Shown here piece after piece: positions 1 through 64,000 of a stretch of DNA of 64,000 nucleotides; the stretch's first letter is position 1, and every line of letters starts with the position of its first letter. The translations under genes and the position numbers were made by a program. The DNA is taken from contig CAZWFQ010000003.1 of assembly GCA_964633225.1 (NCBI GenBank), forward strand, positions 26,064-90,063, given 5' to 3'. This DNA comes from an uncultured Anaerolineaceae bacterium (GTDB lineage Bacteria > Chloroflexota > Anaerolineae > Anaerolineales > UBA4823). Under the pieces are notes generated by a model that did no database searches, had not been told where the DNA came from, and saw only the letters and a list, made by a program, of their open reading frames with translations.

Positions 1-324
1 TTTACCTTGTGACCACAATTCTTCCAGGCGGTAATAATCACGCCGCTCTGGCGCAAACAGGTGCAAGATCACATCACCAAAATCCACCAGCACCCAGCCG
101 TCCTGCGCTTGTCCTTCCAGGCGGGCGTGCAGACCAAACTGCTTTTTTACGCCATCTGCAGCAGACTCAGCCAGCGCATGCAGCATGCGGTCGCTGGTGC
201 CAGTGGAGATTACAAAAAAATCGGCGAAAACAGCAATCCCGCGTATATCAAGCAGGACAATATTCTCGCCTTTTTTCTCTTCCAGAATATTCACAATGTT
301 ACGGGCAAGTTCAAGCGTATCCAG
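1..324 (-). CDS. rsfS: ribosome silencing factor RsfS (iojap family); C-terminus runs off the left window edge
   Basis: Absent from the ORF track because it is open at position 1. My reverse-strand translation: LDTLELARNIVNILEEKKGENIVLLDIRGIAVFADFFVISTGTSDRMLHALAESAADGVKKQFGLHARLEGQAQDGWVLVDFGDVILHLFAPERRDYYRLEELWSQGK. This fits the RsfS pattern (ADFFVI.TG.S.R, W.L.D.GDV..H.F....R.YY.LE.LW). An in-frame TGA at 328-330 caps the N-terminus. The exact start codon is unclear. Confidence 0.8.
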   Translation of the reverse strand, partial: MDTLELARNIVNILEEKKGENIVLLDIRGIAVFADFFVISTGTSDRMLHALAESAADGVKKQFGLHARLEGQAQDGWVLVDFGDVILHLFAPERRDYYRLEELWSQGK

Positions 325-361
325 AGGTCACCTCAATGTTCGTTTATAGGTTGAATTGGTT

Positions 362-943
362 TTATTCTGTCAACGGGGCAGCAACAACACGTGTGTAAAC
401 AGCCCCGCTGGGTTTCAAATCACTACGATATAAATATACTTCGCGGACGCAAGCCGCACCCAAAAAGCCTACTTTGTTCGTCTCCAACACCTTGCTGATG
501 CGAGTCACATCCTGAGAATCCACACTACGGCCCACTCGCCCCAGCGTCAGATGCGGAGAGAAAGAACGTTCTTCGTGTGCATAGCCCAGGCGCGACATGG
601 CATTTTCAACACCGCTCTGCACCGCCCCAAGCTCAGGGGGGGCCTCCAGGCCAACCCAGATCACCCGCGGCCGGCGGATGTTCGGGTAAGCTCCTGAGCC
701 GCCCACACTGATCTCAAAAGGATGGTGAGAGGCCACTTCAGCCTTTAAGATCTTGGTCAACATTTCCAGGGTGGCAACCGAAACATCGCCCAAGAACTTG
801 AGTGTCAGGTGGATGTTGGCTGCTGGCACCCAACGAATCGGCATGCCATCCAGTTGGTGCTTAAAGCCTGCCATCACCTCGTCCAGGCCCTGGCGGATCT
901 CAGAAGATAGATCAATGGCAATAAAAGCACGAATTACAGACAT
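362..943 (-). CDS. thpR: RNA 2',3'-cyclic phosphodiesterase (2H phosphoesterase, LigT/ThpR family)
   Basis: Two H-x-T-x motifs (HLTLKFLG and HLTLGRV) typical of the 2H fold. The ORF track gives 362-991, but the homolog-like N-terminus MSVIRAFIAIDL begins at the internal ATG at 943. Confidence 0.85.
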   Translation of the reverse strand: MSVIRAFIAIDLSSEIRQGLDEVMAGFKHQLDGMPIRWVPAANIHLTLKFLGDVSVATLEMLTKILKAEVASHHPFEISVGGSGAYPNIRRPRVIWVGLEAPPELGAVQSGVENAMSRLGYAHEERSFSPHLTLGRVGRSVDSQDVTRISKVLETNKVGFLGAACVREVYLYRSDLKPSGAVYTRVVAAPLTE

Positions 944-1000
944 ACATCCAGACTTCCCAACTGCAAGCACGGGGGATGTGAGGCCGAGCATAAGTGCCGC

Positions 1001-1387
1001 TTAGCCAGACTCGGCGATAACCTTTTCTACTGCTTTTTTAAGGTCTAGGAAAGAAACCGGCTTGGTCAGGTACATCGATGCACCTGCGTCCAGGCCATCT
1101 TTGATGTCAGATGGCAGCCCCTTGGCAGAGACAACAATGACCGGGATATTCTCCAGCCTGGGGTCGCGGCGTAAAAACCGCAGCACTTCCAGACCCGAGA
1201 TATCGGGCATCATCAAATCCAGCACAACTGCATCTGGCGATTCTCTCTGCAGCATACCCATTGCCGCCGCGCCCCCAAAGGACTTCAGCACACGATAACC
1301 ACTTAGCCGCATCATTTCAGCAAACATTTCGGCTGTATCGGGCTCGTCCTCAACGATCAGGATCGTGATTTGGCTTGAAGGCGACAT
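1001..1387 (-). CDS. stand-alone response regulator receiver (CheY-like)
   Basis: 128 aa. ILIVEDEPD acidic pocket, phospho-acceptor context VVLDLMMPDISG, and conserved LTKP lysine. No output domain. GAGGAG RBS upstream. Confidence 0.9.
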   Translation of the reverse strand: MSPSSQITILIVEDEPDTAEMFAEMMRLSGYRVLKSFGGAAAMGMLQRESPDAVVLDLMMPDISGLEVLRFLRRDPRLENIPVIVVSAKGLPSDIKDGLDAGASMYLTKPVSFLDLKKAVEKVIAESG

Positions 1388-1540
1388 TCCGCGTTGTTCT
1401 CCTCATCTGCACATGGTTTTCTCGCGATACAAGGTTTTACCGCGCACAAGACATGAAACACCTTGCACCAACAACTGGCTGGACGTTCGTTCTTACGATA
1501 GCACAAGACTTAAAAGAAATCAAGGGCAAAGAACCTGTTT

Positions 1541-2140
1541 TCAGGTTATTTTGGGCTTAAAGCGATCGTAATCGTGGGGCGTATCCAGGTCATGCAAAAC
1601 GCTGTCTGTCTGCACAGGCAAGTAAGCAATTTCAGCAGCATGTGCATTCAGAAAATCGCGCATGCTGCCCAGCCCTGGTCCAAGCAAATCTGCCCACAGT
1701 TTCTGCTCAACCAACCAGGGATGACCACGTCGCATCTGGTAGCTGGGCACAATCAGAGCGCTGGGGCTGGCATTGTATCTTTCTAACAAAGCCCTGACCA
1801 CGCTGGCCTCAATTTGCGGCTGGTCACCCAACACGATCAAAGCTGCAGGGCAGTCAACCGGCAGCGCAGCCAGCCCAACCTGTACCGACGAGAGCATCTC
1901 CCCATCGGCATAAGCCGGGTTCTCCACCAGGCGCACAGGCTGTCCTTGCAAAGCCTCTGTCACCTGCGCGCCAGCCCCACCCGTCACCACCACCACCTGG
2001 CTCAAACCGGCCTGGAGCAAAATGCTAACCACCTGACCAATGACAGTGGTCTGCCCCCAGGGCAAAACCATCTTGGGCTGGCCCATGCGCCTGGACTGAC
2101 CGGCTGCCAGCACCACTGCCGCGGCACTTGTTTGCGCCAT
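1541..2140 (-). CDS. mocA: molybdenum cofactor cytidylyltransferase (MocA-type nucleotidyltransferase)
   Basis: VVLAAGQSRRMGQPKMVLPW N-terminal NTP-binding motif, GDQP, RGHPWL and a C-terminal DLDTPHDY. This is the MobA/MocA fold pattern, and the gene is adjacent to XDH-family and yqe genes. Confidence 0.8.
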   Translation of the reverse strand: MAQTSAAAVVLAAGQSRRMGQPKMVLPWGQTTVIGQVVSILLQAGLSQVVVVTGGAGAQVTEALQGQPVRLVENPAYADGEMLSSVQVGLAALPVDCPAALIVLGDQPQIEASVVRALLERYNASPSALIVPSYQMRRGHPWLVEQKLWADLLGPGLGSMRDFLNAHAAEIAYLPVQTDSVLHDLDTPHDYDRFKPKIT

Positions 2141-2167
2141 CAGATAGCAGTCCTCATTTAGCCCTGT

Positions 2168-3553
2168 TCATCCTGCCAGCTTGCGGTAATCTTCTGGCGT
2201 GTCGATGTCCAATAGCAAGCTGACATCATGCCAGGGAAGCCACTGGACAGGATAGCGCGAAAATAACGCCCGCCCGCCCTGGTCACCGTCCAACGCCAGC
2301 AGGTCGCCAAAGGTCGTACGGTCGAACAAGACCGGGTTGCTGCGCTGTCCCCCCACCAGGGGCGCTATCAGCGGGGCCAGGCTGACACGATGCAGCTCCA
2401 CCAGAGACTGCACCAACCTGGGCGGAACATAGGGTTGATCAGCTAACATAAATATCGCCGCGCCCGTCTGCGGCGGCAGGGCCGATACCCCCACTCGCAC
2501 CGATCCACTCTGCCCGGCTTTCCAAGAGGCGTTTTCTACCACCTGAACCGGCAGCCCATCCAGGGCCTGAGACACCAACGAAGCCTGCGCCCCCACCACC
2601 ACAACCACAGGGCTCAGCCCAGCCTGTAGAGCAGTCTGCGCAGAACGGCGCACCAGCGGCACGCCATCCCAGGGCAAGAGCTGCTTAACAGGCGCTTGAG
2701 CCCCGGCTTGCCCAAAGCGTTCGGCCCCGCCCGCCGCCAGGATAATACCAGCTACTGGCTCATACGCCGCGTGGACGAACACCTCGCGGTCGGTTTCGGC
2801 CGCGTTCAACGGTGGCTGAAAACCTGCCACCACCACGCTGTGGAAGGCTTGCAGGAGCTGCGCCGCCATCCCACCGGCTTGCGCCTGGAGTAAGTCTGTG
2901 TTGGCCTGGCTGAGCAGCACGCTGCGCCGCGCTTGCGGCGGAATGTTCTTCAGGCCTCCCTGCGGGTGCACCAGCACAGCCGCCAGGGCCTGGGGGGTGA
3001 TCACCGAGCCTTCGGCCAGGCCGGATAGGGCGGCAAACTGCCCAGGACGGTGGACTGTTTCGGCAGACAGGGGCTGCCCCAGGCCGCTTAAGCCTGCCAC
3101 AACCACCACCTGCTCCACCCAGGGCAGAATAGCTGGCTCGTGTGCGGCTGGGGCCTTCAACGGGCGCATGCGCGATCCATCTGCCTCCAGCAGCAAGGGA
3201 AGGGCGTGAGCATCTGCCAGGCGCACCAATGCATCCAGGGCCTGCGGCGCAAGGCCAGGCAAACGATCCATTTCTCCCCCCGCCTCCGCCGGTCCGGTGC
3301 ACACCAGCACACCGGCTGGCAGATCTGCACCCAGGGCTTCCACCTGGGCTGCATGCTCTACCACCACATGATGATCTGCTGCCTGCACCTGCCAGGTCCC
3401 CAGGTGCGTGGTGGTGGTCAACAAGGCAGTTCGAACCTGGCCCGAGGCCACCAGGGCCTGCCCTAATTGAAAAAGCGTCGTCGTCTTGCCGCCCGCACCA
3501 ACCAAAGCCAGGCGGGCTTTTGAACTTACTCGCAAGGCGCGCCGCAAATCCAT
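2168..3553 (-). CDS. fusion protein: YqeC-like selenium-dependent hydroxylase accessory domain (N) plus MocA-like nucleotidyltransferase domain (C)
   Basis: N-terminus LALVGAGGKTTTLFQLGQAL...LLTTTTHLG matches the YqeC P-loop-like signature. From about residue 265, GIILAAGGAERFG...KQLLPW, LADQP, RSNPVLF and DIDTPEDY match a MocA-type domain. Single uninterrupted 461-aa ORF. Confidence 0.8.
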   Translation of the reverse strand: MDLRRALRVSSKARLALVGAGGKTTTLFQLGQALVASGQVRTALLTTTTHLGTWQVQAADHHVVVEHAAQVEALGADLPAGVLVCTGPAEAGGEMDRLPGLAPQALDALVRLADAHALPLLLEADGSRMRPLKAPAAHEPAILPWVEQVVVVAGLSGLGQPLSAETVHRPGQFAALSGLAEGSVITPQALAAVLVHPQGGLKNIPPQARRSVLLSQANTDLLQAQAGGMAAQLLQAFHSVVVAGFQPPLNAAETDREVFVHAAYEPVAGIILAAGGAERFGQAGAQAPVKQLLPWDGVPLVRRSAQTALQAGLSPVVVVVGAQASLVSQALDGLPVQVVENASWKAGQSGSVRVGVSALPPQTGAAIFMLADQPYVPPRLVQSLVELHRVSLAPLIAPLVGGQRSNPVLFDRTTFGDLLALDGDQGGRALFSRYPVQWLPWHDVSLLLDIDTPEDYRKLAG

Positions 3554-3554
3554 C

Positions 3555-4367
3555 TTAACTCCAAAAATTTTGGCGCAGCTCTGGGCGTGAGAGCATGGCT
3601 TCTAATACTGCCCCACCCACTGCCAGGGCCTTATCTGAAACCAGCCTGCACAACTCCGGGTCCGAACGCGGATCCACGTCACCGATCTTCAAATCCTTTG
3701 TCACCGGCACATCTGGATGGATCAACCCGCGCACCAGGCCGGCAAAAGGTGCTCTCACCGGCTGCCCCCCCACCTCTGCCAGCAGTTGGCCCGCTTCCAC
3801 CAGATCACCAATTTGAACGTGCAGGGTAATGGCACCATCCGCCGGGGCGCGCAGCACGCGCTCTCCGCGATGTTCACCCACGGCACCAGGCGTACCGCTG
3901 TCGGGGGCAGGAGCACCCTGCCACAAGACACGCCCCAGGTTGTGACCGCGCTGCGTTTCGATGACGGCGTGGCAGTTGTCGCCGGCAACAAAACCCGGCC
4001 CCAACCCAATGAATAACTGGGCGTTGTGGCGTAAGGCTTCGGGCGCTTGCTTGAGCATCCGAGCATCCACGATCACGCTGGGGTGCAGCGAATGAACCGA
4101 TTTACCATCCGGATCTACCAACACAGGGATAGCCCCTTTAGAAAACACTTGCAAGATCTTGAGCGTATCCCCCACATCGGTCACACACCGGGCAGTCAGG
4201 CCTTCGATCACCATCTCACCCTGATAAACGGCCTCGCTAAAGCTCACCGTACGGCGCACAGCCAGGGGCTGTGGCAGTTCTGTGATCGCCACGCGCAAGC
4301 CGGCCCGGTGCAGCCGCAGGGCCACCCCGCTTGCCAGGTCTCCGCCACCGCGCAGCAACACAATCAC
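3555..4367 (-). CDS. yqeB: YqeB-family selenium-dependent molybdenum hydroxylase system protein
   Basis: N-terminus [51 protein letters not shown] is the signature I recognise for the short YqeB/EF2563 family. The start overlaps the stop of the upstream XDH-family gene by 4 nt. Confidence 0.8.
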
Positions 4368-6583
4368 GGCTGCCCCAGCTTTCCCAGCCCGCGCAACACT
4401 CGTTCAGGAGTCAGCGGAAATTCATAGAACCACACCCCGGTAGCATCGTGCAGTGCAGCCATCACCGCCGGCACCAGGGGCAAGAAGGGCATTTCGCCCA
4501 TGCCGCGCGCCCCATACGGCCCAATGGGATCGGCATATTCCAGGATCAGAGAATGTACAGCATCAGGAACATCCAATACGGTGGGGATGAGGTAGGTGGA
4601 CAGGGTGGAGGTTTTCACATACCCGTCCTGCTGGACGAAATTCTCCAACACGGCATGACCGCCAGCCTGCACCACAGCCCCTTCGATCTGCCCCTGCACG
4701 TTCTGCGGGTTGACCGCCTTGCCCACATCGTCGGCCGAGATCACCTCCACAATGTGCACATGGCCAGTTTCGGTATCCACCTCCACCGTTACAGCCTGGG
4801 CTACGTAACCATAGGCAAAGTTCGGCTCCGACTTGCCCGTCTGAGGGTCAAATGGGGTGGTGCGAGGCGGGCGGTATTGGTAGGTGGCAATTGCCGGACG
4901 TTCCTCCGCCTGCCACTTGGCCAAGGCTTGCTCGCAGGCGCCCTTAATGGAATTGCCCGCCATGAAGGTCATGCGCGAGGCCGAAACACTGCCCGAATTC
5001 TGCGTGGTGGCTGTATCCGAAACGACCAACTCCACCTTGTCAAAGGGCAGCCCCAGGGTTTCGGCAGCCATCTGCGCCATCACCGTATGCGTCCCCTGAC
5101 CCACTTCAGCGCCGGCATGGTACAGCACAGCCCGTTCGATCTCAGCGCGGCCATGCAGCGCCACCGTAGCCGTGCACTGCTCTGGGGCACCAAAGGAAAA
5201 ACCGACGTTCTTAAAGGCACAAGCAAAGCCGTGCCCGCGCAAGCGCGGCGGGCGGGCGGGCTCGGCAGCCAAAGCCTGCACCCGCTCTTGCTGTTTCAAG
5301 GCACATTGATCTACCACCTGCCGGATGGTGACCCCCTTAGGCAAGGGCGTACCCACCGACAGCAGAGAACCTTCGCCTAACAAGTTACGCCGGCGCAGCT
5401 CAATCGGATCCATGCCCAGAGCTTCAGCCAGGCGATTCATCTGCATTTCAGCTTCAAAGGCGCCCTGCGGGCCGCCAAAGCCGCGGAAAGCGCCATTGGG
5501 CAGGTTGTTGGTATAGACAGCGTACGAGTCCACCTTCACATTGGGGATCTCATACGGGCCGGTGCACATCAGGGTGGCATTGCCCAACACCTTGGGAGAT
5601 GTGTACACATACGCGCCGCCGTCAGAAATCACTTCCACATCAGCCGCCAACAGTTTACCTTCTCGCGTGGCTCCCCAGCGCGCCCGCAAGATGTAAGGAT
5701 GGCGTTTGTGATGCCCAATGATCGACTCTTCCCGAGTCCAGATGATTTTCACCGGTCGGTGAATGCCGCGCTGGCTCAGCCGCCAGGCCGCCAACGCCAG
5801 CACAATCTGCACCGACATATCCTCACGACCGCCAAACGCCCCCCCAATGGCCGGATAAATGACACGCACTTGCTCTTCTGGCAGGCCTAGCGAGTGCGCA
5901 ATTTGTTCGCGGTCTTCATGCGCCCACTGCCCTGCCACCTGGACGGTCACCCGCCCTTCTTCGTCCATGTAAGCCACCCCGGCCTCGGGCTGCAAATAGA
6001 CGTGCTCCTGCGCGGGCGTGTGATACTCGCCTTCGACGATCACATCTGCTTGCGCAAAAGCGGCCTCCACATCCCCTTTGCGGATGCGGAAATGGGTAAA
6101 AGTGTTCGAATCCGGCCGGTCAACCCCTTCTCTTCCAGGGTGCAAGTGCGGTGCGCCGGGTTTCATCGCCTCCAGCACATCAGTCACCACCGGCAGGTCT
6201 TCATAATCTATCCGGATCAGGTCACGCGCCTGGGCGGCAATCTCTTCACTCTCTGCCACCACCAAAGCCACCTGGTCTCCCACAAAACGCACCCGGTCAG
6301 CATACGGGATGCTAGAGCCAGGGCCGCACAGTACCGGTTGGTCTGCCACACCCAGGCCATATTCGTTGACCGGCACATCCTTCGCAGTGAACACCGCCAA
6401 CACGCCGGGCAAGGCCTCTGCCTGGGCGGTTTCAACAGCCCGCACAATGGCATGCGGCCGGTGAGCAAAAAGGATTTTCATATAAGCCTGGTTGGGCAGG
6501 TTGATATCGCCAGGGTAAAGGGCCTGGCCCAAGACTTTGCTGCGAGCATCCACCCGCGTGACAGATTGACCAACAATTGACAT
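4364..6583 (-). CDS. xanthine dehydrogenase family molybdopterin-binding catalytic subunit (enzyme A); no Fe-S or FAD domain
   Basis: 739 aa with motifs [31 protein letters not shown] and GMGEMP (catalytic Glu). A GAGGAG RBS overlaps the stop of the upstream ABC gene. Confidence 0.92.
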
Positions 6584-6595
6584 ATGGTTAACTCC

Positions 6596-8422
6596 TCATA
6601 AGGTGATACCTGGCTGTGCTGCCGGATCTAATAAATTATACGCCTGTTCAAGCTGGTGGCGGAACTGTTGTGTATACAGGCGGTAATATTTGCCACGCAG
6701 CCGCAGCAGTTCCGTATGACTACCCATCTCTGCAATGCGTCCATCTTCGATCACCAAGATGCGGTCGGCGCGCTTGATGGTAGACAGGCGGTGGGCAATA
6801 ATAAAGCTGGTACGGCCTTTCATCAAGTTATCCATGCCGCGTTGGATCAGGGATTCGGTCAACGTATCCACCGAGCTGGTAGCTTCATCCATGATGAACA
6901 ATTCTGGCTTTGCCAACACGGCGCGTGCCAGGCTGATGAGCTGCTTTTGGCCTACCGACAACAGGCCGCCGCCCTCCCCAACTTGTTCTTCATATCCCTT
7001 TTCAAAGCGCACAATGAAATCGTGTGCGCCGGCCATCCTGGCAGCATCTTCTACATCTGCGTCTGATGCATCCAGGCGCCCATAGCGGATATTCTCGCGG
7101 ATCGTACCCGAGAACAGGTGCGGCGTTTGCAGCACCACACCAATGCGCGATTGGATGCCATGCAGGGTGTACTCGGTATAATTGCGCCCGTTCAAGCGCA
7201 CCACACCGCGCTTGGGTTCATAGAAACGGCAGAGGAGATTGACAATCGTGCTTTTGCCGCCGCCAGTTGGTCCCACCAGGGCAATCATCTCGCCCTGTTT
7301 GACCTTGAGCGAAAAATCGCTCAGCACCGGTTTGCCGTCTTCATAGTAGAAGTCGACATGTTCGAACTCGATTTCGCCCCCCAGCGTGCCAGGGTCAAGC
7401 GCTCCGGGCTGATCGCTGACCTCAGGCTTCGAATCCAGCAAGGTAAAAATGCGTTCAGCCGAGGCAATCGAGTGCTGCATTTCAGCATACACGCGCGCCA
7501 GGTCTTGCACCGGCCACAGCATAAAGGTCAGGTAGGAAACAAAAGCCTGGATACCGCCCAATGTGATCAATCCCAACTGAGCTTGCATCCCGCCATAGCC
7601 AATGATCAGCCCCAGCGCTAACGCCGCAATGATCTGCACCGTAGGCAAGAAAAGCGCCGAAAGCCAGGCTGCCCGGTAGCTGGAACGGTACATCTCACCT
7701 GTTAACTGGTCAAATTCTTTCAAATTCTCAGCTTCACGGCCCAAGGCCTTGACCACCCGCACCCCGGTAATGTTCTCATTGTAAGCGCCGGTGATCTTCG
7801 AGTTGACCTTGCGCGCATTGCGAAACTCCAGCAGGATGCGCTTGCGGAACTGTATGGCGATCACCACCAGCACCGGCATAACGGCCAACACGATCAAAGC
7901 CAGCCGCCAGTTGATCACCAGCATGAAGATGGTAGAGGTGCCGATGTTCATCACCGCCCAGGTGCTGTCAATCAAGCCCCAGGTCACCAGGTCAGAGATG
8001 CGCACCGTATCTGAAGTCACACGGGCCATCAAACGCCCGACCGAAGTCTGGCTATAATAAGAAAGCGACAGGTCTTGCAAATGGCTGAACATGGCCCGCC
8101 GCAGATCGTATTGAATGCGCTCACCCAAGACGCCTGACATGTAAATGAATGAAAAGACGCAAAGCGCCTGCACCACCTGCAGCCCCGCATAGATCATGAC
8201 CAGGCGCGCCAGGGCGTGGGTATCGCCAGCCACAATACCCTGGTCGACGATGTCCTTGTTCAGGTAGGTGAAAAACGCATCCACAACCGATGTGAGGGCA
8301 ATCATGCCCCAAAATCCTGCCACCCAACGCCAATGCGGCCAGGCCAGGCTGATGATACGGCGCAAGGTTGCGCCGGTCATCTTACCGGTATAATCTTCCT
8401 CTTCGAGATCAATATCTGCCAC
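6596..8422 (-). CDS. ABC exporter, fused permease/ATPase half-transporter (heterodimer partner 2)
   Basis: Six-TM type-I exporter N-domain. Walker A GPTGGGKST, signature LSVGQKQ, Walker B LFIMDEATS. Confidence 0.92.
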   Translation of the reverse strand: MADIDLEEEDYTGKMTGATLRRIISLAWPHWRWVAGFWGMIALTSVVDAFFTYLNKDIVDQGIVAGDTHALARLVMIYAGLQVVQALCVFSFIYMSGVLGERIQYDLRRAMFSHLQDLSLSYYSQTSVGRLMARVTSDTVRISDLVTWGLIDSTWAVMNIGTSTIFMLVINWRLALIVLAVMPVLVVIAIQFRKRILLEFRNARKVNSKITGAYNENITGVRVVKALGREAENLKEFDQLTGEMYRSSYRAAWLSALFLPTVQIIAALALGLIIGYGGMQAQLGLITLGGIQAFVSYLTFMLWPVQDLARVYAEMQHSIASAERIFTLLDSKPEVSDQPGALDPGTLGGEIEFEHVDFYYEDGKPVLSDFSLKVKQGEMIALVGPTGGGKSTIVNLLCRFYEPKRGVVRLNGRNYTEYTLHGIQSRIGVVLQTPHLFSGTIRENIRYGRLDASDADVEDAARMAGAHDFIVRFEKGYEEQVGEGGGLLSVGQKQLISLARAVLAKPELFIMDEATSSVDTLTESLIQRGMDNLMKGRTSFIIAHRLSTIKRADRILVIEDGRIAEMGSHTELLRLRGKYYRLYTQQFRHQLEQAYNLLDPAAQPGITL

Positions 8423-8433
8423 AGTATGTTTCC

Positions 8434-10293
8434 TCAGCCGGCTGCTGCGCCAGCCACTTCTTTTTCCACTTCTTCGTCAATGCGCGTCTGCAAATCATAA
8501 ATCTGGCGATACATACCCTCTTGCGCTAACAGTTCGGCATGTGTGCCCTTCTGCACGATGCGGCCCTTATCTAACACCACGATCAGATCCGCATTCATCA
8601 CGCTTTGGATGCGGTGAGCAATGATGAAGGTCGTCCGGCCCACATTCAAGCAGCGCAGCGCATCACGAATGAAGGCCTCTGTTTCGGTATCTACCGAGGA
8701 AGTCGAGTCATCCAGGATCAGGATACGCGGATCTTTGAGCAGGGTGCGGGCGATCGTCACGCGCTGCTTCTGCCCACCGGAAAGGGTGACGCCCTTTTCG
8801 CCAACCATGGTCTCGTATCCCTGCGGAAAGGTCAGGATGACATCGTGGATGGCAGCCATCTGGGCCGCATCTTCGATTTCGGTGCGAGGCATCTCTCGCC
8901 CCACCCCGTAAGCGATATTCTCGCCAATCGAGCGCGAAAACAAGAAAGGCTCCTGTTCCACCGTGCCAATCTGGTTGCGCAAAAACTCAGGGGCATAATC
9001 CTTCAGTTCCACCCCATCCAGCTTGATGCTGCCGGTGGAGTAATCGTAAAAACGCGGCAGCAAGTTGATCAAGCTGGTCTTGCCAGAACCGGTGGAGCCC
9101 AACAATGCCACCACCTGCCCTGGTTGGCAGGTGAAACTGATATCCTGCAAGATCGGTTCGTTATCGTCTTCGTAAGAAAAGCCCACCTTATCGAAAACAA
9201 TCTCGCCCTGCACCGGTTTCTCCGGCTGGTAGCGACCCACCGTCAGGGCTTCGCGCGGCTGCTTGATGATCTCGCGCACGCGCCCGAACGAAACCAGGCC
9301 GGTAGAGGTCTGCACAATGAGGCGGCCCAGGTTACGCATCGGCCAGATCAGCCAGCCCACAAGGCCAGAGTAGGCCATGTAAGTGCCTACGCTGATCTCG
9401 CCATCAATGGCCATCAGGGCAGCCGCCAGGAAGCCGCCCAGCAGTTGAAAGCCGCACACAATATCTGAGATCGGCCAGAAGAGCGAGTGCATACGTGTCA
9501 GGCGGCGGCCACGCACAAACTTTTCCCAGTTGTCCTTTTCAAATTTCTTACGCTCGTATTCCTGGCGGGCAAAGGCTTTAACCACCCGCACACCGGTCAG
9601 GTTTTCTTGCAGGGTAGTTGAGAGGATGGCCTCTTGCTCTTGATAAGCCTCGTACACCTTGGTGAGACGTTTAAAGAACCACACCGAGGTCAGGATAATG
9701 ATCGGCATCGCCACAATCGAAAGCAGTGCCAACTTCCAGCTCAACTGAAATATCGCCACAAAGTTGATCGTAAAGAGCAGTGCCACCCGCCCAATGCCAA
9801 TGGCCTGGTCGCTGAAGAAGCGCCGCAGCGCGTCCACATCCGATGTACAACGCTCGATCAGATCACCGGTGGGAGTTTTCTTATGATAGCGAAAATACAG
9901 GCGCTGAATGTGATCAAAGAGGTAATTCCGCAAGCGCCGGGTAATGTTCTCTGCTGTGTAAGCGGCCAGCCTGCCCGACAGGAAACTGAAGCTGCCCTCG
10001 ATGGCTGCCAGGCCCAAAAAGCCCAAGGCCACCAACACCAGGGTAGCTCTCAAGTTACCTGGGATCAGATACTGCTTCTGCCCCAATATCGTATCGATAA
10101 AGTAACTTAGCAGCAGATAGGTGATCGTCTTAGCAGTTGCCGAAACAGCCAGACTGGCAGTTGCCCCCAGGTAATGCCAGCGGTAACCGCTCATCATACG
10201 CCACAACCCTAACAGGCGGTTTGGAACCAGAGTCTCTTGAAAATCAAACGTACGTGCTGGGGTAGACAAGCAATCCTTCCTTAGCCAAAACAA
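8434..10293 (-). CDS. ABC exporter, fused permease/ATPase half-transporter (heterodimer partner 1)
   Basis: Walker A GSTGSGKTS, signature LSGGQKQR, Walker B ILILDDSTS. The true start may be the TTG at 10269, which is preceded by AAGGAAGGA. Confidence 0.9.
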   Translation of the reverse strand: MFWLRKDCLSTPARTFDFQETLVPNRLLGLWRMMSGYRWHYLGATASLAVSATAKTITYLLLSYFIDTILGQKQYLIPGNLRATLVLVALGFLGLAAIEGSFSFLSGRLAAYTAENITRRLRNYLFDHIQRLYFRYHKKTPTGDLIERCTSDVDALRRFFSDQAIGIGRVALLFTINFVAIFQLSWKLALLSIVAMPIIILTSVWFFKRLTKVYEAYQEQEAILSTTLQENLTGVRVVKAFARQEYERKKFEKDNWEKFVRGRRLTRMHSLFWPISDIVCGFQLLGGFLAAALMAIDGEISVGTYMAYSGLVGWLIWPMRNLGRLIVQTSTGLVSFGRVREIIKQPREALTVGRYQPEKPVQGEIVFDKVGFSYEDDNEPILQDISFTCQPGQVVALLGSTGSGKTSLINLLPRFYDYSTGSIKLDGVELKDYAPEFLRNQIGTVEQEPFLFSRSIGENIAYGVGREMPRTEIEDAAQMAAIHDVILTFPQGYETMVGEKGVTLSGGQKQRVTIARTLLKDPRILILDDSTSSVDTETEAFIRDALRCLNVGRTTFIIAHRIQSVMNADLIVVLDKGRIVQKGTHAELLAQEGMYRQIYDLQTRIDEEVEKEVAGAAAG

Positions 10294-10383
10294 GGGTGAA
10301 ACAGCCTGCCAGCGATATCCAACATCGCCAGCCCTGTTTCATCCTTGTTGATTGGATTAATATGGTACGGGTAAAACTCAGGT

Positions 10384-11124
10384 TTAGCCGAGGGCCCCTG
10401 ACTGCCACAAGATGACAACTGCCGTACCCACAATGCACAAACAAGCCAAGACAAAACACCCAATCCCAATTCCAATCCACAGGCCTTTCTTGCTCTTCTG
10501 GGAGGGCTCTTCGACCTCCGGCAACTCTACCACCGGGGCTTCATAAGCCGGCTCTGGTGCGCTGTAGACTGGCTCGGGTGCATTGTAGGGGGGGATCTCA
10601 ATCACCGGCTCTGGCGCAACCACCGGTTCTGCCGGGGGCTCAGGGATCGGTTCTGGCTCAGGCTCAGCCAGCACATTGATCACCGGCACCGACTCAAGGA
10701 TGACTGGAGCCACATCAACCGGCTCAACGACTGCCGGCTCTACCTGGGCCGGAGCCACCACCACTGGCTCAGCAGGGGCCGCAGCATGCGGCGGTGCGAT
10801 CATCGTGGCGGCTACGTCAAACCCAGCCGGGGCAAAGGTCATCTCAACCGTTGAGCCGAACATGATCGTCTCGCCGCCCATCAGCAGCTGCGGGCCGGTC
10901 AGGCGTTCGCCATTGACGTAAGTACCATTGGTCGACCCCAGGTCTTCTATCATGTAAACGTCGCCCTGCAACACCAGGTGAGCGTGCCGGCGCGAGATAT
11001 CGGCGTCGCTGACCACAATATCATTGCCCAGGTCGCGGCCGACCACCATCTCTTCTTTATCCAAGTCATAGACCTTCCCCGGGTTTGGGCCGGCCTTGAC
11101 CGTCAGTTGAAAACTTTGTGCCAT
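10384..11124 (-). CDS. FHA-domain protein with Pro/Glu/Val-rich spacer and C-terminal transmembrane anchor
   Basis: FHA core VVGRDLGNDIVVSDADISRRHAHL...IEDLGSTNGTYVNGERL. Low-complexity (P/E/A/V) region, then the hydrophobic tail GLWIGIGIGCFVLACLCIVGTAVVILW. AGGAGG RBS. Confidence 0.9.
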   Translation of the reverse strand: MAQSFQLTVKAGPNPGKVYDLDKEEMVVGRDLGNDIVVSDADISRRHAHLVLQGDVYMIEDLGSTNGTYVNGERLTGPQLLMGGETIMFGSTVEMTFAPAGFDVAATMIAPPHAAAPAEPVVVAPAQVEPAVVEPVDVAPVILESVPVINVLAEPEPEPIPEPPAEPVVAPEPVIEIPPYNAPEPVYSAPEPAYEAPVVELPEVEEPSQKSKKGLWIGIGIGCFVLACLCIVGTAVVILWQSGALG

Positions 11125-11226
11125 TTTAGCCTCCTATGTTGAAGATAATCGTTTGCCGATTTTAAGTATATCACTATTGGCCCCCTTTTATGACACTTGA
11201 CACATATCCAAGCCCACTTATTGCAC

Positions 11227-11256
11227 TTGACACAGCCTCCCCAATCATTTTACACT
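11227..11256 (+). promoter_or_regulatory. sigma-70-like promoter of the aminotransferase gene (TTGACA, 17/18 nt spacer, TACACT)
   Basis: TTGACA at 11227-11232 and TACACT at 11251-11256. Only 7 nt separate the -10 box from the ATG at 11264, and there is no RBS, so the transcript is predicted to be leaderless. Confidence 0.6.
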
Positions 11257-11263
11257 AACAGGT

Positions 11264-12613
11264 ATGATTACTATTCCCGATTCCGAAATCTTGCCTCTCT
11301 CACTTGAACATACCTTTTGGACCTGGTCAGCCCAGGGCAAGGTAGCGCCCATCCCTGTGACGCGCGCCGAGGGCGTCTATTTCTGGGATACCGCTGGAAA
11401 GCGCTACCTGGATTTCAATTCAATGACCATGTGCGTCAACATCGGTCATGGCAACCAACGCGTAATTGATGCCATTGTGGCGCAAGCACGCGCCCTGCCC
11501 TATGCTGCCCCAGGCATGGCAACCCGCCCGCGCGCCGAACTGGGCAAACTGTTGGACGAGATCACCCCACCTGGGCTGAGCAAGTTCATGTTCACCCTGG
11601 GCGGCGCCGACGCCAATGAAAACGCGGTCAAGTTGGCACGCGGCTACACCGGCAAACATAAAATCCTCACCCGCTACCGCTCTTACCACGGCGCCAGCGC
11701 CGGCGCCATGGCCCTCACTGGCGACCCACGCCGTTGGCCCTGGGAACCCACCCTGATGCCCGGTGTGGTGCATTTCCTCGACCCCTACCGCTACCGCTCT
11801 ACCTTCCATCGCCACAACCCAAATATTTCTGAAGCTGAATTCACCCAAGATTATCTCAACCACCTGGAAGAGATCATCCAATACGAAGGCCCCGAAACCA
11901 TCGCCGCCATCTTGATGGAATCGGTCACCGGCACCAACGGCATCATCATTCCCCCGGCTGGTTACATGCAGGGTGTGCGCGCCTTGTGTGACAAATACGG
12001 CATCTTAATGATCGCCGACGAGGTGATGAGCGGGTTTGGCCGGACCGGGAAATGGTTTGCCGTGGATCACTGGAACGTTATCCCCGACCTGATGACGATG
12101 GCAAAAGGCCTGACATCGGCTTACGCCCCGCTGGGCGCGGTGGGCATGAAACCTGAGATTGCCGACGCCTACAAAGATACCGTCTACCAGGGTGGTCTGA
12201 CGTACACGGCCCACCCCATCTCGCTTGCCGCAGCCTCCGCCAACATCCAGGTGATGCGCGATGAGCATATTGTGGAACATACCGCAGCTATGGGCCCTGT
12301 GCTGCACCGCCTGCTGAACGACCTGGGTGAACAGCACCCATCTGTGGGGGAAGCGCGCAGCATTGGCCTCTTCGGCATCATCGAGCTGGTCAAAGACCGC
12401 CGCACGCGCGAGCCCCTGGCGCCCTGGAACAGCTCCAGCCCCACCATGAACGCGCTGCGCAAGCAAATGCTCGAAAACGGCCTCTTTGTTTACACCCACT
12501 GGCACACCGTGCTCATCATCCCGCCGCTGATCATCACCGAAGAGCAGCTCACTGAGGGCTTTGCCATCTTGGATAAAGCCCTGGCAATTGCAGACCAGGC
12601 CGCGCAAGGATAA
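11264..12613 (+). CDS. class-III PLP-dependent aminotransferase (omega-amino acid:pyruvate type)
   Basis: 449 aa. GGADANENAVKLAR, ADEVMSGFGRTG and PLP-lysine context TMAKGLTS. Exact substrate not determinable. Confidence 0.88.
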   Translation: MITIPDSEILPLSLEHTFWTWSAQGKVAPIPVTRAEGVYFWDTAGKRYLDFNSMTMCVNIGHGNQRVIDAIVAQARALPYAAPGMATRPRAELGKLLDEITPPGLSKFMFTLGGADANENAVKLARGYTGKHKILTRYRSYHGASAGAMALTGDPRRWPWEPTLMPGVVHFLDPYRYRSTFHRHNPNISEAEFTQDYLNHLEEIIQYEGPETIAAILMESVTGTNGIIIPPAGYMQGVRALCDKYGILMIADEVMSGFGRTGKWFAVDHWNVIPDLMTMAKGLTSAYAPLGAVGMKPEIADAYKDTVYQGGLTYTAHPISLAAASANIQVMRDEHIVEHTAAMGPVLHRLLNDLGEQHPSVGEARSIGLFGIIELVKDRRTREPLAPWNSSSPTMNALRKQMLENGLFVYTHWHTVLIIPPLIITEEQLTEGFAILDKALAIADQAAQG

Positions 12614-12693
12614 GCAGGGCTTTCTCGCCCGACCCATAAACGAACCTCCGCAAGATCGGCTGGCGCAGTTAAAACGTGCTTTGCCATCATTTT

Positions 12694-12727
12694 GGGGCTG
12701 TCTCAAAGGAATGCTTGAGACAGCCCC
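12694..12727 (+). terminator. 13-bp stem hairpin downstream of the aminotransferase gene
   Basis: GGGGCTGTCTCAA-aggaatgc-TTGAGACAGCCCC. No 3' U-tract (the T-run lies 5' of the stem), so its role as a terminator is tentative. Confidence 0.4.
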
Positions 12728-12821
12728 AGCTCATCAAGATAGGTTATGCAAAAGGGTCCAAGACAGAGGGTATAATCATGTTAAGAGCCCGATGGTTTAA
12801 GATTCAAAGAAGGAGGACGCG

Positions 12822-14390
12822 ATGATCCGAAAACCGCAGAAGAGATTGGCGAAAAGTTATTCCTCAGCACTAGATGCAAAAGGTTGTCTGGTAATCTTGG
12901 GCATCCTGGCATTGGCACTGCTGGTGTGGGCCATATTTTTGCCGGGATTGTGGCCGATGGGCTCAATTTTATACAGCATTTACAGCAACCCGATCGGGTG
13001 GTTGCTGGTCTTACTCATGCTAGGGGTAGGCATTGCCCTGGTCACGCGCCTCAAGATGCAAGCCAAGGCGGCGATTTCTCTGTTGGCAATGGTACTGTTC
13101 CCTATCTGGATCTTGTGGGCAATCGTTTCTGGGCCCATCATGCTGCGAGGGTTGTATGAGCGCACCGTTTACCAACCAGTAACAGAGCTGGTGCCTCTGA
13201 CCGAGAGCCGGGCTGTTTCTTACGCCGAGGCACGCGAGAACTTCAAAAACCAAAACCCCGACACACGCTTTGTGCCTGGAGACCTGGATTACGTCAACGG
13301 GCATTGGGTGGCGGAATTTGGGCCGGTCGGTTTGCTGAATTCGTTGATCTATCCCTCGCAGGGTTTCTTCTTATACGACCCGGCAGGAGTGGATAAAGTC
13401 CAGATCGTACGGCAAGAGATGCCCTTTGCAGAAAACGGCCTGTTATGGAATTCGGCCGAGTTTTTTGTGCGCCAGCATGACCCGTTTGTCGAATTCCACG
13501 AGGTCCTGTATGTGCAAGATGGGCAGGGAGCCTACATGGCTATGATCAGCCTGCTCAAGCGCGCCGGGCTGGCCCGCGTGCCGTATGTGGCCGAGATTGG
13601 GCTGATCCACTCTGATGGAAGTGCCGAATGGCTGACGCCCGAACAGGCAGAGGCCGACCCGCGCCTGGAGGGTGTGCAGATCGAGCCTGAATGGCTGGCC
13701 GCCCAAAAGACCGAGGCTTACGGATGGCGCAATGGGATCTGGGCTGGAATATTCACCCGCCAGGGGCGGATCGAAGTGCAGCGCAGCTCGATCAACGAAG
13801 AGAACAGTGCCCCCTACCACCTGGTTTCAACAGATGGCATGATGTGGTATACACCCTTTGGCCCCTTGAACAAAGACAGCCTCAAAGGGATCATGATGGA
13901 GGCTTCGAACGATATCAATGGCCCGGTGTTCATTTGGGAACTGCCAGGCGATCAGGCTTACCAGGGGGTGGATGCCCTGGCTACTGAGATCAAAGCCGCG
14001 CCCAACCACCCGGCAGATGTGAACTGGCTGCGAGTAAGCCAGGGTGAGACCGAGGTGCGCAGCGGCGATACCGATGTGATTGAACTTTTGCCTGCCCCGC
14101 GCCTGGAGGATGGGCGTGTGGTGTTGTATTTTACCGGCTTCGTGGCGATCGACCCGCCGACCCGCACGCGCTTTTACGTCATCATCAACGCCGAGAACCG
14201 CCAGGTGCTGCAAGATGTGTATTCGGTGGAAGAGGTGAATGCCTGGCTGCAGGGCGAACTGACATTGAGCACGCAGCGTGATGGGCTAGAGAGTACCACG
14301 CTTGAAAGCGGGGTCAATTTGGAAGAGATGAGTGATACTGATCTCTTGAACCTGCTGGAAGCAATTGTGGAAGAATTGAGAAAGAGGTAA
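12822..14390 (+). CDS. hypothetical membrane-anchored protein (3-4 N-terminal TM helices plus about 400-aa soluble domain)
   Basis: AGGAGG RBS at 12811-12816 and a TATAAT at 12771-12776. Hydrophobic N-terminal segments. I recognise no domain. Confidence 0.7.
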   Translation: MIRKPQKRLAKSYSSALDAKGCLVILGILALALLVWAIFLPGLWPMGSILYSIYSNPIGWLLVLLMLGVGIALVTRLKMQAKAAISLLAMVLFPIWILWAIVSGPIMLRGLYERTVYQPVTELVPLTESRAVSYAEARENFKNQNPDTRFVPGDLDYVNGHWVAEFGPVGLLNSLIYPSQGFFLYDPAGVDKVQIVRQEMPFAENGLLWNSAEFFVRQHDPFVEFHEVLYVQDGQGAYMAMISLLKRAGLARVPYVAEIGLIHSDGSAEWLTPEQAEADPRLEGVQIEPEWLAAQKTEAYGWRNGIWAGIFTRQGRIEVQRSSINEENSAPYHLVSTDGMMWYTPFGPLNKDSLKGIMMEASNDINGPVFIWELPGDQAYQGVDALATEIKAAPNHPADVNWLRVSQGETEVRSGDTDVIELLPAPRLEDGRVVLYFTGFVAIDPPTRTRFYVIINAENRQVLQDVYSVEEVNAWLQGELTLSTQRDGLESTTLESGVNLEEMSDTDLLNLLEAIVEELRKR

Positions 14391-14394
14391 CCTG

Positions 14395-15024
14395 ATGCCA
14401 GAACCTATCTCCGGCCCGGCCTACCAGATCTTCACCCACCGCCTGCTGCTGCGCTGCTGGCAGCCCACCGATGCCGCCCAACTGGGGACGGCGATTGAAG
14501 CCAACGTCACTTACCTCTTGCCCTGGCTGAATTTTGCCGCCGATGAGCCGCGCCCGCTCCAAGAACGGATCGAGATGCTGCGCCGCTGGCGCGGCCGCTT
14601 TGACCTGGGGCAGGATTTCGTCTACGGGGTCTTTAGCCGGGATGGTAAATCGGTGCTGGGAAGCACCGGCTTACACACCCGCCAGGGCGAAGATACGCGC
14701 GAGATCGGTTATTGGATTGACCAGGGCCATGCCAACCAGGGATTGGCAACCGAGCTCTCGGCCGCCCTGACCAAAGTGGCCTTTGAAATCGATCACATCA
14801 GGCGCGTGGAGATCCACTGCGATGTACTGAACCTGGCTTCTGCGGCGGTGCCGCGCAAATTGGGGTATCGCCACGAAGCCACCCTGCACGCCCGCACCAC
14901 CGATCACCAGGGCCGCCTGCGCGAGACAATGATCTGGACTCTTTTCGCCGACGAATACCCCGCCAGCCCATCTGCCAAAGCCGAGATCGAAGCGTATGAT
15001 GTGGCGGGGAGGCGCATCATATGA
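14395..15024 (+). CDS. GNAT-family N-acetyltransferase (RimJ/RimL-like)
   Basis: 209 aa. Typical RimJ-like layout (LLLRCWQPTDA..., EIGYWIDQGHANQGLATE acetyl-CoA loop). Starts 4 nt after the preceding gene. Confidence 0.8.
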   Translation: MPEPISGPAYQIFTHRLLLRCWQPTDAAQLGTAIEANVTYLLPWLNFAADEPRPLQERIEMLRRWRGRFDLGQDFVYGVFSRDGKSVLGSTGLHTRQGEDTREIGYWIDQGHANQGLATELSAALTKVAFEIDHIRRVEIHCDVLNLASAAVPRKLGYRHEATLHARTTDHQGRLRETMIWTLFADEYPASPSAKAEIEAYDVAGRRII

Positions 15025-15054
15025 GTCTCTTTTTGGGGTGAGCAGGCATACGGC

Positions 15055-16539
15055 ATGCCCTTCTCTCTGCATCCCCTCTTCCTGGCCCGCATGCAGCACC
15101 TGCTGGGCGACGAATACCCTCGGTTCATTGCCAGCTATGACCAGCCGCCTACCAGCGGCCTGCGCGTAAACACTCTCAAGCTTTCTCCGGCCCATTTCCA
15201 GGCCATTGCCCCCTACGCACTGAAGGGGCTGCCCTGGTGCCCATCGGGCTTCTTGATCGTGCCTGAGGCCGCGTACCCATCCCAGGTTGGCGGCGATGAT
15301 TTCAGCCCCTGCTCCCCCGGCAAACATCCCTACCACGCCGCCGGGTTATATTACTTGCAAGACCCTTCTGCCATGGCTGCCGCGGAGGTGCTGGCGCCCC
15401 AGCCCGGCGAGAAGGTGCTCGACCTCTCTGCCGCGCCGGGCGGCAAGGCAACCCACCTGGCTGCCCTGATGCAGAACCAGGGGCTGCTGGTGGCGAATGA
15501 GATCCACCCCCAGCGTGCCTGGGACCTGGCAGAAAACCTGGAACGCTGCGGCGTGCAAATAGCCACCATCACCAACGAAACCCCCGCTCGCCTGGCAGAA
15601 ACCTTTGGTGCTTTTTTTGACCGGGTGTTGGTGGATGCCCCCTGCTCTGGCGAGGGCATGTTCCGCAAAAGCGAGGCCGCCCGCCGCGAATGGCAGCCCG
15701 AAATGCCCGCCGCCTGCGCCGCCCGTCAATCAGCCATCTTAGAGCAGGCTGCCCGCCTGCTGCGTCCCGGTGGCTGCCTGGCCTATACCACCTGCACCTT
15801 TGCCCCCGAAGAAGATGAAACCGTTATCGGTCGTTTCTTAAGCGAGCATCCTGAGTTCAGACTGCTACCCATCCGGCCATCCGCTGGCCCTAACCGGTTG
15901 CCAGATTTTTCCGCCTTTACCCCCGGCCGCCCAGATTGGACTGGCGACTATGCGCAGCTTCCGTTGGTTGAGGCAGCCCGCCTGTGGCCTCACCGCCTGG
16001 ATGGTGAGGGGCATTTCATCGCCCTGTTGCAAAAGGACCCGCATGCCGCCATCCAGCCAGCCGCTTCGGCCCGCGGCGCGGCGCGCCTATCCAGGCCCAT
16101 TCAACAACTGTTCGATGACTTTTGCAAACACACCTTGAACGGTGAAATGAATTCGCTGAGCAGTTCAGCACGCCTGGCAGTCGTGGGCTCTTACCTCTAC
16201 CTGCTGCCCGAAGCCCTGCCCAACCTGGAAAAACAAGCCAGCCGCCCCCTGAAAGTACTCCATCCGGGCTGGTGGCTGGGCACGCTCAAAAAAGAGCGCT
16301 TCGAGCCAGCCCATGCCCTGGCGTTGGGGCTCTCTGCCGCAGATGTCTGGCACACCCACGCTATCTCAAGCCAAGAAAGCTCAGCCGCAGCTTATTTGCG
16401 CGGCGAAACCTTCTCCAGCCCAGCCCCTGATGGCTGGACCTTGGTGACAATTGACGGATTTCCCCTTGGTTGGGGCCGTTGTGTCAAAGGTCTGTTGAAA
16501 AACCATTACCCCCATGGCCTGCGCCAACATACCCGGTGA
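15055..16539 (+). CDS. rsmF: NOL1/NOP2/Sun-family rRNA m5C methyltransferase, RsmF-like with C-terminal extension
   Basis: SAM motif VLDLSAAPGGKATHLA, catalytic DAPCSGEGMFRK and TCTFAPEE Cys motifs, N-terminal RVNTLK. Confidence 0.8.
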   Translation: MPFSLHPLFLARMQHLLGDEYPRFIASYDQPPTSGLRVNTLKLSPAHFQAIAPYALKGLPWCPSGFLIVPEAAYPSQVGGDDFSPCSPGKHPYHAAGLYYLQDPSAMAAAEVLAPQPGEKVLDLSAAPGGKATHLAALMQNQGLLVANEIHPQRAWDLAENLERCGVQIATITNETPARLAETFGAFFDRVLVDAPCSGEGMFRKSEAARREWQPEMPAACAARQSAILEQAARLLRPGGCLAYTTCTFAPEEDETVIGRFLSEHPEFRLLPIRPSAGPNRLPDFSAFTPGRPDWTGDYAQLPLVEAARLWPHRLDGEGHFIALLQKDPHAAIQPAASARGAARLSRPIQQLFDDFCKHTLNGEMNSLSSSARLAVVGSYLYLLPEALPNLEKQASRPLKVLHPGWWLGTLKKERFEPAHALALGLSAADVWHTHAISSQESSAAAYLRGETFSSPAPDGWTLVTIDGFPLGWGRCVKGLLKNHYPHGLRQHTR

Positions 16540-16545
16540 ATTACA

Positions 16546-16731
16546 TCATGGTTGGGGCGCTGTGTCTTGCGCTTTTTGCGCCAGGTAGGCCTGGTAAGCC
16601 TTCCAACCTGGGCACCAGCCAGTGTGCCATTTCCACAGCCGCGCAAAGAAAGATTTGGGGTTTGCCTCTGCCTTTTGACGCATCGGACAAGTTTCGCACG
16701 GGATTCCTGTTTTCGAACGGTTATCTTGCAT
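16546..16731 (-). CDS. small conserved-looking Cys/Trp-rich protein (61 aa), function unknown
   Basis: AAGGA RBS 8 nt upstream of the ATG at 16731. Motifs CETCP and LWKWHTGWCPGWKAYQ. Confidence 0.5.
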   Translation of the reverse strand: MQDNRSKTGIPCETCPMRQKAEANPKSFFARLWKWHTGWCPGWKAYQAYLAQKAQDTAPQP

Positions 16732-16776
16732 GACATTCCATCCTTATTTCAGGCTGCTATGCGGGCCGGTACCGCG

Positions 16777-18495
16777 CTAACAGTTCTGTAATCGCGCCTG
16801 CTCTTTATGCAGGATGCGCCGCAGCACCGCCACCGATGCGGCATACGTAGAATCCATACCATAATACGATAGGCTGCCCGCCCCAAGGTTGCGTCCCTTG
16901 CTCAAGGGTGTATCTGAGACATAGTGGATGATCCCCAGGTCAAAGGGCAGGGCGTACAGGTTGACGATCTCGTTGACAGGATGACGCACCGGACGGTACA
17001 TCTCGTACACCGCTGAGAGATACGGACCAGCCTCCATCTCGATATCGGTGTAGCCTTCGCGATAAAACACATCCATATAATTCATATTTTGCAAAAAGGT
17101 GCCGCGCACCGTCACAGCTTTCTGGTTATCCAGAACCGTGCCGTATAACAAATAGGGGGCCACATTGGCAGCCGTGAAGCAATTGGAAAACAGGTATGAA
17201 TTTTGCGAATGCTCATCGTGCACGACATTGGGGATGACGATATCGCCCACGGCGCCGTTCAACGATGCGGCCTTACCCATCACGTACACTCCCAGCACCC
17301 GGCCCACCTGCTCAGCAACCTCGGTAAGAATGTTGTAAGCCGAAAGGCCCAGCGGGTAATCAATGTTCAAGATCAGGGCATCGCTTTTGGCAAGGCTGTC
17401 CAGGTCTTCAGCAGACAGGCGCGGATCCAGGTTCTCAGGCCGCAGGCGGCTGACTTCGATCACCTGGGCGTCCAGGTCAAAGCTGTGCTCGCTGGATACC
17501 CGGCGGACCCCGCCTTCCTTCTCAGCCCGGCGCTGTTCCTCCACCCAGGGCTTCCCATCTTCATTGGCCTGGAATTTCTTCAGCACATAATAGAGGAAAT
17601 TTTGCTTGCTGGCAACTGATTGCTGGTTCTGAACGGTGTGCCACTCTTTCAGCAGCTCTTCATTGCCGGGTTTTTCCAAGAAATCCACCAGCGCATCACG
17701 CTGGCGAATGGCGTGGCCTGTCAGCAGGTTGACCAGGCTGTGGGTATTGCTGGAGACAAAATAAACCGGACGCCGCAGCAAGTCGGGGGCGGCGCGTTCG
17801 ATCTGCTCCCACCACATGGCGGTTGCCCGGCGGTAAGAACTCAACGAGCCGCTCAACAGGCGTACACGCAGCCGGCGCGGGGCGGCTGCCATGCGTTCCA
17901 ACACAGACACAAAGTCCCGGCCCCAGATCGTGCGCAGCCGGCCCAGGTCGTCCAGCGAAATTTGCAGCGCATCAGCCAGTTCTTTCTGAGCACCAATGCG
18001 CTGTTCAAGGTCAACAAAGCGAGAATTCAAACGGTTCGGCGCAAAACGCTGCAAGAGGGTGTGGATCTTATTCCACTCGATCTGGTAAGCTGTTAACGCC
18101 GGGATAATATCGTCAATATCACTGCGGCTGGCGATGAAACAAGCCAGCGTGTCTTGACCATTATAAAAAGAACGGCGGCGGCGGGCCGGAGCAGAGACCT
18201 GTTCCCAGCTTTCAATAGCAGAGAATCCGTGCATCCCAAAAACCTCAGTGCTCTGGCCCAGCACCACCAACTGCACCTGGTGAATGCAGGGCGGTAGGCG
18301 CAGCGTACTATAGATCAGTGCCGCCATATCGGGGGTATGCTCGCGCGCCGCCGGATGCAGCAGCGACTTCATCCCCGCATGCGCTTCTTCTAATGTGCGA
18401 ATCTGCACATCAGCAGTGGAGCGCAGCAAAGAATAGCAAGTGCGCAGGTAAAGCTCAACCTCTTCTGAGGCCGTGCTGGGAACGGTTCTTTCCAT
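16777..18495 (-). CDS. large protein with C-terminal nucleoside phosphorylase/AMP-nucleosidase-like (PNP_UDP_1-type) fold and an uncharacterised N-terminal half of about 350 aa
   Basis: The C-terminal segment LILNIDYPLGLSAYNILTEVAEQVGRVLGVYVMGKAASLNGAVGDIVIPNVVHDEH resembles the phosphorylase-fold core. I do not recognise the N-terminal half. Confidence 0.55.
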   Translation of the reverse strand: MERTVPSTASEEVELYLRTCYSLLRSTADVQIRTLEEAHAGMKSLLHPAAREHTPDMAALIYSTLRLPPCIHQVQLVVLGQSTEVFGMHGFSAIESWEQVSAPARRRRSFYNGQDTLACFIASRSDIDDIIPALTAYQIEWNKIHTLLQRFAPNRLNSRFVDLEQRIGAQKELADALQISLDDLGRLRTIWGRDFVSVLERMAAAPRRLRVRLLSGSLSSYRRATAMWWEQIERAAPDLLRRPVYFVSSNTHSLVNLLTGHAIRQRDALVDFLEKPGNEELLKEWHTVQNQQSVASKQNFLYYVLKKFQANEDGKPWVEEQRRAEKEGGVRRVSSEHSFDLDAQVIEVSRLRPENLDPRLSAEDLDSLAKSDALILNIDYPLGLSAYNILTEVAEQVGRVLGVYVMGKAASLNGAVGDIVIPNVVHDEHSQNSYLFSNCFTAANVAPYLLYGTVLDNQKAVTVRGTFLQNMNYMDVFYREGYTDIEMEAGPYLSAVYEMYRPVRHPVNEIVNLYALPFDLGIIHYVSDTPLSKGRNLGAGSLSYYGMDSTYAASVAVLRRILHKEQARLQNC

Positions 18496-18503
18496 GTAAA
18501 CTT

Positions 18504-18923
18504 TTACCGTTGCGTGGGCCGGCGCTTCTTGATTGGAGGAGCGTCAAAACGCCCATAGCGGCGCGCCCCGCCCATGCGGTACATAACGGCATAGATAATC
18601 GATATCAAGCCAAAACCGACGAACAAAAACGCAATCGAGAAGAGGATTTGTCCAGTGGTGAAGCGGCTCAAGAAGCCGTTCACCTGGGCAATGTAGGTAT
18701 TCACAAACAAGATCTCTGTATCATCCGAATAGGCTAACGCCATTGGTTGGTACATGTTGGCAGGCAAAGGGACCAGGCGAGAATTCATGAACACATCTGC
18801 CCCAACCCAGGCCATAATAGGAACCAAGATGATCAAAAAACAGCCAATTCCACGCCACACTGGATGAATTGACCAGGGACGCTCACGTTGACCTTTATCC
18901 ATTCTTCCAGGACCAAAACCCAT
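18504..18923 (-). CDS. hypothetical two-TM membrane protein
   Basis: 139 aa. GGAGGTG RBS. Two hydrophobic helices and a basic C-terminal tail. Confidence 0.65.
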   Translation of the reverse strand: MGFGPGRMDKGQRERPWSIHPVWRGIGCFLIILVPIMAWVGADVFMNSRLVPLPANMYQPMALAYSDDTEILFVNTYIAQVNGFLSRFTTGQILFSIAFLFVGFGLISIIYAVMYRMGGARRYGRFDAPPIKKRRPTQR

Positions 18924-18980
18924 CTCACACCTCCTGTGGCGGGCTTTTACCCACCCTGTTCAAGATTAATGATGGCGCCT

Positions 18981-20393
18981 TTATTCGCCTGCTTGTGCTG
19001 CTTTCTCAATTGCTGAAACGATCGAATAATATCCCGTGCAGCGGCACAAGTTGCCGCTGATGGCCCACTTGATCTGCTCGGTGGAAGGATGTGGGTGCTC
19101 CTCCAACAGCTTAGCCGCCGACATAACAAAGCCCGGCGTGCAGTAACCGCACTGCACCGCTCCCGCATCAATGAAGGACTGCTGCACCGGGTGAAGCTGC
19201 TGGCCCTGGGCCAGGCCCTCGATCGTCACGATCTCTGCCCCATGGGCGCGCGGCGCAGGCACCAGGCAGCTCATCACCGCCATGCCATCCATAAAAACGG
19301 TACAGGCCCCGCACTCACCCTCCGAGCAGCCTTCTTTGGTGCCAATCAAGCCAGCCTCTTCGCGCAGCAGGTGCAGCAGGGTTTTGTGCTGGCCCGTAGT
19401 GAAACGGTAGGGCTGGCCGTTGATGATCGTTTCGATGGCCGTTTGCGGGCTGTCGTTGTGCATCAGGCTGGCAGTGAGCCCCAAGCCATGGCTGCCCGCA
19501 GACAGCAACACCGGATCTGATGGGAAATCGGGTTGGCATTGGCCCGTGATGGCCTGCAAACAGCGCTGTACACAGACGCGCACCATATCCAGACGGTAAT
19601 CCTTCGAGCTACGCACATCGTCTATCGGCCGCGCCGAGGCCTTGGCCAGCCTGGCAGCTTCCGCCAGGGTTTCTTCGTCTGGCCTGCGCCCCACCAGGTA
19701 AGCTTCGGCTTCTTGAGCATGCACAATCTTAGGGGTCACAGCCCCCAGGGTGATGGAAGCATGCGTAATGCGCTCGCCATCGAACGTCAGAACCGCGGCC
19801 GCATTGACCAACGAGATGGCCTGCGCCCGCCGCAGTCCGAGCTTATAGAAATTGCCACGCTGGTTGGGTTGCAAGGCCGGGAAGATGATCTCTACCAGCA
19901 TCTCATCTGGTTCCATCACCGTTCGCCGCACACCCATGTAAAAGGCATCCAACGCCACGCGCCGCTCGCCGCGCACAGAGCGCAGCACCACCTGGGCACC
20001 AAGAGCCATCAAGGGAGAGATGGTATCGTTGGCAGGCGAGGCCGTGATCAGGTTTCCAGCCACCGTACCGCGGTTACGGATCTGCGGCGCACCGACCTGC
20101 CAGGCAGCCATAGCCAGTGGAAAGGCGCGCTCAACGATCAATTGGGAGGCTACGCATTGGTTGTGGCTCACCATGGCCCCCAGGTGGATCATGCCTTCAT
20201 CATCCAGTTTGATTTGATCCAGCCCTGGGATGCGGCTGACATCCACCAACACATCGATCCCTTTCCGTAAACCGCGCTCCAACTCAAGCACCAGGTCAGT
20301 TCCACCGGCCACAATGCGGGCATGCGCCCCTTTTTCCGCCAGGATCTGTACCGCTTCTTCAATACCGATTACATTATGATATTCATGCCACAT
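18981..20393 (-). CDS. XDH-family electron-transfer protein: FAD-binding (CoxM-like) domain fused to a C-terminal [2Fe-2S]x2 (CoxS-like) domain
   Basis: N-terminal VAGGTDLVLELERG FAD motif. C-terminal GCSEGECGACTV, QCGYCTPGF and CRCTGY iron-sulfur motifs. Confidence 0.9.
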   Translation of the reverse strand: MWHEYHNVIGIEEAVQILAEKGAHARIVAGGTDLVLELERGLRKGIDVLVDVSRIPGLDQIKLDDEGMIHLGAMVSHNQCVASQLIVERAFPLAMAAWQVGAPQIRNRGTVAGNLITASPANDTISPLMALGAQVVLRSVRGERRVALDAFYMGVRRTVMEPDEMLVEIIFPALQPNQRGNFYKLGLRRAQAISLVNAAAVLTFDGERITHASITLGAVTPKIVHAQEAEAYLVGRRPDEETLAEAARLAKASARPIDDVRSSKDYRLDMVRVCVQRCLQAITGQCQPDFPSDPVLLSAGSHGLGLTASLMHNDSPQTAIETIINGQPYRFTTGQHKTLLHLLREEAGLIGTKEGCSEGECGACTVFMDGMAVMSCLVPAPRAHGAEIVTIEGLAQGQQLHPVQQSFIDAGAVQCGYCTPGFVMSAAKLLEEHPHPSTEQIKWAISGNLCRCTGYYSIVSAIEKAAQAGE

Positions 20394-21198
20394 CTTTATT
20401 CTCCATTTGTGCCGTCATGGTCTGGCCGCTGCCGCCTTTTTGCAGCATGATGATTTCAGCCATGATACTGACAGCGATCTCCTCAGGGGTCTCAGCATTC
20501 AGTTCCAGGCCAATCGGAGAACGCACGCGCCCCAATTGATCCTCGCTGACACCCTTTTCCAATAATTGCTTGCGGGTCATGCCCCAGCGGCGGCGTGAGC
20601 CGATCAGGCCAATGTAGGCAGCCGGGGTCTCCAATAGGGCCGGCAAGCCAGCCACATCCACATCCACGCCGCGGGTGGTCAACACCAGGTAGGTCCAGGG
20701 GGTGATCTTCAAATGGGCCGGCAGATCAGCCATCGGCACGGGGTAAAAAGCATTCCCATCGGGGATGGCCTCGGAGGTACACAGCTCTACCCGATCGTCG
20801 CTGACGGCAACGGAAAAGCCCAACCAATGCGCCAGGTGCGCCACGGCCTTGCCAACATGCCCTGCGCCAAGAACTACCAGGGTTGGTTTAGGTTGCAGTG
20901 GTTCCACATACACCTCCACCTGCCCACCGCAGATGCCCGGATCGCCGCGCTGCGGGTCGGCCATATTATATTCCAACAGGCGCGGCTGGCCATCCAGCAT
21001 GGCCTGGAGCGCCTCTGCGATGACACGATTCTCGATCTCACCACCGCCCACTGAACCCACCAGGCTGCCATCAGGCAGAACCAGCATTTTGCTGGTGGTG
21101 TGGCGAGGTGTGGAGCCGCGGCTGCGCACAATGGTACACAAAGCGGCGGCTTCATTGCGTTCTTCCAGATCAGCAATTACCCGGTAAATTGACTGCAT
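20383..21198 (-). CDS. xdhC: XdhC/CoxI-family molybdenum hydroxylase maturation chaperone
   Basis: XdhC_CoxI N-domain (LCTIVRSRGSTPR) plus Rossmann part VVLGAGHVGKAVAHLAHWLGFSVAVSDDR. The ATG at 21198 lies 1 nt after the stop of the upstream gene. The ORF-track 5' extension to 21279 would overlap that gene. Confidence 0.88.
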   Translation of the reverse strand: MQSIYRVIADLEERNEAAALCTIVRSRGSTPRHTTSKMLVLPDGSLVGSVGGGEIENRVIAEALQAMLDGQPRLLEYNMADPQRGDPGICGGQVEVYVEPLQPKPTLVVLGAGHVGKAVAHLAHWLGFSVAVSDDRVELCTSEAIPDGNAFYPVPMADLPAHLKITPWTYLVLTTRGVDVDVAGLPALLETPAAYIGLIGSRRRWGMTRKQLLEKGVSEDQLGRVRSPIGLELNAETPEEIAVSIMAEIIMLQKGGSGQTMTAQMENKDVA

Positions 21199-21199
21199 A

Positions 21200-22546
21200 T
21201 CAATGCTCCAATAATCCCAACACCACCGGCAAGAGTTGCTTTTTACGGCTGACCACGCCTGGCGCGCTAAAGGTACCATCCGGCAAGCGGGGATAAGGCA
21301 GGTCGGCCAGCATCGGCGGCGCGTTGACGGTCAACAAACGGCTGGCATTATCGACCACATCCGTCACCATCAGCATGGCAAAGTCAAGGCCACTCTGCTG
21401 GCGCAGTTCGGTCAGCGCGCCAGAAAGGGGTTCCAAATGCTCATCCATCTGCATCAGGTCGGTCACCTCGGCCTGGGCAATGGCAAAGTGCAAACCACCG
21501 GCTTCATAGATCTTTAAATCAGAGCTGACGATCTCGCGCGAGTCACGCGTGGCTAACCCCGCTCCAGCCTGTATGACCTGTTTGCCATAATCCTGAATGG
21601 TCTCACCTGCCAGGGGACTGTTGCGAACGAAAGCCCAACGCCCCAGGCGTTCGGCTGCCCGCCGGTCGCGGTCGGTGGTGGTGGGCGAGGTGAGGATCAA
21701 CGTATCAGATAGCAAACCAGACAAAAGCATGCCAGCCAGGGCTGGTGGGGCGCTCAAGCCTGCATCCTCGATGCGCTCAGAGACCAGGGTGCTGGTGCTG
21801 CCCACGATATCCACCGTAAAGCGGATCGGCACATGGGTGGAATTATTCCCCAGACGGTGGTGATCCAGGATCTCGACCAGCTCAGCTTCTTCAATTGCAC
21901 CCAAGGCCTGACCCGGTTCGTTATGATCGACCATCACGATGCGCAAGCGCGGCGGGTTCAACACATCCCGCTGGTTGGCCACGCCCACATAAAGGCCTTT
22001 CTCGTCTACCACCAAGAAGTCATTATGTTCTTCGCGCAAGATGCGATTGATGACATCGCGGATGCGCAAGCCAGCCGGGAAGCGCGGCGCTTCTGTATCG
22101 CAGGCTTCGCGGCAGGGCGTATCTAAAATCTCTGCCAGGCGCATTTCTTGCCGCCGCAAGTGAGGGCCAACCAACTTACCCAGGTAATTGAACAGGCTAA
22201 GACCAGTGACCAACCCCAAAGGCACACCGTCATCGCTCACGATGGGGGCAACGCCCCCCGTGCGGCTGGCAATTCCCCAGCCTTCGCGCAGTGGGCTCTC
22301 GGGCGTGGCGGTATCCAGGCGGCGGGTGACCGCATCAAAACGCGGCGAGGCATCGGTCAACAGCAGAGGGGCGTCCAATCCCAGGCGTCTTAGAATCCAG
22401 GTAGTTTGAAGATTGGTAGCCCCGGCGCGTGCTGCGATGGCATCTGTACCGTCTCGCTCTCGCAGCAGCCAGGCATAGCCCATGGCGGCAGCCACAGAAT
22501 CGGTATCGGGGTTCACATGCCCAATCACATAGGTCTGGTCAGTCAT
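21200..22546 (-). CDS. DHH-CBS-DHHA2 phosphoesterase (CBS-regulated family II inorganic pyrophosphatase-like)
   Basis: GHVNPDTDS, MVDHNE and ILDHHRLG DHH motifs. A CBS-pair insert of about 120 aa and a C-terminal DHHA2-like region. Confidence 0.8.
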   Translation of the reverse strand: MTDQTYVIGHVNPDTDSVAAAMGYAWLLRERDGTDAIAARAGATNLQTTWILRRLGLDAPLLLTDASPRFDAVTRRLDTATPESPLREGWGIASRTGGVAPIVSDDGVPLGLVTGLSLFNYLGKLVGPHLRRQEMRLAEILDTPCREACDTEAPRFPAGLRIRDVINRILREEHNDFLVVDEKGLYVGVANQRDVLNPPRLRIVMVDHNEPGQALGAIEEAELVEILDHHRLGNNSTHVPIRFTVDIVGSTSTLVSERIEDAGLSAPPALAGMLLSGLLSDTLILTSPTTTDRDRRAAERLGRWAFVRNSPLAGETIQDYGKQVIQAGAGLATRDSREIVSSDLKIYEAGGLHFAIAQAEVTDLMQMDEHLEPLSGALTELRQQSGLDFAMLMVTDVVDNASRLLTVNAPPMLADLPYPRLPDGTFSAPGVVSRKKQLLPVVLGLLEH

Positions 22547-22569
22547 AGATGGCGTTTCTATCCTCTAAC

Positions 22570-24666
22570 TCAAGCCTTTTTATTCGCAGCCTGCTCACGC
22601 AGTTGTTCGACGCGGTTTAGCAGCACCTGCGCCTCACTATGTGCACCGCGCTGCTTGAACAGGTCACTAGCTTGCAAGCAAGCTGCAACCGCTTCGTTGA
22701 TAGAGCCTGCGGCCTCAAACTGATCAGCCGCCATGATCAGAAAATCGGGGTCTGCGTGCTTCATCATCCAATGACCAACTGCCAGATGGTACTGCAGGCG
22801 GTAAGCGGTCGGGATCAACTCATATGCCAGGTCGCGCAGGACATCGTGCTTGAAAATGTATTCCTGCTCGCTAGAGTATTCACTGTTGGCGCGCGGGAAA
22901 GCCAGTTCTGCTTTGACCAATAAACGCAGCCCTTCTTGTACCGACTGTTCAGCCAGCACCGAGGGCACCGTCAGGTGCAGGTCGGTATGCTTCCCCACAA
23001 AAGCACGCACGGCCGATTCAATACCGCCTACCCAAAATACACGCCCCGAGACTGCCGCCAACATCGCCGCAGCTCTTGCCAGGCGCGGCAGATCAGCCAG
23101 GCGGGTCTTGAGCAAAGCAGGCAACGATTCAGGTGGCTGCGTGCGCAGTTGAGACAGCTTCTCATACATCAATTCCTCGCCGCCTTGTTCACTGCTCTTC
23201 AAGAGCAGGCGCACGATCTCTTCCAAGAAGTATGGGTTGCCTGCCGCATACCGCACCAGCGGGGCCAAAACATGATCCGGCAGAGAAGCCAGGTTCGGAT
23301 AAGCATTCATCACCGTTTCGGCATTGGCTGGCAGCGGGTCCAACCGGATCACCCGCCCCAGGTCAGACAACTTGCAGGTTTGTGTTTGGCAGGGATGATC
23401 CAAAAATTCAGGCGCTACACCTGCCACAATCAACAAAGGCAGGCGGCTATCTGAAGAATTATTCAACAAAGACAGGACCAATTCCAGGCTGTCTGGATCT
23501 GACCATTGAAGATCATCCAACACCAGCGTGGTAGGGCGCGAGCTCGCAATCCGCTTCATCAACTCACGCGTCAACTCAAAAGCCCGCTCCAACCGGCCCT
23601 GTGGATTTTGGGCAAAGGAGGCCAAGTAGGGGCTGCCCTGCCAGGCAAGGCCCACCAGGCTGCCTACCAGGTGCGCCGCCTCCAAGAGCGGCACCGGGCC
23701 CAACGTCCGCCCCCAGGCGCGCTGGAATTCACGCAAAAACTTCTCATTGGTTACCGCCGGGCTTTCATCAGGCCGCAAGCCAAAACGGTTGTACCAGACC
23801 AATTTCCACATGTGAAAGGGCACCCGGGCCGTTTGAGCCAGGGCGCGTGCCGATAACAAGTAGAAAGAGTTGTTATTGCTCTCCAAGAGGCCAGAAAACT
23901 CCATCAGCAAGCGTGATTTTCCAATCCCTGGCTCACCGCTCACCAGGATCAAAGCCGGCTTGCCCGAGCGCACCACCTCCTGGTATTGTTCGTTCAGTTG
24001 GCTCAACACCTCAGACCGGCTGGTCATGCGGGTCGGCAGGTTATCCAGGGTGCCGTAACGTGCCCGGCCTGAAGTAGCTTGCGTATCAATGACCTCATAA
24101 GGCTCGACCGGCTTTGGGAAACCCTTCAATTGGATCTGCGGAAGTTTGCGCACCTGGAAGGCTCCACGTACAGCCTGGTTGGTGGCATCTCCGATCAAGA
24201 TCGTCTCTGCCTCAGCCGCGTCTGCCAGGCGAAAGGCCAGGTTGACCACTTCGCCCATGACCGTGTATTCTTTCTGCGAGCCAACATAACCGGCATAAAC
24301 TTGTCCGGTGTACATTCCAATACGTAGTTGAAGCGCCAGCCCTTGTTTCTCGGCAAATTTGACATACCCAGCAACAGTTTTTTGGATCTCCAGGGCCGCT
24401 CTCACAGCGCGCTCAGCGTCATTTTCGCCCAGGGCCGGCACACCCCACACCGCCATCAGCATGTCACTCATGTGCTTGCAGATGTACCCGCCATGCCGCG
24501 CAACCACTGCTTCCAACCGGGGCCAGGCTTCACGTACCACCTCTCGCAAGGTGTCCAATTCCACCCGCTCGACCAAAGCATTCAAACCCTGGACGGACAC
24601 AAACATCACCGTCACCAGGCGACGCTCTTCAGGATAACGATCAGATTCTTGAGCAGAAGTCATCAA
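22570..24666 (-). CDS. class III nucleotidyl cyclase homology domain plus AAA/STAND ATPase plus TPR-like C-terminal region
   Basis: N-terminal CHD (residues about 15-190). Walker A SGEPGIGKSRL. Long helical-repeat C-terminus. No HTH seen. Confidence 0.85.
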   Translation of the reverse strand: MMTSAQESDRYPEERRLVTVMFVSVQGLNALVERVELDTLREVVREAWPRLEAVVARHGGYICKHMSDMLMAVWGVPALGENDAERAVRAALEIQKTVAGYVKFAEKQGLALQLRIGMYTGQVYAGYVGSQKEYTVMGEVVNLAFRLADAAEAETILIGDATNQAVRGAFQVRKLPQIQLKGFPKPVEPYEVIDTQATSGRARYGTLDNLPTRMTSRSEVLSQLNEQYQEVVRSGKPALILVSGEPGIGKSRLLMEFSGLLESNNNSFYLLSARALAQTARVPFHMWKLVWYNRFGLRPDESPAVTNEKFLREFQRAWGRTLGPVPLLEAAHLVGSLVGLAWQGSPYLASFAQNPQGRLERAFELTRELMKRIASSRPTTLVLDDLQWSDPDSLELVLSLLNNSSDSRLPLLIVAGVAPEFLDHPCQTQTCKLSDLGRVIRLDPLPANAETVMNAYPNLASLPDHVLAPLVRYAAGNPYFLEEIVRLLLKSSEQGGEELMYEKLSQLRTQPPESLPALLKTRLADLPRLARAAAMLAAVSGRVFWVGGIESAVRAFVGKHTDLHLTVPSVLAEQSVQEGLRLLVKAELAFPRANSEYSSEQEYIFKHDVLRDLAYELIPTAYRLQYHLAVGHWMMKHADPDFLIMAADQFEAAGSINEAVAACLQASDLFKQRGAHSEAQVLLNRVEQLREQAANKKA

Positions 24667-24702
24667 TTCTTACAATCCCTCGTTGTGAGCTGGATAAACC
24701 AG

Positions 24703-27700
24703 TTAGGATGTAGCCGTACCCGCAGGCCGCATGAACGCCCGCCACACCTTTTCGGGCGTAACTGGGTTCTCATTGATCTGCACACCGCGGCCGTCGGGTG
24801 CATATAGGCTGGCGTCTAACACTGCATTGCCAACTGCCGGAGCCACCCCATCCATCGGAATCTCTGCCACAGCCTTCACACCAAATGGGTGCGATGGCTC
24901 GTAGGTCTCCACAAAAATCGTCTCCAGCTCTGGCATTTCATGGGCCAGGAAAATATGATAATCGCGCAGATCACGCTCGCGCGGTTGGCCCTTCTCATCA
25001 TACACCATTTCTTCACAAACTGCATAGCCCAGAGCCTGGGTCATCCCGCCCTCAATCTGGCCAGAGGCCGTCAGCGGGTTGACGATGACGCCCGAATCGA
25101 CTGCCATCACCAGCTTGTCCACCTTCACCTGGCCCGTCTCAATATCCAGGGTTACCTCGGCAAATTGGGCAGCAAAGGGCGGCGGCGATACCGGCGACAT
25201 ATAAGAGGCCACCGCCATGATCTGTTCCTGGTTCTCATGGTGCAGGGCATTGTGAGCCACTTCTGCCAGGGTCACAAATTCACCGTTGGGCGCAGACGCC
25301 CGCCCATCTGACAAGGATATCATCGCAGCAGACAGTGCTTGTGCGCCCGATGCTTTCAGACGCTCGTTGAGCATATTTGCGGCCCGCTGGCGGATCTGCT
25401 CAGCCGCCTTCTCGGCAGCACGTGTCACTGCGCCGCCAGAGATGTACGTGGTGCTTGATGCGTAAGCGCCTTTATCAAAGGGAGTGAAATCGGTATCTGA
25501 AGAGTATACAACCACATCTTCCACCCGCACGCCCAGCACCTCTGCTGCCATCTGCGCCAGAACGGTATCCGAACCGGTCCCCAGGTCGGTGGCTCCAATG
25601 AGCAAATTGAAAGAGCCATCATCATTCATTTTGATGCTGGCAGCCCCCATATCCAGGTATGGAATAGCCGTGCCCTGCATCACCATCGCCACGCCCACCC
25701 CTTTACGCAGGTGAGGCTTGCCTGGCACATCATGCCAGGCCGCCTGGCCATATTTTTGATCCCAGCCAATGGCAGCCTTGCCCTGGCGCACACATTCTTC
25801 CAACCCGCAAGTCTGGATAGTCTCAGGGCGTGGTTCACGCCCCTCGCTCCAGGCTGTGCTGAAGGGATGCAGCTCACCAGCGCGCAAGGCATTCTTAAGC
25901 CGGAACTCCAATGGATCGAAACCCATGGCGCGGGCAATCTTCTCCATATGGCGCTCCAGCGGCCAATAACCCTGCGGAACGCCATAACCCCGGTAAGCAC
26001 CGGCTGGCGGATGGTTGGTGTACACCACGTCGGCATAGAAACGGATGTTGGGGTTCTCGCGGTACGGGCCATCTCCCACATATAAAGCCATGGCCTTGTG
26101 CCCTGTGTTGCCGGTCACCGTCAGCGCGTGGCAGCCATAAGCACCCGTATCGCTCAAGGCTTCCATAGAATTAGCTGTAATAGTTCCATCCAGCTTAACG
26201 CCGGTCTTCATGCGCACGCGCATGGGGTGGCGTGAGCGCGCAGCAATGAACTCTTCTTCACGGCTGTATTCATAAATCACGGGGCGGCCCGTGGCAATCG
26301 TCAGGTGAGCAGCTACATCCTCAATCAAGATCTCTTGCTTGCCGCCAAAGCCGCCGCCAATGCGCGGCTTGATCACCCGGATGCGCTTGACCGGCAGCTT
26401 CAACACTGGCGCCAGCACCCGCCGGATGTGGAAAGGCACCTGGGTGCTGGTACGGATCACCAGGCGGTCATCCTCGTCCCAATAGGTCACCGTTACGTGC
26501 GGCTCGATATGGGCTTGCTGCACTTTGGGCACCTCGTACTCAGCCTCAAAAATACGGTCAGCATCAGCAAAGCCTTTTTCCACATCACCAATATCAATGC
26601 GGATCTCCGCCGCCAGGTTTCGGGCGGGGTCTGAGTCGGCAAAATTGACAAATTCGGGTTCGTCGTGCAAGCGCGGCGCAGCAGGCTGCATGGCCTGGGC
26701 TGGGTCGAGCAAAGTGGGTAACAGCTCGTATTCTACATCGATCAACTTTAAGGCTTGCTCAGCGATTTCTTCTGTCTCAGCCGCCACAAAGGCCACCCGA
26801 TCACCCACAAAACGCACCTTATGATCCAATGAGAAAGCATCCAACGGGCCGGGGATGGGATCTGACTGCCCGGCGGTGGAGTAGATCACACGCGGGATGT
26901 CTTGCCAGGTCAATACTGCCGCCACCCCCGGCAGGGCACGCGCCCGGCTGGCATCAATGCGCCGGATGTTGGCATGTGCATGCGGGCTGTGCAGTACCTT
27001 GGCGTATAACATACCGCGTAGTTCCATGTCAGCGGCAAAAGCAGGCTTACCTTGCGCCAGCTTGACGGCATCCACCTTAATTTCTGATTTACCTACCCGT
27101 TGGAGGGCTACCGGCTGCGGTGTAACCACTACCCTAGACCTGGGACGCGCCTGCACGGCAGGTGAAGCCGGATCAGCCGGGCGGTCAGGCTCTTCGATCA
27201 CATCGCCAGGCCCTTGGGCAGAGCCCCAGAAACCCGTGCCACTGACCGGAATCCCGCCTTCAGAAGTCAGGCTCGCGGAGAACTTCCCCCCCAGCACCGC
27301 CGCCGCGTGCAGCACTGCCTGGACCGGTTTCACATAGCCGGTGCAGCGGCACAATACACCTGAGAGCGCCTGGCGTACTTCCTCTTCAGATGGATCAGGG
27401 TTACGATCTAGCAACGCCTTGGCCGCCAGCAGTTGCGCCGGGGTACAGTAGCCGCATTGGATGGCGCCGCTCTCGATAAAAGCCTGCTGTAGCACATGCA
27501 GGCCATCGGTAATCTTCCAGCCCTGCTGGGGGTGCTCTCCCAATGACTCAATGGTCTGGATCAAATGACCTTCAGCTTGCGCTGCCAACAGCAAGCACGA
27601 ATTAACCGGCTTGCCATCCAGCAGCACCGCACAAGCGCCGCATTCACCATGGTCGCAACCGTGCTTTGCGCCGTAATAACCCAGGCCGCGCAAGACCTTC

Positions 27701-27768
27701 AACAGGCTGTCGCCTGCCGCAACCGATACTTCTTGTAGGGTGCCGTTAATGCTCAGCGAAATCTTCAT
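24703..27768 (-). CDS. XDH-family fused [2Fe-2S] plus molybdopterin-binding catalytic subunit (enzyme B)
   Basis: N-terminal GCDHGECGACAV, QCGYCTP and CRCTGY. Then QQAHIEPH, GGGFGGKQE, SRHPM, YRGYGVPQ and AVAEIP. The preferred start is the ATG at 27768 (MKISLSINGT), preceded by GGAG. Confidence 0.92.
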   Translation of the reverse strand: MKISLSINGTLQEVSVAAGDSLLKVLRGLGYYGAKHGCDHGECGACAVLLDGKPVNSCLLLAAQAEGHLIQTIESLGEHPQQGWKITDGLHVLQQAFIESGAIQCGYCTPAQLLAAKALLDRNPDPSEEEVRQALSGVLCRCTGYVKPVQAVLHAAAVLGGKFSASLTSEGGIPVSGTGFWGSAQGPGDVIEEPDRPADPASPAVQARPRSRVVVTPQPVALQRVGKSEIKVDAVKLAQGKPAFAADMELRGMLYAKVLHSPHAHANIRRIDASRARALPGVAAVLTWQDIPRVIYSTAGQSDPIPGPLDAFSLDHKVRFVGDRVAFVAAETEEIAEQALKLIDVEYELLPTLLDPAQAMQPAAPRLHDEPEFVNFADSDPARNLAAEIRIDIGDVEKGFADADRIFEAEYEVPKVQQAHIEPHVTVTYWDEDDRLVIRTSTQVPFHIRRVLAPVLKLPVKRIRVIKPRIGGGFGGKQEILIEDVAAHLTIATGRPVIYEYSREEEFIAARSRHPMRVRMKTGVKLDGTITANSMEALSDTGAYGCHALTVTGNTGHKAMALYVGDGPYRENPNIRFYADVVYTNHPPAGAYRGYGVPQGYWPLERHMEKIARAMGFDPLEFRLKNALRAGELHPFSTAWSEGREPRPETIQTCGLEECVRQGKAAIGWDQKYGQAAWHDVPGKPHLRKGVGVAMVMQGTAIPYLDMGAASIKMNDDGSFNLLIGATDLGTGSDTVLAQMAAEVLGVRVEDVVVYSSDTDFTPFDKGAYASSTTYISGGAVTRAAEKAAEQIRQRAANMLNERLKASGAQALSAAMISLSDGRASAPNGEFVTLAEVAHNALHHENQEQIMAVASYMSPVSPPPFAAQFAEVTLDIETGQVKVDKLVMAVDSGVIVNPLTASGQIEGGMTQALGYAVCEEMVYDEKGQPRERDLRDYHIFLAHEMPELETIFVETYEPSHPFGVKAVAEIPMDGVAPAVGNAVLDASLYAPDGRGVQINENPVTPEKVWRAFMRPAGTATS

Positions 27769-27798
27769 CTTTACTCCGTCGTTGAACGATTCCAATCG

Positions 27799-29427
27799 TT
27801 ACGCTGCGTCTTTCGGTTTCAATATCATTGCCAACAATGCCGATATCCCTGCCAAGAGAATCCCCAAAACCGAGACGATCAATCCCTGGATCAAGGAAAT
27901 GAATGACAGGAACGTGCTGTTAAATTCCGGCAGGGTCCACCCCACCACTGGGCCGTTGAGCACAAAACTGACCGCCACTGGCAGCGCCAGCAAGAAGATC
28001 ACGGCAAATGTCAATCCCAGGGATGTTTCAGCGGCAATGCGGGCACTGCCACGCAAGGCCCTTAGCCCCAGCATCACCACCAGCCAACTCGCGATCAGGG
28101 CAATTGCCGCCGTCACCGCACTGTACATGATCAGGTCAGTTGGGCTGATAACAGAACTGAGCGTATAGGTGCGCCCGCTTAAAACCGCATATCGCAGGTT
28201 GAAAATAACCAGGTACAACACCGCCCCGCCCAGCAGCCAGGCTACAATCCGGCTGCGCTTCCAAACCAGGATAGCCACCGGGATCAGCATGACCACCAGT
28301 GCCAACAGCAAGCGCGGCAGACGCTCGCCTGCCAGCCGGGCAGCCCGCGCCTCGGGAATGGTTTGCCCATCTGCCTCTCCAATGGCCCGGACGTAAGTAT
28401 CCGTCAACAGTTGTTTTTGAGCCGCATCAGCGCTTTGGATGGCAGCTAACTGCTCAGCCGAAAGCAGCAGCATATCGGTGAGCGCCTGCCCCTGGGTGGC
28501 AGCCGGCAGGTTCAACCCCAATAACACGCTCAGCGTGGGGGCCACATCCACCATGTACACATCCTCATACTGACCAGGTTTTACGCCTGCCCCTACCAGC
28601 ACAAAAGGTTCCAACAAGGCCACGGCGTCTTGCCCGCCGTGTCCGCCCCGGTCAATATGACCGTGATCGCTGACCACCAGCAAGGTATCCTGGCTAAAAT
28701 CCAGCCTGGCTGCAATCTCTCGCAAGTGATCATCACAGCGGCGAGCGGCCTCGTCCCAACGCACATCAATTGGCCCGCCCTCATGGTGCCCGGCATAATC
28801 CACCTGGTCTAAATGGATCAGCACCAATTGGTAATCTCTGGTTTCAAGCCAGGGTAAGGCCGCATCAACAACCTGGCGGTCAGCCTCCTGGTCTTCGCCG
28901 GGCGTGTAAAAGCTAGCCTGCACCGCCGACTGAGGGGCTAACTTCTCGAACCAATAATAACCCGAGATGGCCGTTTGCAGCCCGACACGCTCTGCTGCGG
29001 CGAACAGGTTGTCTTGGGTCCAGGTAGGGATGGCTTCGTAATCCAGGTTCACTGCTGGCCCATCGCTGATATCAGGCCAGGCGCCCGTAAAGAGCACCGA
29101 ATAACCCGTCTCAGAATACGAGGGGGGTTGACTGTGCATGGTGGCCCAGGCCCCCTGCTGGCGCAGTTCATTCAGATAGGGGGTCACTTCTGCATCCAGC
29201 GAAGTATCCAGGCGTAAGCCGTCGATCAACACAAATACCACCCGCTGGGTCAGAGGCTGGCCCAAGGGCTGGGCAGGCTGAGGCGGGGTCTCGCTCAAGG
29301 GCGAGCGATATACATACAACGAATCAATCAAACTGGTGGCGCCGAAGTACCCCGCGGCCGCCAGGATCAAACACCCTAAGATACCTAGGTAAATCCAACG
29401 ATACTTCATTCGAGTTTGCTCCATCAA
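27799..29427 (-). CDS. alkaline-phosphatase-superfamily (nucleotide pyrophosphatase/phosphodiesterase-like) membrane protein
   Basis: N-terminal TM helix. VVFVLIDGLRLD, PSYSETGYSVLFTG (nucleophile region), DQVDYAGHHEGGP and VVSDHGH motifs. About 5-6 C-terminal TM helices. Confidence 0.8.
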   Translation of the reverse strand: MMEQTRMKYRWIYLGILGCLILAAAGYFGATSLIDSLYVYRSPLSETPPQPAQPLGQPLTQRVVFVLIDGLRLDTSLDAEVTPYLNELRQQGAWATMHSQPPSYSETGYSVLFTGAWPDISDGPAVNLDYEAIPTWTQDNLFAAAERVGLQTAISGYYWFEKLAPQSAVQASFYTPGEDQEADRQVVDAALPWLETRDYQLVLIHLDQVDYAGHHEGGPIDVRWDEAARRCDDHLREIAARLDFSQDTLLVVSDHGHIDRGGHGGQDAVALLEPFVLVGAGVKPGQYEDVYMVDVAPTLSVLLGLNLPAATQGQALTDMLLLSAEQLAAIQSADAAQKQLLTDTYVRAIGEADGQTIPEARAARLAGERLPRLLLALVVMLIPVAILVWKRSRIVAWLLGGAVLYLVIFNLRYAVLSGRTYTLSSVISPTDLIMYSAVTAAIALIASWLVVMLGLRALRGSARIAAETSLGLTFAVIFLLALPVAVSFVLNGPVVGWTLPEFNSTFLSFISLIQGLIVSVLGILLAGISALLAMILKPKDAA

Positions 29428-29442
29428 AACCTGATCACTGCC

Positions 29443-30204
29443 TCATTCCAGGCAGCGTTTTGCCAGGGTTGCAGCCATTGCACAGCGGTATTCGGCACTG
29501 GCCCATTGATCATCTGCCTGGCTGTAAGCATTGTGTGCTGCAGCCTCCACCCCTCCGGGCTCAGGTCCATCCATCGCCAAGAGCGGGGCAGTGCCCCATC
29601 CACCCAACGCCAGGCGTGTACGGCCTGCCGGCCATTGCGCCAGTGCCGCGCAAACAATTGGCCGGTCAGCAGGCGTGCGCGCCACAGATTGATATGAAAG
29701 CTTGACCGTAGTAGCCGCCAGCACGATTTCCGTGATCAATCCGCGGCTCGGTCCGGCCTGCCGCATGGGCAGCCAACTACCGAGGCCAATCTTCTCACTG
29801 CCGCCCACTTTCCGGATGGTCAGGGAAGCATCCAAAGCCAACATGACCGTTGTGAGTGGAGAGCGGCCGTCTGCAGATGCCAGGGTTCCCGCCAGGGTGG
29901 CAGCCTGGCGCAAGTTGTGCGTCACTTCCAGCCGGATCGCCTCATAGAATATATCCGGTAAGCCCGGATGATCCAGCAAGTTCTGCAAAGTGACCGTTGC
30001 GCCCAGGTGCAGGTTATTTCCGCGCACTTCAATCTTGTTCAGGTCCAGGGCCTGCAGATCAATTACAGCCACCGCTCGAGACTCTGCCTGGGCCCAGCGG
30101 TTAAGCACCGTCCCGCCGCCCAGGGGCAGGGTCAATGGCTCTGACCGTTTTATCAACCGCAGAGCTTCATCAATTGTTTTTGGACGTTGGTATTCAACGA
30201 TCAT
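29443..30204 (-). CDS. XDH-family FAD-binding (CoxM-like) subunit (enzyme B), short form
   Basis: MIVEYQRPKTIDEALRL...LPLGGGTVLN. The ATG at 30204 lies 7 nt after the upstream stop. AAGGAG sits within the end of the upstream gene. Confidence 0.85.
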   Translation of the reverse strand: MIVEYQRPKTIDEALRLIKRSEPLTLPLGGGTVLNRWAQAESRAVAVIDLQALDLNKIEVRGNNLHLGATVTLQNLLDHPGLPDIFYEAIRLEVTHNLRQAATLAGTLASADGRSPLTTVMLALDASLTIRKVGGSEKIGLGSWLPMRQAGPSRGLITEIVLAATTVKLSYQSVARTPADRPIVCAALAQWPAGRTRLALGGWGTAPLLAMDGPEPGGVEAAAHNAYSQADDQWASAEYRCAMAATLAKRCLE

Positions 30205-30211
30205 TCCAAAT

Positions 30212-31285
30212 TCACTCCTTCTTACCAATCAAAAAGTAGGCCATCATATCGGGCTTGTTGGTCACCGGGATCAAGCTGCGCGCCTCAAACAAGTACTTGT
30301 CTTGCAGCCGCTCCTTCGTCACCGCTGAAACCTGGATCCGTCCTGGTACACCGTTCGCTTCCATGCTTTCAGCCACGCGCATTGTATCTCCCCACAGGTC
30401 ATAAATGAACTTCTTGCGCCCCACCACCCCTGCCACAACAGGCCCAGTGTGGATCCCAATGCGAATGCGCACCGGGCGGCCCTGGCTTGTCTCGAGTGCG
30501 GTATCTGCCATGCTGCCAATGGCCTGCTGCATATCCAAGGCCATCGCGGCCACTGCCTCGGCATGGTCTGGCCTGGGGGTTGGCAAGCCGCCGGCGATCA
30601 GGTAATTATCACCGATCGTTTTGATCTTTTCCAGGCCGTACTTGGCTGCCAATTCATCGAAACAAGAGAAGACCCCATTCAGCATCATGATCAGGTTGCC
30701 TGGGGTCATGTTCTCAGCCATGCGCGTGAAGCCAACAATATCTGCAAACAGCACGGTTACATCTGCAAAGCTATCCGCAATCACCAATTCGCCGCGCTTG
30801 AGTTTTTCGGCCACCGGCTGCGGCAGGATGTTCAACAACAGGTGCTCGGCTTTATCACGCTCTTCTTGCAAGGTAGCCAGGTAAGCTTGCTCCTGGTCAC
30901 GCAGGCGCTTTTTTTCCAGGCAGGCATCGATACGCGCGCTTAGCAGCACCGGATTAAAAGGCTTGGGCAGGTAATCTTCTGCACCCATCTCAATGCAGCG
31001 CACAATGCTTTCCAGTTCATCCAAAGCCGAGATCACAATCACTGGCAAAGAACGCAAAGCCGGTTCTTGCTTCATGGCATCCAATACCTGGTAGCCATCC
31101 ATTTCTGGCATCAAAATATCCAACAACACCAGGTCAAAGGCCTGGGAACGCATCTTTTCAATGGCTTGCAAACCGTTCTCAGCCAGGTCAACCTTATGCC
31201 CTTGCTGCTGTAAGCTGAACTCCAGCTTCATGCGGTTCAGGCGGTTGTCATCCACCACAAGGATCGTCCCGGGCCGCTTATCCAC
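30212..31285 (-). CDS. response regulator receiver fused to a class III cyclase homology domain
   Basis: REC (VVDDNRLNRM..., DLVLLDILMPEMDG, LPKP) plus a CHD closely alignable to mycobacterial Rv1625c-type cyclases (VLFADIVGFT, EKIKTIGDNY, YDLWGDTMRVAESME). The GTG start directly abuts the kinase stop codon. Confidence 0.92.
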   Translation of the reverse strand: MDKRPGTILVVDDNRLNRMKLEFSLQQQGHKVDLAENGLQAIEKMRSQAFDLVLLDILMPEMDGYQVLDAMKQEPALRSLPVIVISALDELESIVRCIEMGAEDYLPKPFNPVLLSARIDACLEKKRLRDQEQAYLATLQEERDKAEHLLLNILPQPVAEKLKRGELVIADSFADVTVLFADIVGFTRMAENMTPGNLIMMLNGVFSCFDELAAKYGLEKIKTIGDNYLIAGGLPTPRPDHAEAVAAMALDMQQAIGSMADTALETSQGRPVRIRIGIHTGPVVAGVVGRKKFIYDLWGDTMRVAESMEANGVPGRIQVSAVTKERLQDKYLFEARSLIPVTNKPDMMAYFLIGKKE

Positions 31286-34200
31286 TCACTGCCTCAACGC
31301 ATCCGCCAGCATCCTGGCAACCTCTTGATACTGAATGCCAACCTGATCCAGCAGATCGGCGGCACCATCCAGGCGACTTTCCTTGCCCATGTATTCCAGT
31401 TCGCGGCAAAGCCGGGTGAGCTTGTGCGCCCCAAACTGGGCACTGTTTGCCTTGAGGCTGTGGGCGGCAAGCCGCAGCGCGGCGACATCGCCTTGTTCGA
31501 TCGCCTGGCGCATCGCTTCCAACTGGTGCGGCCCATCCTCCAGCAAAGTGGCGATCAGATCTTTGACAAACCCGCTGTCACCCCCAGCCATACCCCAGAT
31601 CTGGGTAAGATCCAATATCTGCGAAGCATCAGCTTGAGGCGCCGCCGGGGCTGGCTGGCCAGGCGCATTTGATTGCAAAGCAACCTCTACCAACCCATCT
31701 TTGCGAGATGCAAGATTGGCTGCCAGACGGCAATTTTTTAGCGCATAGATCAACTCATCCACCTGGATCGGCTTGGCCAGGTAATCATCCATGCCAGCCG
31801 CCAGGCAGGCCGAGCGGTCTTCGCGCATGGCATTGGCGGTCATGGCAATCACCCGTGGGCGGCGCTCGGCTGGCAAATCCTGATGGATGCGCCGGGAGGC
31901 TTCCAGGCCATCCATTTCGGGCATTTGCACATCCATCAGCACCACATCGTAATCCTGGCGCTGCAGAGCATCCAAAACCTCCAGGCCATTACCTGCCACG
32001 TCTGCCCGGTATCCCATCCGTTCCAGCATCCTTAAAGCCAGCTTCTGGTTAACCGCGTTATCCTCCGCCAGCAAGATGCGCAACGGATTGCGGGAGCCCA
32101 TTTCGGGGTCAAAGTGCATGCCATCTGGCGAAGCCAATTCGGGGGCACTGCCAACTGCAAAAATATCGACCAAAATGTTATATAACTGCGAAGCTTTAAT
32201 AGGCTTAGTGAGGTAAACCGTAAAGGCATCATTTTCATCACCTGCATCGTGCGGCCCCACCGAGCTGAGCATCACCATGGGGATGACACCTGCCCCGCGC
32301 AGGTGCTTGATCTCCGCGGCCAGGGTCAAGCCATCCATTTCGGGCATCTGCACATCCAGGATGGCAATATCAAACTGCTGCCCCTGGCGGATCCATTCCA
32401 AAGCCTCCAAAGGCGAAGCCGTTACCGCCGGCAGCATCCCCCAAGACTGTGACTGAAGGGTCAGAATACGGCGGTTGGTGGCATTATCATCCACAATCAA
32501 AGCCCGCCGCCCGTGTAAATCGGGCTGAACGCGCTCGAGATATGCCGGGGTGGGGATTGGAGCAGGCTGTGCCTTGATGGTGAAGTGGAACGTGCTGCCT
32601 TTGCCCAGTTCACTCTCCACCCACATCGTGCCACCCATCAGCTCTGCTAAGCGTTTGCTGATTGCCAGCCCCAGGCCGGTGCCGCCATAACGGCGGGTAG
32701 TTGAAGAATCGACCTGAGTAAAGGATTGGAATAGATGATCAACCCGGTCAGAGGGAATGCCAATCCCTGTATCATGCACAGAAAAATGGAGCATGAACGC
32801 ACCCTCACAAGGATCGCTTCCTTCTGCCACGGCCCCCACGCTGCCTGCTGGTGCCAGGGCTGGCCCCATACATTGAACATTGACCACCACCTCACCCAGC
32901 TCGGTGAACTTCACCGCATTGCTCAAAAGGTTGACCAAGATCTGGCGTAAGCGGGTCACATCCCCGTAAATAGCAGCCGGAACTTTTTCATCCAGCAAAT
33001 AAGCGATATCCAGTGACTTCTCAGATGCCCGGGTAGCTAACAGATCGAGGGCACTTTCAATGCAGTCTCGCAGGTTCAATGCCTGGCGTTCCAGCTCCAT
33101 CCGCCCGGCCTCAATCTTCGAAAAATCCAGGATATCGTTAATGATGGTCAATAACGCATCCCCGCTCTGGCGGATCGTCTCAGTGAATTCAAGCTGCTCA
33201 GCGGTCAGGTTGGTATCCAGCAGCAGGCTGGTCATACCAATCACTGCGTTCATGGGGGTGCGGATCTCATGGCTCATCGTCGCCAGGAAGACACTCTTGG
33301 CCTGGTTAGCGGCCTCTGCCGCATCTTTGGCCTGCTGCATAGCTTCAAACAAGCGGGCATTTTCAATCGCCCCGCTGATCTGCCCGGTAATGGTCTCTGC
33401 CAGCTTCACTTCTTCGTCTGAGAAAGAGACTGCCTTCTCATCCCGGTCCACACCAATCGTGCCAAAGACTTCACCCCGCGCCACCATGGGGATGATCATC
33501 AACGAGCGCGATCGGCGCTCGCTTAACAGGCCATGGATCTTTTCTGTCAGGGGGCTGGTTTGCGCATTTGCGATGTTGATTGGCTGCATGGTCTGGATGA
33601 CACGCATGGATGACAAATTGCCGTCCAAAGGGATGAAAGTGCCCAAATCTGTCTGCGCATTTGGATCGCGCTGCTGATCAACCACCAACACCAACCCATT
33701 ACGCTGCACATCTAGCAGGGCGATGCCGCAACTGTGCCCATTAAAAATCTGAAGCATTTCCCGGGCTACGCTGTCTAGAGCCGTACGCGCATCCCTGGCA
33801 GCGGTCACCAACCCCATGATGCGGTTCAAGACAGCCAGTTCTTGAATGCGCTTTTCCAACTGTGCGGTGCGTTGTTCGACTTTTTCTTCCAGGTTTTGGT
33901 TGTACTCTTCTAGCCGCGCCTTGGCCTGCTCCAGGTCTGACATGGCCTTGTGCTTGGCTTCAAGGTTGGAGGCCTGAAAACGTAACAAGAACACCAACAA
34001 CAAGCACACCACCACCACAATCATGGCGGTTGGCACCACCTCGGTCAACAAGCTGGTCAGATCGGTGGGATTTTGGGTATAGATCAACCACTGATCCAGT
34101 TTTCGGGCCTGGGCCAGGTAGGTGAAACCTGCCAGGGTGAGCAGGCTAAGCAGGGTCATCACCAACCCCGAGCGCACACTGACCAATACCAGCGCCACAA

Positions 34201-34543
34201 TCGGCAGCAAAACCAGGTACTCTCGCCCCGCGCCAGGCAGCCCGCCTCGCACCAGGGCAACCGCCCCCACCACATACAAAAGCACCAGGATAACCCAGCC
34301 CTTTACCTGGGCAGGCACCTGCCTGAGGTAGGTAATGGCAATCAAAATCACGTACAACAGGACATAAAGCAGCATTGCCGGTCGCTGGGCAGGATCTTGC
34401 CAACCCCCAGCAATTGCTACCACCAAGATCGGCAGCCCCACAACCGTCATCACCATCAACACCACACGCAAGACGCGAGCACGCCACTCGTTCAACAACG
34501 AGTCAATTTGACGGCTTCTGACGTGGGGGATTTTGATCTTCAT
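31286..34543 (-). CDS. hybrid sensor histidine kinase (multi-TM sensor, GAF, HisKA, HATPase, two REC domains, Hpt)
   Basis: H-box [12 protein letters not shown] boxes ([24 protein letters not shown]). Two DVQMPEMDG receiver domains. C-terminal Hpt motif [14 protein letters not shown]. Confidence 0.95.
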
Positions 34544-34581
34544 GCTAAGACATTTGTTAGCCAGGCATCCCGAGAAAAAGG

Positions 34582-35073
34582 TTATTCAAGCTCTTGATCC
34601 TCTTCAGGGTAAACTTTCCAACCCAAAGCTTCCAGGTCAGCCTGCGTCATCCCTTCTGAGGGCACGTTCACAAGCAGTGCCTCTGCTTCTGCCAGCAACT
34701 GCCCATCCGCAGAATAAATGGCGCTGGTGGCAGTGGCGACACGGCCCTTATCTTTGCCGGCCCGCCCTACCACGCGCAGGGGCTGCCCAATGGGCACATT
34801 CTTGCGATAACGCACATCCAGGCGGGCGGTGTACATGAACCGTGGTTCGCCTTCGACAGGGTCTTTGGTGTAAACCCGACCCGCCGCTTCATCCAACATA
34901 GACGCCACAATCCCACCATGCACAACCCCCGGATAGCTCTGGAAATGCTCCGGGACGGTATATTCCACCAGCACCTCGCCAGGGGCGGTTTGATAGAATT
35001 TCAATTTCAAGCCATGCGGGTTTTCGAGACCGCAGATAAAACAATGTCGAGAATTGGGCTGGCGGTTGCGCAA
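34582..35073 (-). CDS. PaaI-family hotdog-fold thioesterase
   Basis: 163 aa. [12 protein letters not shown] zinc-ribbon-like N-terminus and the [15 protein letters not shown] hotdog motif. Confidence 0.8.
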
Positions 35074-35157
35074 TGTAGTTCTCCTCAGTGAAAGATCAAC
35101 TGGTTAATTATACCCTCTGCCATTGCCCCAAGGATCCTGACGACAGACACAATCCTT

Positions 35158-35180
35158 AAAGGGGGGGCAATGCCCCCCCC
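35158..35180 (-). terminator. G/C-run hairpin terminator after the LLM oxidoreductase gene
   Basis: On the minus strand: GGGGGGGGCATTGCCCCCCC followed by TTTAAGG. It lies in the 129-nt gap that ends the F420 block. Confidence 0.55.
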
Positions 35181-35202
35181 ATAAATGCTAGATTAATCTT
35201 AC

Positions 35203-36201
35203 TCAGGCCTGTGCAAAGGTATCGATCAACAGGCGCACATTTCCACCAGCCGGATACAAAATGGGGCAGGTGCAGCCTTGCTTCCGATATTCAGCAACTT
35301 TGGCACGCGCTTCATCGGGCGTTCCCGAAGCCGTGATGCGGTAGATCAGATCTTCGGGCACCAGGTGCTTGGCCTTGTTGATCTGCTCTTTGGTAGCCGG
35401 CCATCCGAGGATTGATTGGATCTGGGCCACCACATCTTGCGAAACACCCGAAGCCTTGGCAATGTGCGGCTGCTGGGCCAGGTATTGGCACAACAACATA
35501 CGGGTATAGTCGATCGCCTTATCGTGGTCATGATCCACTGAGCACACCACCAATTGTGGGCGATCCAGGTCATCCAGTGTACGCCCGGCTTTGCGGGCCC
35601 CTTTATCCAAGAGCTCCAAAGCCCTCACGTTATATTCTGGGGGCACGCAGTAATTCAGCACGGCGCCATCAGAGATTTCACCGGTTAGTTCCATCATCTG
35701 ATCGCCCGTTGCACCAATCATGATCGACACCTGGCGTGGAGAGCGGCGGCCATGCACCACATCCAGTTCAATCCCATCCACGTGGTGGAATTCGCCGTGG
35801 AAGGTGACACGTTCCATGTTCAACAAACGGCGCAAGACCTCCACCGTCTCACGCATTGCCACCAACGGCTTGCGGCGTTCGATACCCACATTGCGTGCCA
35901 ATGGGTCCCACCAGGCTCCGATGCCGCAGATCACGCGCCCCGGGGCCAGGTCATCCAATGTCAAAAAAGTTGCCGCCAGCAGGCCAATATTGCGCGTCCA
36001 GTTATTGATCACGCCCGAGCCGATCTTCAGACGCTCGGTCACCGCGGCATAGGCTGCCATCGGCACGATCGCATCCCGCACCAGGCGCGATTCGGCCTGC
36101 CAAACCGCTTCGAAACCCCGTTGTTCAGCATAGCGCACGTAATCCAACCCGTCTCGCAGATCATGAGCATCTTGCAAATACAAAGCTACTCGTTCGGTCA
36201 T
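35203..36201 (-). CDS. luciferase-like monooxygenase (LLM) class oxidoreductase, probably F420-dependent
   Basis: TIM-barrel LLM pattern ([15 protein letters not shown]..., GIGAWWDP). A perfect AGGAGG lies 5 nt before the ATG at 36201, so the ORF-track 16-aa extension is unlikely. F420 dependence is inferred from the neighbouring genes. Confidence 0.75.
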
Positions 36202-36290
36202 GTCATCCTCCTGATTAAAATGGTCGAAATTTTTGTCTTTACTGATCATGCATCGATCACGAAACCGAAGTTCAGCCCATCACGCAGAGA

Positions 36291-36902
36291 TCAGTTGCTC
36301 ACTGGCTCCATCGCCTGGTTGACCAGCTCAAGATCTTCTGGCGTGTCCAAATCCAGGGCCAGGGAGGGTGAATCAAAGATTTGCAGGCGAGCGCCCGCCC
36401 GCTGTGCCGCCTGGCAGTGGCGGGCAAATGAATCGGGGCCGAATTCATAAGGAAAGAGCCCCGGGGGTGAGAGCAGCAGCGCATTGGTGCCTACCCGGTG
36501 CCGGTCAGGAGCGATCACCACCACGGGGGGCTTTTTGGCCCTACTGATCATCGTAGATACGTCGTCAACCGTCATCAACGGGATGTCTGCCGGTAGGATC
36601 AGAACCCCACCTGGCGCATATTTGCGTGCAAAGGCAGTTGCCCGTTCCAGAGCGGTGTTCAGCTCTGGAGCGCCATGCTCCAGGATAGTATGTGCTTTAT
36701 GGTCGCGCGCCACGGTCAACGCCCGCGGGTCGCGGCTGATCACCAACACACGCTCAAGCTTGGGCACCTGAGATAGCACATCCAACGTATTCTCCAACAT
36801 ACATTGATTAAGCGCCGCACGCTCATCTTCGCTCAACACATCTGCCAAACGGGATTTTCCCCGCTGCAAAGGCTTAACCGGTACGATTGCCCATAATGTC
36901 AT
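36291..36902 (-). CDS. cofC: phospholactate/phosphoenolpyruvate guanylyltransferase of F420 biosynthesis (CofC/FbiD)
   Basis: MTLWAIVPVKPLQRGKSRL N-terminus, ADIPL and DLDTPEDL. Lies 4 nt downstream of cofD. Confidence 0.88.
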   Translation of the reverse strand: MTLWAIVPVKPLQRGKSRLADVLSEDERAALNQCMLENTLDVLSQVPKLERVLVISRDPRALTVARDHKAHTILEHGAPELNTALERATAFARKYAPGGVLILPADIPLMTVDDVSTMISRAKKPPVVVIAPDRHRVGTNALLLSPPGLFPYEFGPDSFARHCQAAQRAGARLQIFDSPSLALDLDTPEDLELVNQAMEPVSN

Positions 36903-36906
36903 CTGA

Positions 36907-37866
36907 TCATTTGCCCTTAGCCGGCCCAGCGTTTTCCACCAGGCCCTGGCAGAATTGTATCACTTCACCAGCTAAACGTTTCCGATCATCCGGAACTACC
37001 ATCAATGTATCTGTGACACAGGTTTGCACACCCACATCCTCGATCGAATCAGCCAGGCTTTCGTCCAGGCTGTCTAAGACAAAGCCCGTCAGCAGCCGGT
37101 TGTAGTGCATGGCAACCGCCAGAGCTGAGGGAGCAATGCCCAGCTCAGCATACATTTTTGCTGCCGGACCTTTAACCGTCTGCCCGCCAATGATCGGTGA
37201 GACCGCCACCACCGGGCGCTCACCAACCGCCTGGCGCATCCCCGGCACCGCCAGGATGGGATCAATGCTGACCCACGGATTTGAAGGGCAGAAGACCACC
37301 ACATCCGCCCTTGCCAATGCCTCCAACGCACCAGGGGCCGGGTGGGCTGCTTGCACATTCTCGAAGCGAAAACCGGTCACTTGAGGCTGGCACTGCCGGT
37401 GAACAAAATACTCCTGGAAGGCCAACTCCCCCGCACTGGTAAGCACAAGCGTGGGAACAGGCTGGTCGCTCATCGGCAGAACCGGATGGGTTACACCCAT
37501 CGCCCGGCAAAAATCAGCTGTCACCTGGCTAAGGCTCTGCCCGGCGCTCAGCCTGTGGGTGCGCTCCAGGTGCAGCCCCAGGTCCCGGTCGCCCAGGCGA
37601 AACCAATCTGGCCCACCCAAGGCTTTCAAACTCTCCAGGGCATTCCAGCTCTCTTCCTGCCGCCCCCAGCCGCTAGCCGTGTTGGCAAGCCCAGCCAGGG
37701 TATAACAGACGGTATCCAGGTCAGGGCAAATCTTCAGGCCCAGGTGCTCAAAATCATCCCCGGTATTGACGATAACCGTCAGGTTTTCGGGCGGCAGAAG
37801 CTGAGCCAGGCCATCCACCAACTTGGCCCCGCCCACGCCCCCCGCCAATGCCACAACATGGATCAA
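36907..37866 (-). CDS. cofD: 2-phospho-L-lactate transferase (CofD/FbiA)
   Basis: VVALAGGVGGAKLVDGL, VNTGDDFEHLGLKICPDLDT and WFRLGDRDL signatures. Confidence 0.92.
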   Translation of the reverse strand: MIHVVALAGGVGGAKLVDGLAQLLPPENLTVIVNTGDDFEHLGLKICPDLDTVCYTLAGLANTASGWGRQEESWNALESLKALGGPDWFRLGDRDLGLHLERTHRLSAGQSLSQVTADFCRAMGVTHPVLPMSDQPVPTLVLTSAGELAFQEYFVHRQCQPQVTGFRFENVQAAHPAPGALEALARADVVVFCPSNPWVSIDPILAVPGMRQAVGERPVVAVSPIIGGQTVKGPAAKMYAELGIAPSALAVAMHYNRLLTGFVLDSLDESLADSIEDVGVQTCVTDTLMVVPDDRKRLAGEVIQFCQGLVENAGPAKGK

Positions 37867-37876
37867 CGTATCACCT

Positions 37877-38239
37877 TCACTCTCCCCCGCGCCGCACCAA
37901 CATACCGCGCAGGCTCCCTTTGTTCATGAATTCCAATACTTGGTCAATATCCGCATCGTCACAGCCCAACAGAACCTTGATCTCTGCATCGCGTTTGTGC
38001 AGGTCTACCGAGCACAACACCCCCACCAGTGCCCGGCCTGGCAAAGAACCCACCCACACATCCACCCCGCCGCCATCTACAGTGGTGGTGGGGTGCAAAT
38101 ATCCATAATCCAGCGGGTAAATCATCCCAGGATAACGCGGGTGCGCTGACCCTTTGGGGCGATCGATCACCACCTGGCTGGTGGCAACCAGACGCTCAAG
38201 GTGCGACCAGAATTCAGATGATTGTGGGCTGAGATCCAT
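37877..38239 (-). CDS. small family-I inorganic-pyrophosphatase-like protein (truncated, degenerate acidic motif)
   Basis: IDRPKGSAHPRYPGMIYPLDYGYLHPTTTVDGGGVDVWV aligns with the E. coli Ppa core VDRF...[24 protein letters not shown]. The start overlaps the cofE stop by 1 nt. Confidence 0.6.
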   Translation of the reverse strand: MDLSPQSSEFWSHLERLVATSQVVIDRPKGSAHPRYPGMIYPLDYGYLHPTTTVDGGGVDVWVGSLPGRALVGVLCSVDLHKRDAEIKVLLGCDDADIDQVLEFMNKGSLRGMLVRRGGE

Positions 38240-39030
38240 TAGCGGAACATATCCTGTTCTTTGGGGCGCAATAATTCTGCCAGGCGGCCATCGCGCAGGG
38301 GATATGGGAAGCCGCGCACATGCACCACGGGCGTACCCTCAGCCGCCTGGCCCATTACCAAAGACGCAGCGGCAGCCAGTTCATCCGCCGCTCCAATCAG
38401 GGTGATCTTCAAGGTGTAACCAAACAAATCCGATTGGCCGCGCAGATCCACCAGGCCCGGCAGGCCTGCCAGGCCAATGGCCACACCCACCACGCCCAGG
38501 CGCCAGGCCCGCCCATGCGAGTCGATGATCAGCACCCCCAGGCCTGCCCCGCTGGCAGACTCAAGCCGCTCTCGCAGGGCTTGGGCTGAGGCATCGGGAT
38601 CCTCAGGCAGCAGCAGCACCCATTCCTCACCCTGGCTGCCTGCCGCCAGGGTGCCGTTGCCAGCGACATTGGAATGATCGATCCCCGCGCTGGCGCACAC
38701 AAACCCCAGGCGGTGCTCCACAATGATCGACCCTGGGCGGCTGCGCAGCACTGCCTGGCTCTCGCGCAAGATCAATTCCACCACGCGGGCATCCTTTTCG
38801 GCACGCTGGGCCAGTTCCACTGCCTGTGGCGAGGGGCTGATGGTTGCCAGGTTTACCCAGCGACCTTCTGCTTTTGAGACCACCTTCTGAGCCACCACCA
38901 GGATATCCCCATCCACCAGGCTCAAGCCGGCTTGCTCCAGTGCAGTCAAGATCAGTGCAGCCAGGTCATCGCCGCTTTGCACTATCGGCAGGCCCGGTAA
39001 AGGGGTCAATGTCATCGACATAGGCGGCAC
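38239..39030 (-). CDS. cofE: coenzyme F420-0:L-glutamate ligase (CofE), single-domain form
   Basis: GDILVVAQKVVSKAEGR, ASAGIDHSNV, IIDSHGRAWR and ADELAAAASLVMGQAAEG. No C-terminal nitroreductase-like (FbiB-C) domain. Confidence 0.9.
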   Translation of the reverse strand: MPPMSMTLTPLPGLPIVQSGDDLAALILTALEQAGLSLVDGDILVVAQKVVSKAEGRWVNLATISPSPQAVELAQRAEKDARVVELILRESQAVLRSRPGSIIVEHRLGFVCASAGIDHSNVAGNGTLAAGSQGEEWVLLLPEDPDASAQALRERLESASGAGLGVLIIDSHGRAWRLGVVGVAIGLAGLPGLVDLRGQSDLFGYTLKITLIGAADELAAAASLVMGQAAEGTPVVHVRGFPYPLRDGRLAELLRPKEQDMFR

Positions 39031-39041
39031 ACCCGCTTGTT

Positions 39042-39722
39042 CTAAGCCGCAGCCGGCGGCTCGAGACCTGAAAGGCTGATGCTGGCAGTCTTGACGCCAT
39101 AATGCTTGTTCACGCTGATCAAGATGGCCGTCAGACCCTCTACCGTGAGGGCATTATCCAGACCGCCGGCAAAATATGCCTGCATCCCACCGGCTTTCGC
39201 CAGGTCAATCACCTGCTGGGCGGCATCAGCCGAATCTGAACACACCAGCACGTCCGTTGCAATCTGCCCACCCAGATTCTTCTTCAAGGCATGCGACGGA
39301 ACATTCTGGAAGGCCGCCACCACCTGCACGCCCGTCCCCAGGATATTCTGTGCCAGGCGGGCCGCTGAGGGCGGTTCGGGCGGACGCGGATCTCTGAAAT
39401 CTACCCGGGCAGTGGCATCCACCAATATCTTCCCCTGCAGGGCATCTTTCAGGCCTTCCAGCGCAGCCTGGTGAGCAGACTGAACCACGGTGAGGACGCT
39501 GATATCGGCCTGGCGGGCGGCATCAGCATTCTCTACGCCGCTGACACTCTCCAAGCCCAACTGCGCATTCAACTCAGCGGCGGTGGCCTGGGCTTTCTCT
39601 GCCTGCCGCGAACCGATGATCACTTTGTAACCGGCATATGCCCACCGCAGGGCAAGTCCTGGGCCTTCTTTCCCTGTTCCACCCAAAATGGCGATGGTGG
39701 GGAGATTGTTTGCTTGTGTCAT
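39042..39722 (-). CDS. npdG: NADPH-dependent F420 reductase (Fno/NpdG)
   Basis: IAILGGTGKEGPGLALRWAYAGYKVIIGSR Rossmann N-terminus, typical length of 226 aa, AGGAGG RBS. Confidence 0.85.
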   Translation of the reverse strand: MTQANNLPTIAILGGTGKEGPGLALRWAYAGYKVIIGSRQAEKAQATAAELNAQLGLESVSGVENADAARQADISVLTVVQSAHQAALEGLKDALQGKILVDATARVDFRDPRPPEPPSAARLAQNILGTGVQVVAAFQNVPSHALKKNLGGQIATDVLVCSDSADAAQQVIDLAKAGGMQAYFAGGLDNALTVEGLTAILISVNKHYGVKTASISLSGLEPPAAA

Positions 39723-39783
39723 ATTACCTCCTGATAAATTACTTCTCTGAGATCTGGTCCTGCCGGGTGGATGAACTCAACGT

Positions 39784-41118
39784 TCAAACATTACTGCTGT
39801 AGCGCTGCCACACCTTTTCGGCCACGGTGCGCGCCTGTGCGCTGATGGCTTCTTCGTCCAGCCCCAACAGCTTGCGATCGCGCATCAACACCTGCCCCCC
39901 CACCATGGTCATGGTGACCATGCTATCGTGGAAGCCGAAGAGCATCTGCCAGGGCAGGTTGCCCTCGGTCAGGGGCGTGTAGGGATGATAATCGACAAAG
40001 ATCAGGTCAGCATGCGCACCCGGTTCCAGCACGCCCACCTTGCCAAAAAACGTCTCTGCCAGGGCCGCATTGTTGTAGGCTGCCATCTGCACCACGTGGC
40101 TGCCGTTCATACAGCGCGGATCGCGGTGCCAGAGTTTATGCGCCAGGTAAGCAGCCTTCCAGTCTTCCCACATAGCATTTGAGAAGCCGTCATTGCCCAA
40201 CCCCACGCGCACCCCGGCCTCTAGCATGGCCTCGACCGGCGGCAGCCCTACACCGTTGTTCATATTTGAACGCGGCTGGTGCGTGACCCAGGTATTCGTC
40301 TCAGCCAGCAATTGGATCTCCTCTACACTGACGTGCACGGCATGCACCACAATGCTGTGCGGGCCAAGCAAACCATGCTGCTGCAGCCGGTTGACCACCG
40401 GCAGGCCGCATTTGGTCAGGCTGTCTTGCTCATCCACCTCATGTTCAGCCACATGGATGTGAAAGCCAACCTCTTGGGGGGCGGCCTGGCGGCAGTCTGC
40501 CAGGGTCTGTTCAGACAAGGTCAGGCTGGCATGCAGGCCAAAAGTGGCCGCCAGACGCGGGCTGGGCTGGCCTTTCAAGCGGTTGATAAAGCGCATGTTC
40601 TCGGCAATCCCGGCCTGAGCCCCCGCCAACCCGTTGCGGTCGGTCACTTCATAACACAAAGATGCCCGCACACCGGCCTGCTCCACCGCCTCAGCAATTA
40701 CGTCCAGCGAACCATCGATGAAGTTGGGCGAGGCATGGTGGTCGATAAGGGTGGTGGTACCGTGGCGGATGGCATCCACCAGGCAGACCAGGGCCGAGTA
40801 ACGCACGGCTTCCTCGTCCAAAGCCAGGTCTAACGGCCACCACAGCTTCTGCAAGATCTCTGGAAAATCCTTGGCTGGCGCGCCCGGTATTGCCATGCCG
40901 CGCGCAAAGGCTCCATAGAAATGGGTGTGGGCACAAATATTGCCCGGCATCACATATTGGCCCTGGGCATCCAATTGTTCTGCTTGCGGATAGCGTGCCA
41001 GGAGTTCGGCCTGCGGGCCGATGGCAGCAATCAGGCCATCTTGAACATACAGGGCCTGCCCGTCCAATACCTGGTTAGGCTGACCCCAAGTGATCAGTTT
41101 TCCGTTCGTTATCAGCAT
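39784..41118 (-). CDS. ssnA: SsnA-like amidohydrolase-superfamily aminohydrolase
   Basis: MLITNGKLIT..., VMPGNICAHTHFYGAFARGM and the amidohydrolase metal ligands (HTH, HVAEH, VHAVH, GNDG). GGAGG lies 5 nt before the ATG at 41118. Confidence 0.75.
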   Translation of the reverse strand: MLITNGKLITWGQPNQVLDGQALYVQDGLIAAIGPQAELLARYPQAEQLDAQGQYVMPGNICAHTHFYGAFARGMAIPGAPAKDFPEILQKLWWPLDLALDEEAVRYSALVCLVDAIRHGTTTLIDHHASPNFIDGSLDVIAEAVEQAGVRASLCYEVTDRNGLAGAQAGIAENMRFINRLKGQPSPRLAATFGLHASLTLSEQTLADCRQAAPQEVGFHIHVAEHEVDEQDSLTKCGLPVVNRLQQHGLLGPHSIVVHAVHVSVEEIQLLAETNTWVTHQPRSNMNNGVGLPPVEAMLEAGVRVGLGNDGFSNAMWEDWKAAYLAHKLWHRDPRCMNGSHVVQMAAYNNAALAETFFGKVGVLEPGAHADLIFVDYHPYTPLTEGNLPWQMLFGFHDSMVTMTMVGGQVLMRDRKLLGLDEEAISAQARTVAEKVWQRYSSNV

Positions 41119-41129
41119 CACAGCCTCCA

Positions 41130-41762
41130 TCAATCAAATACGGTCGGCAAGGTAGAGTCATTGTACGCCGCAAAGACATCCCGCAGAATACGCGGTGGGG
41201 TGCGCTCGCCCGAGAGCTCGCCTGGGATATCTTGCTGTGCAAAGAAAGCCACTTCAGTTGTCTCATTACTGGGTGTAGGCTGACCGCTTAATAAATCACA
41301 CAGAAAGACAAGCTTGAAGGCATGGAATAATTCTACCGGCCCAAAGCGGTTGCAGTCATAGATGCCCACCACCCGCCGGGCCTTGACTTTGAACCCGGCT
41401 TCTTCCCACACCTCTCGCTCTGATGCTTCAGAGGGCACATCGCCCACATCCGCCCAGCCGCCCGGCAGAGTCCAGCCGCCATCTATCCGCTCGCGCACCA
41501 TCAGCAGTTTGCCATCTTGGAAAACCGCCCCCCGCACATCGATGCGCGGGGTAGCATACCCAATCTGGGCCTTAAAAATGCTGCTCAAGGCCGCAAAATC
41601 CAGGCCGGCATACTCGCTGATCATCTCAGCCGCAATCTCATGCAAGCGCTGGTAGCGTTGGCGTTGAAAGTCGTCTTTGGCGTAATTGTTGCCGGTTTGG
41701 GCCAGTGCCTGAATCTCACGCGCCCATTCCAGCCAGCGAGGAGTGGTCACCGGATCGGTCAT
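41130..41762 (-). CDS. NUDIX hydrolase with N-terminal Nudix_N-type helical domain
   Basis: Nudix box GGWADVGDVPSEASEREVWEEAGF (G-x5-D-x7-REVxEEAGF). N-terminal WLEWAREIQALAQTGNNYAKD. Both ends overlap neighbouring genes by 4 nt. Confidence 0.88.
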   Translation of the reverse strand: MTDPVTTPRWLEWAREIQALAQTGNNYAKDDFQRQRYQRLHEIAAEMISEYAGLDFAALSSIFKAQIGYATPRIDVRGAVFQDGKLLMVRERIDGGWTLPGGWADVGDVPSEASEREVWEEAGFKVKARRVVGIYDCNRFGPVELFHAFKLVFLCDLLSGQPTPSNETTEVAFFAQQDIPGELSGERTPPRILRDVFAAYNDSTLPTVFD

Positions 41763-44557
41763 AGGGCTGCCAATACCTGCTCCTGATCCACCGGTAACCT
41801 GTCGACACGCACACCCACGGCGTGATAAATAGCATTGGTGATGGCAGGCGTGGTGGGAATACTGACCAGTTCACCCACTCCCTTGGCGCCATAGGGACCT
41901 TCAGCCGTAGGGTGCTCAACCACAATCGAGACGATCTCGGGCGTCAGCTCGATCGAAGGGATGCGGTAGCGCGCCAGGCGATCAGTGATGACCTGGCCAT
42001 TTTCTACCACAAACTGCTCGGTGAGGGCATTTCCCAGGCCCATCATGGCCCCGCCTTCCACCTGCCCCTGCAAACCCAACGGATTGAGCGCGCGCCCCAC
42101 ATCGTTGGCGGCGATCAGGCACAGCACACGTACTTCACCGGTCAGGGTATTCACTTCCACCTGGGCTGCCTGGGCGGCAAAGCCATAGGCAAAGTGCATC
42201 TTGCCGCCTTCGCCCAGCGGATTGGTGGTTGGGGCCCAATACTCATACAGTGCGCGCGGCTGACGGCCTTCGGCCTTGAGCAGCGCCACCACCTCGCCCA
42301 AGGGCAGGCGTTGATCGCCCACCTGGGCCAACCCTTCCACAAAGCGCACTTGCTCTGGGGGGCAGTCATACTTTTCCGCCAGGCTGCTGGCAAGCGCCTG
42401 GCGCAACGCCTGGGCGGCATGCCGGGCAGCATTGCCCGTCACATAGGTCTGGCGTGAAGCCGTAGTAGGGCCGCCGTCGGGCGTCAGGTCTGTATCCATC
42501 ACCAGCACCCGCACCCGCCCCGGCGCCACCTGAAACTCTTCTGCCACGGTCATTTGCAAGATGGTCACCAAGCCCTGGCCCAGCTCAGCCGACGAGGTGC
42601 GCACTTCCAAAGAGCCATCAGGGTACAATTCTACTTCGGCCCCGGCCTTATCAGGCGCGCCCCCGCCCAGGCCAGTATTCTTATAGGCCACAGCAAAGCC
42701 CCAGGCCCGCCGTTTGTGCGGCTCGCCAGCCACCGCCTGCGCCTTGAAAGGCTGGTCGCCAGCCCGGCGGCGCATTTCAGCTTCAACACGCTGGATGCAC
42801 TCCAACAGTCCAACACTCTCGTCCAACACCTGGCCTGTATTGGTCACGCTGCCCACGCGCAGCGCATTCATGCGCCGTAATTCCACCGGGTCCAGGCCAA
42901 GCTTCTCCGCCAGCATGTCCATCATGCTCTCAACGGCAAAGGCCGATTGGGTCACGCCAAAGCCTCGGAAAGCCCCCGCAGGCGGGTTATTGGTATACAT
43001 GGCATAACAATCGGCGCGGGCATGGGGTGATTCGTAAGGCCCCGAAGAATGGGTGGTGGCGCGCGTCAGCACTTTTTCGCCCAGCGAAGCATAAGCCCCG
43101 GTATCGCCATACAACTCCGTCTCAACAGCCGTCAGCGTCCCATCCTTGCGCGCCCCCACCTTCACCCGGATCTGGGTGGCGTGGCGCTTGGGGTGCACCA
43201 GCAGGCTCTCGTGCCGGTCAAACAACAGCTTGACCGGCCGGCCTGTGGCCTGGGCCAATAGCGCGGCGTGGATCTGCCCGGCAATATCTTCCTTACCGCC
43301 AAAACCACCCCCGATCAATTGGCCGATGATGCGCACCCGATCTTCTGACCATCCCAGGGCGCGTGCCACCTGGTTGCGGTCAGCATATGGGATTTGAGAA
43401 CCAACATACACTTCCATACGCTGAATCCCAGCATCATGTTCGTCTGGAACAAGACGGGCAATGCTGCACTCAGGTTCTAAAAATGCGTGGTCGGTAATGG
43501 CGGTATAGAAGGTATGTTCCATCACCACGTCTGCTTGAGCAAAGCCTTCGCTCACGTCGCCCTTGCGCACCTTGATGTGCTTGAGCAAGTTGCCGCCAGC
43601 GTGCAGGCTGGGGGCATCGGCCTGGCGTGCCTGCACTGGGCCAGCGACCACCGGCTGGAGGTCGTATTCTACCGCGATCAACTCCAGCGCTTGCAGGGCA
43701 ATCTCGCGCTGCTCAGCAGCAACAATGGCAATCGCATCCCCCACGTAACGCACCCGCTCACCTACCCCCACCATCACTGGCCAATCGGGGATCACAATGC
43801 CGTGCTGGCGCTCGCCGGGCAGGTCGGCGGCAGTCAACACCGCCGCCACGCCGGGCAAAGCGCGGGCCTTTTCCACATCAAGTGTCTTCAAAAAGGCGTG
43901 CGGCACACCCGCCCGCTTGACACAGGCATGCAGCATGCCCTCAAATTGCACATCATCCGTGAACCTGGCAGCCCCAGTCACTTTTGCCACCGCATCTGGG
44001 CGGGGCTGGTGGTGACCAATGGTAGCATATGCGTCCGCCTGGCCCGAATTTGCCACGTTGGGAGGCGGCACAGGCTCGCCCGTGCGCAGAGCATAGGCCG
44101 CCGCCTGGATGGCCCGCACAATAGTGGGGTAACCGGCACAGCGGCAGAGAGTATCTTTGAGGGCATGGCGGATCTCAGCCTCACTAGGGTCGGGCTTGGC
44201 CTGTAACAGTGCGCCAGCGGTCATGATCTGCCCGGGGATGCAAAAGCCACACTGCACCGCACCATGCAGCACAAAGGCCTGCTGAAGCGGGTGCAGGTCT
44301 TCAATGCGGGCATCTGCGCCCGCTACAGCCGACAGCCCTTCAATGGTCAGCACGTCTTTGCCTTCCACCCGCGCAGCCGGGTAGCTGCAAGACAGCACTG
44401 GCAGCCCATCCACCAACACAGTACACGCGCCACACTCAGCTTCGTTGCAGCCGATCTTGGTGCCGGTCAGGCCCAGGCGATTGCGCAGCAAATCTGCCAG
44501 CATCTCGCCAGGCAAAGGATCCAGGTTATATGCGGTTCCGTTAACGTGGAAGTTCAT
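41759..44557 (-). CDS. XDH-family fused [2Fe-2S] plus molybdopterin-binding catalytic subunit (enzyme C, XdhD/YgfN-like)
   Basis: GCNEAECGACTV, QCGFCIPG and CRCAGY. Then TDHAFLEPE, GGGFGGKED, KRHAT, FRGFGVTQ and GVGELV. The start overlaps the upstream FAD-subunit gene by 17 nt. Confidence 0.92.
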   Translation of the reverse strand: MNFHVNGTAYNLDPLPGEMLADLLRNRLGLTGTKIGCNEAECGACTVLVDGLPVLSCSYPAARVEGKDVLTIEGLSAVAGADARIEDLHPLQQAFVLHGAVQCGFCIPGQIMTAGALLQAKPDPSEAEIRHALKDTLCRCAGYPTIVRAIQAAAYALRTGEPVPPPNVANSGQADAYATIGHHQPRPDAVAKVTGAARFTDDVQFEGMLHACVKRAGVPHAFLKTLDVEKARALPGVAAVLTAADLPGERQHGIVIPDWPVMVGVGERVRYVGDAIAIVAAEQREIALQALELIAVEYDLQPVVAGPVQARQADAPSLHAGGNLLKHIKVRKGDVSEGFAQADVVMEHTFYTAITDHAFLEPECSIARLVPDEHDAGIQRMEVYVGSQIPYADRNQVARALGWSEDRVRIIGQLIGGGFGGKEDIAGQIHAALLAQATGRPVKLLFDRHESLLVHPKRHATQIRVKVGARKDGTLTAVETELYGDTGAYASLGEKVLTRATTHSSGPYESPHARADCYAMYTNNPPAGAFRGFGVTQSAFAVESMMDMLAEKLGLDPVELRRMNALRVGSVTNTGQVLDESVGLLECIQRVEAEMRRRAGDQPFKAQAVAGEPHKRRAWGFAVAYKNTGLGGGAPDKAGAEVELYPDGSLEVRTSSAELGQGLVTILQMTVAEEFQVAPGRVRVLVMDTDLTPDGGPTTASRQTYVTGNAARHAAQALRQALASSLAEKYDCPPEQVRFVEGLAQVGDQRLPLGEVVALLKAEGRQPRALYEYWAPTTNPLGEGGKMHFAYGFAAQAAQVEVNTLTGEVRVLCLIAANDVGRALNPLGLQGQVEGGAMMGLGNALTEQFVVENGQVITDRLARYRIPSIELTPEIVSIVVEHPTAEGPYGAKGVGELVSIPTTPAITNAIYHAVGVRVDRLPVDQEQVLAAL

Positions 44558-45491
44558 TACCAGCCCTTTCCCAGGCTAACGCCAGCACCTGGCGCAGCAG
44601 CACACCCGCCAAATGACGGCGGTATTCTGCCGTGGCGCGCTGCGGGCTGGTGCGGAAGCGTGCCTCACCCAACAAGGCTTCGTTGGCTTTTGCCAGGGCA
44701 GGCTCGTCCAACGGCTGTCCGAGCAACGCTTGCTCGGTTTGCAAGGCGCGCAAGGGCTTCAAGCCGGCAGGACCGATCGCAATTCGCACGCCCGCCAGGC
44801 GGTTGCCATCGCGCTGCAGCCAGGCCGCCAGGTTCAACACAGGCAGCGCCACCCCTTGGGGGCGCATCACCCGCCGGAAGGCTGATGCCTGGCCCGGCTG
44901 GCTCAAGGGCAGCCAGAAGCCCACCAACAGCTCCCTGCTTTCGGTCAATATCGAGCGCCCCGGCCCCAGGTAGAGATCGGTGATAGGCACAGTGCGCCTG
45001 CCGCTGCACCCAGCCAGTTCAGCCTGGGCATCCAGGGCGTGGAGAGCAATGCTGCCATCCGCAGCCGGCAGGGCATGCGCCACATTGCCGCCCAGGGTCG
45101 CCACGTTGCGCACCTGCGGCCCCCCCACCTGCCCGCAAGCCTCCACCAAAGCCTGGGCATGTTGGCACACCAGGGGCGCATCCACCAGGCGGTGCAAGGG
45201 TACAGCCGCGCCAATGAACAGCCGCTCACCGGTCACTTCAATGGTTTTTAGCTCAGGGATTTGGGTAATGTCGACCAGGGTGTCGACAGCAGCCTGGCGT
45301 CCCTGCTGTAACTCTAACAGCAGGTCGGTTCCACCAGCTACCAGGCGCGCCGGGCCGCTGGCTTTTGCCAGGGCTTGTAAGGCGTCTTCGATACTATGAG
45401 CAAGATAGTAACAGTTCCAGATGGTCATCGAATCGGCGAGATGGCGGTACTTTTCGACGGGCCGGCTGCCCGACGCCGGCGCAAGATTCAC
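44541..45491 (-). CDS. XDH-family FAD-binding subunit (enzyme C, YgfM-like)
   Basis: LVAGGTDLLLELQQG FAD motif and a CO_deh_flav_C-like C-terminus. The start is uncertain (GTG at 45491 or ATG at 45428). Confidence 0.85.
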   Translation of the reverse strand: MNLAPASGSRPVEKYRHLADSMTIWNCYYLAHSIEDALQALAKASGPARLVAGGTDLLLELQQGRQAAVDTLVDITQIPELKTIEVTGERLFIGAAVPLHRLVDAPLVCQHAQALVEACGQVGGPQVRNVATLGGNVAHALPAADGSIALHALDAQAELAGCSGRRTVPITDLYLGPGRSILTESRELLVGFWLPLSQPGQASAFRRVMRPQGVALPVLNLAAWLQRDGNRLAGVRIAIGPAGLKPLRALQTEQALLGQPLDEPALAKANEALLGEARFRTSPQRATAEYRRHLAGVLLRQVLALAWERAGNELPR

Positions 45492-45533
45492 TTGCGACGA
45501 CCGCCGATCCGGTGCTAAGATTATAATCTAAAT

Positions 45534-45583
45534 CCGAAAACGAGTGTGAGACTGGTTGCGCATCGTCTCACACTCGTTTTCGG
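45534..45583 (-). terminator. 19-bp perfect-stem hairpin overlapping the last 5 codons and the stop of the SARP-type regulator gene
   Basis: CCGAAAACGAGTGTGAGAC, a 12-nt loop, then GTCTCACACTCGTTTTCGG. On the minus strand it is followed by ATTTAGATTATAAT. Confidence 0.45.
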
Positions 45584-48500
45584 GAGGCCACGATCTCTGC
45601 CAGGCTGAGGCACATGCCGCGGGCCTGGGCATCTGCCAACCGTTCAGCCGGGATCTTATCACGCAGGTGTTCGAGCAAACCGCTGGCCTTTTGATGGGTT
45701 TGCTCGTCGAGGCCGGTCTGCTGCAGGGCAAAGGACAGCAGTTCAACTGTACCTTCCATCTGTCCATCCAACGACAATGCCTCTGCAATCCCACATAATA
45801 CATCCACTGCCACGGGGGTCAGTTCAATCTCCACCGCCAGGGCCAGGGCTTCATCATAATATTGGCAGGCGCGGCCAGGATTGCCCCGCGTCACCCACAA
45901 GTTGCCCAGGCTGTTCAAAGCATACAGGATGCTTTTCCGATCGCTTGCCTGGCGGCTCATTGCCAGGCTCTGGTCATAGTGCAGCATGGCATTCTCGTAT
46001 TCGCCCAGTGCTTTCTCCACATCCCCCAGGTGCTTGAGGGTGCTGGCAATGCCCCACTGAAAGCCAATTTCCCGACAAATTGCCAGGCATTCCAGGCGCA
46101 GGTCACGCGCCCGTACAAATTCTTCGTGGATGTAGGCGATAATGCTCATGTTCTGCAGGCAGCGTGCCATCCCAGACCGGTCACTGATTTCGCGGAAGCA
46201 TTCCAGGGCCTGCTTGAAATACGCCTCTGCCTGGTCATAATCTCCCAATACTCCATTCAAGACACCCAGGCTGTTGAAGGCCATCGCCATACCCCAGGCA
46301 TTTTCCAGGCGGCCGTACAGCGCTAATGCCTGCATGGTAAGGGCTTTGGCCTGCTCCATATCGCCACGCATGCGGCTAACGTTAGATAGGGTATCGAGCA
46401 GCAGCGCAGCATTAAACAGGCTGCCAGCCTTTTCGTTTGCAACACGTGCTTCATCCAGGTATTGTTGGGCCAGGGCCAGGTCGCCGTGGTTAAACGCCAG
46501 GTCGCCTAACAGGCGCAGCCCCAGGGTGATCTCATGATAATCTTCCCTCAGACGCAGCAGTTCCAGGCCGCGCGCCAATAAAGCCTGGGCCTGGTCACCG
46601 TGGCTCAGCCTGGCCGCGAACATGCCCTGGCGCAGCATCAGGCTGCCCAGCAACCCTTCCATCCCATCCACCCGGTGGCGCCCCTTTTCCACCGCTGCCA
46701 CAGCCGCAGCAAACATTTCCAACCCCTCTTGGAACCAGGAATGGATCTCGTAGAATTGGCCCAGGCCGTTCAGCACAATCACCATCTGTGCAGACTGCCC
46801 CAGGGGGAGCATTTCTCCTTCCGGCACCCCCAAGGCAAGCATCGCCGTTCCCCACTGCCAGGCAGCGCGAATATTTTGGATATTAGCCCCGATGACTGCC
46901 AGGGCATGTTTTTGCTCCTTGCCCACCAGGGCCGGGCCATGCTCTGCCAGGAGATCAAAATAAAACGCACCATGCGCCTGCTGCACAGCCTGGTAATCCG
47001 CCGGGTCAGCTTGTAAATGCTCTTCAGCAAACTGCTGCACAGCCCGGTGCAGGCCGTAATTTCCGGCTGCCAGGCGGCGCACCAGGCTGCGCTCCACCAA
47101 ACCCGTCAAAACCTCCCCGCTGGCTCCTGCCACCTGGGCAGCCGCCTCTGCAGAGAATTCGCCCCGAAACACCGCCAGGCGTGCAAACACAGCCTGTGCC
47201 ACCGGCTCCAGCAAATCCCAGGAATGGTCAAATGCCGCCCGTAAACTGCGGTGGCGCTCGGGCATGTCGCGCAAGCGGGCGGTGGCAATATCCAGGCCCT
47301 GCGCCAACTGTGCAGCAATCTCTTCACAAGATTGCACCCGTACCCAAGAGCCCACCAACTCGATCCCCAGAGGCAGGCCTTCCAACAGTTGGCAAATGCG
47401 CAGCACAGGCAGGTATTCTCTTTGCAGGTCAAAACGCGGCTGGATGCGCCGCGCCGTCTGCTCAAATAAGAGCAGGGCGCTGTGCTCCCCCACCGGTACA
47501 CCGGCAGGGGTTCCATCTTCTGGGTACGCCAACCCTTCCACTTCCAACACGCACTCCAGGCGCAGGCTCAAGGGTTGGCGCGTGGTGGTGATGATCTTAA
47601 GCCCAGGGGCGCGTTCTAACATATCGGCTACCAACCCGGCTGCATCCAACAAGTGCTCGAAGTTGTCCAGCACCAACAAGATCTGCTTTTCTTGCAAGAA
47701 ATTGAGCAGTTGAGCTTCTGGGGCTTCTCGGCTGTAAAACCGGAGCTGTACGGCTTCCGCAATCGCCGGAGCCACCTGGCTGGCAGATGTCAATGGCGAT
47801 AATTTCACCAGGTAGACCCCGTTCTCAAACAACCCCACCTGCGTCGCAGCCGCCTCCAAAGCCAGGCGCGTCTTGCCGCTGCCGCCCGGGCCCACCAGGG
47901 TCAGCAGGCGGCAAGAGACATTTGCCAGGCTATCTGCCATGGCGTCTAATTCGGTCACCCGCCCAACCAGGGGCGTGGCTGGCTGCGGCAGGTTTTTCAA
48001 AGAGGGCCGGAACCGCGGCCGCAGCAGTTCATCATTGACCGCCGCAGGTGCAGCCCCGGTTTGCGCCAGGTGGGCGCGGATCGCAGCCGACAATCGCACG
48101 GTTTCTGTCGCCGGCTCTACCCCCATCTGCTCGCTCAGATAACGGCGGCAGACAGTAAACTGCGCCTGTGCTGCCGCCCACTGCCCATCCAGGGCCAGCA
48201 AACGCATCAACTCACTATGGGCCTGCTCTTCCCAAGGTGCCAGGTTGATCAATTGCGCTGCATCCTGGGCCGCCAGGGCAAATTCAGCCCGCCGCTCGTG
48301 GTATTCTACCAGGCGCGTCAGCACCTCGATCTGCTGCCGGCTAAGCTCCTCGCGCAGCATGCTGGCCCACTCGTCAAACAAGGGCCCCCCGCTCAAGTAG
48401 AACTGGTCCAGGAACCCGCCCCGGTAAAGCGCAGCTGCCTTCCGCAGGCGGCGAAAATTGACCCCTTGCTGGCCTCCCCCGCGCCCCTTACTGCTTTGGT

Positions 48501-48894
48501 AATGCGCCAATGCAGCCTGCACATCTTCTCGGTAAGCCCGCACATCCAGCCAATGATCGCAGTCGGGATTGAACTGGACGCTGCCATCTGGCTGGACCAG
48601 CAGAAATGGCCGGTTGGCAGGCGTGCCATCCCCCCCCTGCGGCACAGCACCGGCATCCTCCTTCAACGCCTTGCGCAAATTTGAAAGCGCCTGCCGCAAG
48701 CTGTGCAGAGCCTTATCTTCCGGTTGGTCTGACCACAACAATCCAGCCAGGTGTTCTCGGCGGTGAGAGCGCTGATTTTCAACCATCAGGTAGATCAATA
48801 AAGCCCTAACCTTATCAGAAGCAAAGGCTTGGAGCGGCCGCCCATCCAATTCCGCGGCGAAGGAACCCAGGCAGGTCATGCGCAGCATTGTCAA
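45568..48894 (-). CDS. AfsR/SARP-type STAND transcriptional regulator (winged-helix DNA-binding domain, BTAD, NB-ARC ATPase, TPR)
   Basis: N-terminus CLGSFAAELDGRPLQAFASDKVRALLIYLMVE...LWSD...LRQALSNLRKAL. BTAD (WLDVRAY..., YRGGFLDQF). Walker A GPGGSGKTRLA. Many TPR-like repeats. Start is the TTG at 48894 or the ATG at 48888. Confidence 0.9.
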   Translation of the reverse strand: MTMLRMTCLGSFAAELDGRPLQAFASDKVRALLIYLMVENQRSHRREHLAGLLWSDQPEDKALHSLRQALSNLRKALKEDAGAVPQGGDGTPANRPFLLVQPDGSVQFNPDCDHWLDVRAYREDVQAALAHYQSSKGRGGGQQGVNFRRLRKAAALYRGGFLDQFYLSGGPLFDEWASMLREELSRQQIEVLTRLVEYHERRAEFALAAQDAAQLINLAPWEEQAHSELMRLLALDGQWAAAQAQFTVCRRYLSEQMGVEPATETVRLSAAIRAHLAQTGAAPAAVNDELLRPRFRPSLKNLPQPATPLVGRVTELDAMADSLANVSCRLLTLVGPGGSGKTRLALEAAATQVGLFENGVYLVKLSPLTSASQVAPAIAEAVQLRFYSREAPEAQLLNFLQEKQILLVLDNFEHLLDAAGLVADMLERAPGLKIITTTRQPLSLRLECVLEVEGLAYPEDGTPAGVPVGEHSALLLFEQTARRIQPRFDLQREYLPVLRICQLLEGLPLGIELVGSWVRVQSCEEIAAQLAQGLDIATARLRDMPERHRSLRAAFDHSWDLLEPVAQAVFARLAVFRGEFSAEAAAQVAGASGEVLTGLVERSLVRRLAAGNYGLHRAVQQFAEEHLQADPADYQAVQQAHGAFYFDLLAEHGPALVGKEQKHALAVIGANIQNIRAAWQWGTAMLALGVPEGEMLPLGQSAQMVIVLNGLGQFYEIHSWFQEGLEMFAAAVAAVEKGRHRVDGMEGLLGSLMLRQGMFAARLSHGDQAQALLARGLELLRLREDYHEITLGLRLLGDLAFNHGDLALAQQYLDEARVANEKAGSLFNAALLLDTLSNVSRMRGDMEQAKALTMQALALYGRLENAWGMAMAFNSLGVLNGVLGDYDQAEAYFKQALECFREISDRSGMARCLQNMSIIAYIHEEFVRARDLRLECLAICREIGFQWGIASTLKHLGDVEKALGEYENAMLHYDQSLAMSRQASDRKSILYALNSLGNLWVTRGNPGRACQYYDEALALAVEIELTPVAVDVLCGIAEALSLDGQMEGTVELLSFALQQTGLDEQTHQKASGLLEHLRDKIPAERLADAQARGMCLSLAEIVASRKRV

Positions 48895-48934
48895 ATAATA
48901 CCTCTAACAAAAATAACCTCCTCATTATAAAAGA

Positions 48935-48978
48935 TTTACGCAAAAATTGACGCTTTCTTGACGCCCATTCTGTATCAT
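48935..48978 (+). promoter_or_regulatory. heptad direct repeats (TTTACGC, TTGACGC, TTGACGC) plus a TATCAT -10 box: candidate SARP-activated promoter
   Basis: Repeats at 48935-48941, 48947-48953 and 48958-48964 (the last two 11 nt start to start). The -10 TATCAT lies at 48973-48978, exactly 8 nt after the last repeat. The ATG at 48987 is 8 nt after the -10. Confidence 0.6.
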
Positions 48979-48986
48979 GTAGGCGT

Positions 48987-49244
48987 ATGAGACACTACTT
49001 TTCTTACCTTCTTCGCATCTGGCAGCCTCTCTCTCCCACCTGGAAAGGAGACTTAGCTACAGCCCCCCAAGAGACCGACTGGATGGCATCCCTTGAAGAC
49101 CCCCACACCCACCAGGTTCATCATTTCAACAGCCTGGCAGACCTGTACCAATTCATTCAACAGCAGGCAGATACGCTGGACTGCCCGCCCGAAACCAAAC
49201 CGGTTGCCCCTCAACCGATCCAATCTCCCCCTCGAAAGGAATAG
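48987..49244 (+). CDS. small hypothetical protein (85 aa) with YLLRIW ... WMASLEDPHT motif
   Basis: First ATG after the candidate promoter (leaderless geometry). It ends 4 nt before the beta-helix gene. Coding status rests on position and on motif recollection only. Confidence 0.5.
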   Translation: MRHYFSYLLRIWQPLSPTWKGDLATAPQETDWMASLEDPHTHQVHHFNSLADLYQFIQQQADTLDCPPETKPVAPQPIQSPPRKE

Positions 49245-49248
49245 AACC

Positions 49249-50853
49249 ATGAAATCCAAGCACGCCCTTCGTCCTGTTTCACCCATCATTTTATTCATCA
49301 GCCTGGCCCTTTTTGGGCTGCTCCTCTTCAGCCTGGCGGATGCCGGCCCGGCTGCCGCCGCGCCCCAGGCTACCACCATCACCGTCAACAGCGGCACCGA
49401 TCCCGATACCAGCCAAAGTAACACCTGTATCTCGCACACGCCCTGCACCCTGCGCCGGGCCATCGTCCAGGCTCGTAACACCGCCGGGGACGTGGTCATC
49501 GCATTTGACATTCCCGAAAGTGCAGCCGAGGGGTGGAATTCCGCGTTGGGTATCTGGAAAATAAATATCAACGAAATCACACCCATCTCCGGCAGCGTCT
49601 TCCGCCGCCTGACCGGGAACATCACCATCGATGGCTCCACCCAGCCTGGTGGACGCAGCAGCGGACCCAAGATCATCATTCACGGGCCAAAAACGGGCCA
49701 GAATGACGGGTTGATCGTGGGCGACTTTGCCGGCAATGATCACATTGTGATCCGCGGTCTGGGCTTCCAGAACCTTACAACTCATATTAACATCAATACC
49801 GACTACAATACCATTGAAGACTGTTGGTTTGGCCTGAGCGATGATGGCACCGCCATGTATATGCGTGGCAATAACCCCGACAGCGGCAGCGGTGGTACGG
49901 GAGTTGCAGTAAAAATTGGGGCCAATAATAACCTGATCCAGAACAACGTTTTCTTAGGCATCTCCGGCGTGGCAGCCGCCATCGATGGCGACCACAACAC
50001 ATTCGCCAACAATTACGTCGGCACACGCGCCGATGGCAATGTCCCCGATCTGGCGCCTTCTCAGGTTTGCTCACCGGTGGATTGGCAAGGCGGCAGCGGC
50101 CTGAGCATCTCAGATGACTACAATATCATCGAAAACAACATCATCGCCGGGCTGCGCCTGGATGTTGAACCCCCATCCATTCAGCCTGACGCCATCCGAG
50201 TCAGCGGAGACAATCACATCTTCCGGGAAAACATCATTGGCGAGGATATCAACGGCACCCAGGTGGGGGTCTGTGGGCGCGGGATCTACCTGACCAGCAG
50301 TACCAAGTACAACCTGGTAATAGATAACCGCATTGTTTCGCCAGGCTATTCAGCCATTTCGCTGAACGACTCGCCGACCGATGTCATCACATCCAACGGC
50401 AACACTCTGAGCACCAATGTGATTATCAAATACACGCCCTGGGGCGAGGTAGAAGGCCAGACCAGCCCTGAAGACGCCATCCAGGTAACAAAGAGCATGC
50501 CCACCGCCTTTAAAAACTTCAAGCCAGCCGCCGTGACATCCATTGAAGGCGTCAATATCTCCGGCACAGCCGGCGCTAACAGCCCCTGCAACCTCTGCAC
50601 GATCGAGATCTTCCTCGATGATGACGATGGCATCAACGAGGCCCTGCAGTCGCTGGCTGTGGTCACCGCCGATGCCAACGGCAATTGGAGCGCCACCCTC
50701 CCCGCCGCCCTCACCGCAGGACAGGGCCTGCGCACCACAACCACCACGCATGAATATGGAGATATCGCCGGGATGTATGCTGGCACCACCACCGGCCTCT
50801 CAGAGTTGTATGTGCCCGGCTACGAGGTCTTCTTGCCAATGATCTCTCGCTAA
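49249..50853 (+). CDS. secreted right-handed parallel beta-helix repeat protein
   Basis: ATG at 49249 preceded by AAAGGA. Signal peptide MKSKHALRPVSPIILFISLALFGLLLFSLADA. CTLRRAIVQARN motif. Repeated (I/V)xGN/Dxxxxxxxxxxx(N/D)N beta-helix rungs. Confidence 0.85.
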   Translation: MKSKHALRPVSPIILFISLALFGLLLFSLADAGPAAAAPQATTITVNSGTDPDTSQSNTCISHTPCTLRRAIVQARNTAGDVVIAFDIPESAAEGWNSALGIWKININEITPISGSVFRRLTGNITIDGSTQPGGRSSGPKIIIHGPKTGQNDGLIVGDFAGNDHIVIRGLGFQNLTTHININTDYNTIEDCWFGLSDDGTAMYMRGNNPDSGSGGTGVAVKIGANNNLIQNNVFLGISGVAAAIDGDHNTFANNYVGTRADGNVPDLAPSQVCSPVDWQGGSGLSISDDYNIIENNIIAGLRLDVEPPSIQPDAIRVSGDNHIFRENIIGEDINGTQVGVCGRGIYLTSSTKYNLVIDNRIVSPGYSAISLNDSPTDVITSNGNTLSTNVIIKYTPWGEVEGQTSPEDAIQVTKSMPTAFKNFKPAAVTSIEGVNISGTAGANSPCNLCTIEIFLDDDDGINEALQSLAVVTADANGNWSATLPAALTAGQGLRTTTTTHEYGDIAGMYAGTTTGLSELYVPGYEVFLPMISR

Positions 50854-50860
50854 AGATTGA

Positions 50861-50904
50861 AAACAAGGTGGAGCGGCGAATTCGCCGCTCCACCTTGTTT
50901 TCAG
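50861..50904 (+). terminator. intrinsic terminator: 40-nt perfect palindrome with A-tract and T-tract flanks
   Basis: AAACAAGGTGGAGCGGCGAA/TTCGCCGCTCCACCTTGTTT followed by TCAG. It starts 8 nt after the beta-helix stop codon. The geometry is potentially bidirectional. Confidence 0.8.
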
Positions 50905-50905
50905 A

Positions 50906-50911
50906 TATAAT
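50906..50911 (+). promoter_or_regulatory. TATAAT -10 box, 7 nt upstream of the DUF1361 gene ATG
   Basis: TATAAT-caagttc-ATG(50919). No RBS and no clear -35. Confidence 0.45.
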
Positions 50912-50918
50912 CAAGTTC

Positions 50919-51605
50919 ATGTCTGTCAAAAATATGCACCGTTTCCTGGCCAGCCAATCCTTTTACCCCCTGCTCTTATCCACCGGGTTGGCAGCTTGCT
51001 TCCTGGCTTTTCGAATGCTGTACAGCGGCAACACCAATTACAGCAATCTATCCTGGAATCTCTTTCTCGCCTGGCTGCCGTATTTCTTCAGCATGGCCGC
51101 GGCCGGGCTGCACCGCTTATTCCCGCGCCACTGGCCCTGGCTGATCCCGCTGGCCCTGGCCTGGTTGGCCTTCTTTCCCAACGCGCCGTACATCGTCACA
51201 GATTTCTACCACCTGGCGGCGCGCCCCCCTGTGCCCATGTGGTACGACATTGGCCTGATCGCCATTTTTGCCTTCACGGGCTGTTTCTTGGCCATTGCCT
51301 CACTGCGCACCATGCAGTTCTTGGTTGAGGCGCACGCTGGGCGGCTGTTTGGCTGGCTCTTTGTGATCGCCAGCCTGGGTTTGAGCGGGCTGGGCGTGTA
51401 CCTGGGCCGCTTTGGGCGCTGGAATAGTTGGGACCTGCTCATACAGCCCAAGGCCGTGGTCAAAGATATTGCCTTGCAGATCCTCAACCCCCTGGATAAC
51501 CTGGGCTTTGTGGGCTTCACCCTCATGTTCACCGCCATCTTGTTGGTCTTCTACCTGATGTTCGTATCCGCGGCCGCGCCGGCCTCAACCCGGCAAGAGC
51601 CATGA
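50919..51605 (+). CDS. DUF1361-family integral membrane protein
   Basis: Multi-TM. LAWLPYFFS and FFPNAPYIVTDFYHL motifs. The ORF-track start at 50868 lies inside the terminator palindrome, so the ATG at 50919 is preferred. Confidence 0.75.
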   Translation: MSVKNMHRFLASQSFYPLLLSTGLAACFLAFRMLYSGNTNYSNLSWNLFLAWLPYFFSMAAAGLHRLFPRHWPWLIPLALAWLAFFPNAPYIVTDFYHLAARPPVPMWYDIGLIAIFAFTGCFLAIASLRTMQFLVEAHAGRLFGWLFVIASLGLSGLGVYLGRFGRWNSWDLLIQPKAVVKDIALQILNPLDNLGFVGFTLMFTAILLVFYLMFVSAAAPASTRQEP

Positions 51606-51618
51606 GAAAGGATGATTG

Positions 51619-52500
51619 ATGTCTCACCCTTCTTTCCGAGAACGCATCCAATCCGGCGCCGTCCTGGTGGCTGATGGCGCCACCGGCACCAACCTGCTGG
51701 CGCGCGGCTTGCCCAGCGGCATCACGGCCGAAACCTGGGTATTAGAAAACCCCGCCCAGATCGTCCAACTGCACCAGGATTTCATCACTGCCGGTGCAGA
51801 CATCATCCTCACCAGCACCTTCAGTGCTTCGCCGCTGCGCCTGGCCGCTTCGCCGCTGGCAGACCGCCAGGCTGAGATCAACCAGCGCGCCGTGGCATTG
51901 GCCCGCCAGGCCGCTGCCGGAGGCCAGATATTGATTGGCGGGTCATTGGGCCCTGCCGGGCAATTGCTCAAGCCCTATGGCCCGCTCGAGCCTGCCGATG
52001 TGACTGCGTCCTATGCAGCCCAAGCGCGCTCCCTGGCTGAGGCCGGCGTTGACCTGCTGGTGATCGAGACCCAATTCGACCTGGCCGAAGCACGCGCTGC
52101 CATCCAGGGTGTGCGCTCCGTTAGCACCCTGCCGCTGGTTTGCTCCTTTAGCTATGACCGCGGCAAGCGCACCATGATGGGCGTCAGCCCCAGCCAGGCC
52201 GGTCAAGAATTGACCGCCCTGGGTGTGGATGTCATCGGCATCAACTGCGGGCGCAGCCTGGAAGAAAACCTGGCCAACTTGCAAGCCCTGCGCCAGGCCA
52301 CCAGCCTGCCACTATGGTTCAAACCCAACGCGGGTCTGCCCCGTCTGGATGAAAATGCCCAGGCCATCTACGATGTCAGCCCCCAGCAAATGGGCCAGCA
52401 GGTGCCCGCCTGGCTGGCAGCCGGTGCGCAGATCATCGGCGGCTGCTGCGGCACCAGCCCAGCCCACTTAAAGGAGATCGCCCAAAATGTGGCAAGGTAA
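51619..52500 (+). CDS. homocysteine S-methyltransferase-domain protein
   Basis: GATGTNL, INCG and GGCCGTSPAHL zinc-Cys motifs. AAAGGA lies 6 nt before the ATG at 51619. Confidence 0.85.
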   Translation: MSHPSFRERIQSGAVLVADGATGTNLLARGLPSGITAETWVLENPAQIVQLHQDFITAGADIILTSTFSASPLRLAASPLADRQAEINQRAVALARQAAAGGQILIGGSLGPAGQLLKPYGPLEPADVTASYAAQARSLAEAGVDLLVIETQFDLAEARAAIQGVRSVSTLPLVCSFSYDRGKRTMMGVSPSQAGQELTALGVDVIGINCGRSLEENLANLQALRQATSLPLWFKPNAGLPRLDENAQAIYDVSPQQMGQQVPAWLAAGAQIIGGCCGTSPAHLKEIAQNVAR

Positions 52501-52954
52501 AGTCCATTCCATTTACATCACCCCCACCGCCGGCGCCCCAACCCAGACCGTCGAGCAGGTGCGCGCTGTGCCAAGCATGGGCTTACAAGGCGACCGCCAC
52601 TTCGGCCCAGCCGAGAACAAACGCCCCGGCGGTGGACGCGATATCACCCTCATCGCACTGGAAGCCATCCAGGCCATCGTCGAAGAAACCGGCCTCCAGT
52701 TCACCCCAGCCGATGCCCGGCGCAACATCGTCACCCAGGGCGTGCCGCTGAACGACCTGGTGGGCTGCAAATTCCACCTGGGCGGCGTGGCCCTGCGCGG
52801 GGTGCGCCTGTGCGAGCCTTGCCATCACCTGGCCAGCCTCACCGACGCCCGCATCTTGCCGGCCCTGGTACACCGCGGCGGCCTGCGCGCCGATATCCTC
52901 AACGAAGGTGACATCCACGTTGGGGATCTGATTACGCCCGACAACGAAGTATAA
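52487..52954 (+). CDS. MOSC-domain protein
   Basis: 155 aa. GLQGDRH, RNIVTQG and LCEPCHHL (conserved MOSC cysteine). Overlaps the preceding gene by 14 nt. Confidence 0.8.
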   Translation: MWQGKVHSIYITPTAGAPTQTVEQVRAVPSMGLQGDRHFGPAENKRPGGGRDITLIALEAIQAIVEETGLQFTPADARRNIVTQGVPLNDLVGCKFHLGGVALRGVRLCEPCHHLASLTDARILPALVHRGGLRADILNEGDIHVGDLITPDNEV

Positions 52955-52983
52955 TTGCACAAATCACGCTCAAAGGAGATTCC

Positions 52984-54357
52984 ATGACCGAACCCCGTTC
53001 TGCTGCCATCCAATATGCCCACGATCATCGTGAACGCTTTTTGGATGAATTAAAAGACTTTGCCACCATCCCTTCGATCTCTACTGACCCGGCTGCCAAG
53101 CCTGATATGCAGCGCGCTGCCGAATGGGTTGCCAACCAATTGCGCTCGCTGAAAATCGAAAACGTGCAGATCTTCTCCACGCCTGGCCACCCGATCGTAT
53201 ATGGTGAATGGCTCAAGGCCGGCCCCCAGGCCCCCATTGCCCTGGTATACGGCCATTACGACGTCCAGCCGGTTGACCCGCTGAACTTGTGGCAAAGCGG
53301 GCCTTTTGAGCCCCAGGTGCGCGGCGAATATATCTATGCCCGCGGCGCCACTGATATGAAGGGCCAGATCATGGTAGCCCTAAAATCCATCGAGGCGATC
53401 GTCAAGACGGGCACCCTGCCCATCAATCTCAAATTCATGATCGAAGGCGAAGAAGAGATCGGTTCTCCCAGCCTGGTGCCCTTCATGGAAAGTCACAAAG
53501 AGCTCTTGGCTTGCGATTTTGCCCTTAACCCCGATTCTGGCACACTCTCGCCCGAGATCCCCTGCATCACCTATGGCCTGCGCGGCCTGGCATACTTCGA
53601 GCTGCGCGTCTTCGGCCCTGACCACGATCTTCACTCCGGCGTCTTCGGCGGAGCGGTGCTCAACCCGGCTAACGCCCTGTGCCGGTTGATCGCCGGGATG
53701 CACGATGCCCAGGGCCGCGTGACCCTGCCCGGTTTCTATGACAAGGTCTTACCCATTGATACAGAAGAGCGTGCCGAGATGGCTCGCCTGCCCATTGGTG
53801 ATGAATATTACCTTAAGAACACCGGCGCCCCAGCCTTGTGGGGTGAACAAGGCTACACCCCCACTGAACGCGTTGGAGCCCGCCCCACCCTGGATGTAAA
53901 CGGCATCTTATCGGGCTTCACCGGCGAGGGCGCCAAGACCGTCCTGCCGGCCTGGGCCATGGCCAAGATCTCCACCCGCCTGGTTCCCAACCAGACCCCC
54001 GAAGATGTGCACCAGCAAATGCTGGCATACTTAGAAGCAAATGCCCCTCAGGCCGTGCGCTGGACCTTGCAAGACATGCACGGCGGGGTAGCATCCATCT
54101 CAGACCGCCACTCGCCTTATATCCTGGCCCTGGCCGACGCTATGGAAACGGTGTGGAACAGACGCCCCGTCTTCAAGCGCGAAGGCGGCAGTGTGCCGGT
54201 GGTCACCCAGTTCCAAAATATCCTGGGGGTCGAGTCGGTCAATACCGGCTTTGCCATGGCTGATGACAACATGCACAGCCCCAACGAAAAGATGCATCTG
54301 CCGACCTGGTATCGCGGCATCGATGCTTTCATCCATTTCTTCTACAATCTGGGATAA
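52984..54357 (+). CDS. M20-family metallo-dipeptidase
   Basis: 457 aa. GHYDVQP, ARGATDMKGQ and EGEEEIGS metal and catalytic motifs. AAAGGAG RBS. Confidence 0.88.
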   Translation: MTEPRSAAIQYAHDHRERFLDELKDFATIPSISTDPAAKPDMQRAAEWVANQLRSLKIENVQIFSTPGHPIVYGEWLKAGPQAPIALVYGHYDVQPVDPLNLWQSGPFEPQVRGEYIYARGATDMKGQIMVALKSIEAIVKTGTLPINLKFMIEGEEEIGSPSLVPFMESHKELLACDFALNPDSGTLSPEIPCITYGLRGLAYFELRVFGPDHDLHSGVFGGAVLNPANALCRLIAGMHDAQGRVTLPGFYDKVLPIDTEERAEMARLPIGDEYYLKNTGAPALWGEQGYTPTERVGARPTLDVNGILSGFTGEGAKTVLPAWAMAKISTRLVPNQTPEDVHQQMLAYLEANAPQAVRWTLQDMHGGVASISDRHSPYILALADAMETVWNRRPVFKREGGSVPVVTQFQNILGVESVNTGFAMADDNMHSPNEKMHLPTWYRGIDAFIHFFYNLG

Positions 54358-54362
54358 TTAAA

Positions 54363-54389
54363 GGGGATGCATGTTTTGCATGCATCCCC
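54363..54389 (+). terminator. 11-bp stem hairpin after the M20 peptidase gene
   Basis: GGGGATGCATG-ttttg-CATGCATCCCC, starting 6 nt after the stop codon. No strong U-tract. Confidence 0.45.
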
Positions 54390-54409
54390 AACAGAAAATT
54401 TACAGGTAT

Positions 54410-55306
54410 CCAATGAGCGATAATTGTCGTTTACCATCTTATGGCGGCCAGGCTGTGATCGAAGGCGTGATGATGCGCGGGTCACAATCGGTAGCCATTG
54501 CCATGCGCGCCCCCGATCAAAGCATCCAGATCCACAAGGAAAGCCTGGGGGGTATCTACAAAAGCCGCCTGACCAAGATTCCCTTCTTGCGCGGCCTCAT
54601 TATGCTGTGGGATTCACTGGGCCTGGGCATGCGCGCCCTGACTACCTCGGCCAACATGCAGACCGGCGAAGATGAAAAGCTGGAAGGCCCGGCCCTGTAC
54701 TTAACCATGGCGGCCTCATTTGGCATTGCCATTGCACTCTTCTTCGTAGCCCCGGCTGCCGTTGGGCAGCTCATTGAACACTGGCTGGGTGGCGCCAACA
54801 CTACCAATGCCTGGCTGGGCAACCTGCTCGAAGGCCTGGTGCGCCTGCTGCTGCTCATCGGTTACATCTGGGGAGTAGGCAAGATGCCCGAAATCCGGCG
54901 CGTCTTTGCGTACCACGGCGCCGAGCATAAGACCATCAACGCCTTTGAGGCCGGGGTAGAGCTGACCCCCGAAAACGCTGCCCGCCATTCCATCGAGCAT
55001 CCTCGCTGCGGCACCGCTTTCTTGTTGACCCTGGTGCTGCTCTCGATCGTCATGTTCTCACTCTTGGGGCCCATGCCCTTGGGCTGGCGCCTGGCAAGCC
55101 GGGTGTTAATGCTGCCAGTATTGGCTGGCATCGCTTACGAGTATATTCGCTGGACCGCCAACCACCTGGATTCAGCCCTGGTCAGGCTCTTGGTGCGGCC
55201 AAACCTGGCCCTGCAGCACCTCACCACCCGCGAGCCATCCCTCGACATGTTAGAAGTGTCGATCGCGGCTTTCCAGGCCATGCGGGATGACGAAAAGGTC
55301 CTATAA
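54410..55306 (+). CDS. DUF1385-family membrane protein
   Basis: YGGQAVIEGVMMRG N-terminal signature and HGAEHK motif. The ORF-track start at 54371 lies inside the hairpin, so the ATG at 54410 is preferred. Confidence 0.8.
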   Translation, partial: PMSDNCRLPSYGGQAVIEGVMMRGSQSVAIAMRAPDQSIQIHKESLGGIYKSRLTKIPFLRGLIMLWDSLGLGMRALTTSANMQTGEDEKLEGPALYLTMAASFGIAIALFFVAPAAVGQLIEHWLGGANTTNAWLGNLLEGLVRLLLLIGYIWGVGKMPEIRRVFAYHGAEHKTINAFEAGVELTPENAARHSIEHPRCGTAFLLTLVLLSIVMFSLLGPMPLGWRLASRVLMLPVLAGIAYEYIRWTANHLDSALVRLLVRPNLALQHLTTREPSLDMLEVSIAAFQAMRDDEKVL

Positions 55307-55310
55307 AAAT

Positions 55311-58300
55311 CTATGGGTTGACAAAGGTTTTTAAGGCCAGTTGCACTTTTTCATACTCAGCCTCAACCTGGGCCAGCTTCTCGGCTGCGCCTGTCATCTG
55401 ACCAGATTTCCCCATCATCTCCATTTCGGCGCACAGGCCGCGCAAGACCTCTGCCCCAAACGTGGCACTGTTTGATTTCAGGCTGTGGGCATTTAAGCGC
55501 AGGGCCGCCGCATCACCATCTTGCACGGCACCGCGCATCTCTTGCAGTAAACGCGGCCCATCCTCCAAGAATACCTCCACGATGGAACCCAAGGCATCCA
55601 GGTCGCCAAAGGCTTGCTTTAGCTCGTTCAATGCCGCCGGATTGAGGTCGGCCGGTAAAAGATCCTGCTGCGGCTGAGCATCACCGGCCTGCAACCTCTC
55701 CCAGGCACACGGCCGGTCCGGGTCTGCCTGCCCGGTGTCGATCTGACAACATTCCAGTGCTTCAACCAGCTCAGCCACCTGGATGGGCTTGCTGAGATAA
55801 TCATCCATCCCGGCTTCCAGGCATTCCAGCCGGTCCTCTTTCAGGGCATTGGCCGTCATGGCAATAATGCTCGGCCGCGGGAGGCCGGGATTCCACTGCA
55901 GCCAGTGCCTGCGGATGGTGCGGGTCGTTTCCAGGCCATCCATCTCTGGCATTTGCACATCCATCAGCACCACATCATACTGCTGGCGCTTTAACGCTGC
56001 GATCACTTCCAAACCATTGGCCGCCACATCAGCCCGGTAACCCAAGCGCTCCAGCAAGCGCAGTGCCAGCTTCTGGTTGGTCACATTATCTTCTGCCACC
56101 AGGATGCGCATGGGCAGCCGCTGGGCCATCTGTGGGTCAAATTCAAAATGCCGGCTGCGCTCCAATCTCCTGGCTGAGCGAGCCCCCCGCAAGAAGAACC
56201 CCGCCAGCACATCATACAACTGCGAAATCTTAACCGGCTTGGTTAGAAAGCTGACCAACAATGCATCCTCAACCTGAGCAGCCTGCCTCCCCAAAGAAGT
56301 CAGCATCACCAGGGGCATCTTATAGGCCAGCGGCTCTTTCGAGATGGCTCTCGCCAACTCATTGCCATCCATCTCTGGCATGTGCGTATCCAAGATCGCC
56401 ACGTCAAAGTGCTGCCCCTGCCTGATCCAATCCAGGGCCTGGGAGGGCGAACCCGTCTCGCTGGGCAGCATGCCCCACGCAGAAGTCTGCACCTGCAAGA
56501 TGCGCCGGCAGGTATCGTGATCATCCACAATCAAAACCCGCTTGCCTCTCAGCTCAGGCTGCGGCCCCAGCAGGTGTGATTTGACCGGGACCTGAGCAAT
56601 GGGCACCTGAATGGTGAAATTGAATGTGCTGCCCTGCCCCACTTTGCTTTCGGCCCACATACTGCCGCCCATCATCTCTGCCAGGCGGCGGCTGATCACC
56701 AAGCCCAGGCCGGTGCCCCCATAACGCCGTGTGGTTGAGAGGTCAACCTGGCTGAAGGATTGGAACAGGCGGTCCATGTGAGTGGCAGGGATACCAATGC
56801 CCGTATCGGTGACCGCAAAATGTACGGTGCAGAGACAGACCCCATTTTCAGCCTGCTCTTCTTCCCGCACGCCCACCGAGATAAATATCTCCCCTTGCTC
56901 GGTGAACTTCACCGCATTGCCGATCAAATTGACCAGGATCTGCCGCAGCCGGGTCACATCGCCCATCACCGCCAAGGGCACATGGTCATCAACCAGGCAA
57001 GACATCTCCAATCCTTTTTCAGCCGCGCGCCGCGCCAGCAAATCCAGCGCACTCTCCAGGCAGTCGCGCAGGTCAAAAGGCTGGCTTTCCAGGTCCATTT
57101 TTCCGGCTTCAATCTTGGAAAAGTCCAGAATATCGTTGATGATCACCAGCAGCGCGTCGCCGCTTTGGCGGATCGTCTCGGTGAACTCGCGTTGTTCTGT
57201 GCTAAGCGGTGTATCTAAGAGCAGGCTCGTCATCCCAATCACGGCGTTCATCGGCGTGCGGATCTCGTGGCTCATGGCCGCCAAGAAGGCACTTTTGGCC
57301 CGGTTGGCCTGTTCTGCCAGGAGCTGAGCTTGTTGGGCGGCCTCATAAGAGCGGGAATTCTGGATTGCCACGCCCATATTCGCCCCCACCGCGCTCACCA
57401 GGCTTACATCCGCCTCGGTGAACAGGTTTTCTTGTGTCAGGCTTTGCAGGCTAAGCACCCCCATCACCTGGTTGCGCATCATGATCGGAACACCTAACCA
57501 CGATTTAGGGTACTCATTCCCCCCCACCAAAAGCCCGCCCAGCTCGATCACGCGTTCAGAAAAGTTCTCGTTGATCAACAATGGGCGCACGGTACTGATC
57601 ACCACTGAAGTCAACCCCTGTCCCAATGCCATACTGGGCACATCAATTACCTGGCCGCGGGTCATGAAATAGGGCGTTGCAATGACCTGGGTTTCTGCAT
57701 CATAGAGGGCCACATAGATCACATCCACGGCATAGATTTGTTGGATGTACTTGCTGACCGCCTCGCAGATGGTGCGGATATCCAGCTTGCCGGTAATGGC
57801 CTGGCTCAGATCGTTCACGGTTGAAAGCTCGACCACCCGCTGCTGAGCCTGGCGCAGCAGACGCAGGCGCTCGATTGCCAGGCCGGCCTGGTTGGCAGCC
57901 GAGGTCAAAACGTCGATATCACTCTCCGAATAGGCATTTTTGCGCTGATTTTCGACCGTTAAAACGCCTTGCGCTTTCCCGTCGATATAAATCGGAGCGT
58001 CCACTTCAGACCCGCCAAGCCCTGCGATATAAGCCGGTTCAATCGTCACATCTGACCAATAATGCGGCTGCCCATCTTGCAAGGCTCGCTCGGTTAGGCC
58101 AAGTCCGGCAGGCAAACGATAACCAATGGGCACATCCAAGAGCCCCGCCTTGGCCCGCACGATGCGATCGCCGGTAGCAGCATCCACTAAAAACATAACT
58201 ACATACGTGAATCCCAGCGCCTCATCCAACAGGCCCAGCGCAACATTCTGGCAGACATCTGCTTCTGTATTTGAAGCCGCCAATTGAGCGCTCAAACAGA

Positions 58301-59882
58301 AGAGTGCTTCCTGGCGCCTTGCCTGGCGGCGTTCAGCATCAAACAGGCGCGCGTTATCCAGCACGATCGCCGCCAGCTCCGAGAAGCGGGCCAAACGCCG
58401 CACATCCTCGCCAGTGAACTGCCGGGCAGAGTGGTAATCATGAGCCAGCCCAATCACCCCGATCACCTCACTGCCCGAAAGGAGCGGTATCCCGATGATG
58501 ACGCCATATACTTGACTCTGGATGATTGACAAACGCTCATCCCAAGTATCGTACCCTTCGATCAGGTAAGGCTTGGCCGTACGCCGCACAATACCCGACA
58601 GGCCTTCATCCGATTGGCGGCGCAGTCCAATCAAATCTACCGACCGGCCCATTGCAGCGTGGGTGACCATTTCTTGGGTCTGAGGATCAATCAAGTCCAG
58701 GTAACCGTGTGGAGCGCCGCTGATCTTACCCGCTTGCTCCAAGACAAGGTGCAAGAGCGCCTCCGTCTCCTGGCGGTTGATGATGGTCGTCTCGTGCAAG
58801 ATGGTCAAGTATTCATTCTGCTGGCGCAGTTCATCCTCAACCCGCTTGCGTTCCGTAATATCGCGCAATTGCACCAGCCGCCCAATCACAGACCCTTCTC
58901 GGCTTTGCAGGGGAGCGATGCGCACATCAAATTGGCGTTGTTTTTCCCCTTCTCCCAGGGTCATTTCTGCCTGTGTAAGGGTCACGTTGCGGGAACGCGC
59001 CGCCAGCTCGGCCCAAGGCTGCAGCACCTGGTGGGCGGGCTTACCCACAATTTGAGCAAGCGGCAATCCAATGAGCTGCATGCCCACCGGATTGACATCA
59101 ATCACCCGATTGAGGGTATCTAACACCAGCATGCCATCGCTCAAGTTTTCGATCAACAGGTCACGCGCCACCGGCACAATATCTTGCATCCGGTAGCGGA
59201 ACAAAGCCCAGGCCATCACCAACCCGGTCAGGGTGAAGGCAAAGGGCGTTGGTTCAATCTGGGCAAATGGCTGAACGCCAGCAATCCACAGCAAATTGCC
59301 AATCCAGGGGAGAAAAGCGCCCAGCAGCATAAAGACAGCCTGTTTGCGATACAGATGCGGCGATTGCAGCAAGGCGCGTACAATCAAATAGGTTCCAATA
59401 AACAGCAAGATATACGCGTATGCGATATGGATGAAAAACCACAGGCCAAAATCCAACCCTACGCGCGGAACCACCTGGCTGGTATCCAGGGTTACGTGCT
59501 GGTAGATCAGCCCGCCCTGTAAGCGGTTCGTCCAGGCCATCAGGGTCATCACAACCGGCTCGATCAAAAGCAGGGCAATGCGATGGCGGCTGATCCAGTT
59601 GCCCAGGCCCACGTACTCGAAGACAAAGAGCATCCAGGCGACCGTCAGGGTGCTGATGAACAACCAGCGCACCTGTATCCAGAAAAACTTGCCAGGCAGG
59701 TCTTGGACCATTAACTCCAAAGCATAACTTGCCGCCCAACCGCTGACGATCAACATCAAGGCGGCAAAGGAAAGCGCTCCCAAACCCGGCCGCCGCCGCC
59801 AGGCATAGATCCCCAGCATCAGCGTCAACCCGGCGCACAACCAACTCAACCCAATCAAATAAGACAGCACCGTGGAATTCAT
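55311..59882 (-). CDS. very large hybrid sensor histidine kinase (7TM N-domain, PAS, three GAF domains, HisKA, HATPase, two REC domains, Hpt)
   Basis: 1523 aa. H-box [20 protein letters not shown], two receiver domains, and Hpt motif [14 protein letters not shown]. The core is a paralog of the kinase at 31286-34543. Confidence 0.95.
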
Positions 59883-61417
59883 CCCTGTTGCAACAATTCA
59901 CTCCAACCTATCACCTGGTTACGACCAGCGTGTTTGGCAGCATACATCGCCTGGTCGGCCCGGCGCAATACGTCGGCGCCTTTTTCTCCATGCTCAGGGT
60001 AAGTTGCCACCCCCGCAGACAGGGTGGCATGCAGCATGATACCCTGGTGAAGCACGCGCAGCTCAGAAAAGGCTTGCCGCCATTGTTCAGCCTTGCCCTG
60101 TGCCGCTTCCAGGTCTGCCCCCCACAGCACCACCAGGAATTCCTCGCCGCCATACCGGCAGGGGATATCCTCGCGGCGGGCTTTTTTCAACAACAGGCGG
60201 CCTAATTCTTGCAGCACACGATCGCCAACCTCGTGCCCGTATTGATCATTGAAAGATTTGAAATGGTCGATATCCAGCATGATCAAGCTCACCGGCATGT
60301 GCTTGCGGGCAGCACGCGACAGCTCGCGCCCCAACATTTCATCCAGGTAGCGCCGGTTATATAAGCCGGTCAGGCCATCACGGATGGCTTGCTCGCGCAG
60401 TTGTGCCTGCAGTGCTTCAATCTCTGCCAGCTTGACTTGCAACAGATCGTTCGCTTGCCTGAGCTCTGCCTCAGCGCGCTGGCGTTCTTTTAGCTCTTGC
60501 TGCGCTTCGGTATACAGGCGCGCATTCTTGATTGCAATCGCCGCCTGGGCCGTAAATGTCAACACCAATTGGGCATGTTCTTCAGTGAAAAAATTTGGTT
60601 CGCGCTTATCCAGCGTGAGCATGCCTGCCACGCGCCCATCTACCATCATCGGCACACCCAACCAACTGCGGATCTGCTGTGGGGCAAATACACCGCTGCA
60701 AAAACTTTCGTAGCTCACTGGGGCATCTCCCAGGCGCAAGGGGGCCTGGGTGCGCACCACTTCGGCATTTGGGTTATCCTCAGCACGAATATCAAACTTC
60801 TGGCCCACAATCTCGTCCGGGTCTGCCACACCGTGCACAGCAAAGATCTCCAACTCATGGCCTTCCAGCAGCATCACCGAAACACTGTCGTGGGGCACAA
60901 ACTGCTCCAGGGCTTGTAAGATCGCTTGCAGCGCCAGGCGCAGATCTAAGGTAGAGAGCAGTGTTTGCAAAACCTGATTGAAAGCCTCAATCCGTTCGGC
61001 ACGCCGCTGAAGTGCATCTTCGGCTGCTTTGCGCAGGGTAATATCTTGCTTGATCGAGATGAAATGAGTGATCTCGCCCTCAGCATCACGCACCGGGGCG
61101 ATCGTTTGTTCCTCGGTATACAGGCTGCCATCTTTGCGGCGGTTGACCGTCTCACCGTGCCAGATCTGCCCGCTCAAGATCGTAGACCACAATTCCTGGA
61201 AGTATGCATTGGGGTGCACATCAGATCTAAAAAGGCGCGGCGTACGCCCCAGCACTTCCTCAGCGCTGTAGCCGGTAATGACGGTGACCGCAGGGTTGAT
61301 CCAAAGGATCTCTCCCATCCGGTTGGTGATCACAATCCCGTTCGCAGCCGACTCTAGGGCCACACTCTGCAAGCGCAGTTGCTCTTCAGCCTGCATACCA
61401 GATTTGAAATCTCGCAT
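59879..61417 (-). CDS. PAS-GAF-GGDEF diguanylate cyclase
   Basis: GGEEF active-site motif with an RxxD I-site 5 residues upstream ([14 protein letters not shown]). The stop overlaps the kinase start by 4 nt. Confidence 0.92.
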
Positions 61418-61498
61418 CTTCAGCCTTTCAATCTACCCACCGTCCGGGTGTGTGCCAGCCCCAGGGTCAAGGGCCGGGTCACGCTCCAAGACGTGCCA

Positions 61499-62701
61499 TC
61501 AACGGCCAAAAGTAGCCTGCAAACGGCGTGCCAAAGGCTCCAGGTGCTTTTGCAGAGCGGCATCTACCCCCATGCCGTTCGTCACATCTGCCCCGATAAA
61601 ACCAAGCACTTCAGCGAATTGGTGCTCCAGCTTGCCCCAGGCTGGCAGAGAACGGTAAGAACGCCCTGTCTGCAGCGATTGGATAGCCGCGCGCGTGATG
61701 GGTGTGTCTGGCAACGGCAAAGAGTCCAGCACGTCTGGCCGGGTGGGCAAGAACACCTCAACCCCCTGGCAGTACACGCCCTGCGCTTCACGGCTGGTCA
61801 AATGCTTGACCAAAGCCAACGCCGCCCGCTCTCGTTCGTTCGAGGCTTGCACCTCATTCCAAACCACCAGGCTGTTGCCTCCCAGCCAGGGTACGCCCGG
61901 CATACTGATCACGCCCAGGTGCGAAAGCACACCCGGCGCCACCGAGCGCCGCCGCAGCCATTCATAGGGGCGGTCAATTCCAAACATCATCATTGCAGCC
62001 TGCCCACTGGTAAAATAACGTTCGGCTTCCACCCCATCCAGGCGCTGGGCCTCAGGCGGCAAATAACGCAGCAAATTAAAATAGGAGCGAAAACCTTGCA
62101 GGGCCTCTGGCTGGGTAAACGTCAGGCGCGAGCCGGTAGGGCTGACAAAATCTCCACCCATGCCCCACACAAAACTGGCTACCATGTGCAAAATGCCCAG
62201 GTGAAACGCACTGACTGGCGCTACCCACGGGCACTTTACACCGGCGGCATGCAATTTTTCTACCGTCTGCGTCAGGGTGGGCAAGCTCAAAAAGGCACTT
62301 GCTTCGTCGATCCCGGCTTTCTCAAGCACATCGCGGCGGTAACACAAAACAAATGTAAAAGCGCTCCACGGCACCGACCAGGCCTCAGGCTGGTTAGGCA
62401 GCACAGCACTATGCCAGATCTGCGGAAAGAAGGCCGTCGAGCCTCCCAATTCCCTGACTTCGGTATGGGTGAAGGGCCTCAGGCCATTCAATGCCACCAA
62501 GCTGCCGGTCCAGGTGGACCCCACCTGAGAAACATCTGGCCCCTGGGTGTGCAGCGCCCAATCCACCAATTCGTGCCAGGCTGTTTCCCAATCCAGGCTG
62601 CGGATGCGCACCCGCACGCCTTGCTGAATTTGAAAATTCTCTACCAACCGCATCAGCGTCGGTGATACATTACCGATCAGAGATAAGTTCAACTCCAACA
62701 T
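61499..62701 (-). CDS. periplasmic-binding-protein (ABC family-1 SBP) fold protein without a signal peptide
   Basis: SBP-like pattern from residue 1 (LIGNVSPTLMRLVENFQIQQGVRVRIRSLDWETAW...GPDVSQVGSTW). The ATG at 62701 lies 7 nt after a TATAAT. Neither candidate N-terminus has a signal peptide or lipobox. Confidence 0.75.
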   Translation of the reverse strand: MLELNLSLIGNVSPTLMRLVENFQIQQGVRVRIRSLDWETAWHELVDWALHTQGPDVSQVGSTWTGSLVALNGLRPFTHTEVRELGGSTAFFPQIWHSAVLPNQPEAWSVPWSAFTFVLCYRRDVLEKAGIDEASAFLSLPTLTQTVEKLHAAGVKCPWVAPVSAFHLGILHMVASFVWGMGGDFVSPTGSRLTFTQPEALQGFRSYFNLLRYLPPEAQRLDGVEAERYFTSGQAAMMMFGIDRPYEWLRRRSVAPGVLSHLGVISMPGVPWLGGNSLVVWNEVQASNERERAALALVKHLTSREAQGVYCQGVEVFLPTRPDVLDSLPLPDTPITRAAIQSLQTGRSYRSLPAWGKLEHQFAEVLGFIGADVTNGMGVDAALQKHLEPLARRLQATFGR

Positions 62702-62708
62702 AGGAAAT

Positions 62709-62714
62709 ATTATA
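62709..62714 (-). promoter_or_regulatory. TATAAT -10 box, 7 nt upstream of the SBP-fold gene ATG (leaderless geometry)
   Basis: The minus strand reads GGATTATAAT-atttcct-ATG(62701). Confidence 0.5.
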
Positions 62715-62809
62715 ATCCACTTGCAGGGCCGTAGGGCAACCACCCATTGATGTGATCCGGCACGGATGCTTTACGTTTCTCACTTAATCGCTTAAACTTC
62801 GAATACGCT

Positions 62810-63586
62810 ATGAGCCAGGTCAACTACACCTGCCGCGGTCAAGGGCCGCCCATCATCCTGCTGCACGGCATGTATGCCTCCATGCACGACTGGGATACCT
62901 TGCTGCCCATCCTGGCTGCCTCGGGTTACCAGGTTTTTGCCCCCGACCTCCCTGGTCACGGAAAAAGCGCCCGGCTGGAAAATCCCCAGGACTATCATGC
63001 TGAGCATATGGCTGCCGAGTTGGAAGCCTGGATCGAGAGCTTACACCTGCCGGAGCCGCTGCGCCTGGTAGGTCATTCCTTGGGCGGCTACCTCAGCTTG
63101 CAGTATGCCATCCACCATCCACAGCAAGTGGACCGCCTGGTGCTTGTAGATCCACTGTACAACGCCAGCCAGCTTTCTCCGCTGCTGCTGCCTTTGGCCT
63201 GGCAGCCGCGCCTGGGCGAGCAAGCTGTCCGGCGCATCCCATCCAGTTGGGTGTATACCTTCATGGGCTGGGATGTCACGCCGCGTACCAACCGCTCCCC
63301 TGCTCTCCGCCGCCAGATCGCATCTGATTTCAAACATGCTGACCCACAGCTAATCCACCTGCTCGCCGATATCCCCGACCTGGCGCCGCAAGTTTCAAGC
63401 CTCTGTGCGCCAACCCTGGTCATTTGGGGCCAAAGCGACCCCACCCTCAACCCGCATTCCTTCCCCACCCTGGTACAGGCCATTCCGGGTGCCCGCGGGC
63501 ACCCCATTGCAGGCTGCGGGCACCAGCCGCACATTGATCTGCCCGAGCTGACCAACCGGCTGGTGGTAGAATTCTTCTCATCATGA
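62810..63586 (+). CDS. alpha/beta-fold hydrolase
   Basis: ILLHGM oxyanion region, nucleophile elbow GHSLGG, and a C-terminal GCGHQPH histidine. Confidence 0.88.
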   Translation: MSQVNYTCRGQGPPIILLHGMYASMHDWDTLLPILAASGYQVFAPDLPGHGKSARLENPQDYHAEHMAAELEAWIESLHLPEPLRLVGHSLGGYLSLQYAIHHPQQVDRLVLVDPLYNASQLSPLLLPLAWQPRLGEQAVRRIPSSWVYTFMGWDVTPRTNRSPALRRQIASDFKHADPQLIHLLADIPDLAPQVSSLCAPTLVIWGQSDPTLNPHSFPTLVQAIPGARGHPIAGCGHQPHIDLPELTNRLVVEFFSS

Positions 63587-64000
63587 AGACATCTATCATC
63601 GACTCATCCTGGTACCAATGCCCAGACGATATCCGCCAGCGCACCTCCGCCGGCGGCATCATCGTGCGCCCAGCCCGCAAAAAATTGTGGGTGGCTTTTG
63701 CGCGCGAAGCCGATTTTCCACTCTACGTGCTGCCCAAAGGCGGCGTTAAGCGCCACGAAAACCTTGAGCAAGCCGCCCGGCGCGAGATTGCAGAAGAAGC
63801 CGGGCTGACCGAGCTGACCCTGCTGCGCTACCTGGGCACCCGCCCACGCCTGAACTTCGCCAAAGATCGCTGGATGACCATCCATTACTTTCTATTCTCC
63901 ACCCAGCAGAAAGACGGTCATCCCACCGATTCTGAACGCCATTACGGCGTCTGGTGGTTTCCGATCACCGACCTGCCTTCTATGTTTTGGCCCGAACAGC
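63583..64000 (+). CDS. NUDIX hydrolase (3' end beyond the window)
   Basis: The ATG at 63583 overlaps the upstream stop (ATGA). My translation: MKTSIIDSSWYQCPDDIRQRTSAGGIIVRP...LPKGGVKRHENLEQAARREIAEEAGL, which is a Nudix box. Open to the window edge. Confidence 0.8.
   Translation, partial: MKTSIIDSSWYQCPDDIRQRTSAGGIIVRPARKKLWVAFAREADFPLYVLPKGGVKRHENLEQAARREIAEEAGLTELTLLRYLGTRPRLNFAKDRWMTIHYFLFSTQQKDGHPTDSERHYGVWWFPITDLPSMFWPEQ

Follow-up and report, generated by a model that had tools for sequence, protein, structure and literature searches.

The closest described system is the selenium-dependent anaerobic pathway for purines and urate via 2,8-dioxopurine, for which published work covers how XdhD, YgfK and SsnA act and reports that the hydroxylases depend on selenium (PMC12507026; bioRxiv 10.1101/2025.04.24.650524). 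The function of E. coli SsnA is described in PMC12507026 (2025), which also predicted an F420-dependent luciferase-like oxidoreductase (LLM) for Chloroflexota and linked it to SsnA. In E. coli, the genes follow the order ygfK-ssnA-ygfM-xdhD. In the stretch of DNA analyzed here (the window, 64,000 nucleotides from a member of the Anaerolineales, Chloroflexota), the order is SsnA-[NpdG-CofE-CofD-CofC-LLM]-(4HBT)-FAD261-XDH1030. Whereas the E. coli pathway uses YgfK, the cluster in the window has no YgfK and carries an LLM and embedded F420 genes. We propose, with a probability of about 0.6, that the window holds the Anaerolineales version of the pathway, in which an LLM using F420H2 replaces YgfK. 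A first-pass annotation of the window was aware of no described locus of this kind; this is out of date, the core idea having been predicted in PMC12507026.

We verified the gene content against Pfam and NCBIfam, and loci were compared in a set of 80 species-level ssnA loci, of which 60 are long enough to show the LLM and 47 are full-length (individual loci are given L numbers). Genes described below lie on the minus strand unless noted. Block B, from 48894 down to 16546, comprises 24 minus-strand ORFs; our recomputation agrees with the first-pass annotation, with a widest gap of 129 nt and 20 of 23 gaps that are overlaps or shorter than 60 nt. In the second minus-strand block, block A (11124-1541), all gaps are of 90 nt or less. 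YqeB, YqeC, SsnA, NpdG, CofC, CofD and CofE pass their curated cut-offs. The LLM and all three Mo hydroxylases fall short of every NCBIfam equivalog cut-off, and the substrates given for them below are therefore predictions. Neither an FO synthase (CofG/CofH or FbiC) nor selD is encoded within the window, and no purine riboswitch was found.

The SsnA amidohydrolase (39784-41133) is 36% identical to E. coli SsnA and scores above the cut-offs of both SsnA models (NF005540, 518 bits, cut-off 444; TIGR03314, 501 bits, cut-off 455); its actual product is probably 444 aa long. Downstream lie NpdG/Fno, an NADPH-dependent F420 reductase (39042-39722; TIGR01915, 186 bits, cut-off 150), the F420-0:gamma-glutamyl ligase CofE (38239-39030; TIGR01916, 277 bits, cut-off 181), the 2-phospho-L-lactate transferase CofD (36907-37866; TIGR01819, 311 bits, cut-off 257) and the F420-biosynthesis guanylyltransferase CofC (36291-36902; TIGR03552, 183 bits, cut-off 105). 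A conserved 120-aa ORF in the cofE-cofD interval (37877-38239) has no Pfam or NCBIfam match; homologs occupy the same position in L004, L005 and 11/80 loci. The Mer-like, F420-class LLM (35203-36249; true product 332 aa) has only F420 LLM families as top NCBIfam matches, none above cut-off, and its nearest solved structures are the F420-dependent Mer (E = 1e-36), then Fgd and Adf. Its median identity is 83% across 62 loci. We propose that this protein is an F420H2-dependent reductase taking the place of YgfK/UacX, and it is most likely this reductase, adjoining SsnA, that F420 serves. The first-pass suggestion of F420 as redox partner of the hydroxylases is unlikely, because these enzymes are already equipped with FAD and Fe-S subunits of their own.

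Three Mo-hydroxylase large subunits are encoded in the window (739, 1030 and 932 aa, the last two with a fused 2Fe-2S domain), together with three FAD subunits. The XdhD-like enzyme of 1030 aa (24703-27795) has TIGR03313 as best NCBIfam match (716 bits, cut-off 1102) and aligns with E. coli XdhD along its full length at 37% identity (593 bits). Its catalytic Glu is E978, its substrate-site positions are Gln/Tyr, like those of E. coli XdhA/XdhD, and a homolog is found in 26/80 loci; it is the best candidate for the step from urate to 2,8-dioxopurine. Its YgfM-like partner would be FAD261, a short FAD subunit of 261 aa with FAD_binding_5 only (29443-30228; best NCBIfam match TIGR03312, 87 bits, cut-off 241), which is 29% identical to E. 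coli YgfM and present in 32/80 loci.

The nearest family of the 932-aa hydroxylase (41759-44557) is 'selenium-dependent xanthine dehydrogenase' (TIGR03311, 787 bits, cut-off 830); its catalytic Glu is E896, with Glu at the E802-equivalent and Phe at the F914-equivalent position. It is partnered by a Pfam-detected, XdhB-like FAD-binding subunit (44541-45491; best NCBIfam match XdhB, below cut-off), and the two occur together in 18-19/80 loci. The PucD-like large subunit of 739 aa (4364-6583; TIGR03196, 582 bits, cut-off 784) displays xanthine-dehydrogenase-type active-site motifs, with catalytic Glu E697 and Glu/Phe at the substrate-site positions. A fused FAD and 2Fe-2S subunit of 470 aa, assigned by Pfam (18981-20393), would be its partner. 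This subunit, the small ORF unk139 (18504-18923; 139 aa, no family match) and the 739-aa subunit are contiguous in L012, L018, L084, L092, L095 and L102-L104, and all loci examined have unk139 directly after the FAD/FeS subunit. By eye, unk139 contains two hydrophobic stretches resembling a putative two-helix membrane protein.

Maturation genes are found in both blocks. Block A encodes the selenium-cofactor marker YqeB as a 270-aa core (3555-4367; TIGR03309, 322 bits, cut-off 220) that is 45% identical to residues 270-524 of E. coli YqeB, and YqeC fused to a MocA-like cytidylyltransferase domain (2168-3553; TIGR03172, 156 bits, cut-off 73; MocA-like domain, TIGR03310, 134 bits, cut-off 186). 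A stand-alone MocA-like NTP transferase (1541-2140; TIGR03310, 154 bits, cut-off 186) comes next, as it does in L087, L089, L092, L094, L095 and L106, and is the conserved end of the cluster. Block B encodes an XdhC-family maturation factor (20383-21279; Pfam), whose counterpart in E. coli is the N-terminal half of YqeB (39% identity to residues 2-259). The theme first assigned to the window, purine catabolism by Mo hydroxylases with the selenium-cofactor markers YqeB and YqeC, is supported.

Gene identities are as given above, and the gene order is kept across 80 species. SsnA is followed by npdG in 79/80 loci, CofE is present in 74/80, CofD in 53/80 and CofC in 61/80, and the LLM lies downstream in 54 of the 60 loci of sufficient length, while flanking genes vary, with at least four different kinds of upstream context. 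In none of the 80 loci does a YgfK homolog lie less than 10 kb from SsnA. Ornatilinea apprima is among the Anaerolineales that have the cluster. Since 80 species-level genomes share the core order, this clustering is beyond chance, and the F420 block beside purine genes, already pointed out from the window, is no accident of one genome. After the LLM, the usual order is 4HBT, YgfM-like FAD subunit, XdhD-like hydroxylase, XdhC, FAD/FeS subunit, small membrane protein, PucD-like hydroxylase, YqeB, YqeC-MocA and MocA. Blocks A and B are contiguous in other Anaerolineales, in line with the earlier remark that the second shares the theme of the first; given this contiguity and the usual gene order, the two blocks of the window represent a single ancestral cluster into which about 12 kb have been inserted.

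The pathway that we propose is as follows; its substrates, its reaction directions and the use of F420 by the LLM are inferred elements. The two xanthine-dehydrogenase-type pairs (932 aa with its 316-residue FAD subunit, 739 aa with FAD/FeS470) would hydroxylate purines to urate, which the XdhD/YgfM-like pair (1030 aa with FAD261) would reduce to 2,8-dioxopurine. The Mer-like LLM, with F420H2, may then dearomatize 2,8-dioxopurine in the role of YgfK/UacX, and SsnA would hydrolyze the ring of the reduced product, drawing the unfavorable reduction onward. NpdG would recharge F420 to F420H2 from NADPH, CofC, CofD and CofE would make F420 from the deazaflavin FO, and XdhC, YqeB, YqeC-MocA and MocA are predicted to mature the selenium-bearing MCD cofactor.

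Alternatively, SsnA, the LLM and the F420 genes may form a genuine unit acting on another N-heterocycle (another oxopurine, a pterin/lumazine, a pyrimidine-like or an FO-related compound), with hydroxylases as occasional neighbors. We regard this as unlikely. In its favor, and against the pathway proposed above, the SsnA-to-LLM core occurs in 16 of the 47 full-length loci where neither an XDH nor a FAD subunit is encoded within 10 kb of SsnA; the link of SsnA with the F420 genes is tighter than that with the hydroxylases. The nearest characterized relatives of the LLM use a pterin derivative, methylene-H4MPT, and the SsnA-like amidohydrolases that neighbor sister LLMs share just 28-32% identity with SsnA. 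Downstream uricolytic genes are also missing: no homologs of HyuA, YgeW, YgeX, YgeY or YqeA are present in the window and a HyuA-like gene occurs in only 2/80 loci, so that the genes of the cluster do not account for the fate of the SsnA product. (An M20 peptidase adjoining many loci belongs to a dipeptidase family and is not YgeY.) However, the SsnA of the window exceeds both model cut-offs, and the XdhD/YgfM-like pair, in the E. coli order, are the commonest downstream partners. In support of the proposed pathway, sister-clade LLMs (42-48% identical) adjoin XdhD-like, SsnA-like and YqeB/YqeC genes in other lineages: one (L116) has XDH, PALP and NpdG genes beside it as well as one for a HyuA-like protein (39% identical), and others (L117/L118) adjoin an operon of XDH and an amidohydrolase.

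It is still less probable that a housekeeping F420 operon adjoins the purine genes by shared ancestry, with no functional coupling. Operons of cofCDE, npdG and LLM are common in F420 producers (review PMC8498797), unrelated flanking genes (Beta_helix, DUF1361, S-methyltransferase) are common to close relatives as well, and promoter and terminator scans of the window give no operon support. Yet the adjacency is kept in 79/80 species at 63-70% SsnA identity while neighbors on both sides change, the cof genes are bracketed by the catabolic SsnA and LLM, and YgfK is missing throughout. Moreover, in L076, SsnA and an LLM (76% identical) are separated by one small ORF with no cof genes, and are followed by CN_hydrolase and Amidohydro_3; in L115, an SsnA-like gene directly follows the LLM, ahead of YgfM-like, XdhD-like, SsnA-like, XdhC, YqeB and YqeC genes.

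Recurrent accessories include a NUDIX hydrolase with Nudix_N, ADP-ribose pyrophosphatase-like by Pfam, immediately upstream of ssnA (41130-41762; closest solved structures 3q1p and 3o8s, E = 1e-48 to 1e-44; 19/80 loci), the Pfam-assigned hotdog-fold (4HBT) protein after the LLM (34582-35073; 27/80 loci) and a DHH-CBS-DHHA2 protein resembling CBS-type family II pyrophosphatases (21200-22546; Pfam; best NCBIfam match Mn-dependent diphosphatase, below cut-off; 8/80 loci plus L098, L111 and L112). All genes listed by the first-pass annotation are present, but the PNP fold given to one is not confirmed: this 572-aa DUF6909 protein (16777-18495; PF21850, 777 bits) has a best Foldseek match at E = 0.17 and an hhalign probability of 0.7% against E. 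coli AMP nucleosidase. Its gene follows unk139 in one subclade and lies beside YqeC-MocA in L114.

Other Pfam-assigned genes have a narrow distribution, limited to near relatives of the window or to a subclade; among the 80 loci, the kinase, the cyclases, the SARP regulator and the NPP-like phosphodiesterase each occur in 1. The SARP-type regulator heading the block (45568-48894; weak Trans_reg_C, BTAD, NB-ARC, TPR) occurs only in same-genus loci L001, L002 and L006. The pair formed by a hybrid histidine kinase (MASE11-GAF-HisKA-HATPase-REC-REC-Hpt) and a REC-adenylate/guanylate cyclase (30212-34543; cyclase, 30212-31285) is restricted to L001, L003, L004 and L006, the subclade-specific NPP-like phosphodiesterase (Phosphodiest/Metalloenzyme; 27799-29427) is found elsewhere only in L005, L021, L111 and L112, and the cyclase-AAA_16 protein (22570-24666) only in L110. 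The insert between the two halves (6596-16731, about 10 kb), with Pfam-annotated content of a 61-aa ORF, RsmF, GNAT, a 522-aa protein, a class-III aminotransferase (plus strand), an FHA protein and an ABC exporter pair, is common to the subclade L087, L088 and L110-L112, is missing between unk139 and XDH739 in L012, L018, L084 and L092, and probably has no pathway role. The kinase/cyclase pair, cyclase-AAA, SARP, NPP-like, ABC/FHA and plus-strand genes are later insertions, local regulators at most; the kinase, cyclases, SARP regulator and NPP-like enzyme, listed with the island in the first-pass annotation, are thus no conserved parts of it, and the absence of the signaling genes from most species already implies a cluster working without them. 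The super-operon of about 45 kb initially envisaged, with F420 as direct partner of three hydroxylases and intrinsic cyclic-nucleotide signaling, fits the 24 tightly spaced co-directional genes and the kinase and cyclase genes within the block, but is very improbable, as dedicated FAD and 2Fe-2S subunits accompany every hydroxylase, the signaling and NPP-like genes are missing from nearly all related clusters and plus-strand housekeeping genes break up the blocks.

Of the purine 'oxidation' island initially described, purine catabolism thus stands, and the reductive urate (2,8-dioxopurine) pathway fits better than plain oxidation. The cluster is a well-supported variant of a known pathway, not a new type of system; what it adds to PMC12507026 is the embedding of the F420 genes within it.

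Every gene named in the first-pass annotation was reproduced by an ORF listing with Pfam and NCBIfam scans, and recomputing the intergenic gaps upheld its description of a compact region. The 24 consecutive minus-strand ORFs running from 48894 down to 16546 (block B) are separated by at most 129 nt, 20 of the 23 gaps being either shorter than 60 nt or overlaps, and a second minus-strand block (block A, 11124-1541) is equally compact. Together they encode three molybdenum hydroxylase large subunits, all on the minus strand, of 739 aa (XDH739, 4364-6583), 1030 aa (XDH1030, 24703-27795) and 932 aa (XDH932, 41759-44557), and three FAD-type subunits of 470 aa (FAD/FeS470, 18981-20393, with a fused 2Fe-2S domain), 261 aa (FAD261, 29443-30228) and 316 aa (44541-45491). 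SsnA (39784-41133, minus strand) exceeds the cut-offs of NF005540 (518 bits against 444) and TIGR03314 (501 bits against 455); its recorded product (P0001, 444 aa) begins five codons after the TTG-start ORF. NpdG, CofE, CofD and CofC all score above their NCBIfam equivalog cut-offs. No tRNA was found in the window, and an Rfam scan at gathering thresholds gave no match to purine, xanthine or Moco riboswitches. Scans for sigma-70 promoters and terminators returned counts near those of shuffled controls, with no unit-defining intergenic terminators, leaving operon structure uninformed. Block B ends with a 61-aa Cys-containing putative ORF (CETCP...WCPGW, 16546-16731) that matches no family.

SsnA homologues place the window in Anaerolineales, phylum Chloroflexota. 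Using an alignment of SsnA, we scanned one genome per species and obtained 80 loci, nearly all from Anaerolineae, in which every ORF was mapped to the window proteins. SsnA identity to the window ranges from 63 to 70% across these loci, with one at 95%. SsnA is followed by NpdG in 79 of the 80 loci and by CofE in 74, as expected if the F420 block, which the first-pass annotation had joined to this locus, is not beside ssnA by an accident of one genome. CofC is found in 61 of the 80 loci, CofD in 53, and a Mer-like luciferase-like oxidoreductase, probably of the F420 class (LLM; 35203-36249, minus strand), in 62; NpdG, CofE and LLM occur together in 54 of the 60 loci that extend at least 6.5 kb downstream of SsnA. 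Immediately before SsnA, 33 loci have a NACHT/HEAT-like gene, 19 a NUDIX gene, 14 a gene for a divergently oriented M20 dipeptidase and 7 XDH932. Since the core is kept while its flanks vary, the placing of the F420 genes beside ssnA reflects more than chance in a single genome or synteny merely passed on by descent. Median identity to the window reaches 83% for LLM, 66% for SsnA and 49% for NpdG. LLM is thus far better conserved than its operon neighbours, and its best 120 database matches are all at least 87% identical.

Several features of the core differ between loci. In about 35 of them (L027-L075), genes for a PNPOx-like protein and a nitroreductase resembling the FbiB C-terminal domain lie between cofE and cofD. 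The window's F420 block is without this pair, which most other Anaerolineales have, and may use a different route to saturated F420-0. Between cofE and cofD, the window has a conserved 120-aa ORF (37877-38239) that matches no family; judged by eye, its DRPKGS...YPLDYGY...DGGGVDVWVG pattern resembles what we take to be an inorganic pyrophosphatase motif. An 11-kb contig labelled as a Methanosarcinales archaeon (JAIWHF010000079.1, coverage about 0.56) carries an SsnA-F420-LLM-XdhD cluster whose SsnA is 64% identical to that of the window; this Anaerolineales-type cluster is probably mis-binned. On the plus strand, 52487-55306 encodes a MOSC-domain protein, an M20 dipeptidase and a DUF1385 protein, the last two being a frequent divergent neighbour of ssnA elsewhere and members of a housekeeping synteny block. 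We considered the M20 peptidase (52984-54357) and the DUF1385 protein, which adjoin ssnA in at least 14 loci, as YgeY candidates and rejected them: the M20 protein is a dipeptidase family member (NF006053), and the pair travels with housekeeping genes.

The two blocks derive from one ancestral cluster. Read contiguously in L012, L018, L084, L092, L095, L098 and L102-L104, the order after LLM is 4HBT, FAD261, XDH1030, DHH-CBS (in some loci), XdhC, FAD/FeS470, a 139-aa ORF (unk139), XDH739, YqeB, YqeC-MocA and MocA. The L084 locus belongs to a cultured organism, Ornatilinea apprima P3M-1. In the window and its subclade (L087, L088, L110-L112), about 12 kb is inserted between unk139 and XDH739, comprising a DUF6909 gene, plus-strand RsmF, GNAT and aminotransferase genes, an FHA or other small gene and an ABC exporter pair. 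Contiguity elsewhere identifies the FAD/FeS subunit left without a partner in block B as the probable mate of block A's orphan large subunit. In two members of the subclade, the place before the ABC pair that FHA takes in the window is occupied by an EamA-family transporter (L112, 15404-16297; L111, 15383-16300), that of L112 having a weak purine-permease (PUNUT) match.

Cyclic-nucleotide signalling, which the first-pass annotation had counted as part of the cluster, drops out of it upon comparison. Of the 80 loci, a single one, the same-genus locus, carries the hybrid kinase, REC-cyclase and SARP regulator; the kinase-cyclase pair is found in L004 as well. The NPP-like enzyme is present in one of the 80 (L021, not the same-genus locus) and again in L005, L111 and L112. 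Outside the window, L110 alone was seen to have the cyclase-AAA protein. The kinase, the cyclases, the SARP regulator and the NPP-like enzyme are insertions, not conserved components. The stretch 55311-61417 encodes a 1523-aa 7TM hybrid histidine kinase with PAS, three GAF, two REC and Hpt domains and, after it, a diguanylate cyclase of PAS-GAF-GGDEF architecture; counted with the kinase and cyclases inside the cluster, they give the region an unusually high number of signalling genes.

Markers of selenium-dependent hydroxylases are present in rearranged form. YqeB (3555-4367, minus strand) has no Pfam match and is recognized by TIGR03309 (322.6 bits, cut-off 220). It is 45% identical to the C-terminal half of E. 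coli YqeB, and the XdhC-like protein (20383-21279) is 39% identical to the N-terminal half, so that the 541-aa E. coli protein corresponds to two window genes 16 kb apart, the XdhC-like gene and a 270-aa YqeB core. One gene (2168-3553, minus strand) encodes YqeC joined to a MocA-like domain (TIGR03172 for the N-terminal part, 156 bits, cut-off 73), and a stand-alone MocA-like gene (1541-2140) comes next; the fusion recurs in L087-L095 and L114. TIGR03310 is the best or near-best family for the two MocA-like domains, at 154 and 134 bits, below its cut-off of 186.

All three large subunits retain the catalytic glutamate (E697, E896 and E978), aligned with E710 of E. coli XdhA in a GE(P) motif and presumably equivalent to bovine E1261. 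At the substrate-site positions, which we take to be those of bovine E802 and F914, XDH739 and XDH932 have Glu and Phe, the xanthine-type pattern; XDH1030, like E. coli XdhA and XdhD, has Gln and Tyr. In NCBIfam, XDH739 scores best against pucD, XDH932 against Se_dep_XDH (787, cut-off 830) and XDH1030 against the XdhD family (TIGR03313), in no case reaching the cut-off; FAD261 likewise matches TIGR03312 best, below its cut-off. Along its full length, XDH1030 shares 37% identity with E. coli XdhD, and both have a fused Fe-S architecture; FAD261 is 29% identical to E. coli YgfM, and the window SsnA is 36% identical to E. coli SsnA. Judged from sequence, the active-site residues and best families point to urate reduction for XDH1030/FAD261 and to purine hydroxylation for XDH739 and XDH932.

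Two uncharacterized families accompany these genes. The unk139 ORF (18504-18923, minus strand) directly follows the FAD/FeS subunit in every locus examined and precedes either XDH739 or DUF6909; by eye it looks like a two-helix membrane protein, and it matches no family. The DUF6909 protein (572 aa, 16777-18495, minus strand) is widespread in Anaerolineales, lies always just after unk139 in one subclade (L110-L112), and in the distant L114 (14803-16551) is directly beside YqeC-MocA. There are hints of a role for DUF6909 in the hydroxylase or selenium system. It has no sequence match in the PDB. With a mediocre AF2 model (pLDDT 65.5, C-terminal half poorly modelled), Foldseek matches are dominated by AMP nucleosidase, UP, MTAN and PNP, the best having a non-significant E-value of 0.17, and hhalign against E. 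coli AMP nucleosidase (Amn) gives a probability of 0.7%. These comparisons did not confirm the PNP fold that the first-pass annotation gave this protein.

The LLM itself (P0121, 332 aa) most resembles F420 enzymes: these account for all of its top 16 NCBIfam matches, none reaching a family cut-off, and for all of its nearest solved structures, with Mer first (E = 1e-36), then Fgd and Adf. It falls outside the Mer equivalog (TIGR03555, 168.5 bits against a cut-off of 348.7). A plain homologue search gave only relatives at least 87% identical, and a search of representatives reached sister clades, as full-length LLM sequence clusters at 42-50% identity. In L115 the order is LLM, an SsnA-like amidohydrolase, a YgfM-like protein, an XdhD-like protein (48% identical to XDH1030), a second SsnA-like protein, XdhC, YqeB, YqeC and another LLM. 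In L116, two LLMs precede an SsnA-like gene, adjoining XDH/FeS/FAD subunits, a HyuA-like protein (39% identical), PALP and NpdG. L117 and L118 have an LLM beside a FAD-FeS-XDH-amidohydrolase operon, and in L114 NpdG-CofE-nitroreductase-CofD-CofC-LLM is followed by DUF6909 and YqeC-MocA. From these contexts, the LLM clade recurs with molybdenum hydroxylases, SsnA-like amidohydrolases and selenium markers. On a contig of 276 kb that bears the label Blastocatellia (DAOLKO010000006.1; L076, 9995-15736), an SsnA and an LLM are 66% and 76% identical to those of the window, with one small ORF between them, no cof genes, and CN_hydrolase and Amidohydro_3 genes next. SsnA-LLM may have left Anaerolineae here by horizontal transfer, the two attached genes being candidates for ureide cleavage.

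Two 2025 studies provide the reference pathway: XdhD with YgfM carries out the reduction of urate to 2,8-dioxopurine, which YgfK (UacX in Clostridia) reduces only if coupled to ring hydrolysis by SsnA (PMC12507026; bioRxiv 10.1101/2025.04.24.650524). SelD is needed by the hydroxylases, and YqeB and YqeC are found in all degraders (bioRxiv 10.1101/2025.04.24.650524). No YgfK homologue was detected in the window (tblastn, 1e-5) or within 10 kb of SsnA in the 80 related loci, and Pfam scans found no DHO_dh-family (UacX-type) domain among the window ORFs. Most simply read, the cluster has an F420H2-dependent LLM in place of YgfK/UacX. CofC, CofD and CofE would supply its F420 and NpdG would recharge it, all being encoded in the same unit as LLM. 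We put somewhat less than even odds, about 45%, on the full proposal that F420, made or completed from salvaged FO, mainly drives one step of primary purine catabolism in Anaerolineales, through a Mer-like F420H2-dependent 2,8-dioxopurine reductase and SsnA acting in tandem.

That LLM and SsnA act together on a different heterocyclic substrate is a serious rival. HyuA, YgeW/UacY, YgeX, YgeY and yqeA/carbamate kinase are missing from the window, a HyuA-like gene is present in only 2 of the 80 loci, and in 16 of the 47 full-length loci the SsnA-to-LLM core has no hydroxylase within 10 kb. No FO synthase (radical-SAM; CofG/CofH or FbiC) was found among the window ORFs, nor selD within the 64 kb. 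[quoted passage not shown] We discarded as main reading a service of SsnA to FO/F420 biosynthesis, as SsnA passes equivalog models and adjoins XdhD- and YgfM-like genes in the E. coli order.

The cluster is real and conserved. It represents a variant of a known pathway, and the key prediction for it is already published. PMC12507026 (2025) describes the same SsnA-LLM association and proposes an F420-dependent 2,8-dioxopurine ('yanthine') reductase; its main text and one supplementary file report no experiment on the Chloroflexota enzyme, and mention neither the embedded npdG and cofC/D/E, nor the strength of order conservation, nor the split cluster. Our literature search found no other paper linking F420 with dioxopurine. 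The first-pass view that no such locus had been described is out of date, and novelty is limited because this central prediction is in print. New here are the embedded npdG and cofC/D/E, near-universal across the order, the exceptional conservation of LLM, the split-cluster reconstruction, the division of YqeB over two genes and the joining of YqeC to MocA, the recurrence of DUF6909 and of the 139-aa putative membrane protein, the absence of downstream genes, and the recognition of the signalling genes as insertions.

Anaerolineales are among the most abundant bacteria of digesters, sediments and wastewater, and to our knowledge little has been established about what F420 does physiologically beyond Actinomycetota and methanogens. 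The cluster suggests a concrete role, with F420H2 as the proposed hydride donor dearomatising 2,8-dioxopurine. LLM would then be a third, non-homologous solution, beside YgfK and UacX, to a thermodynamically difficult step of the recently discovered pathway of anaerobic urate breakdown. If the dioxopurine reductase proposal is true, this breakdown in Anaerolineales requires a deazaflavin as well as a selenium-molybdenum cofactor. F420 would then gain its first role in the catabolism of nucleobases, and the cluster would be the first case of an F420 biosynthesis module lying within a catabolic operon. The split YqeB, the YqeC-MocA fusion and the recurrent DUF6909 could also aid the dissection of selenium-cofactor maturation. 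A 2021 review of F420 lists no purine-related role, the words 'purine', 'xanthine' and 'uric' having no occurrence in it (PMC8498797).

Among known systems, Mer, the F420-dependent methylene-H4MPT reductase, is the closest characterised homologue of LLM. Both share the TIM-barrel LLM fold family, and the substrate of Mer is a reduced N-heterocycle, resembling the substrate type proposed for LLM; however, LLM forms a distinct clade whose genomic context is XDH and SsnA rather than C1 metabolism. Like F420 operons of Actinomycetota, Chloroflexota and archaea (PMC8498797), the window groups CofC, CofD, CofE, NpdG and a probable F420-class LLM in one block, and many relatives also share the FbiB-C-like nitroreductase and PNPOx-like gene. 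Unlike these operons, the block sits between two purine-catabolic genes, in a cluster without FO synthase. With the urate pathway clusters of E. coli (ygfK-ssnA-ygfM-xdhD, with yqeB, yqeC, mocA and xdhABC) and Clostridia, the window has in common the relative order of SsnA, a short YgfM-like FAD subunit and an XdhD-like subunit with fused FeS and Mo parts, together with additional XDH enzymes and the YqeB, YqeC, MocA-like and XdhC maturation genes. It differs from E. coli in its split YqeB (XdhC-like and YqeB-core genes) and MocA-fused YqeC, and from both in its extra signalling and transport insertions and in the Mer-like LLM, Fno (NpdG) and cofCDE between ssnA and the ygfM-like gene: where E. 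coli has ygfK-ssnA-ygfM-xdhD, Anaerolineales have SsnA-[NpdG-CofE-CofD-CofC-LLM]-(4HBT)-YgfM-like-XdhD-like.

What the first reader, a model, noticed from the sequence alone, without database searches (positions are those of the whole stretch)
22570..31285. Two cyclase homology domains in one operon are crippled in complementary ways, predicting an obligate C1/C2-like heterodimer
I aligned both domains to the Rv1625c catalytic domain. The six canonical residues, as I recall them, are metal D256/D300, substrate K296/D365 and transition-state N372/R376.
- REC-CHD (30212-31285) keeps D182, D226, K222 and D296. It has R303 in place of Asn and S307 in place of Arg. Its motif reads YDLWGDTMRVAESME against YDVWGDAVNVASRME. 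The CGC codon lies at 30377-30379.
- CHD-AAA-TPR (22570-24666) has S24 in place of the first metal Asp. Its motif reads MFVSVQGLN against LFADIVGFT (24595-24597). It keeps D68, K64, N142 and R146, and has T135 for the substrate Asp.

Established: in head-to-tail class III dimers, each site takes both Asp from one chain and K/D/N/R from the other. Mammalian C1:C2 has one such site. Rv1625c point mutants of the two classes complement each other.

Inference: neither homodimer should be active, but the heterodimer rebuilds exactly one complete site. That would put cyclase output under joint control of phosphorylation (REC, from the adjacent hybrid kinase) and of a STAND ATPase/TPR sensor.
Basis: partly seen in the sequence, partly recalled or inferred. 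Interest (0 to 1): 0.8.

Follow-up and report, generated by a model that had tools for sequence, protein, structure and literature searches.

The report
Complementary half-dead cyclase gene pair
Two neighbouring cyclase genes in an Anaerolineales bacterium each lack a different half of the catalytic site, so they may make cAMP only as a mixed pair, like the two halves of mammalian adenylyl cyclase; the defects are real, but the pairing is untested and is a recent state of one lineage.

Summary

- **REC-CHD (30212-31285, minus strand):** it keeps both metal Asp (D182, D226) and the base-contact residues K222 and D296. It has R303 for Asn, S307 for Arg and, newly found, T342 for the phosphate-binding Lys of the beta7-beta8 loop.
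- **CHD-STAND protein (22570-24666, minus strand):** it has S24 for the first metal Asp. It keeps D68, K64, T135, N142, R146 and K181.
- **Rarity:** 114 of 120 REC-CHD homologues and 103 of 120 STAND-CHD homologues are canonical.
- **Selection:** both domains are under strong purifying selection against a sister species (dN/dS 0.055 and 0.031).

Related genomes show this is not an old design. The CHD-STAND gene belongs to a conserved xanthine-dehydrogenase-like and CBS-pyrophosphatase-like cluster. Its CHD is normally canonical there. A hybrid-kinase + REC-CHD module was inserted at the base of one clade, the same clade in which the STAND-CHD lost its metal Asp. In sister lineages the REC-CHD is canonical and the STAND-CHD is dead on both half-sites, or the module is missing.

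A one-site heterodimer is the best single explanation (about 0.4). It would join class IIIa to class IIIb, and only the REC-CHD has the dimerising helix. No interaction could be tested here.

The parts
31286..34543 (-). Hybrid histidine kinase (MASE11-GAF-HisKA-HATPase-REC-REC-Hpt). It is the likely phosphodonor for the REC-CHD, and its stop codon abuts the REC-CHD start.
   Evidence: Pfam. The kinase + REC-CHD pair is conserved in L008, L009, L013, L101 and L105.
30212..31285 (-). REC-CHD, 357 aa, class IIIa-like. It is the predicted C1-like subunit, supplying the metal half-site.
30929..31264 (-). Receiver domain (residues 8-119). D12, D13 and the acceptor D56 are present.
   Evidence: Pfam, 105 bits; residues.
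30782..30910 (-). Helical linker (residues 126-168, ...LLLNILPQPVAEKL...), homologous to the Cya helical domain / cyclase transducer element.
   Evidence: HMMER alignment to Cya 7YZ9 and 5O5K starts at query residue 128. dN/dS is 0.041.
30227..30778 (-). Cyclase homology domain of the REC-CHD (residues 170-353).
   Evidence: Pfam PF00211, 187 bits.
30740..30742 (-). D182, first metal Asp, kept (GAT). The second metal Asp, D226, lies at 30608-30610.
30377..30379 (-). R303 (CGC), in place of the ribose-orienting Asn of helix alpha4.
   Evidence: The relatives L013 and L008 have AAC here, so two base changes were needed.
30365..30367 (-). S307 (AGC), in place of the transition-state Arg of helix alpha4.
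   Evidence: The change is shared with the lineage that is 83% identical (P0002 / L013).
30260..30262 (-). T342 (ACC), in place of the triphosphate-binding Lys of the beta7-beta8 loop (VKGKG reads VTNKP here).
   Evidence: The role of the residue is from PMC2576301.
29443..30228 (-). FAD-binding subunit of a molybdenum hydroxylase. It is the first gene of the resident cluster, and its true start is probably near 30204.
   Evidence: Pfam; orthologues are 254-255 aa.
27799..29427 (-). Membrane protein of the type I phosphodiesterase / nucleotide pyrophosphatase family. It occupies a slot whose content varies between relatives.
   Evidence: Pfam. Relatives carry an M16 peptidase, a beta-helix protein or Fic plus a methyltransferase here.
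24703..27795 (-). Fused 2Fe-2S and molybdopterin subunit, similar to xanthine dehydrogenase XdhA.
   Evidence: Pfam; NCBIfam, below curated cut-offs.
22570..24666 (-). CHD-STAND protein, 698 aa. It is the predicted C2-like subunit, supplying the substrate and transition-state half-site.
   Evidence: The AF2 model has pLDDT 82.5.
24097..24630 (-). Cyclase homology domain of the STAND protein (residues 13-190), class IIIb-like, with no N-terminal helix.
   Evidence: Pfam. The best sequence hit is CyaB 3R5G, which is also the best Foldseek hit (TM 0.89).
24595..24597 (-). S24 (TCC), in place of the first metal Asp.
24229..24243 (-). N142 (24241-24243) and R146 (24229-24231), both kept. K181, the beta7-beta8 Lys, is kept at 24124-24126.
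23425..24021 (-). AAA_16 P-loop NTPase domain (residues 216-414), with Walker A GEPGIGKS (K250) and Walker B LVLDD (D384, D385).
   Evidence: Pfam; residues.
21200..22546 (-). DHH-CBS-DHHA2 protein, similar to CBS-type Mn-dependent inorganic pyrophosphatases. It is the constant neighbour of the STAND-CHD gene.
   Evidence: Pfam; NCBIfam, below curated cut-offs; adjacency across loci.

Best explanation
**Shown**
- In this Anaerolineales lineage the REC-CHD keeps only the metal half-site: D182 and D226.
- The CHD of the STAND protein keeps only the other half-site: K64, T135, N142, R146 and K181.

**Inferred**
- The two cyclase domains pair head to tail into a mixed dimer.
- The mixed dimer has one complete ATP-cyclising site and one dead pseudo-site (S24 and D68 facing K222, D296, R303, S307 and T342). 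This is the layout of mammalian C1:C2 or sGC alpha:beta.
- cAMP output would then need both inputs: the phosphorelay (hybrid kinase to REC) and the STAND NTPase.

**Inferred history**
1. A canonical, homodimeric CHD-STAND cyclase sat in an XDH-like / pyrophosphatase-like cluster.
2. A kinase + REC-CHD module was inserted upstream.
3. The STAND-CHD lost its metal Asp.
4. In this lineage the REC-CHD then lost Arg, followed by Asn and the loop Lys. In sister lineages the STAND-CHD decayed further instead.
For: 1. The residues are exactly reciprocal on the eight-residue catalytic scheme (scheme from PMC2576301).
2. Both states are rare in their families: 6 of 120 and 17 of 120 are non-canonical, and T342 is unique among 120.
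3. Both CHDs are under strong purifying selection against the sister species L104, at dS about 0.6. dN/dS is 0.055 for the CHD of the REC-CHD. It is 0.031 for the STAND-CHD, the most constrained part of that protein, and 0.054 for the MoCo subunit. R303 and T342 are kept through synonymous codon changes.
4. Within the monophyletic clade that lost the metal Asp, only the window and L016 lineages keep all five residues of the other half-site. Six other lineages each lost two to five of them.
5. CHD identity between window and L016 is 74%, against 71% for the rest of the protein. That is close to the canonical pattern, where the CHD is the better conserved part. For L009 against L011 the figures are 63% and 71%.
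6. Of the three REC-CHD defects, only Arg to Ser is shared with the L013 lineage, so it came first. Asn to Arg and Lys to Thr are specific to the window lineage. All three hit one half-site, and both Asp are kept.
7. Arg status is reciprocal in the pairs I could assemble. Window/L104, L013 with L016, and probably L105 with P0265 have a REC-CHD without Arg and a STAND-CHD with it. L008 and L009 are the reverse. Only window/L104 carry both genes on one piece of DNA.
8. The two genes sit in one co-directional string. Intergenic gaps run from 36 nt down to a nominal 17-nt overlap, and no terminator-like site falls in a gap.
9. Rv1625c D300A and R376A are each inactive alone and active together (PMC4821796).
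Against: 1. No physical or structural test was possible.
2. The partners belong to different subclasses and are 27% identical. The REC-CHD is class IIIa and resembles Rv1625c and C1. The STAND-CHD is class IIIb and resembles CyaB.
3. Only the REC-CHD has the helical domain, which in Cya forms a two-stranded coiled coil that brings the catalytic domains together (PMC5699072). That helix is highly conserved here (dN/dS 0.041; 93% identity to P0002). This suggests the REC-CHD still homodimerises.
4. The complementarity is confined to one lineage. L008 and L009 have a canonical REC-CHD and a STAND-CHD dead on both half-sites. L011 lost the module yet keeps a dead STAND-CHD. So the STAND-CHD has a role that does not need the REC-CHD, and cAMP output from this cluster can be lost.
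5. P0072 / L105 lost Asn and Arg on its own, in a sub-lineage whose STAND-CHDs lack Asn and the loop Lys.
6. The window and L016 lineages share ancestry, so the co-variation rests on very few independent events.
7. CHD genes elsewhere in the genome could not be surveyed. Only two lie in the window.
Confidence: 0.4

Rival explanations
1. Both domains are catalytically dead pseudo-cyclases, kept for non-catalytic work such as nucleotide binding, dimerisation or scaffolding, or as a regulatory subunit. The cluster's cyclase output is being lost across this clade, and the complementarity seen here is a coincidence of which residues have decayed so far.
For: - The whole clade shows decay of the STAND-CHD. 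The first-Asp position reads S, V, L, Y, N, G, R or C. The CHD evolves faster than the rest of the protein (27-47% against 53-60% identity), which is the reverse of canonical lineages.
- L011 keeps a dead STAND-CHD with no REC-CHD.
- P0072 / L105 lost Asn and Arg independently.
- Pseudo-enzyme domains can also show low dN/dS.
Against: - It needs this lineage alone to have kept all five residues of one half-site while six sister lineages lost two to five each. My rough estimate of that chance is 0.01 to 0.1.
- The STAND-CHD is the most constrained part of its protein here (dN/dS 0.031).
- All three REC-CHD losses fall on one half-site, and both Asp survive.
Confidence: 0.25
2. The REC-CHD is still an active homodimer. 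R303, one helical turn before the lost Arg on the same face of helix alpha4, takes over transition-state or phosphate contact, perhaps with altered kinetics or product. The STAND-CHD plays no part.
For: - Asn to Arg needed two base changes (AAC to CGC or CGT). The Arg is kept through a synonymous difference between two species.
- The helical dimerisation element and the REC domain are intact and conserved.
- The substrate residues K222 and D296 are kept.
Against: - The sister lineage (L013) has Ser at the Arg position and still Asn at 303. It therefore has no Arg at either place, yet it is conserved across 12 cluster members.
- The window lineage has also lost the beta7-beta8 Lys (T342). A homodimer would lack Asn, the canonical Arg and that Lys together.
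- Rv1625c R376A is inactive (PMC4821796).
Confidence: 0.12
3. Each defective domain does work in a mixed dimer, but with a different CHD protein encoded elsewhere in the genome, not with its neighbour.
For: - Many bacteria carry numerous class III cyclases, up to 30 in a strain (PMC9552081).
- Only 64 kb of this genome was visible.
- The STAND gene exists without a neighbouring REC-CHD in relatives.
Against: - It requires two extra partners with exactly the matching defects or surpluses, where one neighbour already fits.
- The kinase + REC-CHD insertion coincides, at the resolution of the tree, with the loss of the STAND-CHD metal Asp.
- Arg status is reciprocal across the assembled pairs.
Confidence: 0.1

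Closest known systems
Mammalian membrane adenylyl cyclase C1:C2 pseudo-heterodimer (for example AC5 C1 / AC2 C2, PDB 1AZS and 1CJK)
   Same: One domain supplies both metal Asp and lacks the Asn-Arg pair. The other supplies Lys, Asp, Asn, Arg and Lys and lacks the Asp. The result is one active site and one pseudo-site (PMC4174876). The REC-CHD scores higher against C1 than against C2 of AC9 and AC5.
   Different: - Here the halves are two separate genes, 5.5 kb apart.
- They belong to different subclasses (IIIa and IIIb).
- Only one carries the helical transducer element.
- The STAND-CHD keeps its second Asp.
- The inputs are a receiver domain and a STAND NTPase, not G proteins.
- No heterodimer has been shown.
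Rv1625c (M. tuberculosis Cya) complementing point mutants D300A + R376A
   Same: This is the experimental proof of principle. A metal-site mutant and a transition-state mutant are each inactive alone and active together (PMC4821796).
   Different: Those are engineered mutants of one homodimeric protein. Here the defects are natural, fixed, and carried by two non-orthologous proteins.
Soluble guanylyl cyclase alpha/beta, and the chytrid rhodopsin-guanylyl-cyclase / NeoR heterodimers
   Same: These are natural two-gene class III cyclases. [quoted passage not shown]
   Different: They are eukaryotic, and their subunits are close paralogues of the same architecture, each with a helical domain.
CHD-NTPase (STAND) cyclases of the Rv0386 / Rv1358 / Rv2488c type
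   Same: An N-terminal class III CHD is followed by an AAA_16-type P-loop NTPase and a helical C-terminal region. This comparison is from my own knowledge of those proteins; the architecture here is.
   Different: No LuxR-type HTH and no Pfam TPR is detected here. The metal Asp is lost. The gene is fixed in an XDH-like / CBS-pyrophosphatase-like cluster.

Membership tests
Class III nucleotidyl cyclase catalytic domain (PF00211) | Sequence and fold match to the CHD | tested here: met
   The REC-CHD scores 187 bits and the STAND-CHD 75 bits. The AF2 model of the STAND-CHD superposes on CyaB 3R5G with TM 0.89.
Class III nucleotidyl cyclase catalytic domain (PF00211) | Two metal-binding Asp in each chain | tested here: not met
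   The REC-CHD has D182 and D226. The STAND-CHD has S24 and D68, so it fails.
Class III nucleotidyl cyclase catalytic domain (PF00211) | Asn and Arg of helix alpha4, and Lys of the beta7-beta8 loop, in each chain | tested here: not met
   The STAND-CHD has N142, R146 and K181. The REC-CHD has R303, S307 and T342, so it fails.
Class III nucleotidyl cyclase catalytic domain (PF00211) | Substrate-defining Lys plus Asp (class IIIa) or Thr (class IIIb), indicating ATP | tested here: met
   K222 and D296 in the REC-CHD; K64 and T135 in the STAND-CHD.
Complementary heterodimeric class III cyclase (C1:C2 / sGC type) | Reciprocal distribution of half-site residues between two chains | tested here: met
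Complementary heterodimeric class III cyclase (C1:C2 / sGC type) | Physical head-to-tail heterodimer with one complete site | not testable with these tools
Complementary heterodimeric class III cyclase (C1:C2 / sGC type) | Both subunits of one subclass, each with a helical (transducer) domain that pairs in a coiled coil | tested here: not met
   The REC-CHD aligns to Cya from residue 128, including the helical domain. The STAND-CHD starts at residue 13 and is CyaB-like, class IIIb. The role of the helix is from PMC5699072.
Complementary heterodimeric class III cyclase (C1:C2 / sGC type) | Complementarity maintained across orthologous pairs | tested here: inconclusive
   It is kept in the window and L104, and in L013 with L016. 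It is absent in L008 and L009, where the REC-CHD is canonical and the STAND-CHD is dead. L011 has no REC-CHD.
Response regulator receiver (PF00072) | Acidic pocket and phospho-acceptor Asp | tested here: met
   105 bits. D12, D13 and D56 are present. A cognate hybrid kinase with an Hpt domain lies directly upstream.
STAND / AAA_16 P-loop NTPase | Walker A and Walker B motifs | tested here: met
   AAA_16 at 70 bits. GEPGIGKS with K250, and LVLDD with D384 and D385.
   No Pfam TPR family reaches E 0.001 or better. The AF2 model is all-helical from about residue 449, which is compatible with TPR-like repeats but does not show them.

The most novel reading that the evidence does not exclude
This would be a natural two-gene bacterial class III cyclase, caught while becoming asymmetric. 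A phosphorelay-controlled class IIIa CHD and a STAND-controlled class IIIb CHD have lost opposite half-sites. They would work only as a mixed dimer with one active site and one pseudo-site, that is, as an AND gate. Sister lineages preserve the alternative outcomes: a self-sufficient REC-CHD with a dead STAND-CHD, or loss of the whole module. Together they would form a living series for how C1/C2-type asymmetry arises.
Probability: 0.35. Interest if true: 0.8.

Novelty: new variant of a known kind. Interest (0 to 1): 0.6.

Why it matters
- **Current view.** Bacterial class III cyclases are described as monomers that must homodimerise, and heterodimeric half-site sharing is treated as a eukaryotic development (PMC4821796; PMC9552081). 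My full-text searches found no natural bacterial heteromeric class III cyclase.
- **If the pair works together.** It would be the first such case. It would also cross subclasses, and it would make cAMP output depend on two unrelated sensors.
- **Evolutionary value.** The related genomes hold every intermediate and alternative state. That makes the origin of C1/C2-type asymmetry testable with a handful of recombinant proteins.
- **If the pair does not work together.** The locus still documents stepwise, one-sided decay of two cyclase domains that remain under strong purifying selection. That would point to a non-catalytic role for these domains.

Tried and rejected
- **Fused-chain AF2 model.** I built REC-CHD 165-357, a linker and STAND 1-205, with a 33-row fused alignment. 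No heterodimer model exists.
- **Genome-contig scan with the STAND protein.** It returned only one true relative (L006, the sister MAG), whose contig is cut inside the MoCo gene.
- **Metagenome-contig scan.** It returned 80 loci, all 47% identical or less. These were useful for defining the canonical ancestral cluster but gave no new close pairs.
- **Joining L013 to L015-L017.** L013 carries the REC-CHD side and L015-L017 the STAND side. I found no DNA overlap, so they are linked only by coming from the same study and by consistent identity levels. The tail gene of L013 is an M16 peptidase.
- **Promoter and terminator scan.** No terminator-like site lies in an intergenic gap and no promoter is informative, so operon status stays open.
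- **Shifted-residue alternative.** I considered that a profile alignment might reveal shifted canonical residues and rejected it. The only 'shifted' basic residue is R303, treated as a rival explanation.
- **Sequencing error or pseudogene.** Rejected on multiple assemblies and on dN/dS.
- **Q131.** It replaces an Arg four residues before the substrate Thr, which is conserved in canonical STAND-CHDs. I could not verify that this is the beta4 triphosphate Arg, so I did not use it.

Full report
**1. What is in the window**

On the minus strand, tightly packed, lie these genes:

| Coordinates | Gene |
|---|---|
| 31286-34543 | Hybrid kinase (MASE11-GAF-HisKA-HATPase-REC-REC-Hpt) |
| 30212-31285 | REC-CHD |
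| 29443-30228 | FAD-binding subunit |
| 27799-29427 | Membrane protein of the nucleotide pyrophosphatase family |
| 24703-27795 | Fused 2Fe-2S / molybdopterin subunit |
| 22570-24666 | CHD-AAA_16 protein |
| 21200-22546 | DHH-CBS-DHHA2 protein |
| 20383-21279 | XdhC |
| 18981-20393 | FAD / 2Fe-2S subunit |
| 16777-18495 | DUF6909 protein |

These two are the only cyclase domains in the 64 kb. The nearest public relative is an Anaerolineales MAG, GCA_035341015.1.

**2.

- HMMER alignments to solved structures confirm the placement without shifts. The REC-CHD aligns to AC5 and AC9 C1 and C2. The STAND-CHD aligns to CyaB 3R5G. Family alignments agree.
- The REC-CHD signature is D-K-D-D-R-S against the canonical D-K-D-D-N-R, which 114 of 120 homologues carry.
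- The STAND-CHD signature is S-K-D-T-N-R against the canonical D-K-D-T-N-R, which 103 of 120 carry.
- Thr at the substrate position is the normal class IIIb state, as in CyaB. It is not a defect.
- Pfam finds no TPR.

**3. A further defect, on the same side**

Winger et al. assign each active site as follows (PMC2576301):

- From monomer A: two Asp and a beta4 Arg.
- From monomer B: the base-contact residues, Asn and Arg of helix alpha4, and a Lys in the beta7-beta8 loop.

In the REC-CHD that loop reads VTNKP instead of VKGKG. T342 stands where the other 119 homologues have Lys or Arg. The STAND-CHD keeps this Lys, K181.

The REC-CHD has therefore lost three monomer-B residues and no metal Asp. 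The STAND-CHD has lost one metal Asp and no monomer-B residue.

**4. The states are fixed and constrained**

- A sister species carries both genes on one contig (L104), with the same residues.
- It codes R303 as CGT against CGC here, and T342 as ACA against ACC.
- At dS about 0.6, dN/dS takes the following values:

| Region | dN/dS |
|---|---|
| REC-CHD, cyclase domain | 0.055 |
| REC-CHD, helical linker | 0.041 |
| STAND, cyclase domain | 0.031 |
| STAND, NTPase domain | 0.088 |
| STAND, C-terminal region | 0.074 |
| MoCo subunit | 0.054 |

Neither domain is drifting.

**5. Where the genes come from**

- Orthologues of the STAND gene, down to about 38% identity, always sit next to the DHH-CBS-DHHA2 gene. 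They lie within the same XDH-like cluster.
- In 23 such loci the CHD is fully canonical. Where upstream sequence is visible (L020, L047, L030, L036, L048), no kinase or REC-CHD is present.
- One monophyletic clade has lost the first metal Asp. It contains the window, L001, L016, L008, L019, L018, L009 and L011, and it is supported by trees of both the NTPase part and the MoCo subunit.
- The replacement residue differs in nearly every lineage: S, V, L, Y, N, G, R or C.
- The kinase + REC-CHD module is seen only in this clade. It sits between a 4HBT thioesterase gene and the FAD-subunit gene.
- The REC-CHDs of the module form one group. The module was therefore gained once, near the clade's base, and lost again in L011.

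**6. Fates within the clade**

Signatures are written as metal Asp 1, Lys, metal Asp 2, substrate residue, Asn, Arg, then the loop Lys.

| Lineage | REC-CHD | STAND-CHD |
|---|---|---|
| Window and L104 | D K D D R S - T | S K D T N R - K |
| L013 with L016 | D K D D N S - K | V K D T N R - R |
| L008 | canonical | L K D T K Q - P |
| L009 | canonical | Y K D T S H - V |
| L011 | module absent | N K D A S R - deletion |
| L105 (P0072) | D K D D A Y - R | not on contig |
| L018 | unknown | G I D T N R - I |
| L019 | unknown | R A D N T Q - V |

- L013 and L016 come from the same study, but I could not join the contigs.
- L105 lost Asn and Arg independently and groups with L009 and L011.
- A likely relative of L105's partner, P0265, reads C K D T K R - I.
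- Sources.

**7. Rates of change**

- In canonical lineages the CHD is the best conserved part of the STAND protein, by 6 to 16 identity points over the rest.
- In most of the degenerate clade it is the worst, by 8 to 30 points.
- Between the window and L016 it is again slightly better conserved: 74% against 71%.

**8. Weighing the explanations**

*For the heterodimer*

- The reciprocity is exact.
- The STAND-CHD half-site is retained intact only in this lineage, among eight in the clade.
- Constraint on both domains is strong.
- The REC-CHD losses are stepwise and one-sided.
- In the assembled pairs, Arg of helix alpha4 survives in one partner and is lost in the other.
- Rv1625c D300A and R376A show the principle works: each is inactive alone, and they are active together (PMC4821796).

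*Against it*

- No interaction evidence exists.
- The partners are class IIIa and class IIIb and are 27% identical.
- Only the REC-CHD has the helical domain that in Cya pairs as a coiled coil to assemble active dimers (PMC5699072). That helix is very well conserved here, which suggests the REC-CHD still self-associates.
- Relatives show that the STAND-CHD persists when dead and without a REC-CHD.
- A REC-CHD can lose Asn and Arg where full complementation looks unlikely (L105).

*Probabilities*

| Explanation | Probability |
|---|---|
| Heterodimer with one active site | about 0.40 |
| Two pseudo-cyclases | about 0.25 |
| Homodimer rescued by R303 | about 0.12 |
| Partners encoded elsewhere | about 0.10 |
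| Other | remainder |

**9. Relation to what is known**

- The arrangement works, on paper, like C1:C2 or sGC alpha:beta.
- It fails one structural criterion of those families: same subclass, with paired helical domains.
- Its conservation across orthologues is mixed, so I do not file it as a member.
- The literature held here describes bacterial class III cyclases as homodimeric. Four searches found no natural bacterial heteromer.
- If true, it is a new variant of a known kind.

**10. Verdict**

Interest 0.6.

Noticed in passing
window 16777-30228 (minus strand); loci L008, L009, L011, L020, L021-L048: A conserved Anaerolineales cluster: FAD subunit, a variable gene, 2Fe-2S/MoCo subunit, CHD-STAND, DHH-CBS-DHHA2 (similar to CBS-type inorganic pyrophosphatases), XdhC, FAD/2Fe-2S subunit, a ~139-aa protein and DUF6909. 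The cyclase and the pyrophosphatase-like gene are always adjacent, even where their order is swapped. Pyrophosphate is the cyclase's co-product.
   Followed up: partly
L105 10001-11089 (protein P0072): This is a second, independent REC-CHD in the same kinase + REC-CHD + FAD-subunit context. It lost Asn (to Ala) and Arg (to Tyr) while keeping both metal Asp. Its STAND partner is not on the contig. The candidate P0265 reads C-K-D-T-K-R-I.
   Followed up: partly
window 27799-29427; L008 4061-6973; L009 3645-6785; L020 2312-5034: The slot between the FAD-subunit gene and the MoCo gene holds different cargo in different relatives: a nucleotide pyrophosphatase-family membrane protein, an M16 peptidase, a beta-helix protein, or Fic plus a DNA methyltransferase.
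   Followed up: no
window 24274-24276 (Q131 of the STAND-CHD): An Arg four residues before the substrate Thr (R-x-E-Y-T) is conserved in canonical STAND-CHDs and in CyaB. It is replaced by Q, N, E, L or H in the whole degenerate clade. It may be a second lost residue of the metal/phosphate half-site, but I could not verify the structural assignment.
   Followed up: partly
window 55311-61417 (minus strand): A second signalling pair has a similar layout. A PAS-GAF-GGDEF diguanylate cyclase gene (59879-61417) overlaps the start of a 7TM-PAS-GAF-HisKA-HATPase-REC-REC-Hpt hybrid kinase (55311-59882). That kinase is about 50% identical to the one upstream of the REC-CHD over 859 residues.
   Followed up: no
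window 2168-6583 and 41759-45491 (minus strand): There are two further molybdenum-hydroxylase gene sets: MoCo subunits at 4364-6583 and 41759-44557, and a FAD subunit at 44541-45491. A YqeC + MobA-like fusion lies at 2168-3553 and an amidohydrolase at 39784-41133. The region looks dedicated to purine-like or N-heterocycle oxidation.
   Followed up: no
window 45568-48894 (minus strand): A 1108-aa BTAD-NB-ARC-TPR protein (AfsR/MalT-like STAND regulator) lies in the same window. It has genuine Pfam TPR hits, unlike the CHD-STAND protein.
   Followed up: no
window 24663-24666 and 30204-30228: Two listed start codons are probably over-extended. The STAND gene most likely starts at the ATG one codon downstream of the TTG, since orthologues are 697 aa. 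The FAD-subunit gene most likely starts near 30204, since orthologues are 254 aa. That would remove its apparent 17-nt overlap with the REC-CHD.
   Followed up: partly
window 34582-39722 (minus strand); L101 1834-6713: Upstream of the kinase lie a 4HBT thioesterase gene, a luciferase-like (F420-dependent type) oxidoreductase gene and F420 biosynthesis genes (CofC, CofD, F420 ligase, F420 oxidoreductase). They are syntenic with the sister species.
   Followed up: no

Follow-up and report, generated by a model that had tools for sequence, protein, structure and literature searches.

A tail-finishing F420 operon within a putative reductive urate degradation cluster in an Anaerolineales genome lacking recognisable FO synthase genes

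Introduction

How does a bacterium that carries genes for attaching the tail of coenzyme F420 obtain the core of that cofactor, FO, when the genes for FO synthase cannot be found, and what would the finished cofactor be used for? The question arises from an uncultured Anaerolineaceae bacterium (GCA_964633225.1, contig CAZWFQ010000003.1), of which a 64,000-nt stretch, here termed the window, was analysed. Its minus strand carries the whole of a compact block, npdG (fno)-cofE-a gene for a 120-aa pyrophosphatase-like protein (PPL)-cofD-cofC, followed by the gene for an F420-type LLM oxidoreductase and then by a G/C hairpin. A second question concerns the completion of the tail. In the bacterial pathway as outlined in an earlier note on this DNA, and in agreement with the literature (PMC6450877, PMC8764529, PMC8498797), CofC/FbiD can use phosphoenolpyruvate (PEP), giving dehydro-F420-0, which in mycobacteria is reduced by FbiB's C-terminal domain. 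The explanation favoured here, with a probability of roughly 60%, is that the block is an FO-salvage F420 module set within a supercluster for reductive purine (urate) degradation.

Gene content of the locus

The features of the block and its surroundings are as follows, with bit scores set against the curated cut-offs.

44541..45491, minus: FAD-binding subunit of an XDH-family enzyme (Pfam FAD_binding_5 and CO_deh_flav_C; XdhB-like at 191 bits, below cut-off)
41759..44557, minus: selenium-dependent XDH-like Mo/Fe-S subunit, 932 aa (TIGR03311, 786.6 bits vs 830)
41130..41762, minus: Nudix_N-NUDIX hydrolase (Pfam PF12535 and PF00293)
39784..41133, minus: SsnA amidohydrolase (NF005540, 518.4 bits vs 444; TIGR03314, 500.8 vs 455.5)
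39042..39722, minus: NpdG/Fno, NADPH:F420 oxidoreductase (TIGR01915, 185.8 bits vs 149.8)
38239..39030, minus: CofE, single-domain F420:glutamate ligase, 263 aa (TIGR01916, 277 bits vs 180.65)
37877..38239, minus: PPL (P0001), minimal family-I pyrophosphatase-like protein, 120 aa (fold and motifs)
36907..37866, minus: CofD, phospholactyl/enolpyruvyl transferase onto FO (TIGR01819, 310.7 bits vs 257.45)
36291..36902, minus: CofC/FbiD guanylyltransferase, PEP/2-phospholactate type (TIGR03552, 183.3 bits vs 105)
35203..36201, minus: Mer-like LLM, putative F420H2-dependent isoxanthine (2,8-dioxopurine) reductase (F420-LLM profile matches, PDB match, context)
about 35160..35181, minus: G/C hairpin 3' of the LLM gene, weak U tail
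34582..35073, minus: hotdog-fold thioesterase, conserved 3' of LLM (Pfam 4HBT)
29443..30228, minus: YgfM-like FAD subunit of a second Mo enzyme (best match TIGR03312, 86.7 bits, below cut-off)
24703..27795, minus: XdhD-like Mo/Fe-S subunit, candidate urate-to-isoxanthine reductase (best match TIGR03313, 716 bits vs 1101.9)

Gene calls and family searches returned the gene order that had been read from the letters, and the spacings were reproduced, with a gap of 11 nt between npdG and cofE, a 1-nt overlap (TAATG) through which the PPL gene is translationally coupled to cofE, gaps of 10 nt and 4 nt before cofD and cofC, and 89 nt between cofC and the LLM gene. The latter starts with an ATG at 36201, preceded by an AGGAGG ribosome-binding site, and ends at 35203. 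The hairpin beyond it (eight G, C, the loop AUU, G, seven C) is well supported by folding (−26.9 kcal/mol, z = −3.3), while its description as a terminator was not upheld by a consensus terminator scan, which made no call because just UUU comes after it. The window also contains YqeB/YqeC selenium cofactor genes.

The same arrangement recurs throughout the order, and the block is one instance of it: Se-XDH, Nudix, ssnA, fno, cofE, a slot of variable content, cofD, cofC, LLM and thioesterase. The synteny from ssnA to the thioesterase was seen across 27 loci. Upstream of ssnA, the Se-XDH-like subunit is conserved in 12 of these, npdG is found in 23, and the Nudix hydrolase is equally placed in eight (L020, L021, L038-L040, L042, L058, and L059). 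By tblastn the thioesterase is matched in 18 of 26 related loci, and by stricter ORF clustering it appears in 11/27. The YgfM-like subunit is conserved in 12/27, and in L063 and L064 the LLM block is followed by copies of the XdhD-like subunit (70-73% identical).

All four enzymes of the block score above curated equivalog cut-offs, which supports the salvage reading: the npdG product passes the Fno model, CofC and CofD pass TIGR03552 and TIGR01819, and CofE, whose F420_ligase domain spans residues 14-240, belongs with the single-domain rather than the two-domain FbiB enzymes. The earlier note's statement that the 263-aa CofE has no FbiB-type C-terminal FMN domain was confirmed by domain and profile searches, since the full-length FbiB model NF009810 is matched at positions 12-243 of 449 only, and CofE therefore lacks the nitroreductase domain. 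In CofC, the motif FGPDS places Gly at the position of Mycobacterium tuberculosis FbiD G163 and Mycetohabitans CofC S162, and all 27 loci retain this Gly. The subtype that uses 3-phosphoglycerate, for which Ser or Thr is expected at the S162 position (PMC8764529), was rejected on that basis. CofC is of the PEP/2-phospholactate (2-PL) type, and hence a reductase may be needed.

The variable slot and completion of the tail

The earlier note had argued that a single-domain CofE calls for 2-phospholactate, 3-phosphoglycerate or a separate reductase, and the reduction of dehydro-F420 is indeed a step with no assigned enzyme in the host genome. In relatives, the slot between cofE and cofD holds an FbiB-C-like nitroreductase (FbiE type), the profile of which has 4XOM/4XOO as its best PDB match and which scores 136-147 bits on TIGR03553. 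A survey of 151 Anaerolineales genomes (completeness ≥85%) found such a nitroreductase, in the slot or elsewhere, in 98, and across most of the order it is this FbiE-type enzyme that represents the "missing" dehydro-F420 reductase. Other slot genes encode a PPL domain, a PPOX-class FDOR or a 2H phosphoesterase. The nitroreductase is not in the host's operon, and on the profile evidence the host's family has lost it.

It is scarce in three families (f1, 2/13; f11, 1/13; f15, 0/13) in which CofD is found in 13/13, 10/13, and 11/13 genomes, respectively, and these counts speak for a tail that ends in a non-canonical way, with dehydro-F420-n used unreduced, or 2-PL available to CofC, or a nitroreductase paralogue (C66:4640-5218) acting as the reductase. 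This possibility, which we regard as rather unlikely, draws further support from the paralogue being the host's best match to the FbiE profile and 84% identical to a copy in the sister genome G121, which is itself without an operon nitroreductase, and from 2-PL being generally the best accepted substrate of CofC enzymes in vitro (PMC8764529). However, bacteria have no known source of 2-PL (PMC6450877), and dehydro-F420 is reportedly less stable (PMC8498797, PMC8764529). The paralogue, at 28-35% identity, reaches 124 bits on the operon-nitroreductase profile vs 170-329 for true members, and its neighbours are unrelated (MCP, HsdM, and a two-component system). It was rejected as a member of the FbiE/FbiB-C group on the grounds of 72.5 bits on TIGR03553, BluB as its top NCBIfam match and a location outside the operon.

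In the host, the slot is occupied by a stand-alone PPL. Sequence searches matched it only weakly (Pfam InPase, E 0.003; PF00719, E 0.007; residues 47-75 of E. coli PPase), and the PF00719 score of 16.7 bits vs a gathering threshold of 23.5 leaves it outside family-I pyrophosphatases by that measure. The AlphaFold model (pLDDT 94), on the other hand, gave exclusively family-I pyrophosphatases as top Foldseek matches (probability 1.0), so the label "PPase-like" attached to it previously holds at the level of fold. The PPL family comprises at least 1580 proteins and has conserved acidic motifs. Most of its long homologues carry the domain in fusion with an FbiE-like nitroreductase, and in many relatives it forms the N-terminal half of such a fused protein.

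Like E. coli Ppa (PDB 1FAJ/1INO), PPL has the barrel fold and keeps the motifs YPxxYGY and DGxxxDV, equivalents of Y51, Y55, D65, and D70, together with a second acidic cluster, VDLxKRDxExK. Unlike Ppa, it has 120 rather than about 175 residues, an N-terminal helix in place of the N-terminal strands and no C-terminal Y141/K142 segment, it falls below Pfam cut-offs, and it has a family-wide Gly at the equivalent of D67, the proposed general base of the E. coli enzyme. Hydrolysis of PPi by PPL is uncertain because of this Gly and because family members also occur outside cof operons. At the CofC/CofD step, PPL probably either clears away PPi or binds a diphosphate intermediate.

Absence of FO synthase genes

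The earlier note had found no cofG, cofH or fbiC in the window and proposed looking elsewhere in the genome. The absence extends far beyond the window, as family searches of the whole host genome at the TIGR03550/TIGR03551 cut-offs recovered no CofG, CofH or FbiC, and when an Anaerolineales CofG was searched against it by tblastn, the lowest E was 0.77. Of the 151 genomes, 131 have a CofD above the curated cut-off, 10 a CofG and 9 a CofH, such that about nine in ten of the sampled relatives are without genes for the F420 core. The window's own family has CofD in 13/13, and CofG and CofH each in 0/13. In two families of the order cofG/cofH do occur, and the same tail operon is present in the CofG/CofH-bearing genomes G082 and G045, which supports F420 tail synthesis as the job of the operon.

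It could be argued that FO is nevertheless made in the cell, either by CofG and CofH encoded on DNA missing from the assembly or by an FO synthase that is non-homologous and escapes recognition, since the host assembly is in 189 contigs and 93.55% complete, it seems odd for a tail pathway to be conserved when its substrate is lacking, and two families have the genes. We consider this improbable. CofG and CofH are missing from about 140 of the 151 genomes, including the single-contig genomes G014, G042, G073, and G140, which have CofD, and neither a radical-SAM gene nor a conserved gene without known function was found to recur in the 27 neighbourhoods. A partial cofG match with an in-frame stop in one genome suggests gene decay, and in some lineages cofD has been lost but fno and the LLM gene retained, which fits a progressive reliance on deazaflavins from outside. 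Counting against the salvage reading, L045/L046 are the only loci with an EamA gene in the operon, and no homologue of it was found in the host genome. The F420-0 ABC transporter ATPase model (TIGR03873 and partners) has a best match in the genome of 189 bits vs 372.

The LLM oxidoreductase and the purine context

The LLM protein is the only one of its kind in the host genome. Its top 17 NCBIfam matches are F420-dependent LLM classes, every one below its cut-off, the FMN classes (SsuD and LuxA) score about 30 bits, and the best PDB matches are Mer (E 1e-36, nearly full length) and Fgd. The best curated score, with Mer itself (TIGR03555), is 168.5 bits vs 348.7, on which ground LLM was rejected as a Mer and which counts against the preferred explanation.

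The LLM protein or NpdG had been proposed as the missing dehydro-F420-0 reductase, standing in for the FbiB domain that a single-domain CofE lacks. What favours LLM in this role is the lack of an FbiE-type nitroreductase in the host genome and family, the type of CofC, and the presence of LLM in 8 of 11 sampled loci without the nitroreductase. (As for the other three, a PPOX-class F420 enzyme is present in L020 and L042, and over the stretch covered L029 shows neither.) The proposal was not borne out, and we judge it very unlikely, if still conceivable for LLM in those families that lack the nitroreductase. LLM and the FbiE that fills the slot in relatives coexist in 10 of 16 nitroreductase-bearing loci and throughout whole families (f9, 14/14; f14, 13/13; f10, 7/7; f16, 7/7), and npdG likewise co-occurs with the nitroreductase in whole families, while NpdG passed the equivalog model for Fno. 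LLM is 70-91% identical across the order, above every cof gene (35-77%). It adjoins an ssnA homologue in g5 genomes in which it lies apart from the cof genes, and ssnA is present in 17 of 18 loci having LLM. LLM also persists in 8 of 16 genomes without a CofD match, including the closed genome G012, in which cofD is cleanly missing from the operon; hence, at the level of genomes, the tail pathway and LLM are not strictly linked.

In the reductive urate pathway the ring is opened by SsnA, a function described for E. coli (Li et al., 2025; 2,8-dioxopurine preprint), and the window's protein is above both SsnA cut-offs. YgfK and SsnA convert isoxanthine, and in Chloroflexota YgfK/UacX is replaced by a putative F420-dependent luciferase-family enzyme, for which the published prediction is isoxanthine reduction (Li et al., 2025). 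Given its coexistence with FbiE and its place beside ssnA when detached, LLM fits this predicted F420-dependent isoxanthine reductase and not a dehydro-F420 reductase. The YgfK equivalog (TIGR03315, cut-off 835 bits) was not found in the host genome, the best match being a partial GltD-like one of 246 bits. Nor was ygeW, a downstream gene of the urate pathway, found as an equivalog, which counts against the preferred explanation. The earlier suggestion that F420 serves the flanking hydroxylases stands in part. Mo enzymes of the urate loci do flank the block, and F420H2 most likely feeds LLM as the partner of SsnA, but it is probably not fed directly to the hydroxylases because no FrhB-type F420 module was found.

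The reading of the cof genes as a relic in decay that no longer yields a cofactor, as the loss of FO synthase, of FbiE in the host's family and of cofD or cofD plus cofC in a few lineages (G012, G017, and G133) might imply, is scarcely credible given equivalog-level scores for all four enzymes, CofD in 131/151 genomes, intact, close-set and translationally coupled reading frames and an old, maintained synteny.

Proposed pathway and comparison with known systems

In the salvage explanation, FO would be made outside the cell and taken up from the environment. Judging from their families, CofC would use GTP to activate PEP or 2-PL, CofD would move the activated group onto FO, and CofE would append glutamates. 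NpdG/Fno would transfer a hydride from NADPH to F420, and the Mer-like LLM would use F420H2 to dearomatise 2,8-dioxopurine, a role suggested by its conserved pairing and the published prediction. The ring would then be opened by SsnA, with LLM standing in for E. coli YgfK and the flanking Se-dependent XDH-type and XdhD/YgfM-type enzymes supplying the substrate.

The nearest cofactor pathway is that of the Thermomicrobium roseum or Chloroflexi type with a stand-alone FbiE (Braga et al., 2020, as relayed in PMC8498797), which likewise has separate cofE, cofD, and cofC, and most Anaerolineales share with it a stand-alone FbiB-C-like nitroreductase, here between cofE and cofD. As far as that account goes, the host and its family differ in having no nitroreductase and no FO synthase, and Anaerolineales differ in their extra slot genes and in nesting the operon between ssnA and LLM. 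Mycobacterial FbiC/FbiD/FbiA/FbiB (PMC6450877) has the same Gly type of CofC (FbiD) and homologous CofD/FbiA and CofE domains, whereas the host is without FbiC, has CofE unfused to a nitroreductase and reduces F420 by Fno, not Fgd. Actinobacterial "F420-0 ABC transporter" cassettes (TIGR03873 and partners) embody the same idea of importing a deazaflavin precursor, but none was found in the host, and the precursor required here is FO, not F420-0.

Mer (PDB 8QQ8, 1Z69, and 1F07) is the closest structural-sequence relative of LLM, and both would be F420H2-dependent hydride transferases acting on an N-heterocycle, LLM putatively so; unlike Mer, LLM occurs in a host with two MetF-type genes and no methanopterin context. 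The xdhD-ygfM-ygfK-ssnA cluster of E. coli and Clostridium (bioRxiv 10.1101/2025.05.19.654654 and 10.1101/2025.04.24.650524) is matched in the window by an SsnA equivalog, XdhD/YgfM-like and Se-XDH-like enzymes and YqeB/YqeC, but YgfK/UacX is replaced by LLM in the host, and a cofactor-finishing operon with Fno lies between ssnA and the reductase. With FO synthase genes absent and the tail genes placed inside a cluster for uric acid breakdown, the core of F420 is probably acquired from neighbouring microbes.

An F420 Tail Operon Within a Purine Degradation Cluster

The F420 genes lie in a run of six consecutive genes on the minus strand (39722-35203), in the order npdG (fno), cofE, a 120-aa pyrophosphatase-like gene designated PPL, cofD, cofC and a gene for a luciferase-like oxidoreductase (LLM, 35203-36201). 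Four of the products exceed the cut-offs of curated equivalog models: NpdG/Fno (TIGR01915, 185.8 bits against 149.8), CofE (TIGR01916, 277 against 180.7), CofD (TIGR01819, 310.7 against 257.5) and CofC (TIGR03552, 183 against 105). The spacings described in the earlier note (11 nt, a 1-nt overlap in TAATG, 10 nt and 4 nt) were confirmed, as was its single-domain CofE lacking an FbiB-type C-terminal domain, since the 263-aa protein matched the two-domain FbiB model over the N-terminal half only. LLM starts at 36201, 89 nt past cofC, with an AGGAGG site ahead of it. The hairpin beyond it, previously called a G/C terminator, folds strongly (-26.9 kcal/mol, z -3.3), but its U tail consists of three U and a consensus terminator scan gave no terminator call.

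A set of 25 cofD loci from across the Anaerolineales was compared together with metagenome loci, with 27 loci entering the locus counts. One string is conserved, running from Se-XDH and its FAD subunit through a Nudix gene, ssnA, fno, cofE, a variable slot, cofD and cofC to LLM, a hotdog thioesterase, a YgfM-like FAD subunit and an XdhD-like enzyme. The window further contains yqeB and yqeC, two genes for the selenium cofactor. The window block is a copy of this order-wide F420 tail operon, in a reductive purine degradation cluster, that lacks both FO synthase and FbiE, the stand-alone dehydro-F420 reductase resembling the FbiB C-terminal domain. Three other genes of the cluster in the window are:

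21200-22546, family-II (DHH) pyrophosphatase-like gene of the same supercluster, with a copy after the XdhD-like gene in locus L063
34582-35073, hotdog thioesterase after LLM, member of the conserved string
41130-41762, Nudix_N-NUDIX gene between Se-XDH and ssnA, member of the conserved string

In the window, the thioesterase and the YgfM-like gene are kept apart by genes for a hybrid sensor kinase and for a response-regulator cyclase (30212-34543). Since the thioesterase and the YgfM-like gene adjoin or nearly so in relatives (loci L020, L063, and L064), this stretch has the appearance of a local insertion in the supercluster. At two other loci, the genes immediately after cofC or LLM are GlcD/GlcE/GlcF-like and encode two FAD_binding_4 proteins and a CCG Fe-S protein (L058:10886-14731 and L059:9627-13491).

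FO Synthase Is Absent From Most of the Order

The earlier observation that cofG, cofH and fbiC are missing from the window extends to the whole genome: in this Anaerolineales MAG (189 contigs, 93.55% complete), family searches gave no match to CofG or CofH, and tblastn with the CofG of a relative as query gave a best E value of 0.77. Among 151 Anaerolineales genomes of at least 85% completeness, CofD was above cut-off in 131, CofG in 10 and CofH in 9, the latter two in the same two families, and in the window's own family CofD was found in 13 of 13 genomes and CofG and CofH in none. These counts, together with four single-contig genomes that contain CofD and lack CofG and CofH (G014, G042, G073, and G140), argue that the absence is not an assembly gap. 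Genomes with cofG and cofH have this tail operon too (loci L037 and L043), hence the operon appears to have its ordinary role, and most of the order probably obtains FO from an outside source.

Losses are not limited to FO synthase. In the closed genome G012, the operon has intact ORFs in the order ssnA-fno-cofE-PPOX-cofC-LLM-thioesterase (5449-10983 of locus L062, G012:C1:1162000-1181000); cofD and the nitroreductase are missing from it, and no CofD match is present in the entire closed genome. Genome G017 is without cofD and G133 is without cofD and cofC (cf. loci L063 and L064). In G034, the match to CofG is partial and interrupted by an in-frame TAA (G034:C57:26177-26575, 149 bits, model positions 29-160), possibly an FO synthase gene in decay. 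These cases together suggest that biosynthesis was lost stepwise while the F420-using enzymes were retained, a pattern that fits reliance on outside deazaflavins.

As to uptake, an EamA-family transporter is encoded in two cof operons, between the pyrophosphatase-like gene and a PPOX/nitroreductase pair (L045:5360-6214 and L046:3663-4517), and is a candidate FO importer there; this is not the case for the window's organism, whose genome lacks a homologue. An ABC importer of F420-0 was dismissed, the matches in this genome being to the generic ABC ATPase only.

The Variable Slot and the Missing Dehydro-F420 Reductase

The position between cofE and cofD contains a nitroreductase of ~200 aa in 16 of the 27 loci, often adjoined by a PPOX-class F420 enzyme (TIGR03618, 110 bits against 79). 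The best solved relative of the nitroreductase profile is the FbiB C-terminal domain (4XOM/4XOO) and the top match of the proteins is TIGR03553 (136-147 bits); they are FbiE-type proteins, as described for Thermomicrobium (PMC8498797). Exactly one such gene occurs in 98 of the 151 genomes, and it adjoins cofD where coordinates were compared (e.g., G003, G008, and G099). Three families that keep CofD have lost it, with FbiE in 2/13 genomes of the window's family (f1), 1/13 of f11 and 0/13 of f15. The reductase gap that the earlier note attributed to a single-domain CofE is therefore real in the window's family, but FbiE solves it for most of the order.

Other ways of closing this gap were considered. 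In the window's genome, the FbiE profile matches best (124 bits) to a nitroreductase of 192 aa encoded on contig C66. This protein shares 28-35% identity with the operon type, its top NCBIfam match is BluB, and the genes around it are unrelated. A 3PG-F420 route is not the answer, as the diagnostic CofC position is occupied by Gly in the window and in all 27 loci. The proposal that LLM is the missing reductase is not supported, since LLM and FbiE occur together in whole families and in 10 of the 16 nitroreductase-bearing loci, so that LLM is very unlikely to be a substitute for FbiE.

Two other enzymes recur in cof operons. A Peptidase_C26 (gamma-glutamyl hydrolase-like) gene, which could trim F420 oligoglutamate tails, lies in the cofE-cofD slot of two loci (L031:8924-9643 and L032:8952-9677) and has a homologue in the window's genome (C29:10561-11304). 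A 2H phosphoesterase recurs just 3' of cofE:

L019:6741-7349, L021:8197-8790, L022:5714-6271, L033:8983-9522, and L045:4456-5001, 2H phosphoesterase (PF13563) after cofE

The Pyrophosphatase-Like Gene

Sequence matches of PPL to pyrophosphatases are weak. A structure model built from 35 homologues (pLDDT 94) gave family-I pyrophosphatases as all of its top Foldseek matches, which bears out the 'PPase-like' label. The family comprises at least 1580 short proteins, in which the motifs DRPKGS, HPR, YPLDYGY, DGGGVDVW, and VDLxKRDxExK are invariant. PPL keeps most of the family-I metal-binding positions, and the equivalent of E. coli D67, the proposed general base, is Gly.

The dominant architecture among longer homologues is an N-terminal fusion to the FbiB-C-like nitroreductase, and the gene string at locus L059 matches that of the window exactly, except that a 311-aa PPL-nitroreductase fusion replaces the 120-aa gene. 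PPL is tied to F420 tail synthesis in the order and is intact here without its usual partner. Homologues occur in non-cof contexts as well. The domain is also found in tandem copies, and further fusion partners are GNAT acetyltransferases, Nudix hydrolases, a cytidylate kinase, and TrmK-type methyltransferases (P0306-P0355), which indicates that its role is not confined to F420. The window's genome has no PF00719 match, that is, no canonical soluble pyrophosphatase, but has two membrane H+-pyrophosphatases and a family-II-like enzyme, so PPL is not the sole pyrophosphatase of the cell. The function we tentatively favour for PPL is to remove PPi at, or handle a diphosphate for, the CofC/CofD step.

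The Role of LLM

LLM is the best-conserved gene of the string (70-91% identity versus 35-77% for the cof genes), is ~90% identical to hundreds of metagenomic cluster representatives and is the only one of its kind in its genome. Its nearest relatives are F420-dependent LLM classes and Mer, but it is not a Mer. In genus g5, LLM is unlinked from the cof operon and directly adjoins an ssnA homologue. Li et al. (bioRxiv 10.1101/2025.05.19.654654) showed that XdhD reduces urate to 2,8-dioxopurine (isoxanthine), which YgfK and SsnA dearomatise and ring-open, and noted that in Chloroflexota YgfK/UacX is missing and a luciferase-family enzyme, putatively F420-dependent, is present instead; a second preprint concurs on the role of SsnA. 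Given this prediction, the pairing with ssnA and the absence of a YgfK equivalog from the window's genome, LLM is best read as the predicted F420-dependent isoxanthine reductase of Li et al. Fno would then use NADPH to provide it with F420H2, the cofactor itself coming from the cof gene products. This reading is qualified by a search that gave no ygeW equivalog and by the occurrence of LLM in genomes without a CofD match.

A search of this genome for other F420 users gave only one PPOX-like match, which was weak (60.6 bits, below the cut-off of 79). The earlier suggestion that F420 serves the flanking hydroxylases is favoured in the form of F420H2 for LLM/SsnA, whereas a direct feed to XDH-type enzymes is unlikely, as the genome has no FrhB/FdhB-type F420 module. 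LLM as an F420-dependent methylene-THF reductase was rejected, two MetF-type genes being already present. Genome-level co-occurrence with CofD was not used as support because it is not strict: LLM is in 118 of the 151 genomes, including 8 of 16 without a CofD match.

Discussion

The most far-reaching reading, to which we assign a probability of about 0.45, is that the Anaerolineales as a whole are deazaflavin auxotrophs losing F420 synthesis stepwise, that their purine/urate fermentation needs FO or F420 from outside, and that the pyrophosphatase-like domain is a part of tail synthesis. In the sampled order, FO synthase is missing from about nine tenths of the genomes, FbiE from three families and cofD from a few lineages, and yet Fno and the highly conserved F420-type LLM are retained. 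The components are of known kinds and the role of LLM has been predicted in print. In the literature searched, nothing was found on FO salvage, cofD in Anaerolineae, or a pyrophosphatase in F420 synthesis, nor any report of an order-wide lack of FO synthase, of cofactor genes nested between ssnA and the reductase, or of an accessory slot with the pyrophosphatase-like/FbiE fusion.

If this reading is correct, it would account for the presence of cofactor-finishing genes in the predicted F420-dependent variant of the recently described reductive uric acid pathway. Tail synthesis would also have an additional, so far unnoticed component in the pyrophosphatase-like domain, which is frequently joined to FbiE and, with the 2H phosphoesterase and the PPOX-class enzyme, is a candidate new part of F420 biosynthesis. 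The analysis also defines natural genomes in which dehydro-F420 reduction has no accounted enzyme, and a compact operon that needs only to be fed FO may serve heterologous F420 production. F420 is usually regarded as made by the organisms that use it, and Anaerolineales abound in digesters and sediments, often alongside methanogens. The source of FO (or F420) would be release by methanogens, actinobacteria or phototrophs, and an order with the finishing steps only would make FO a traded vitamin and a basis for partnerships with methanogens.
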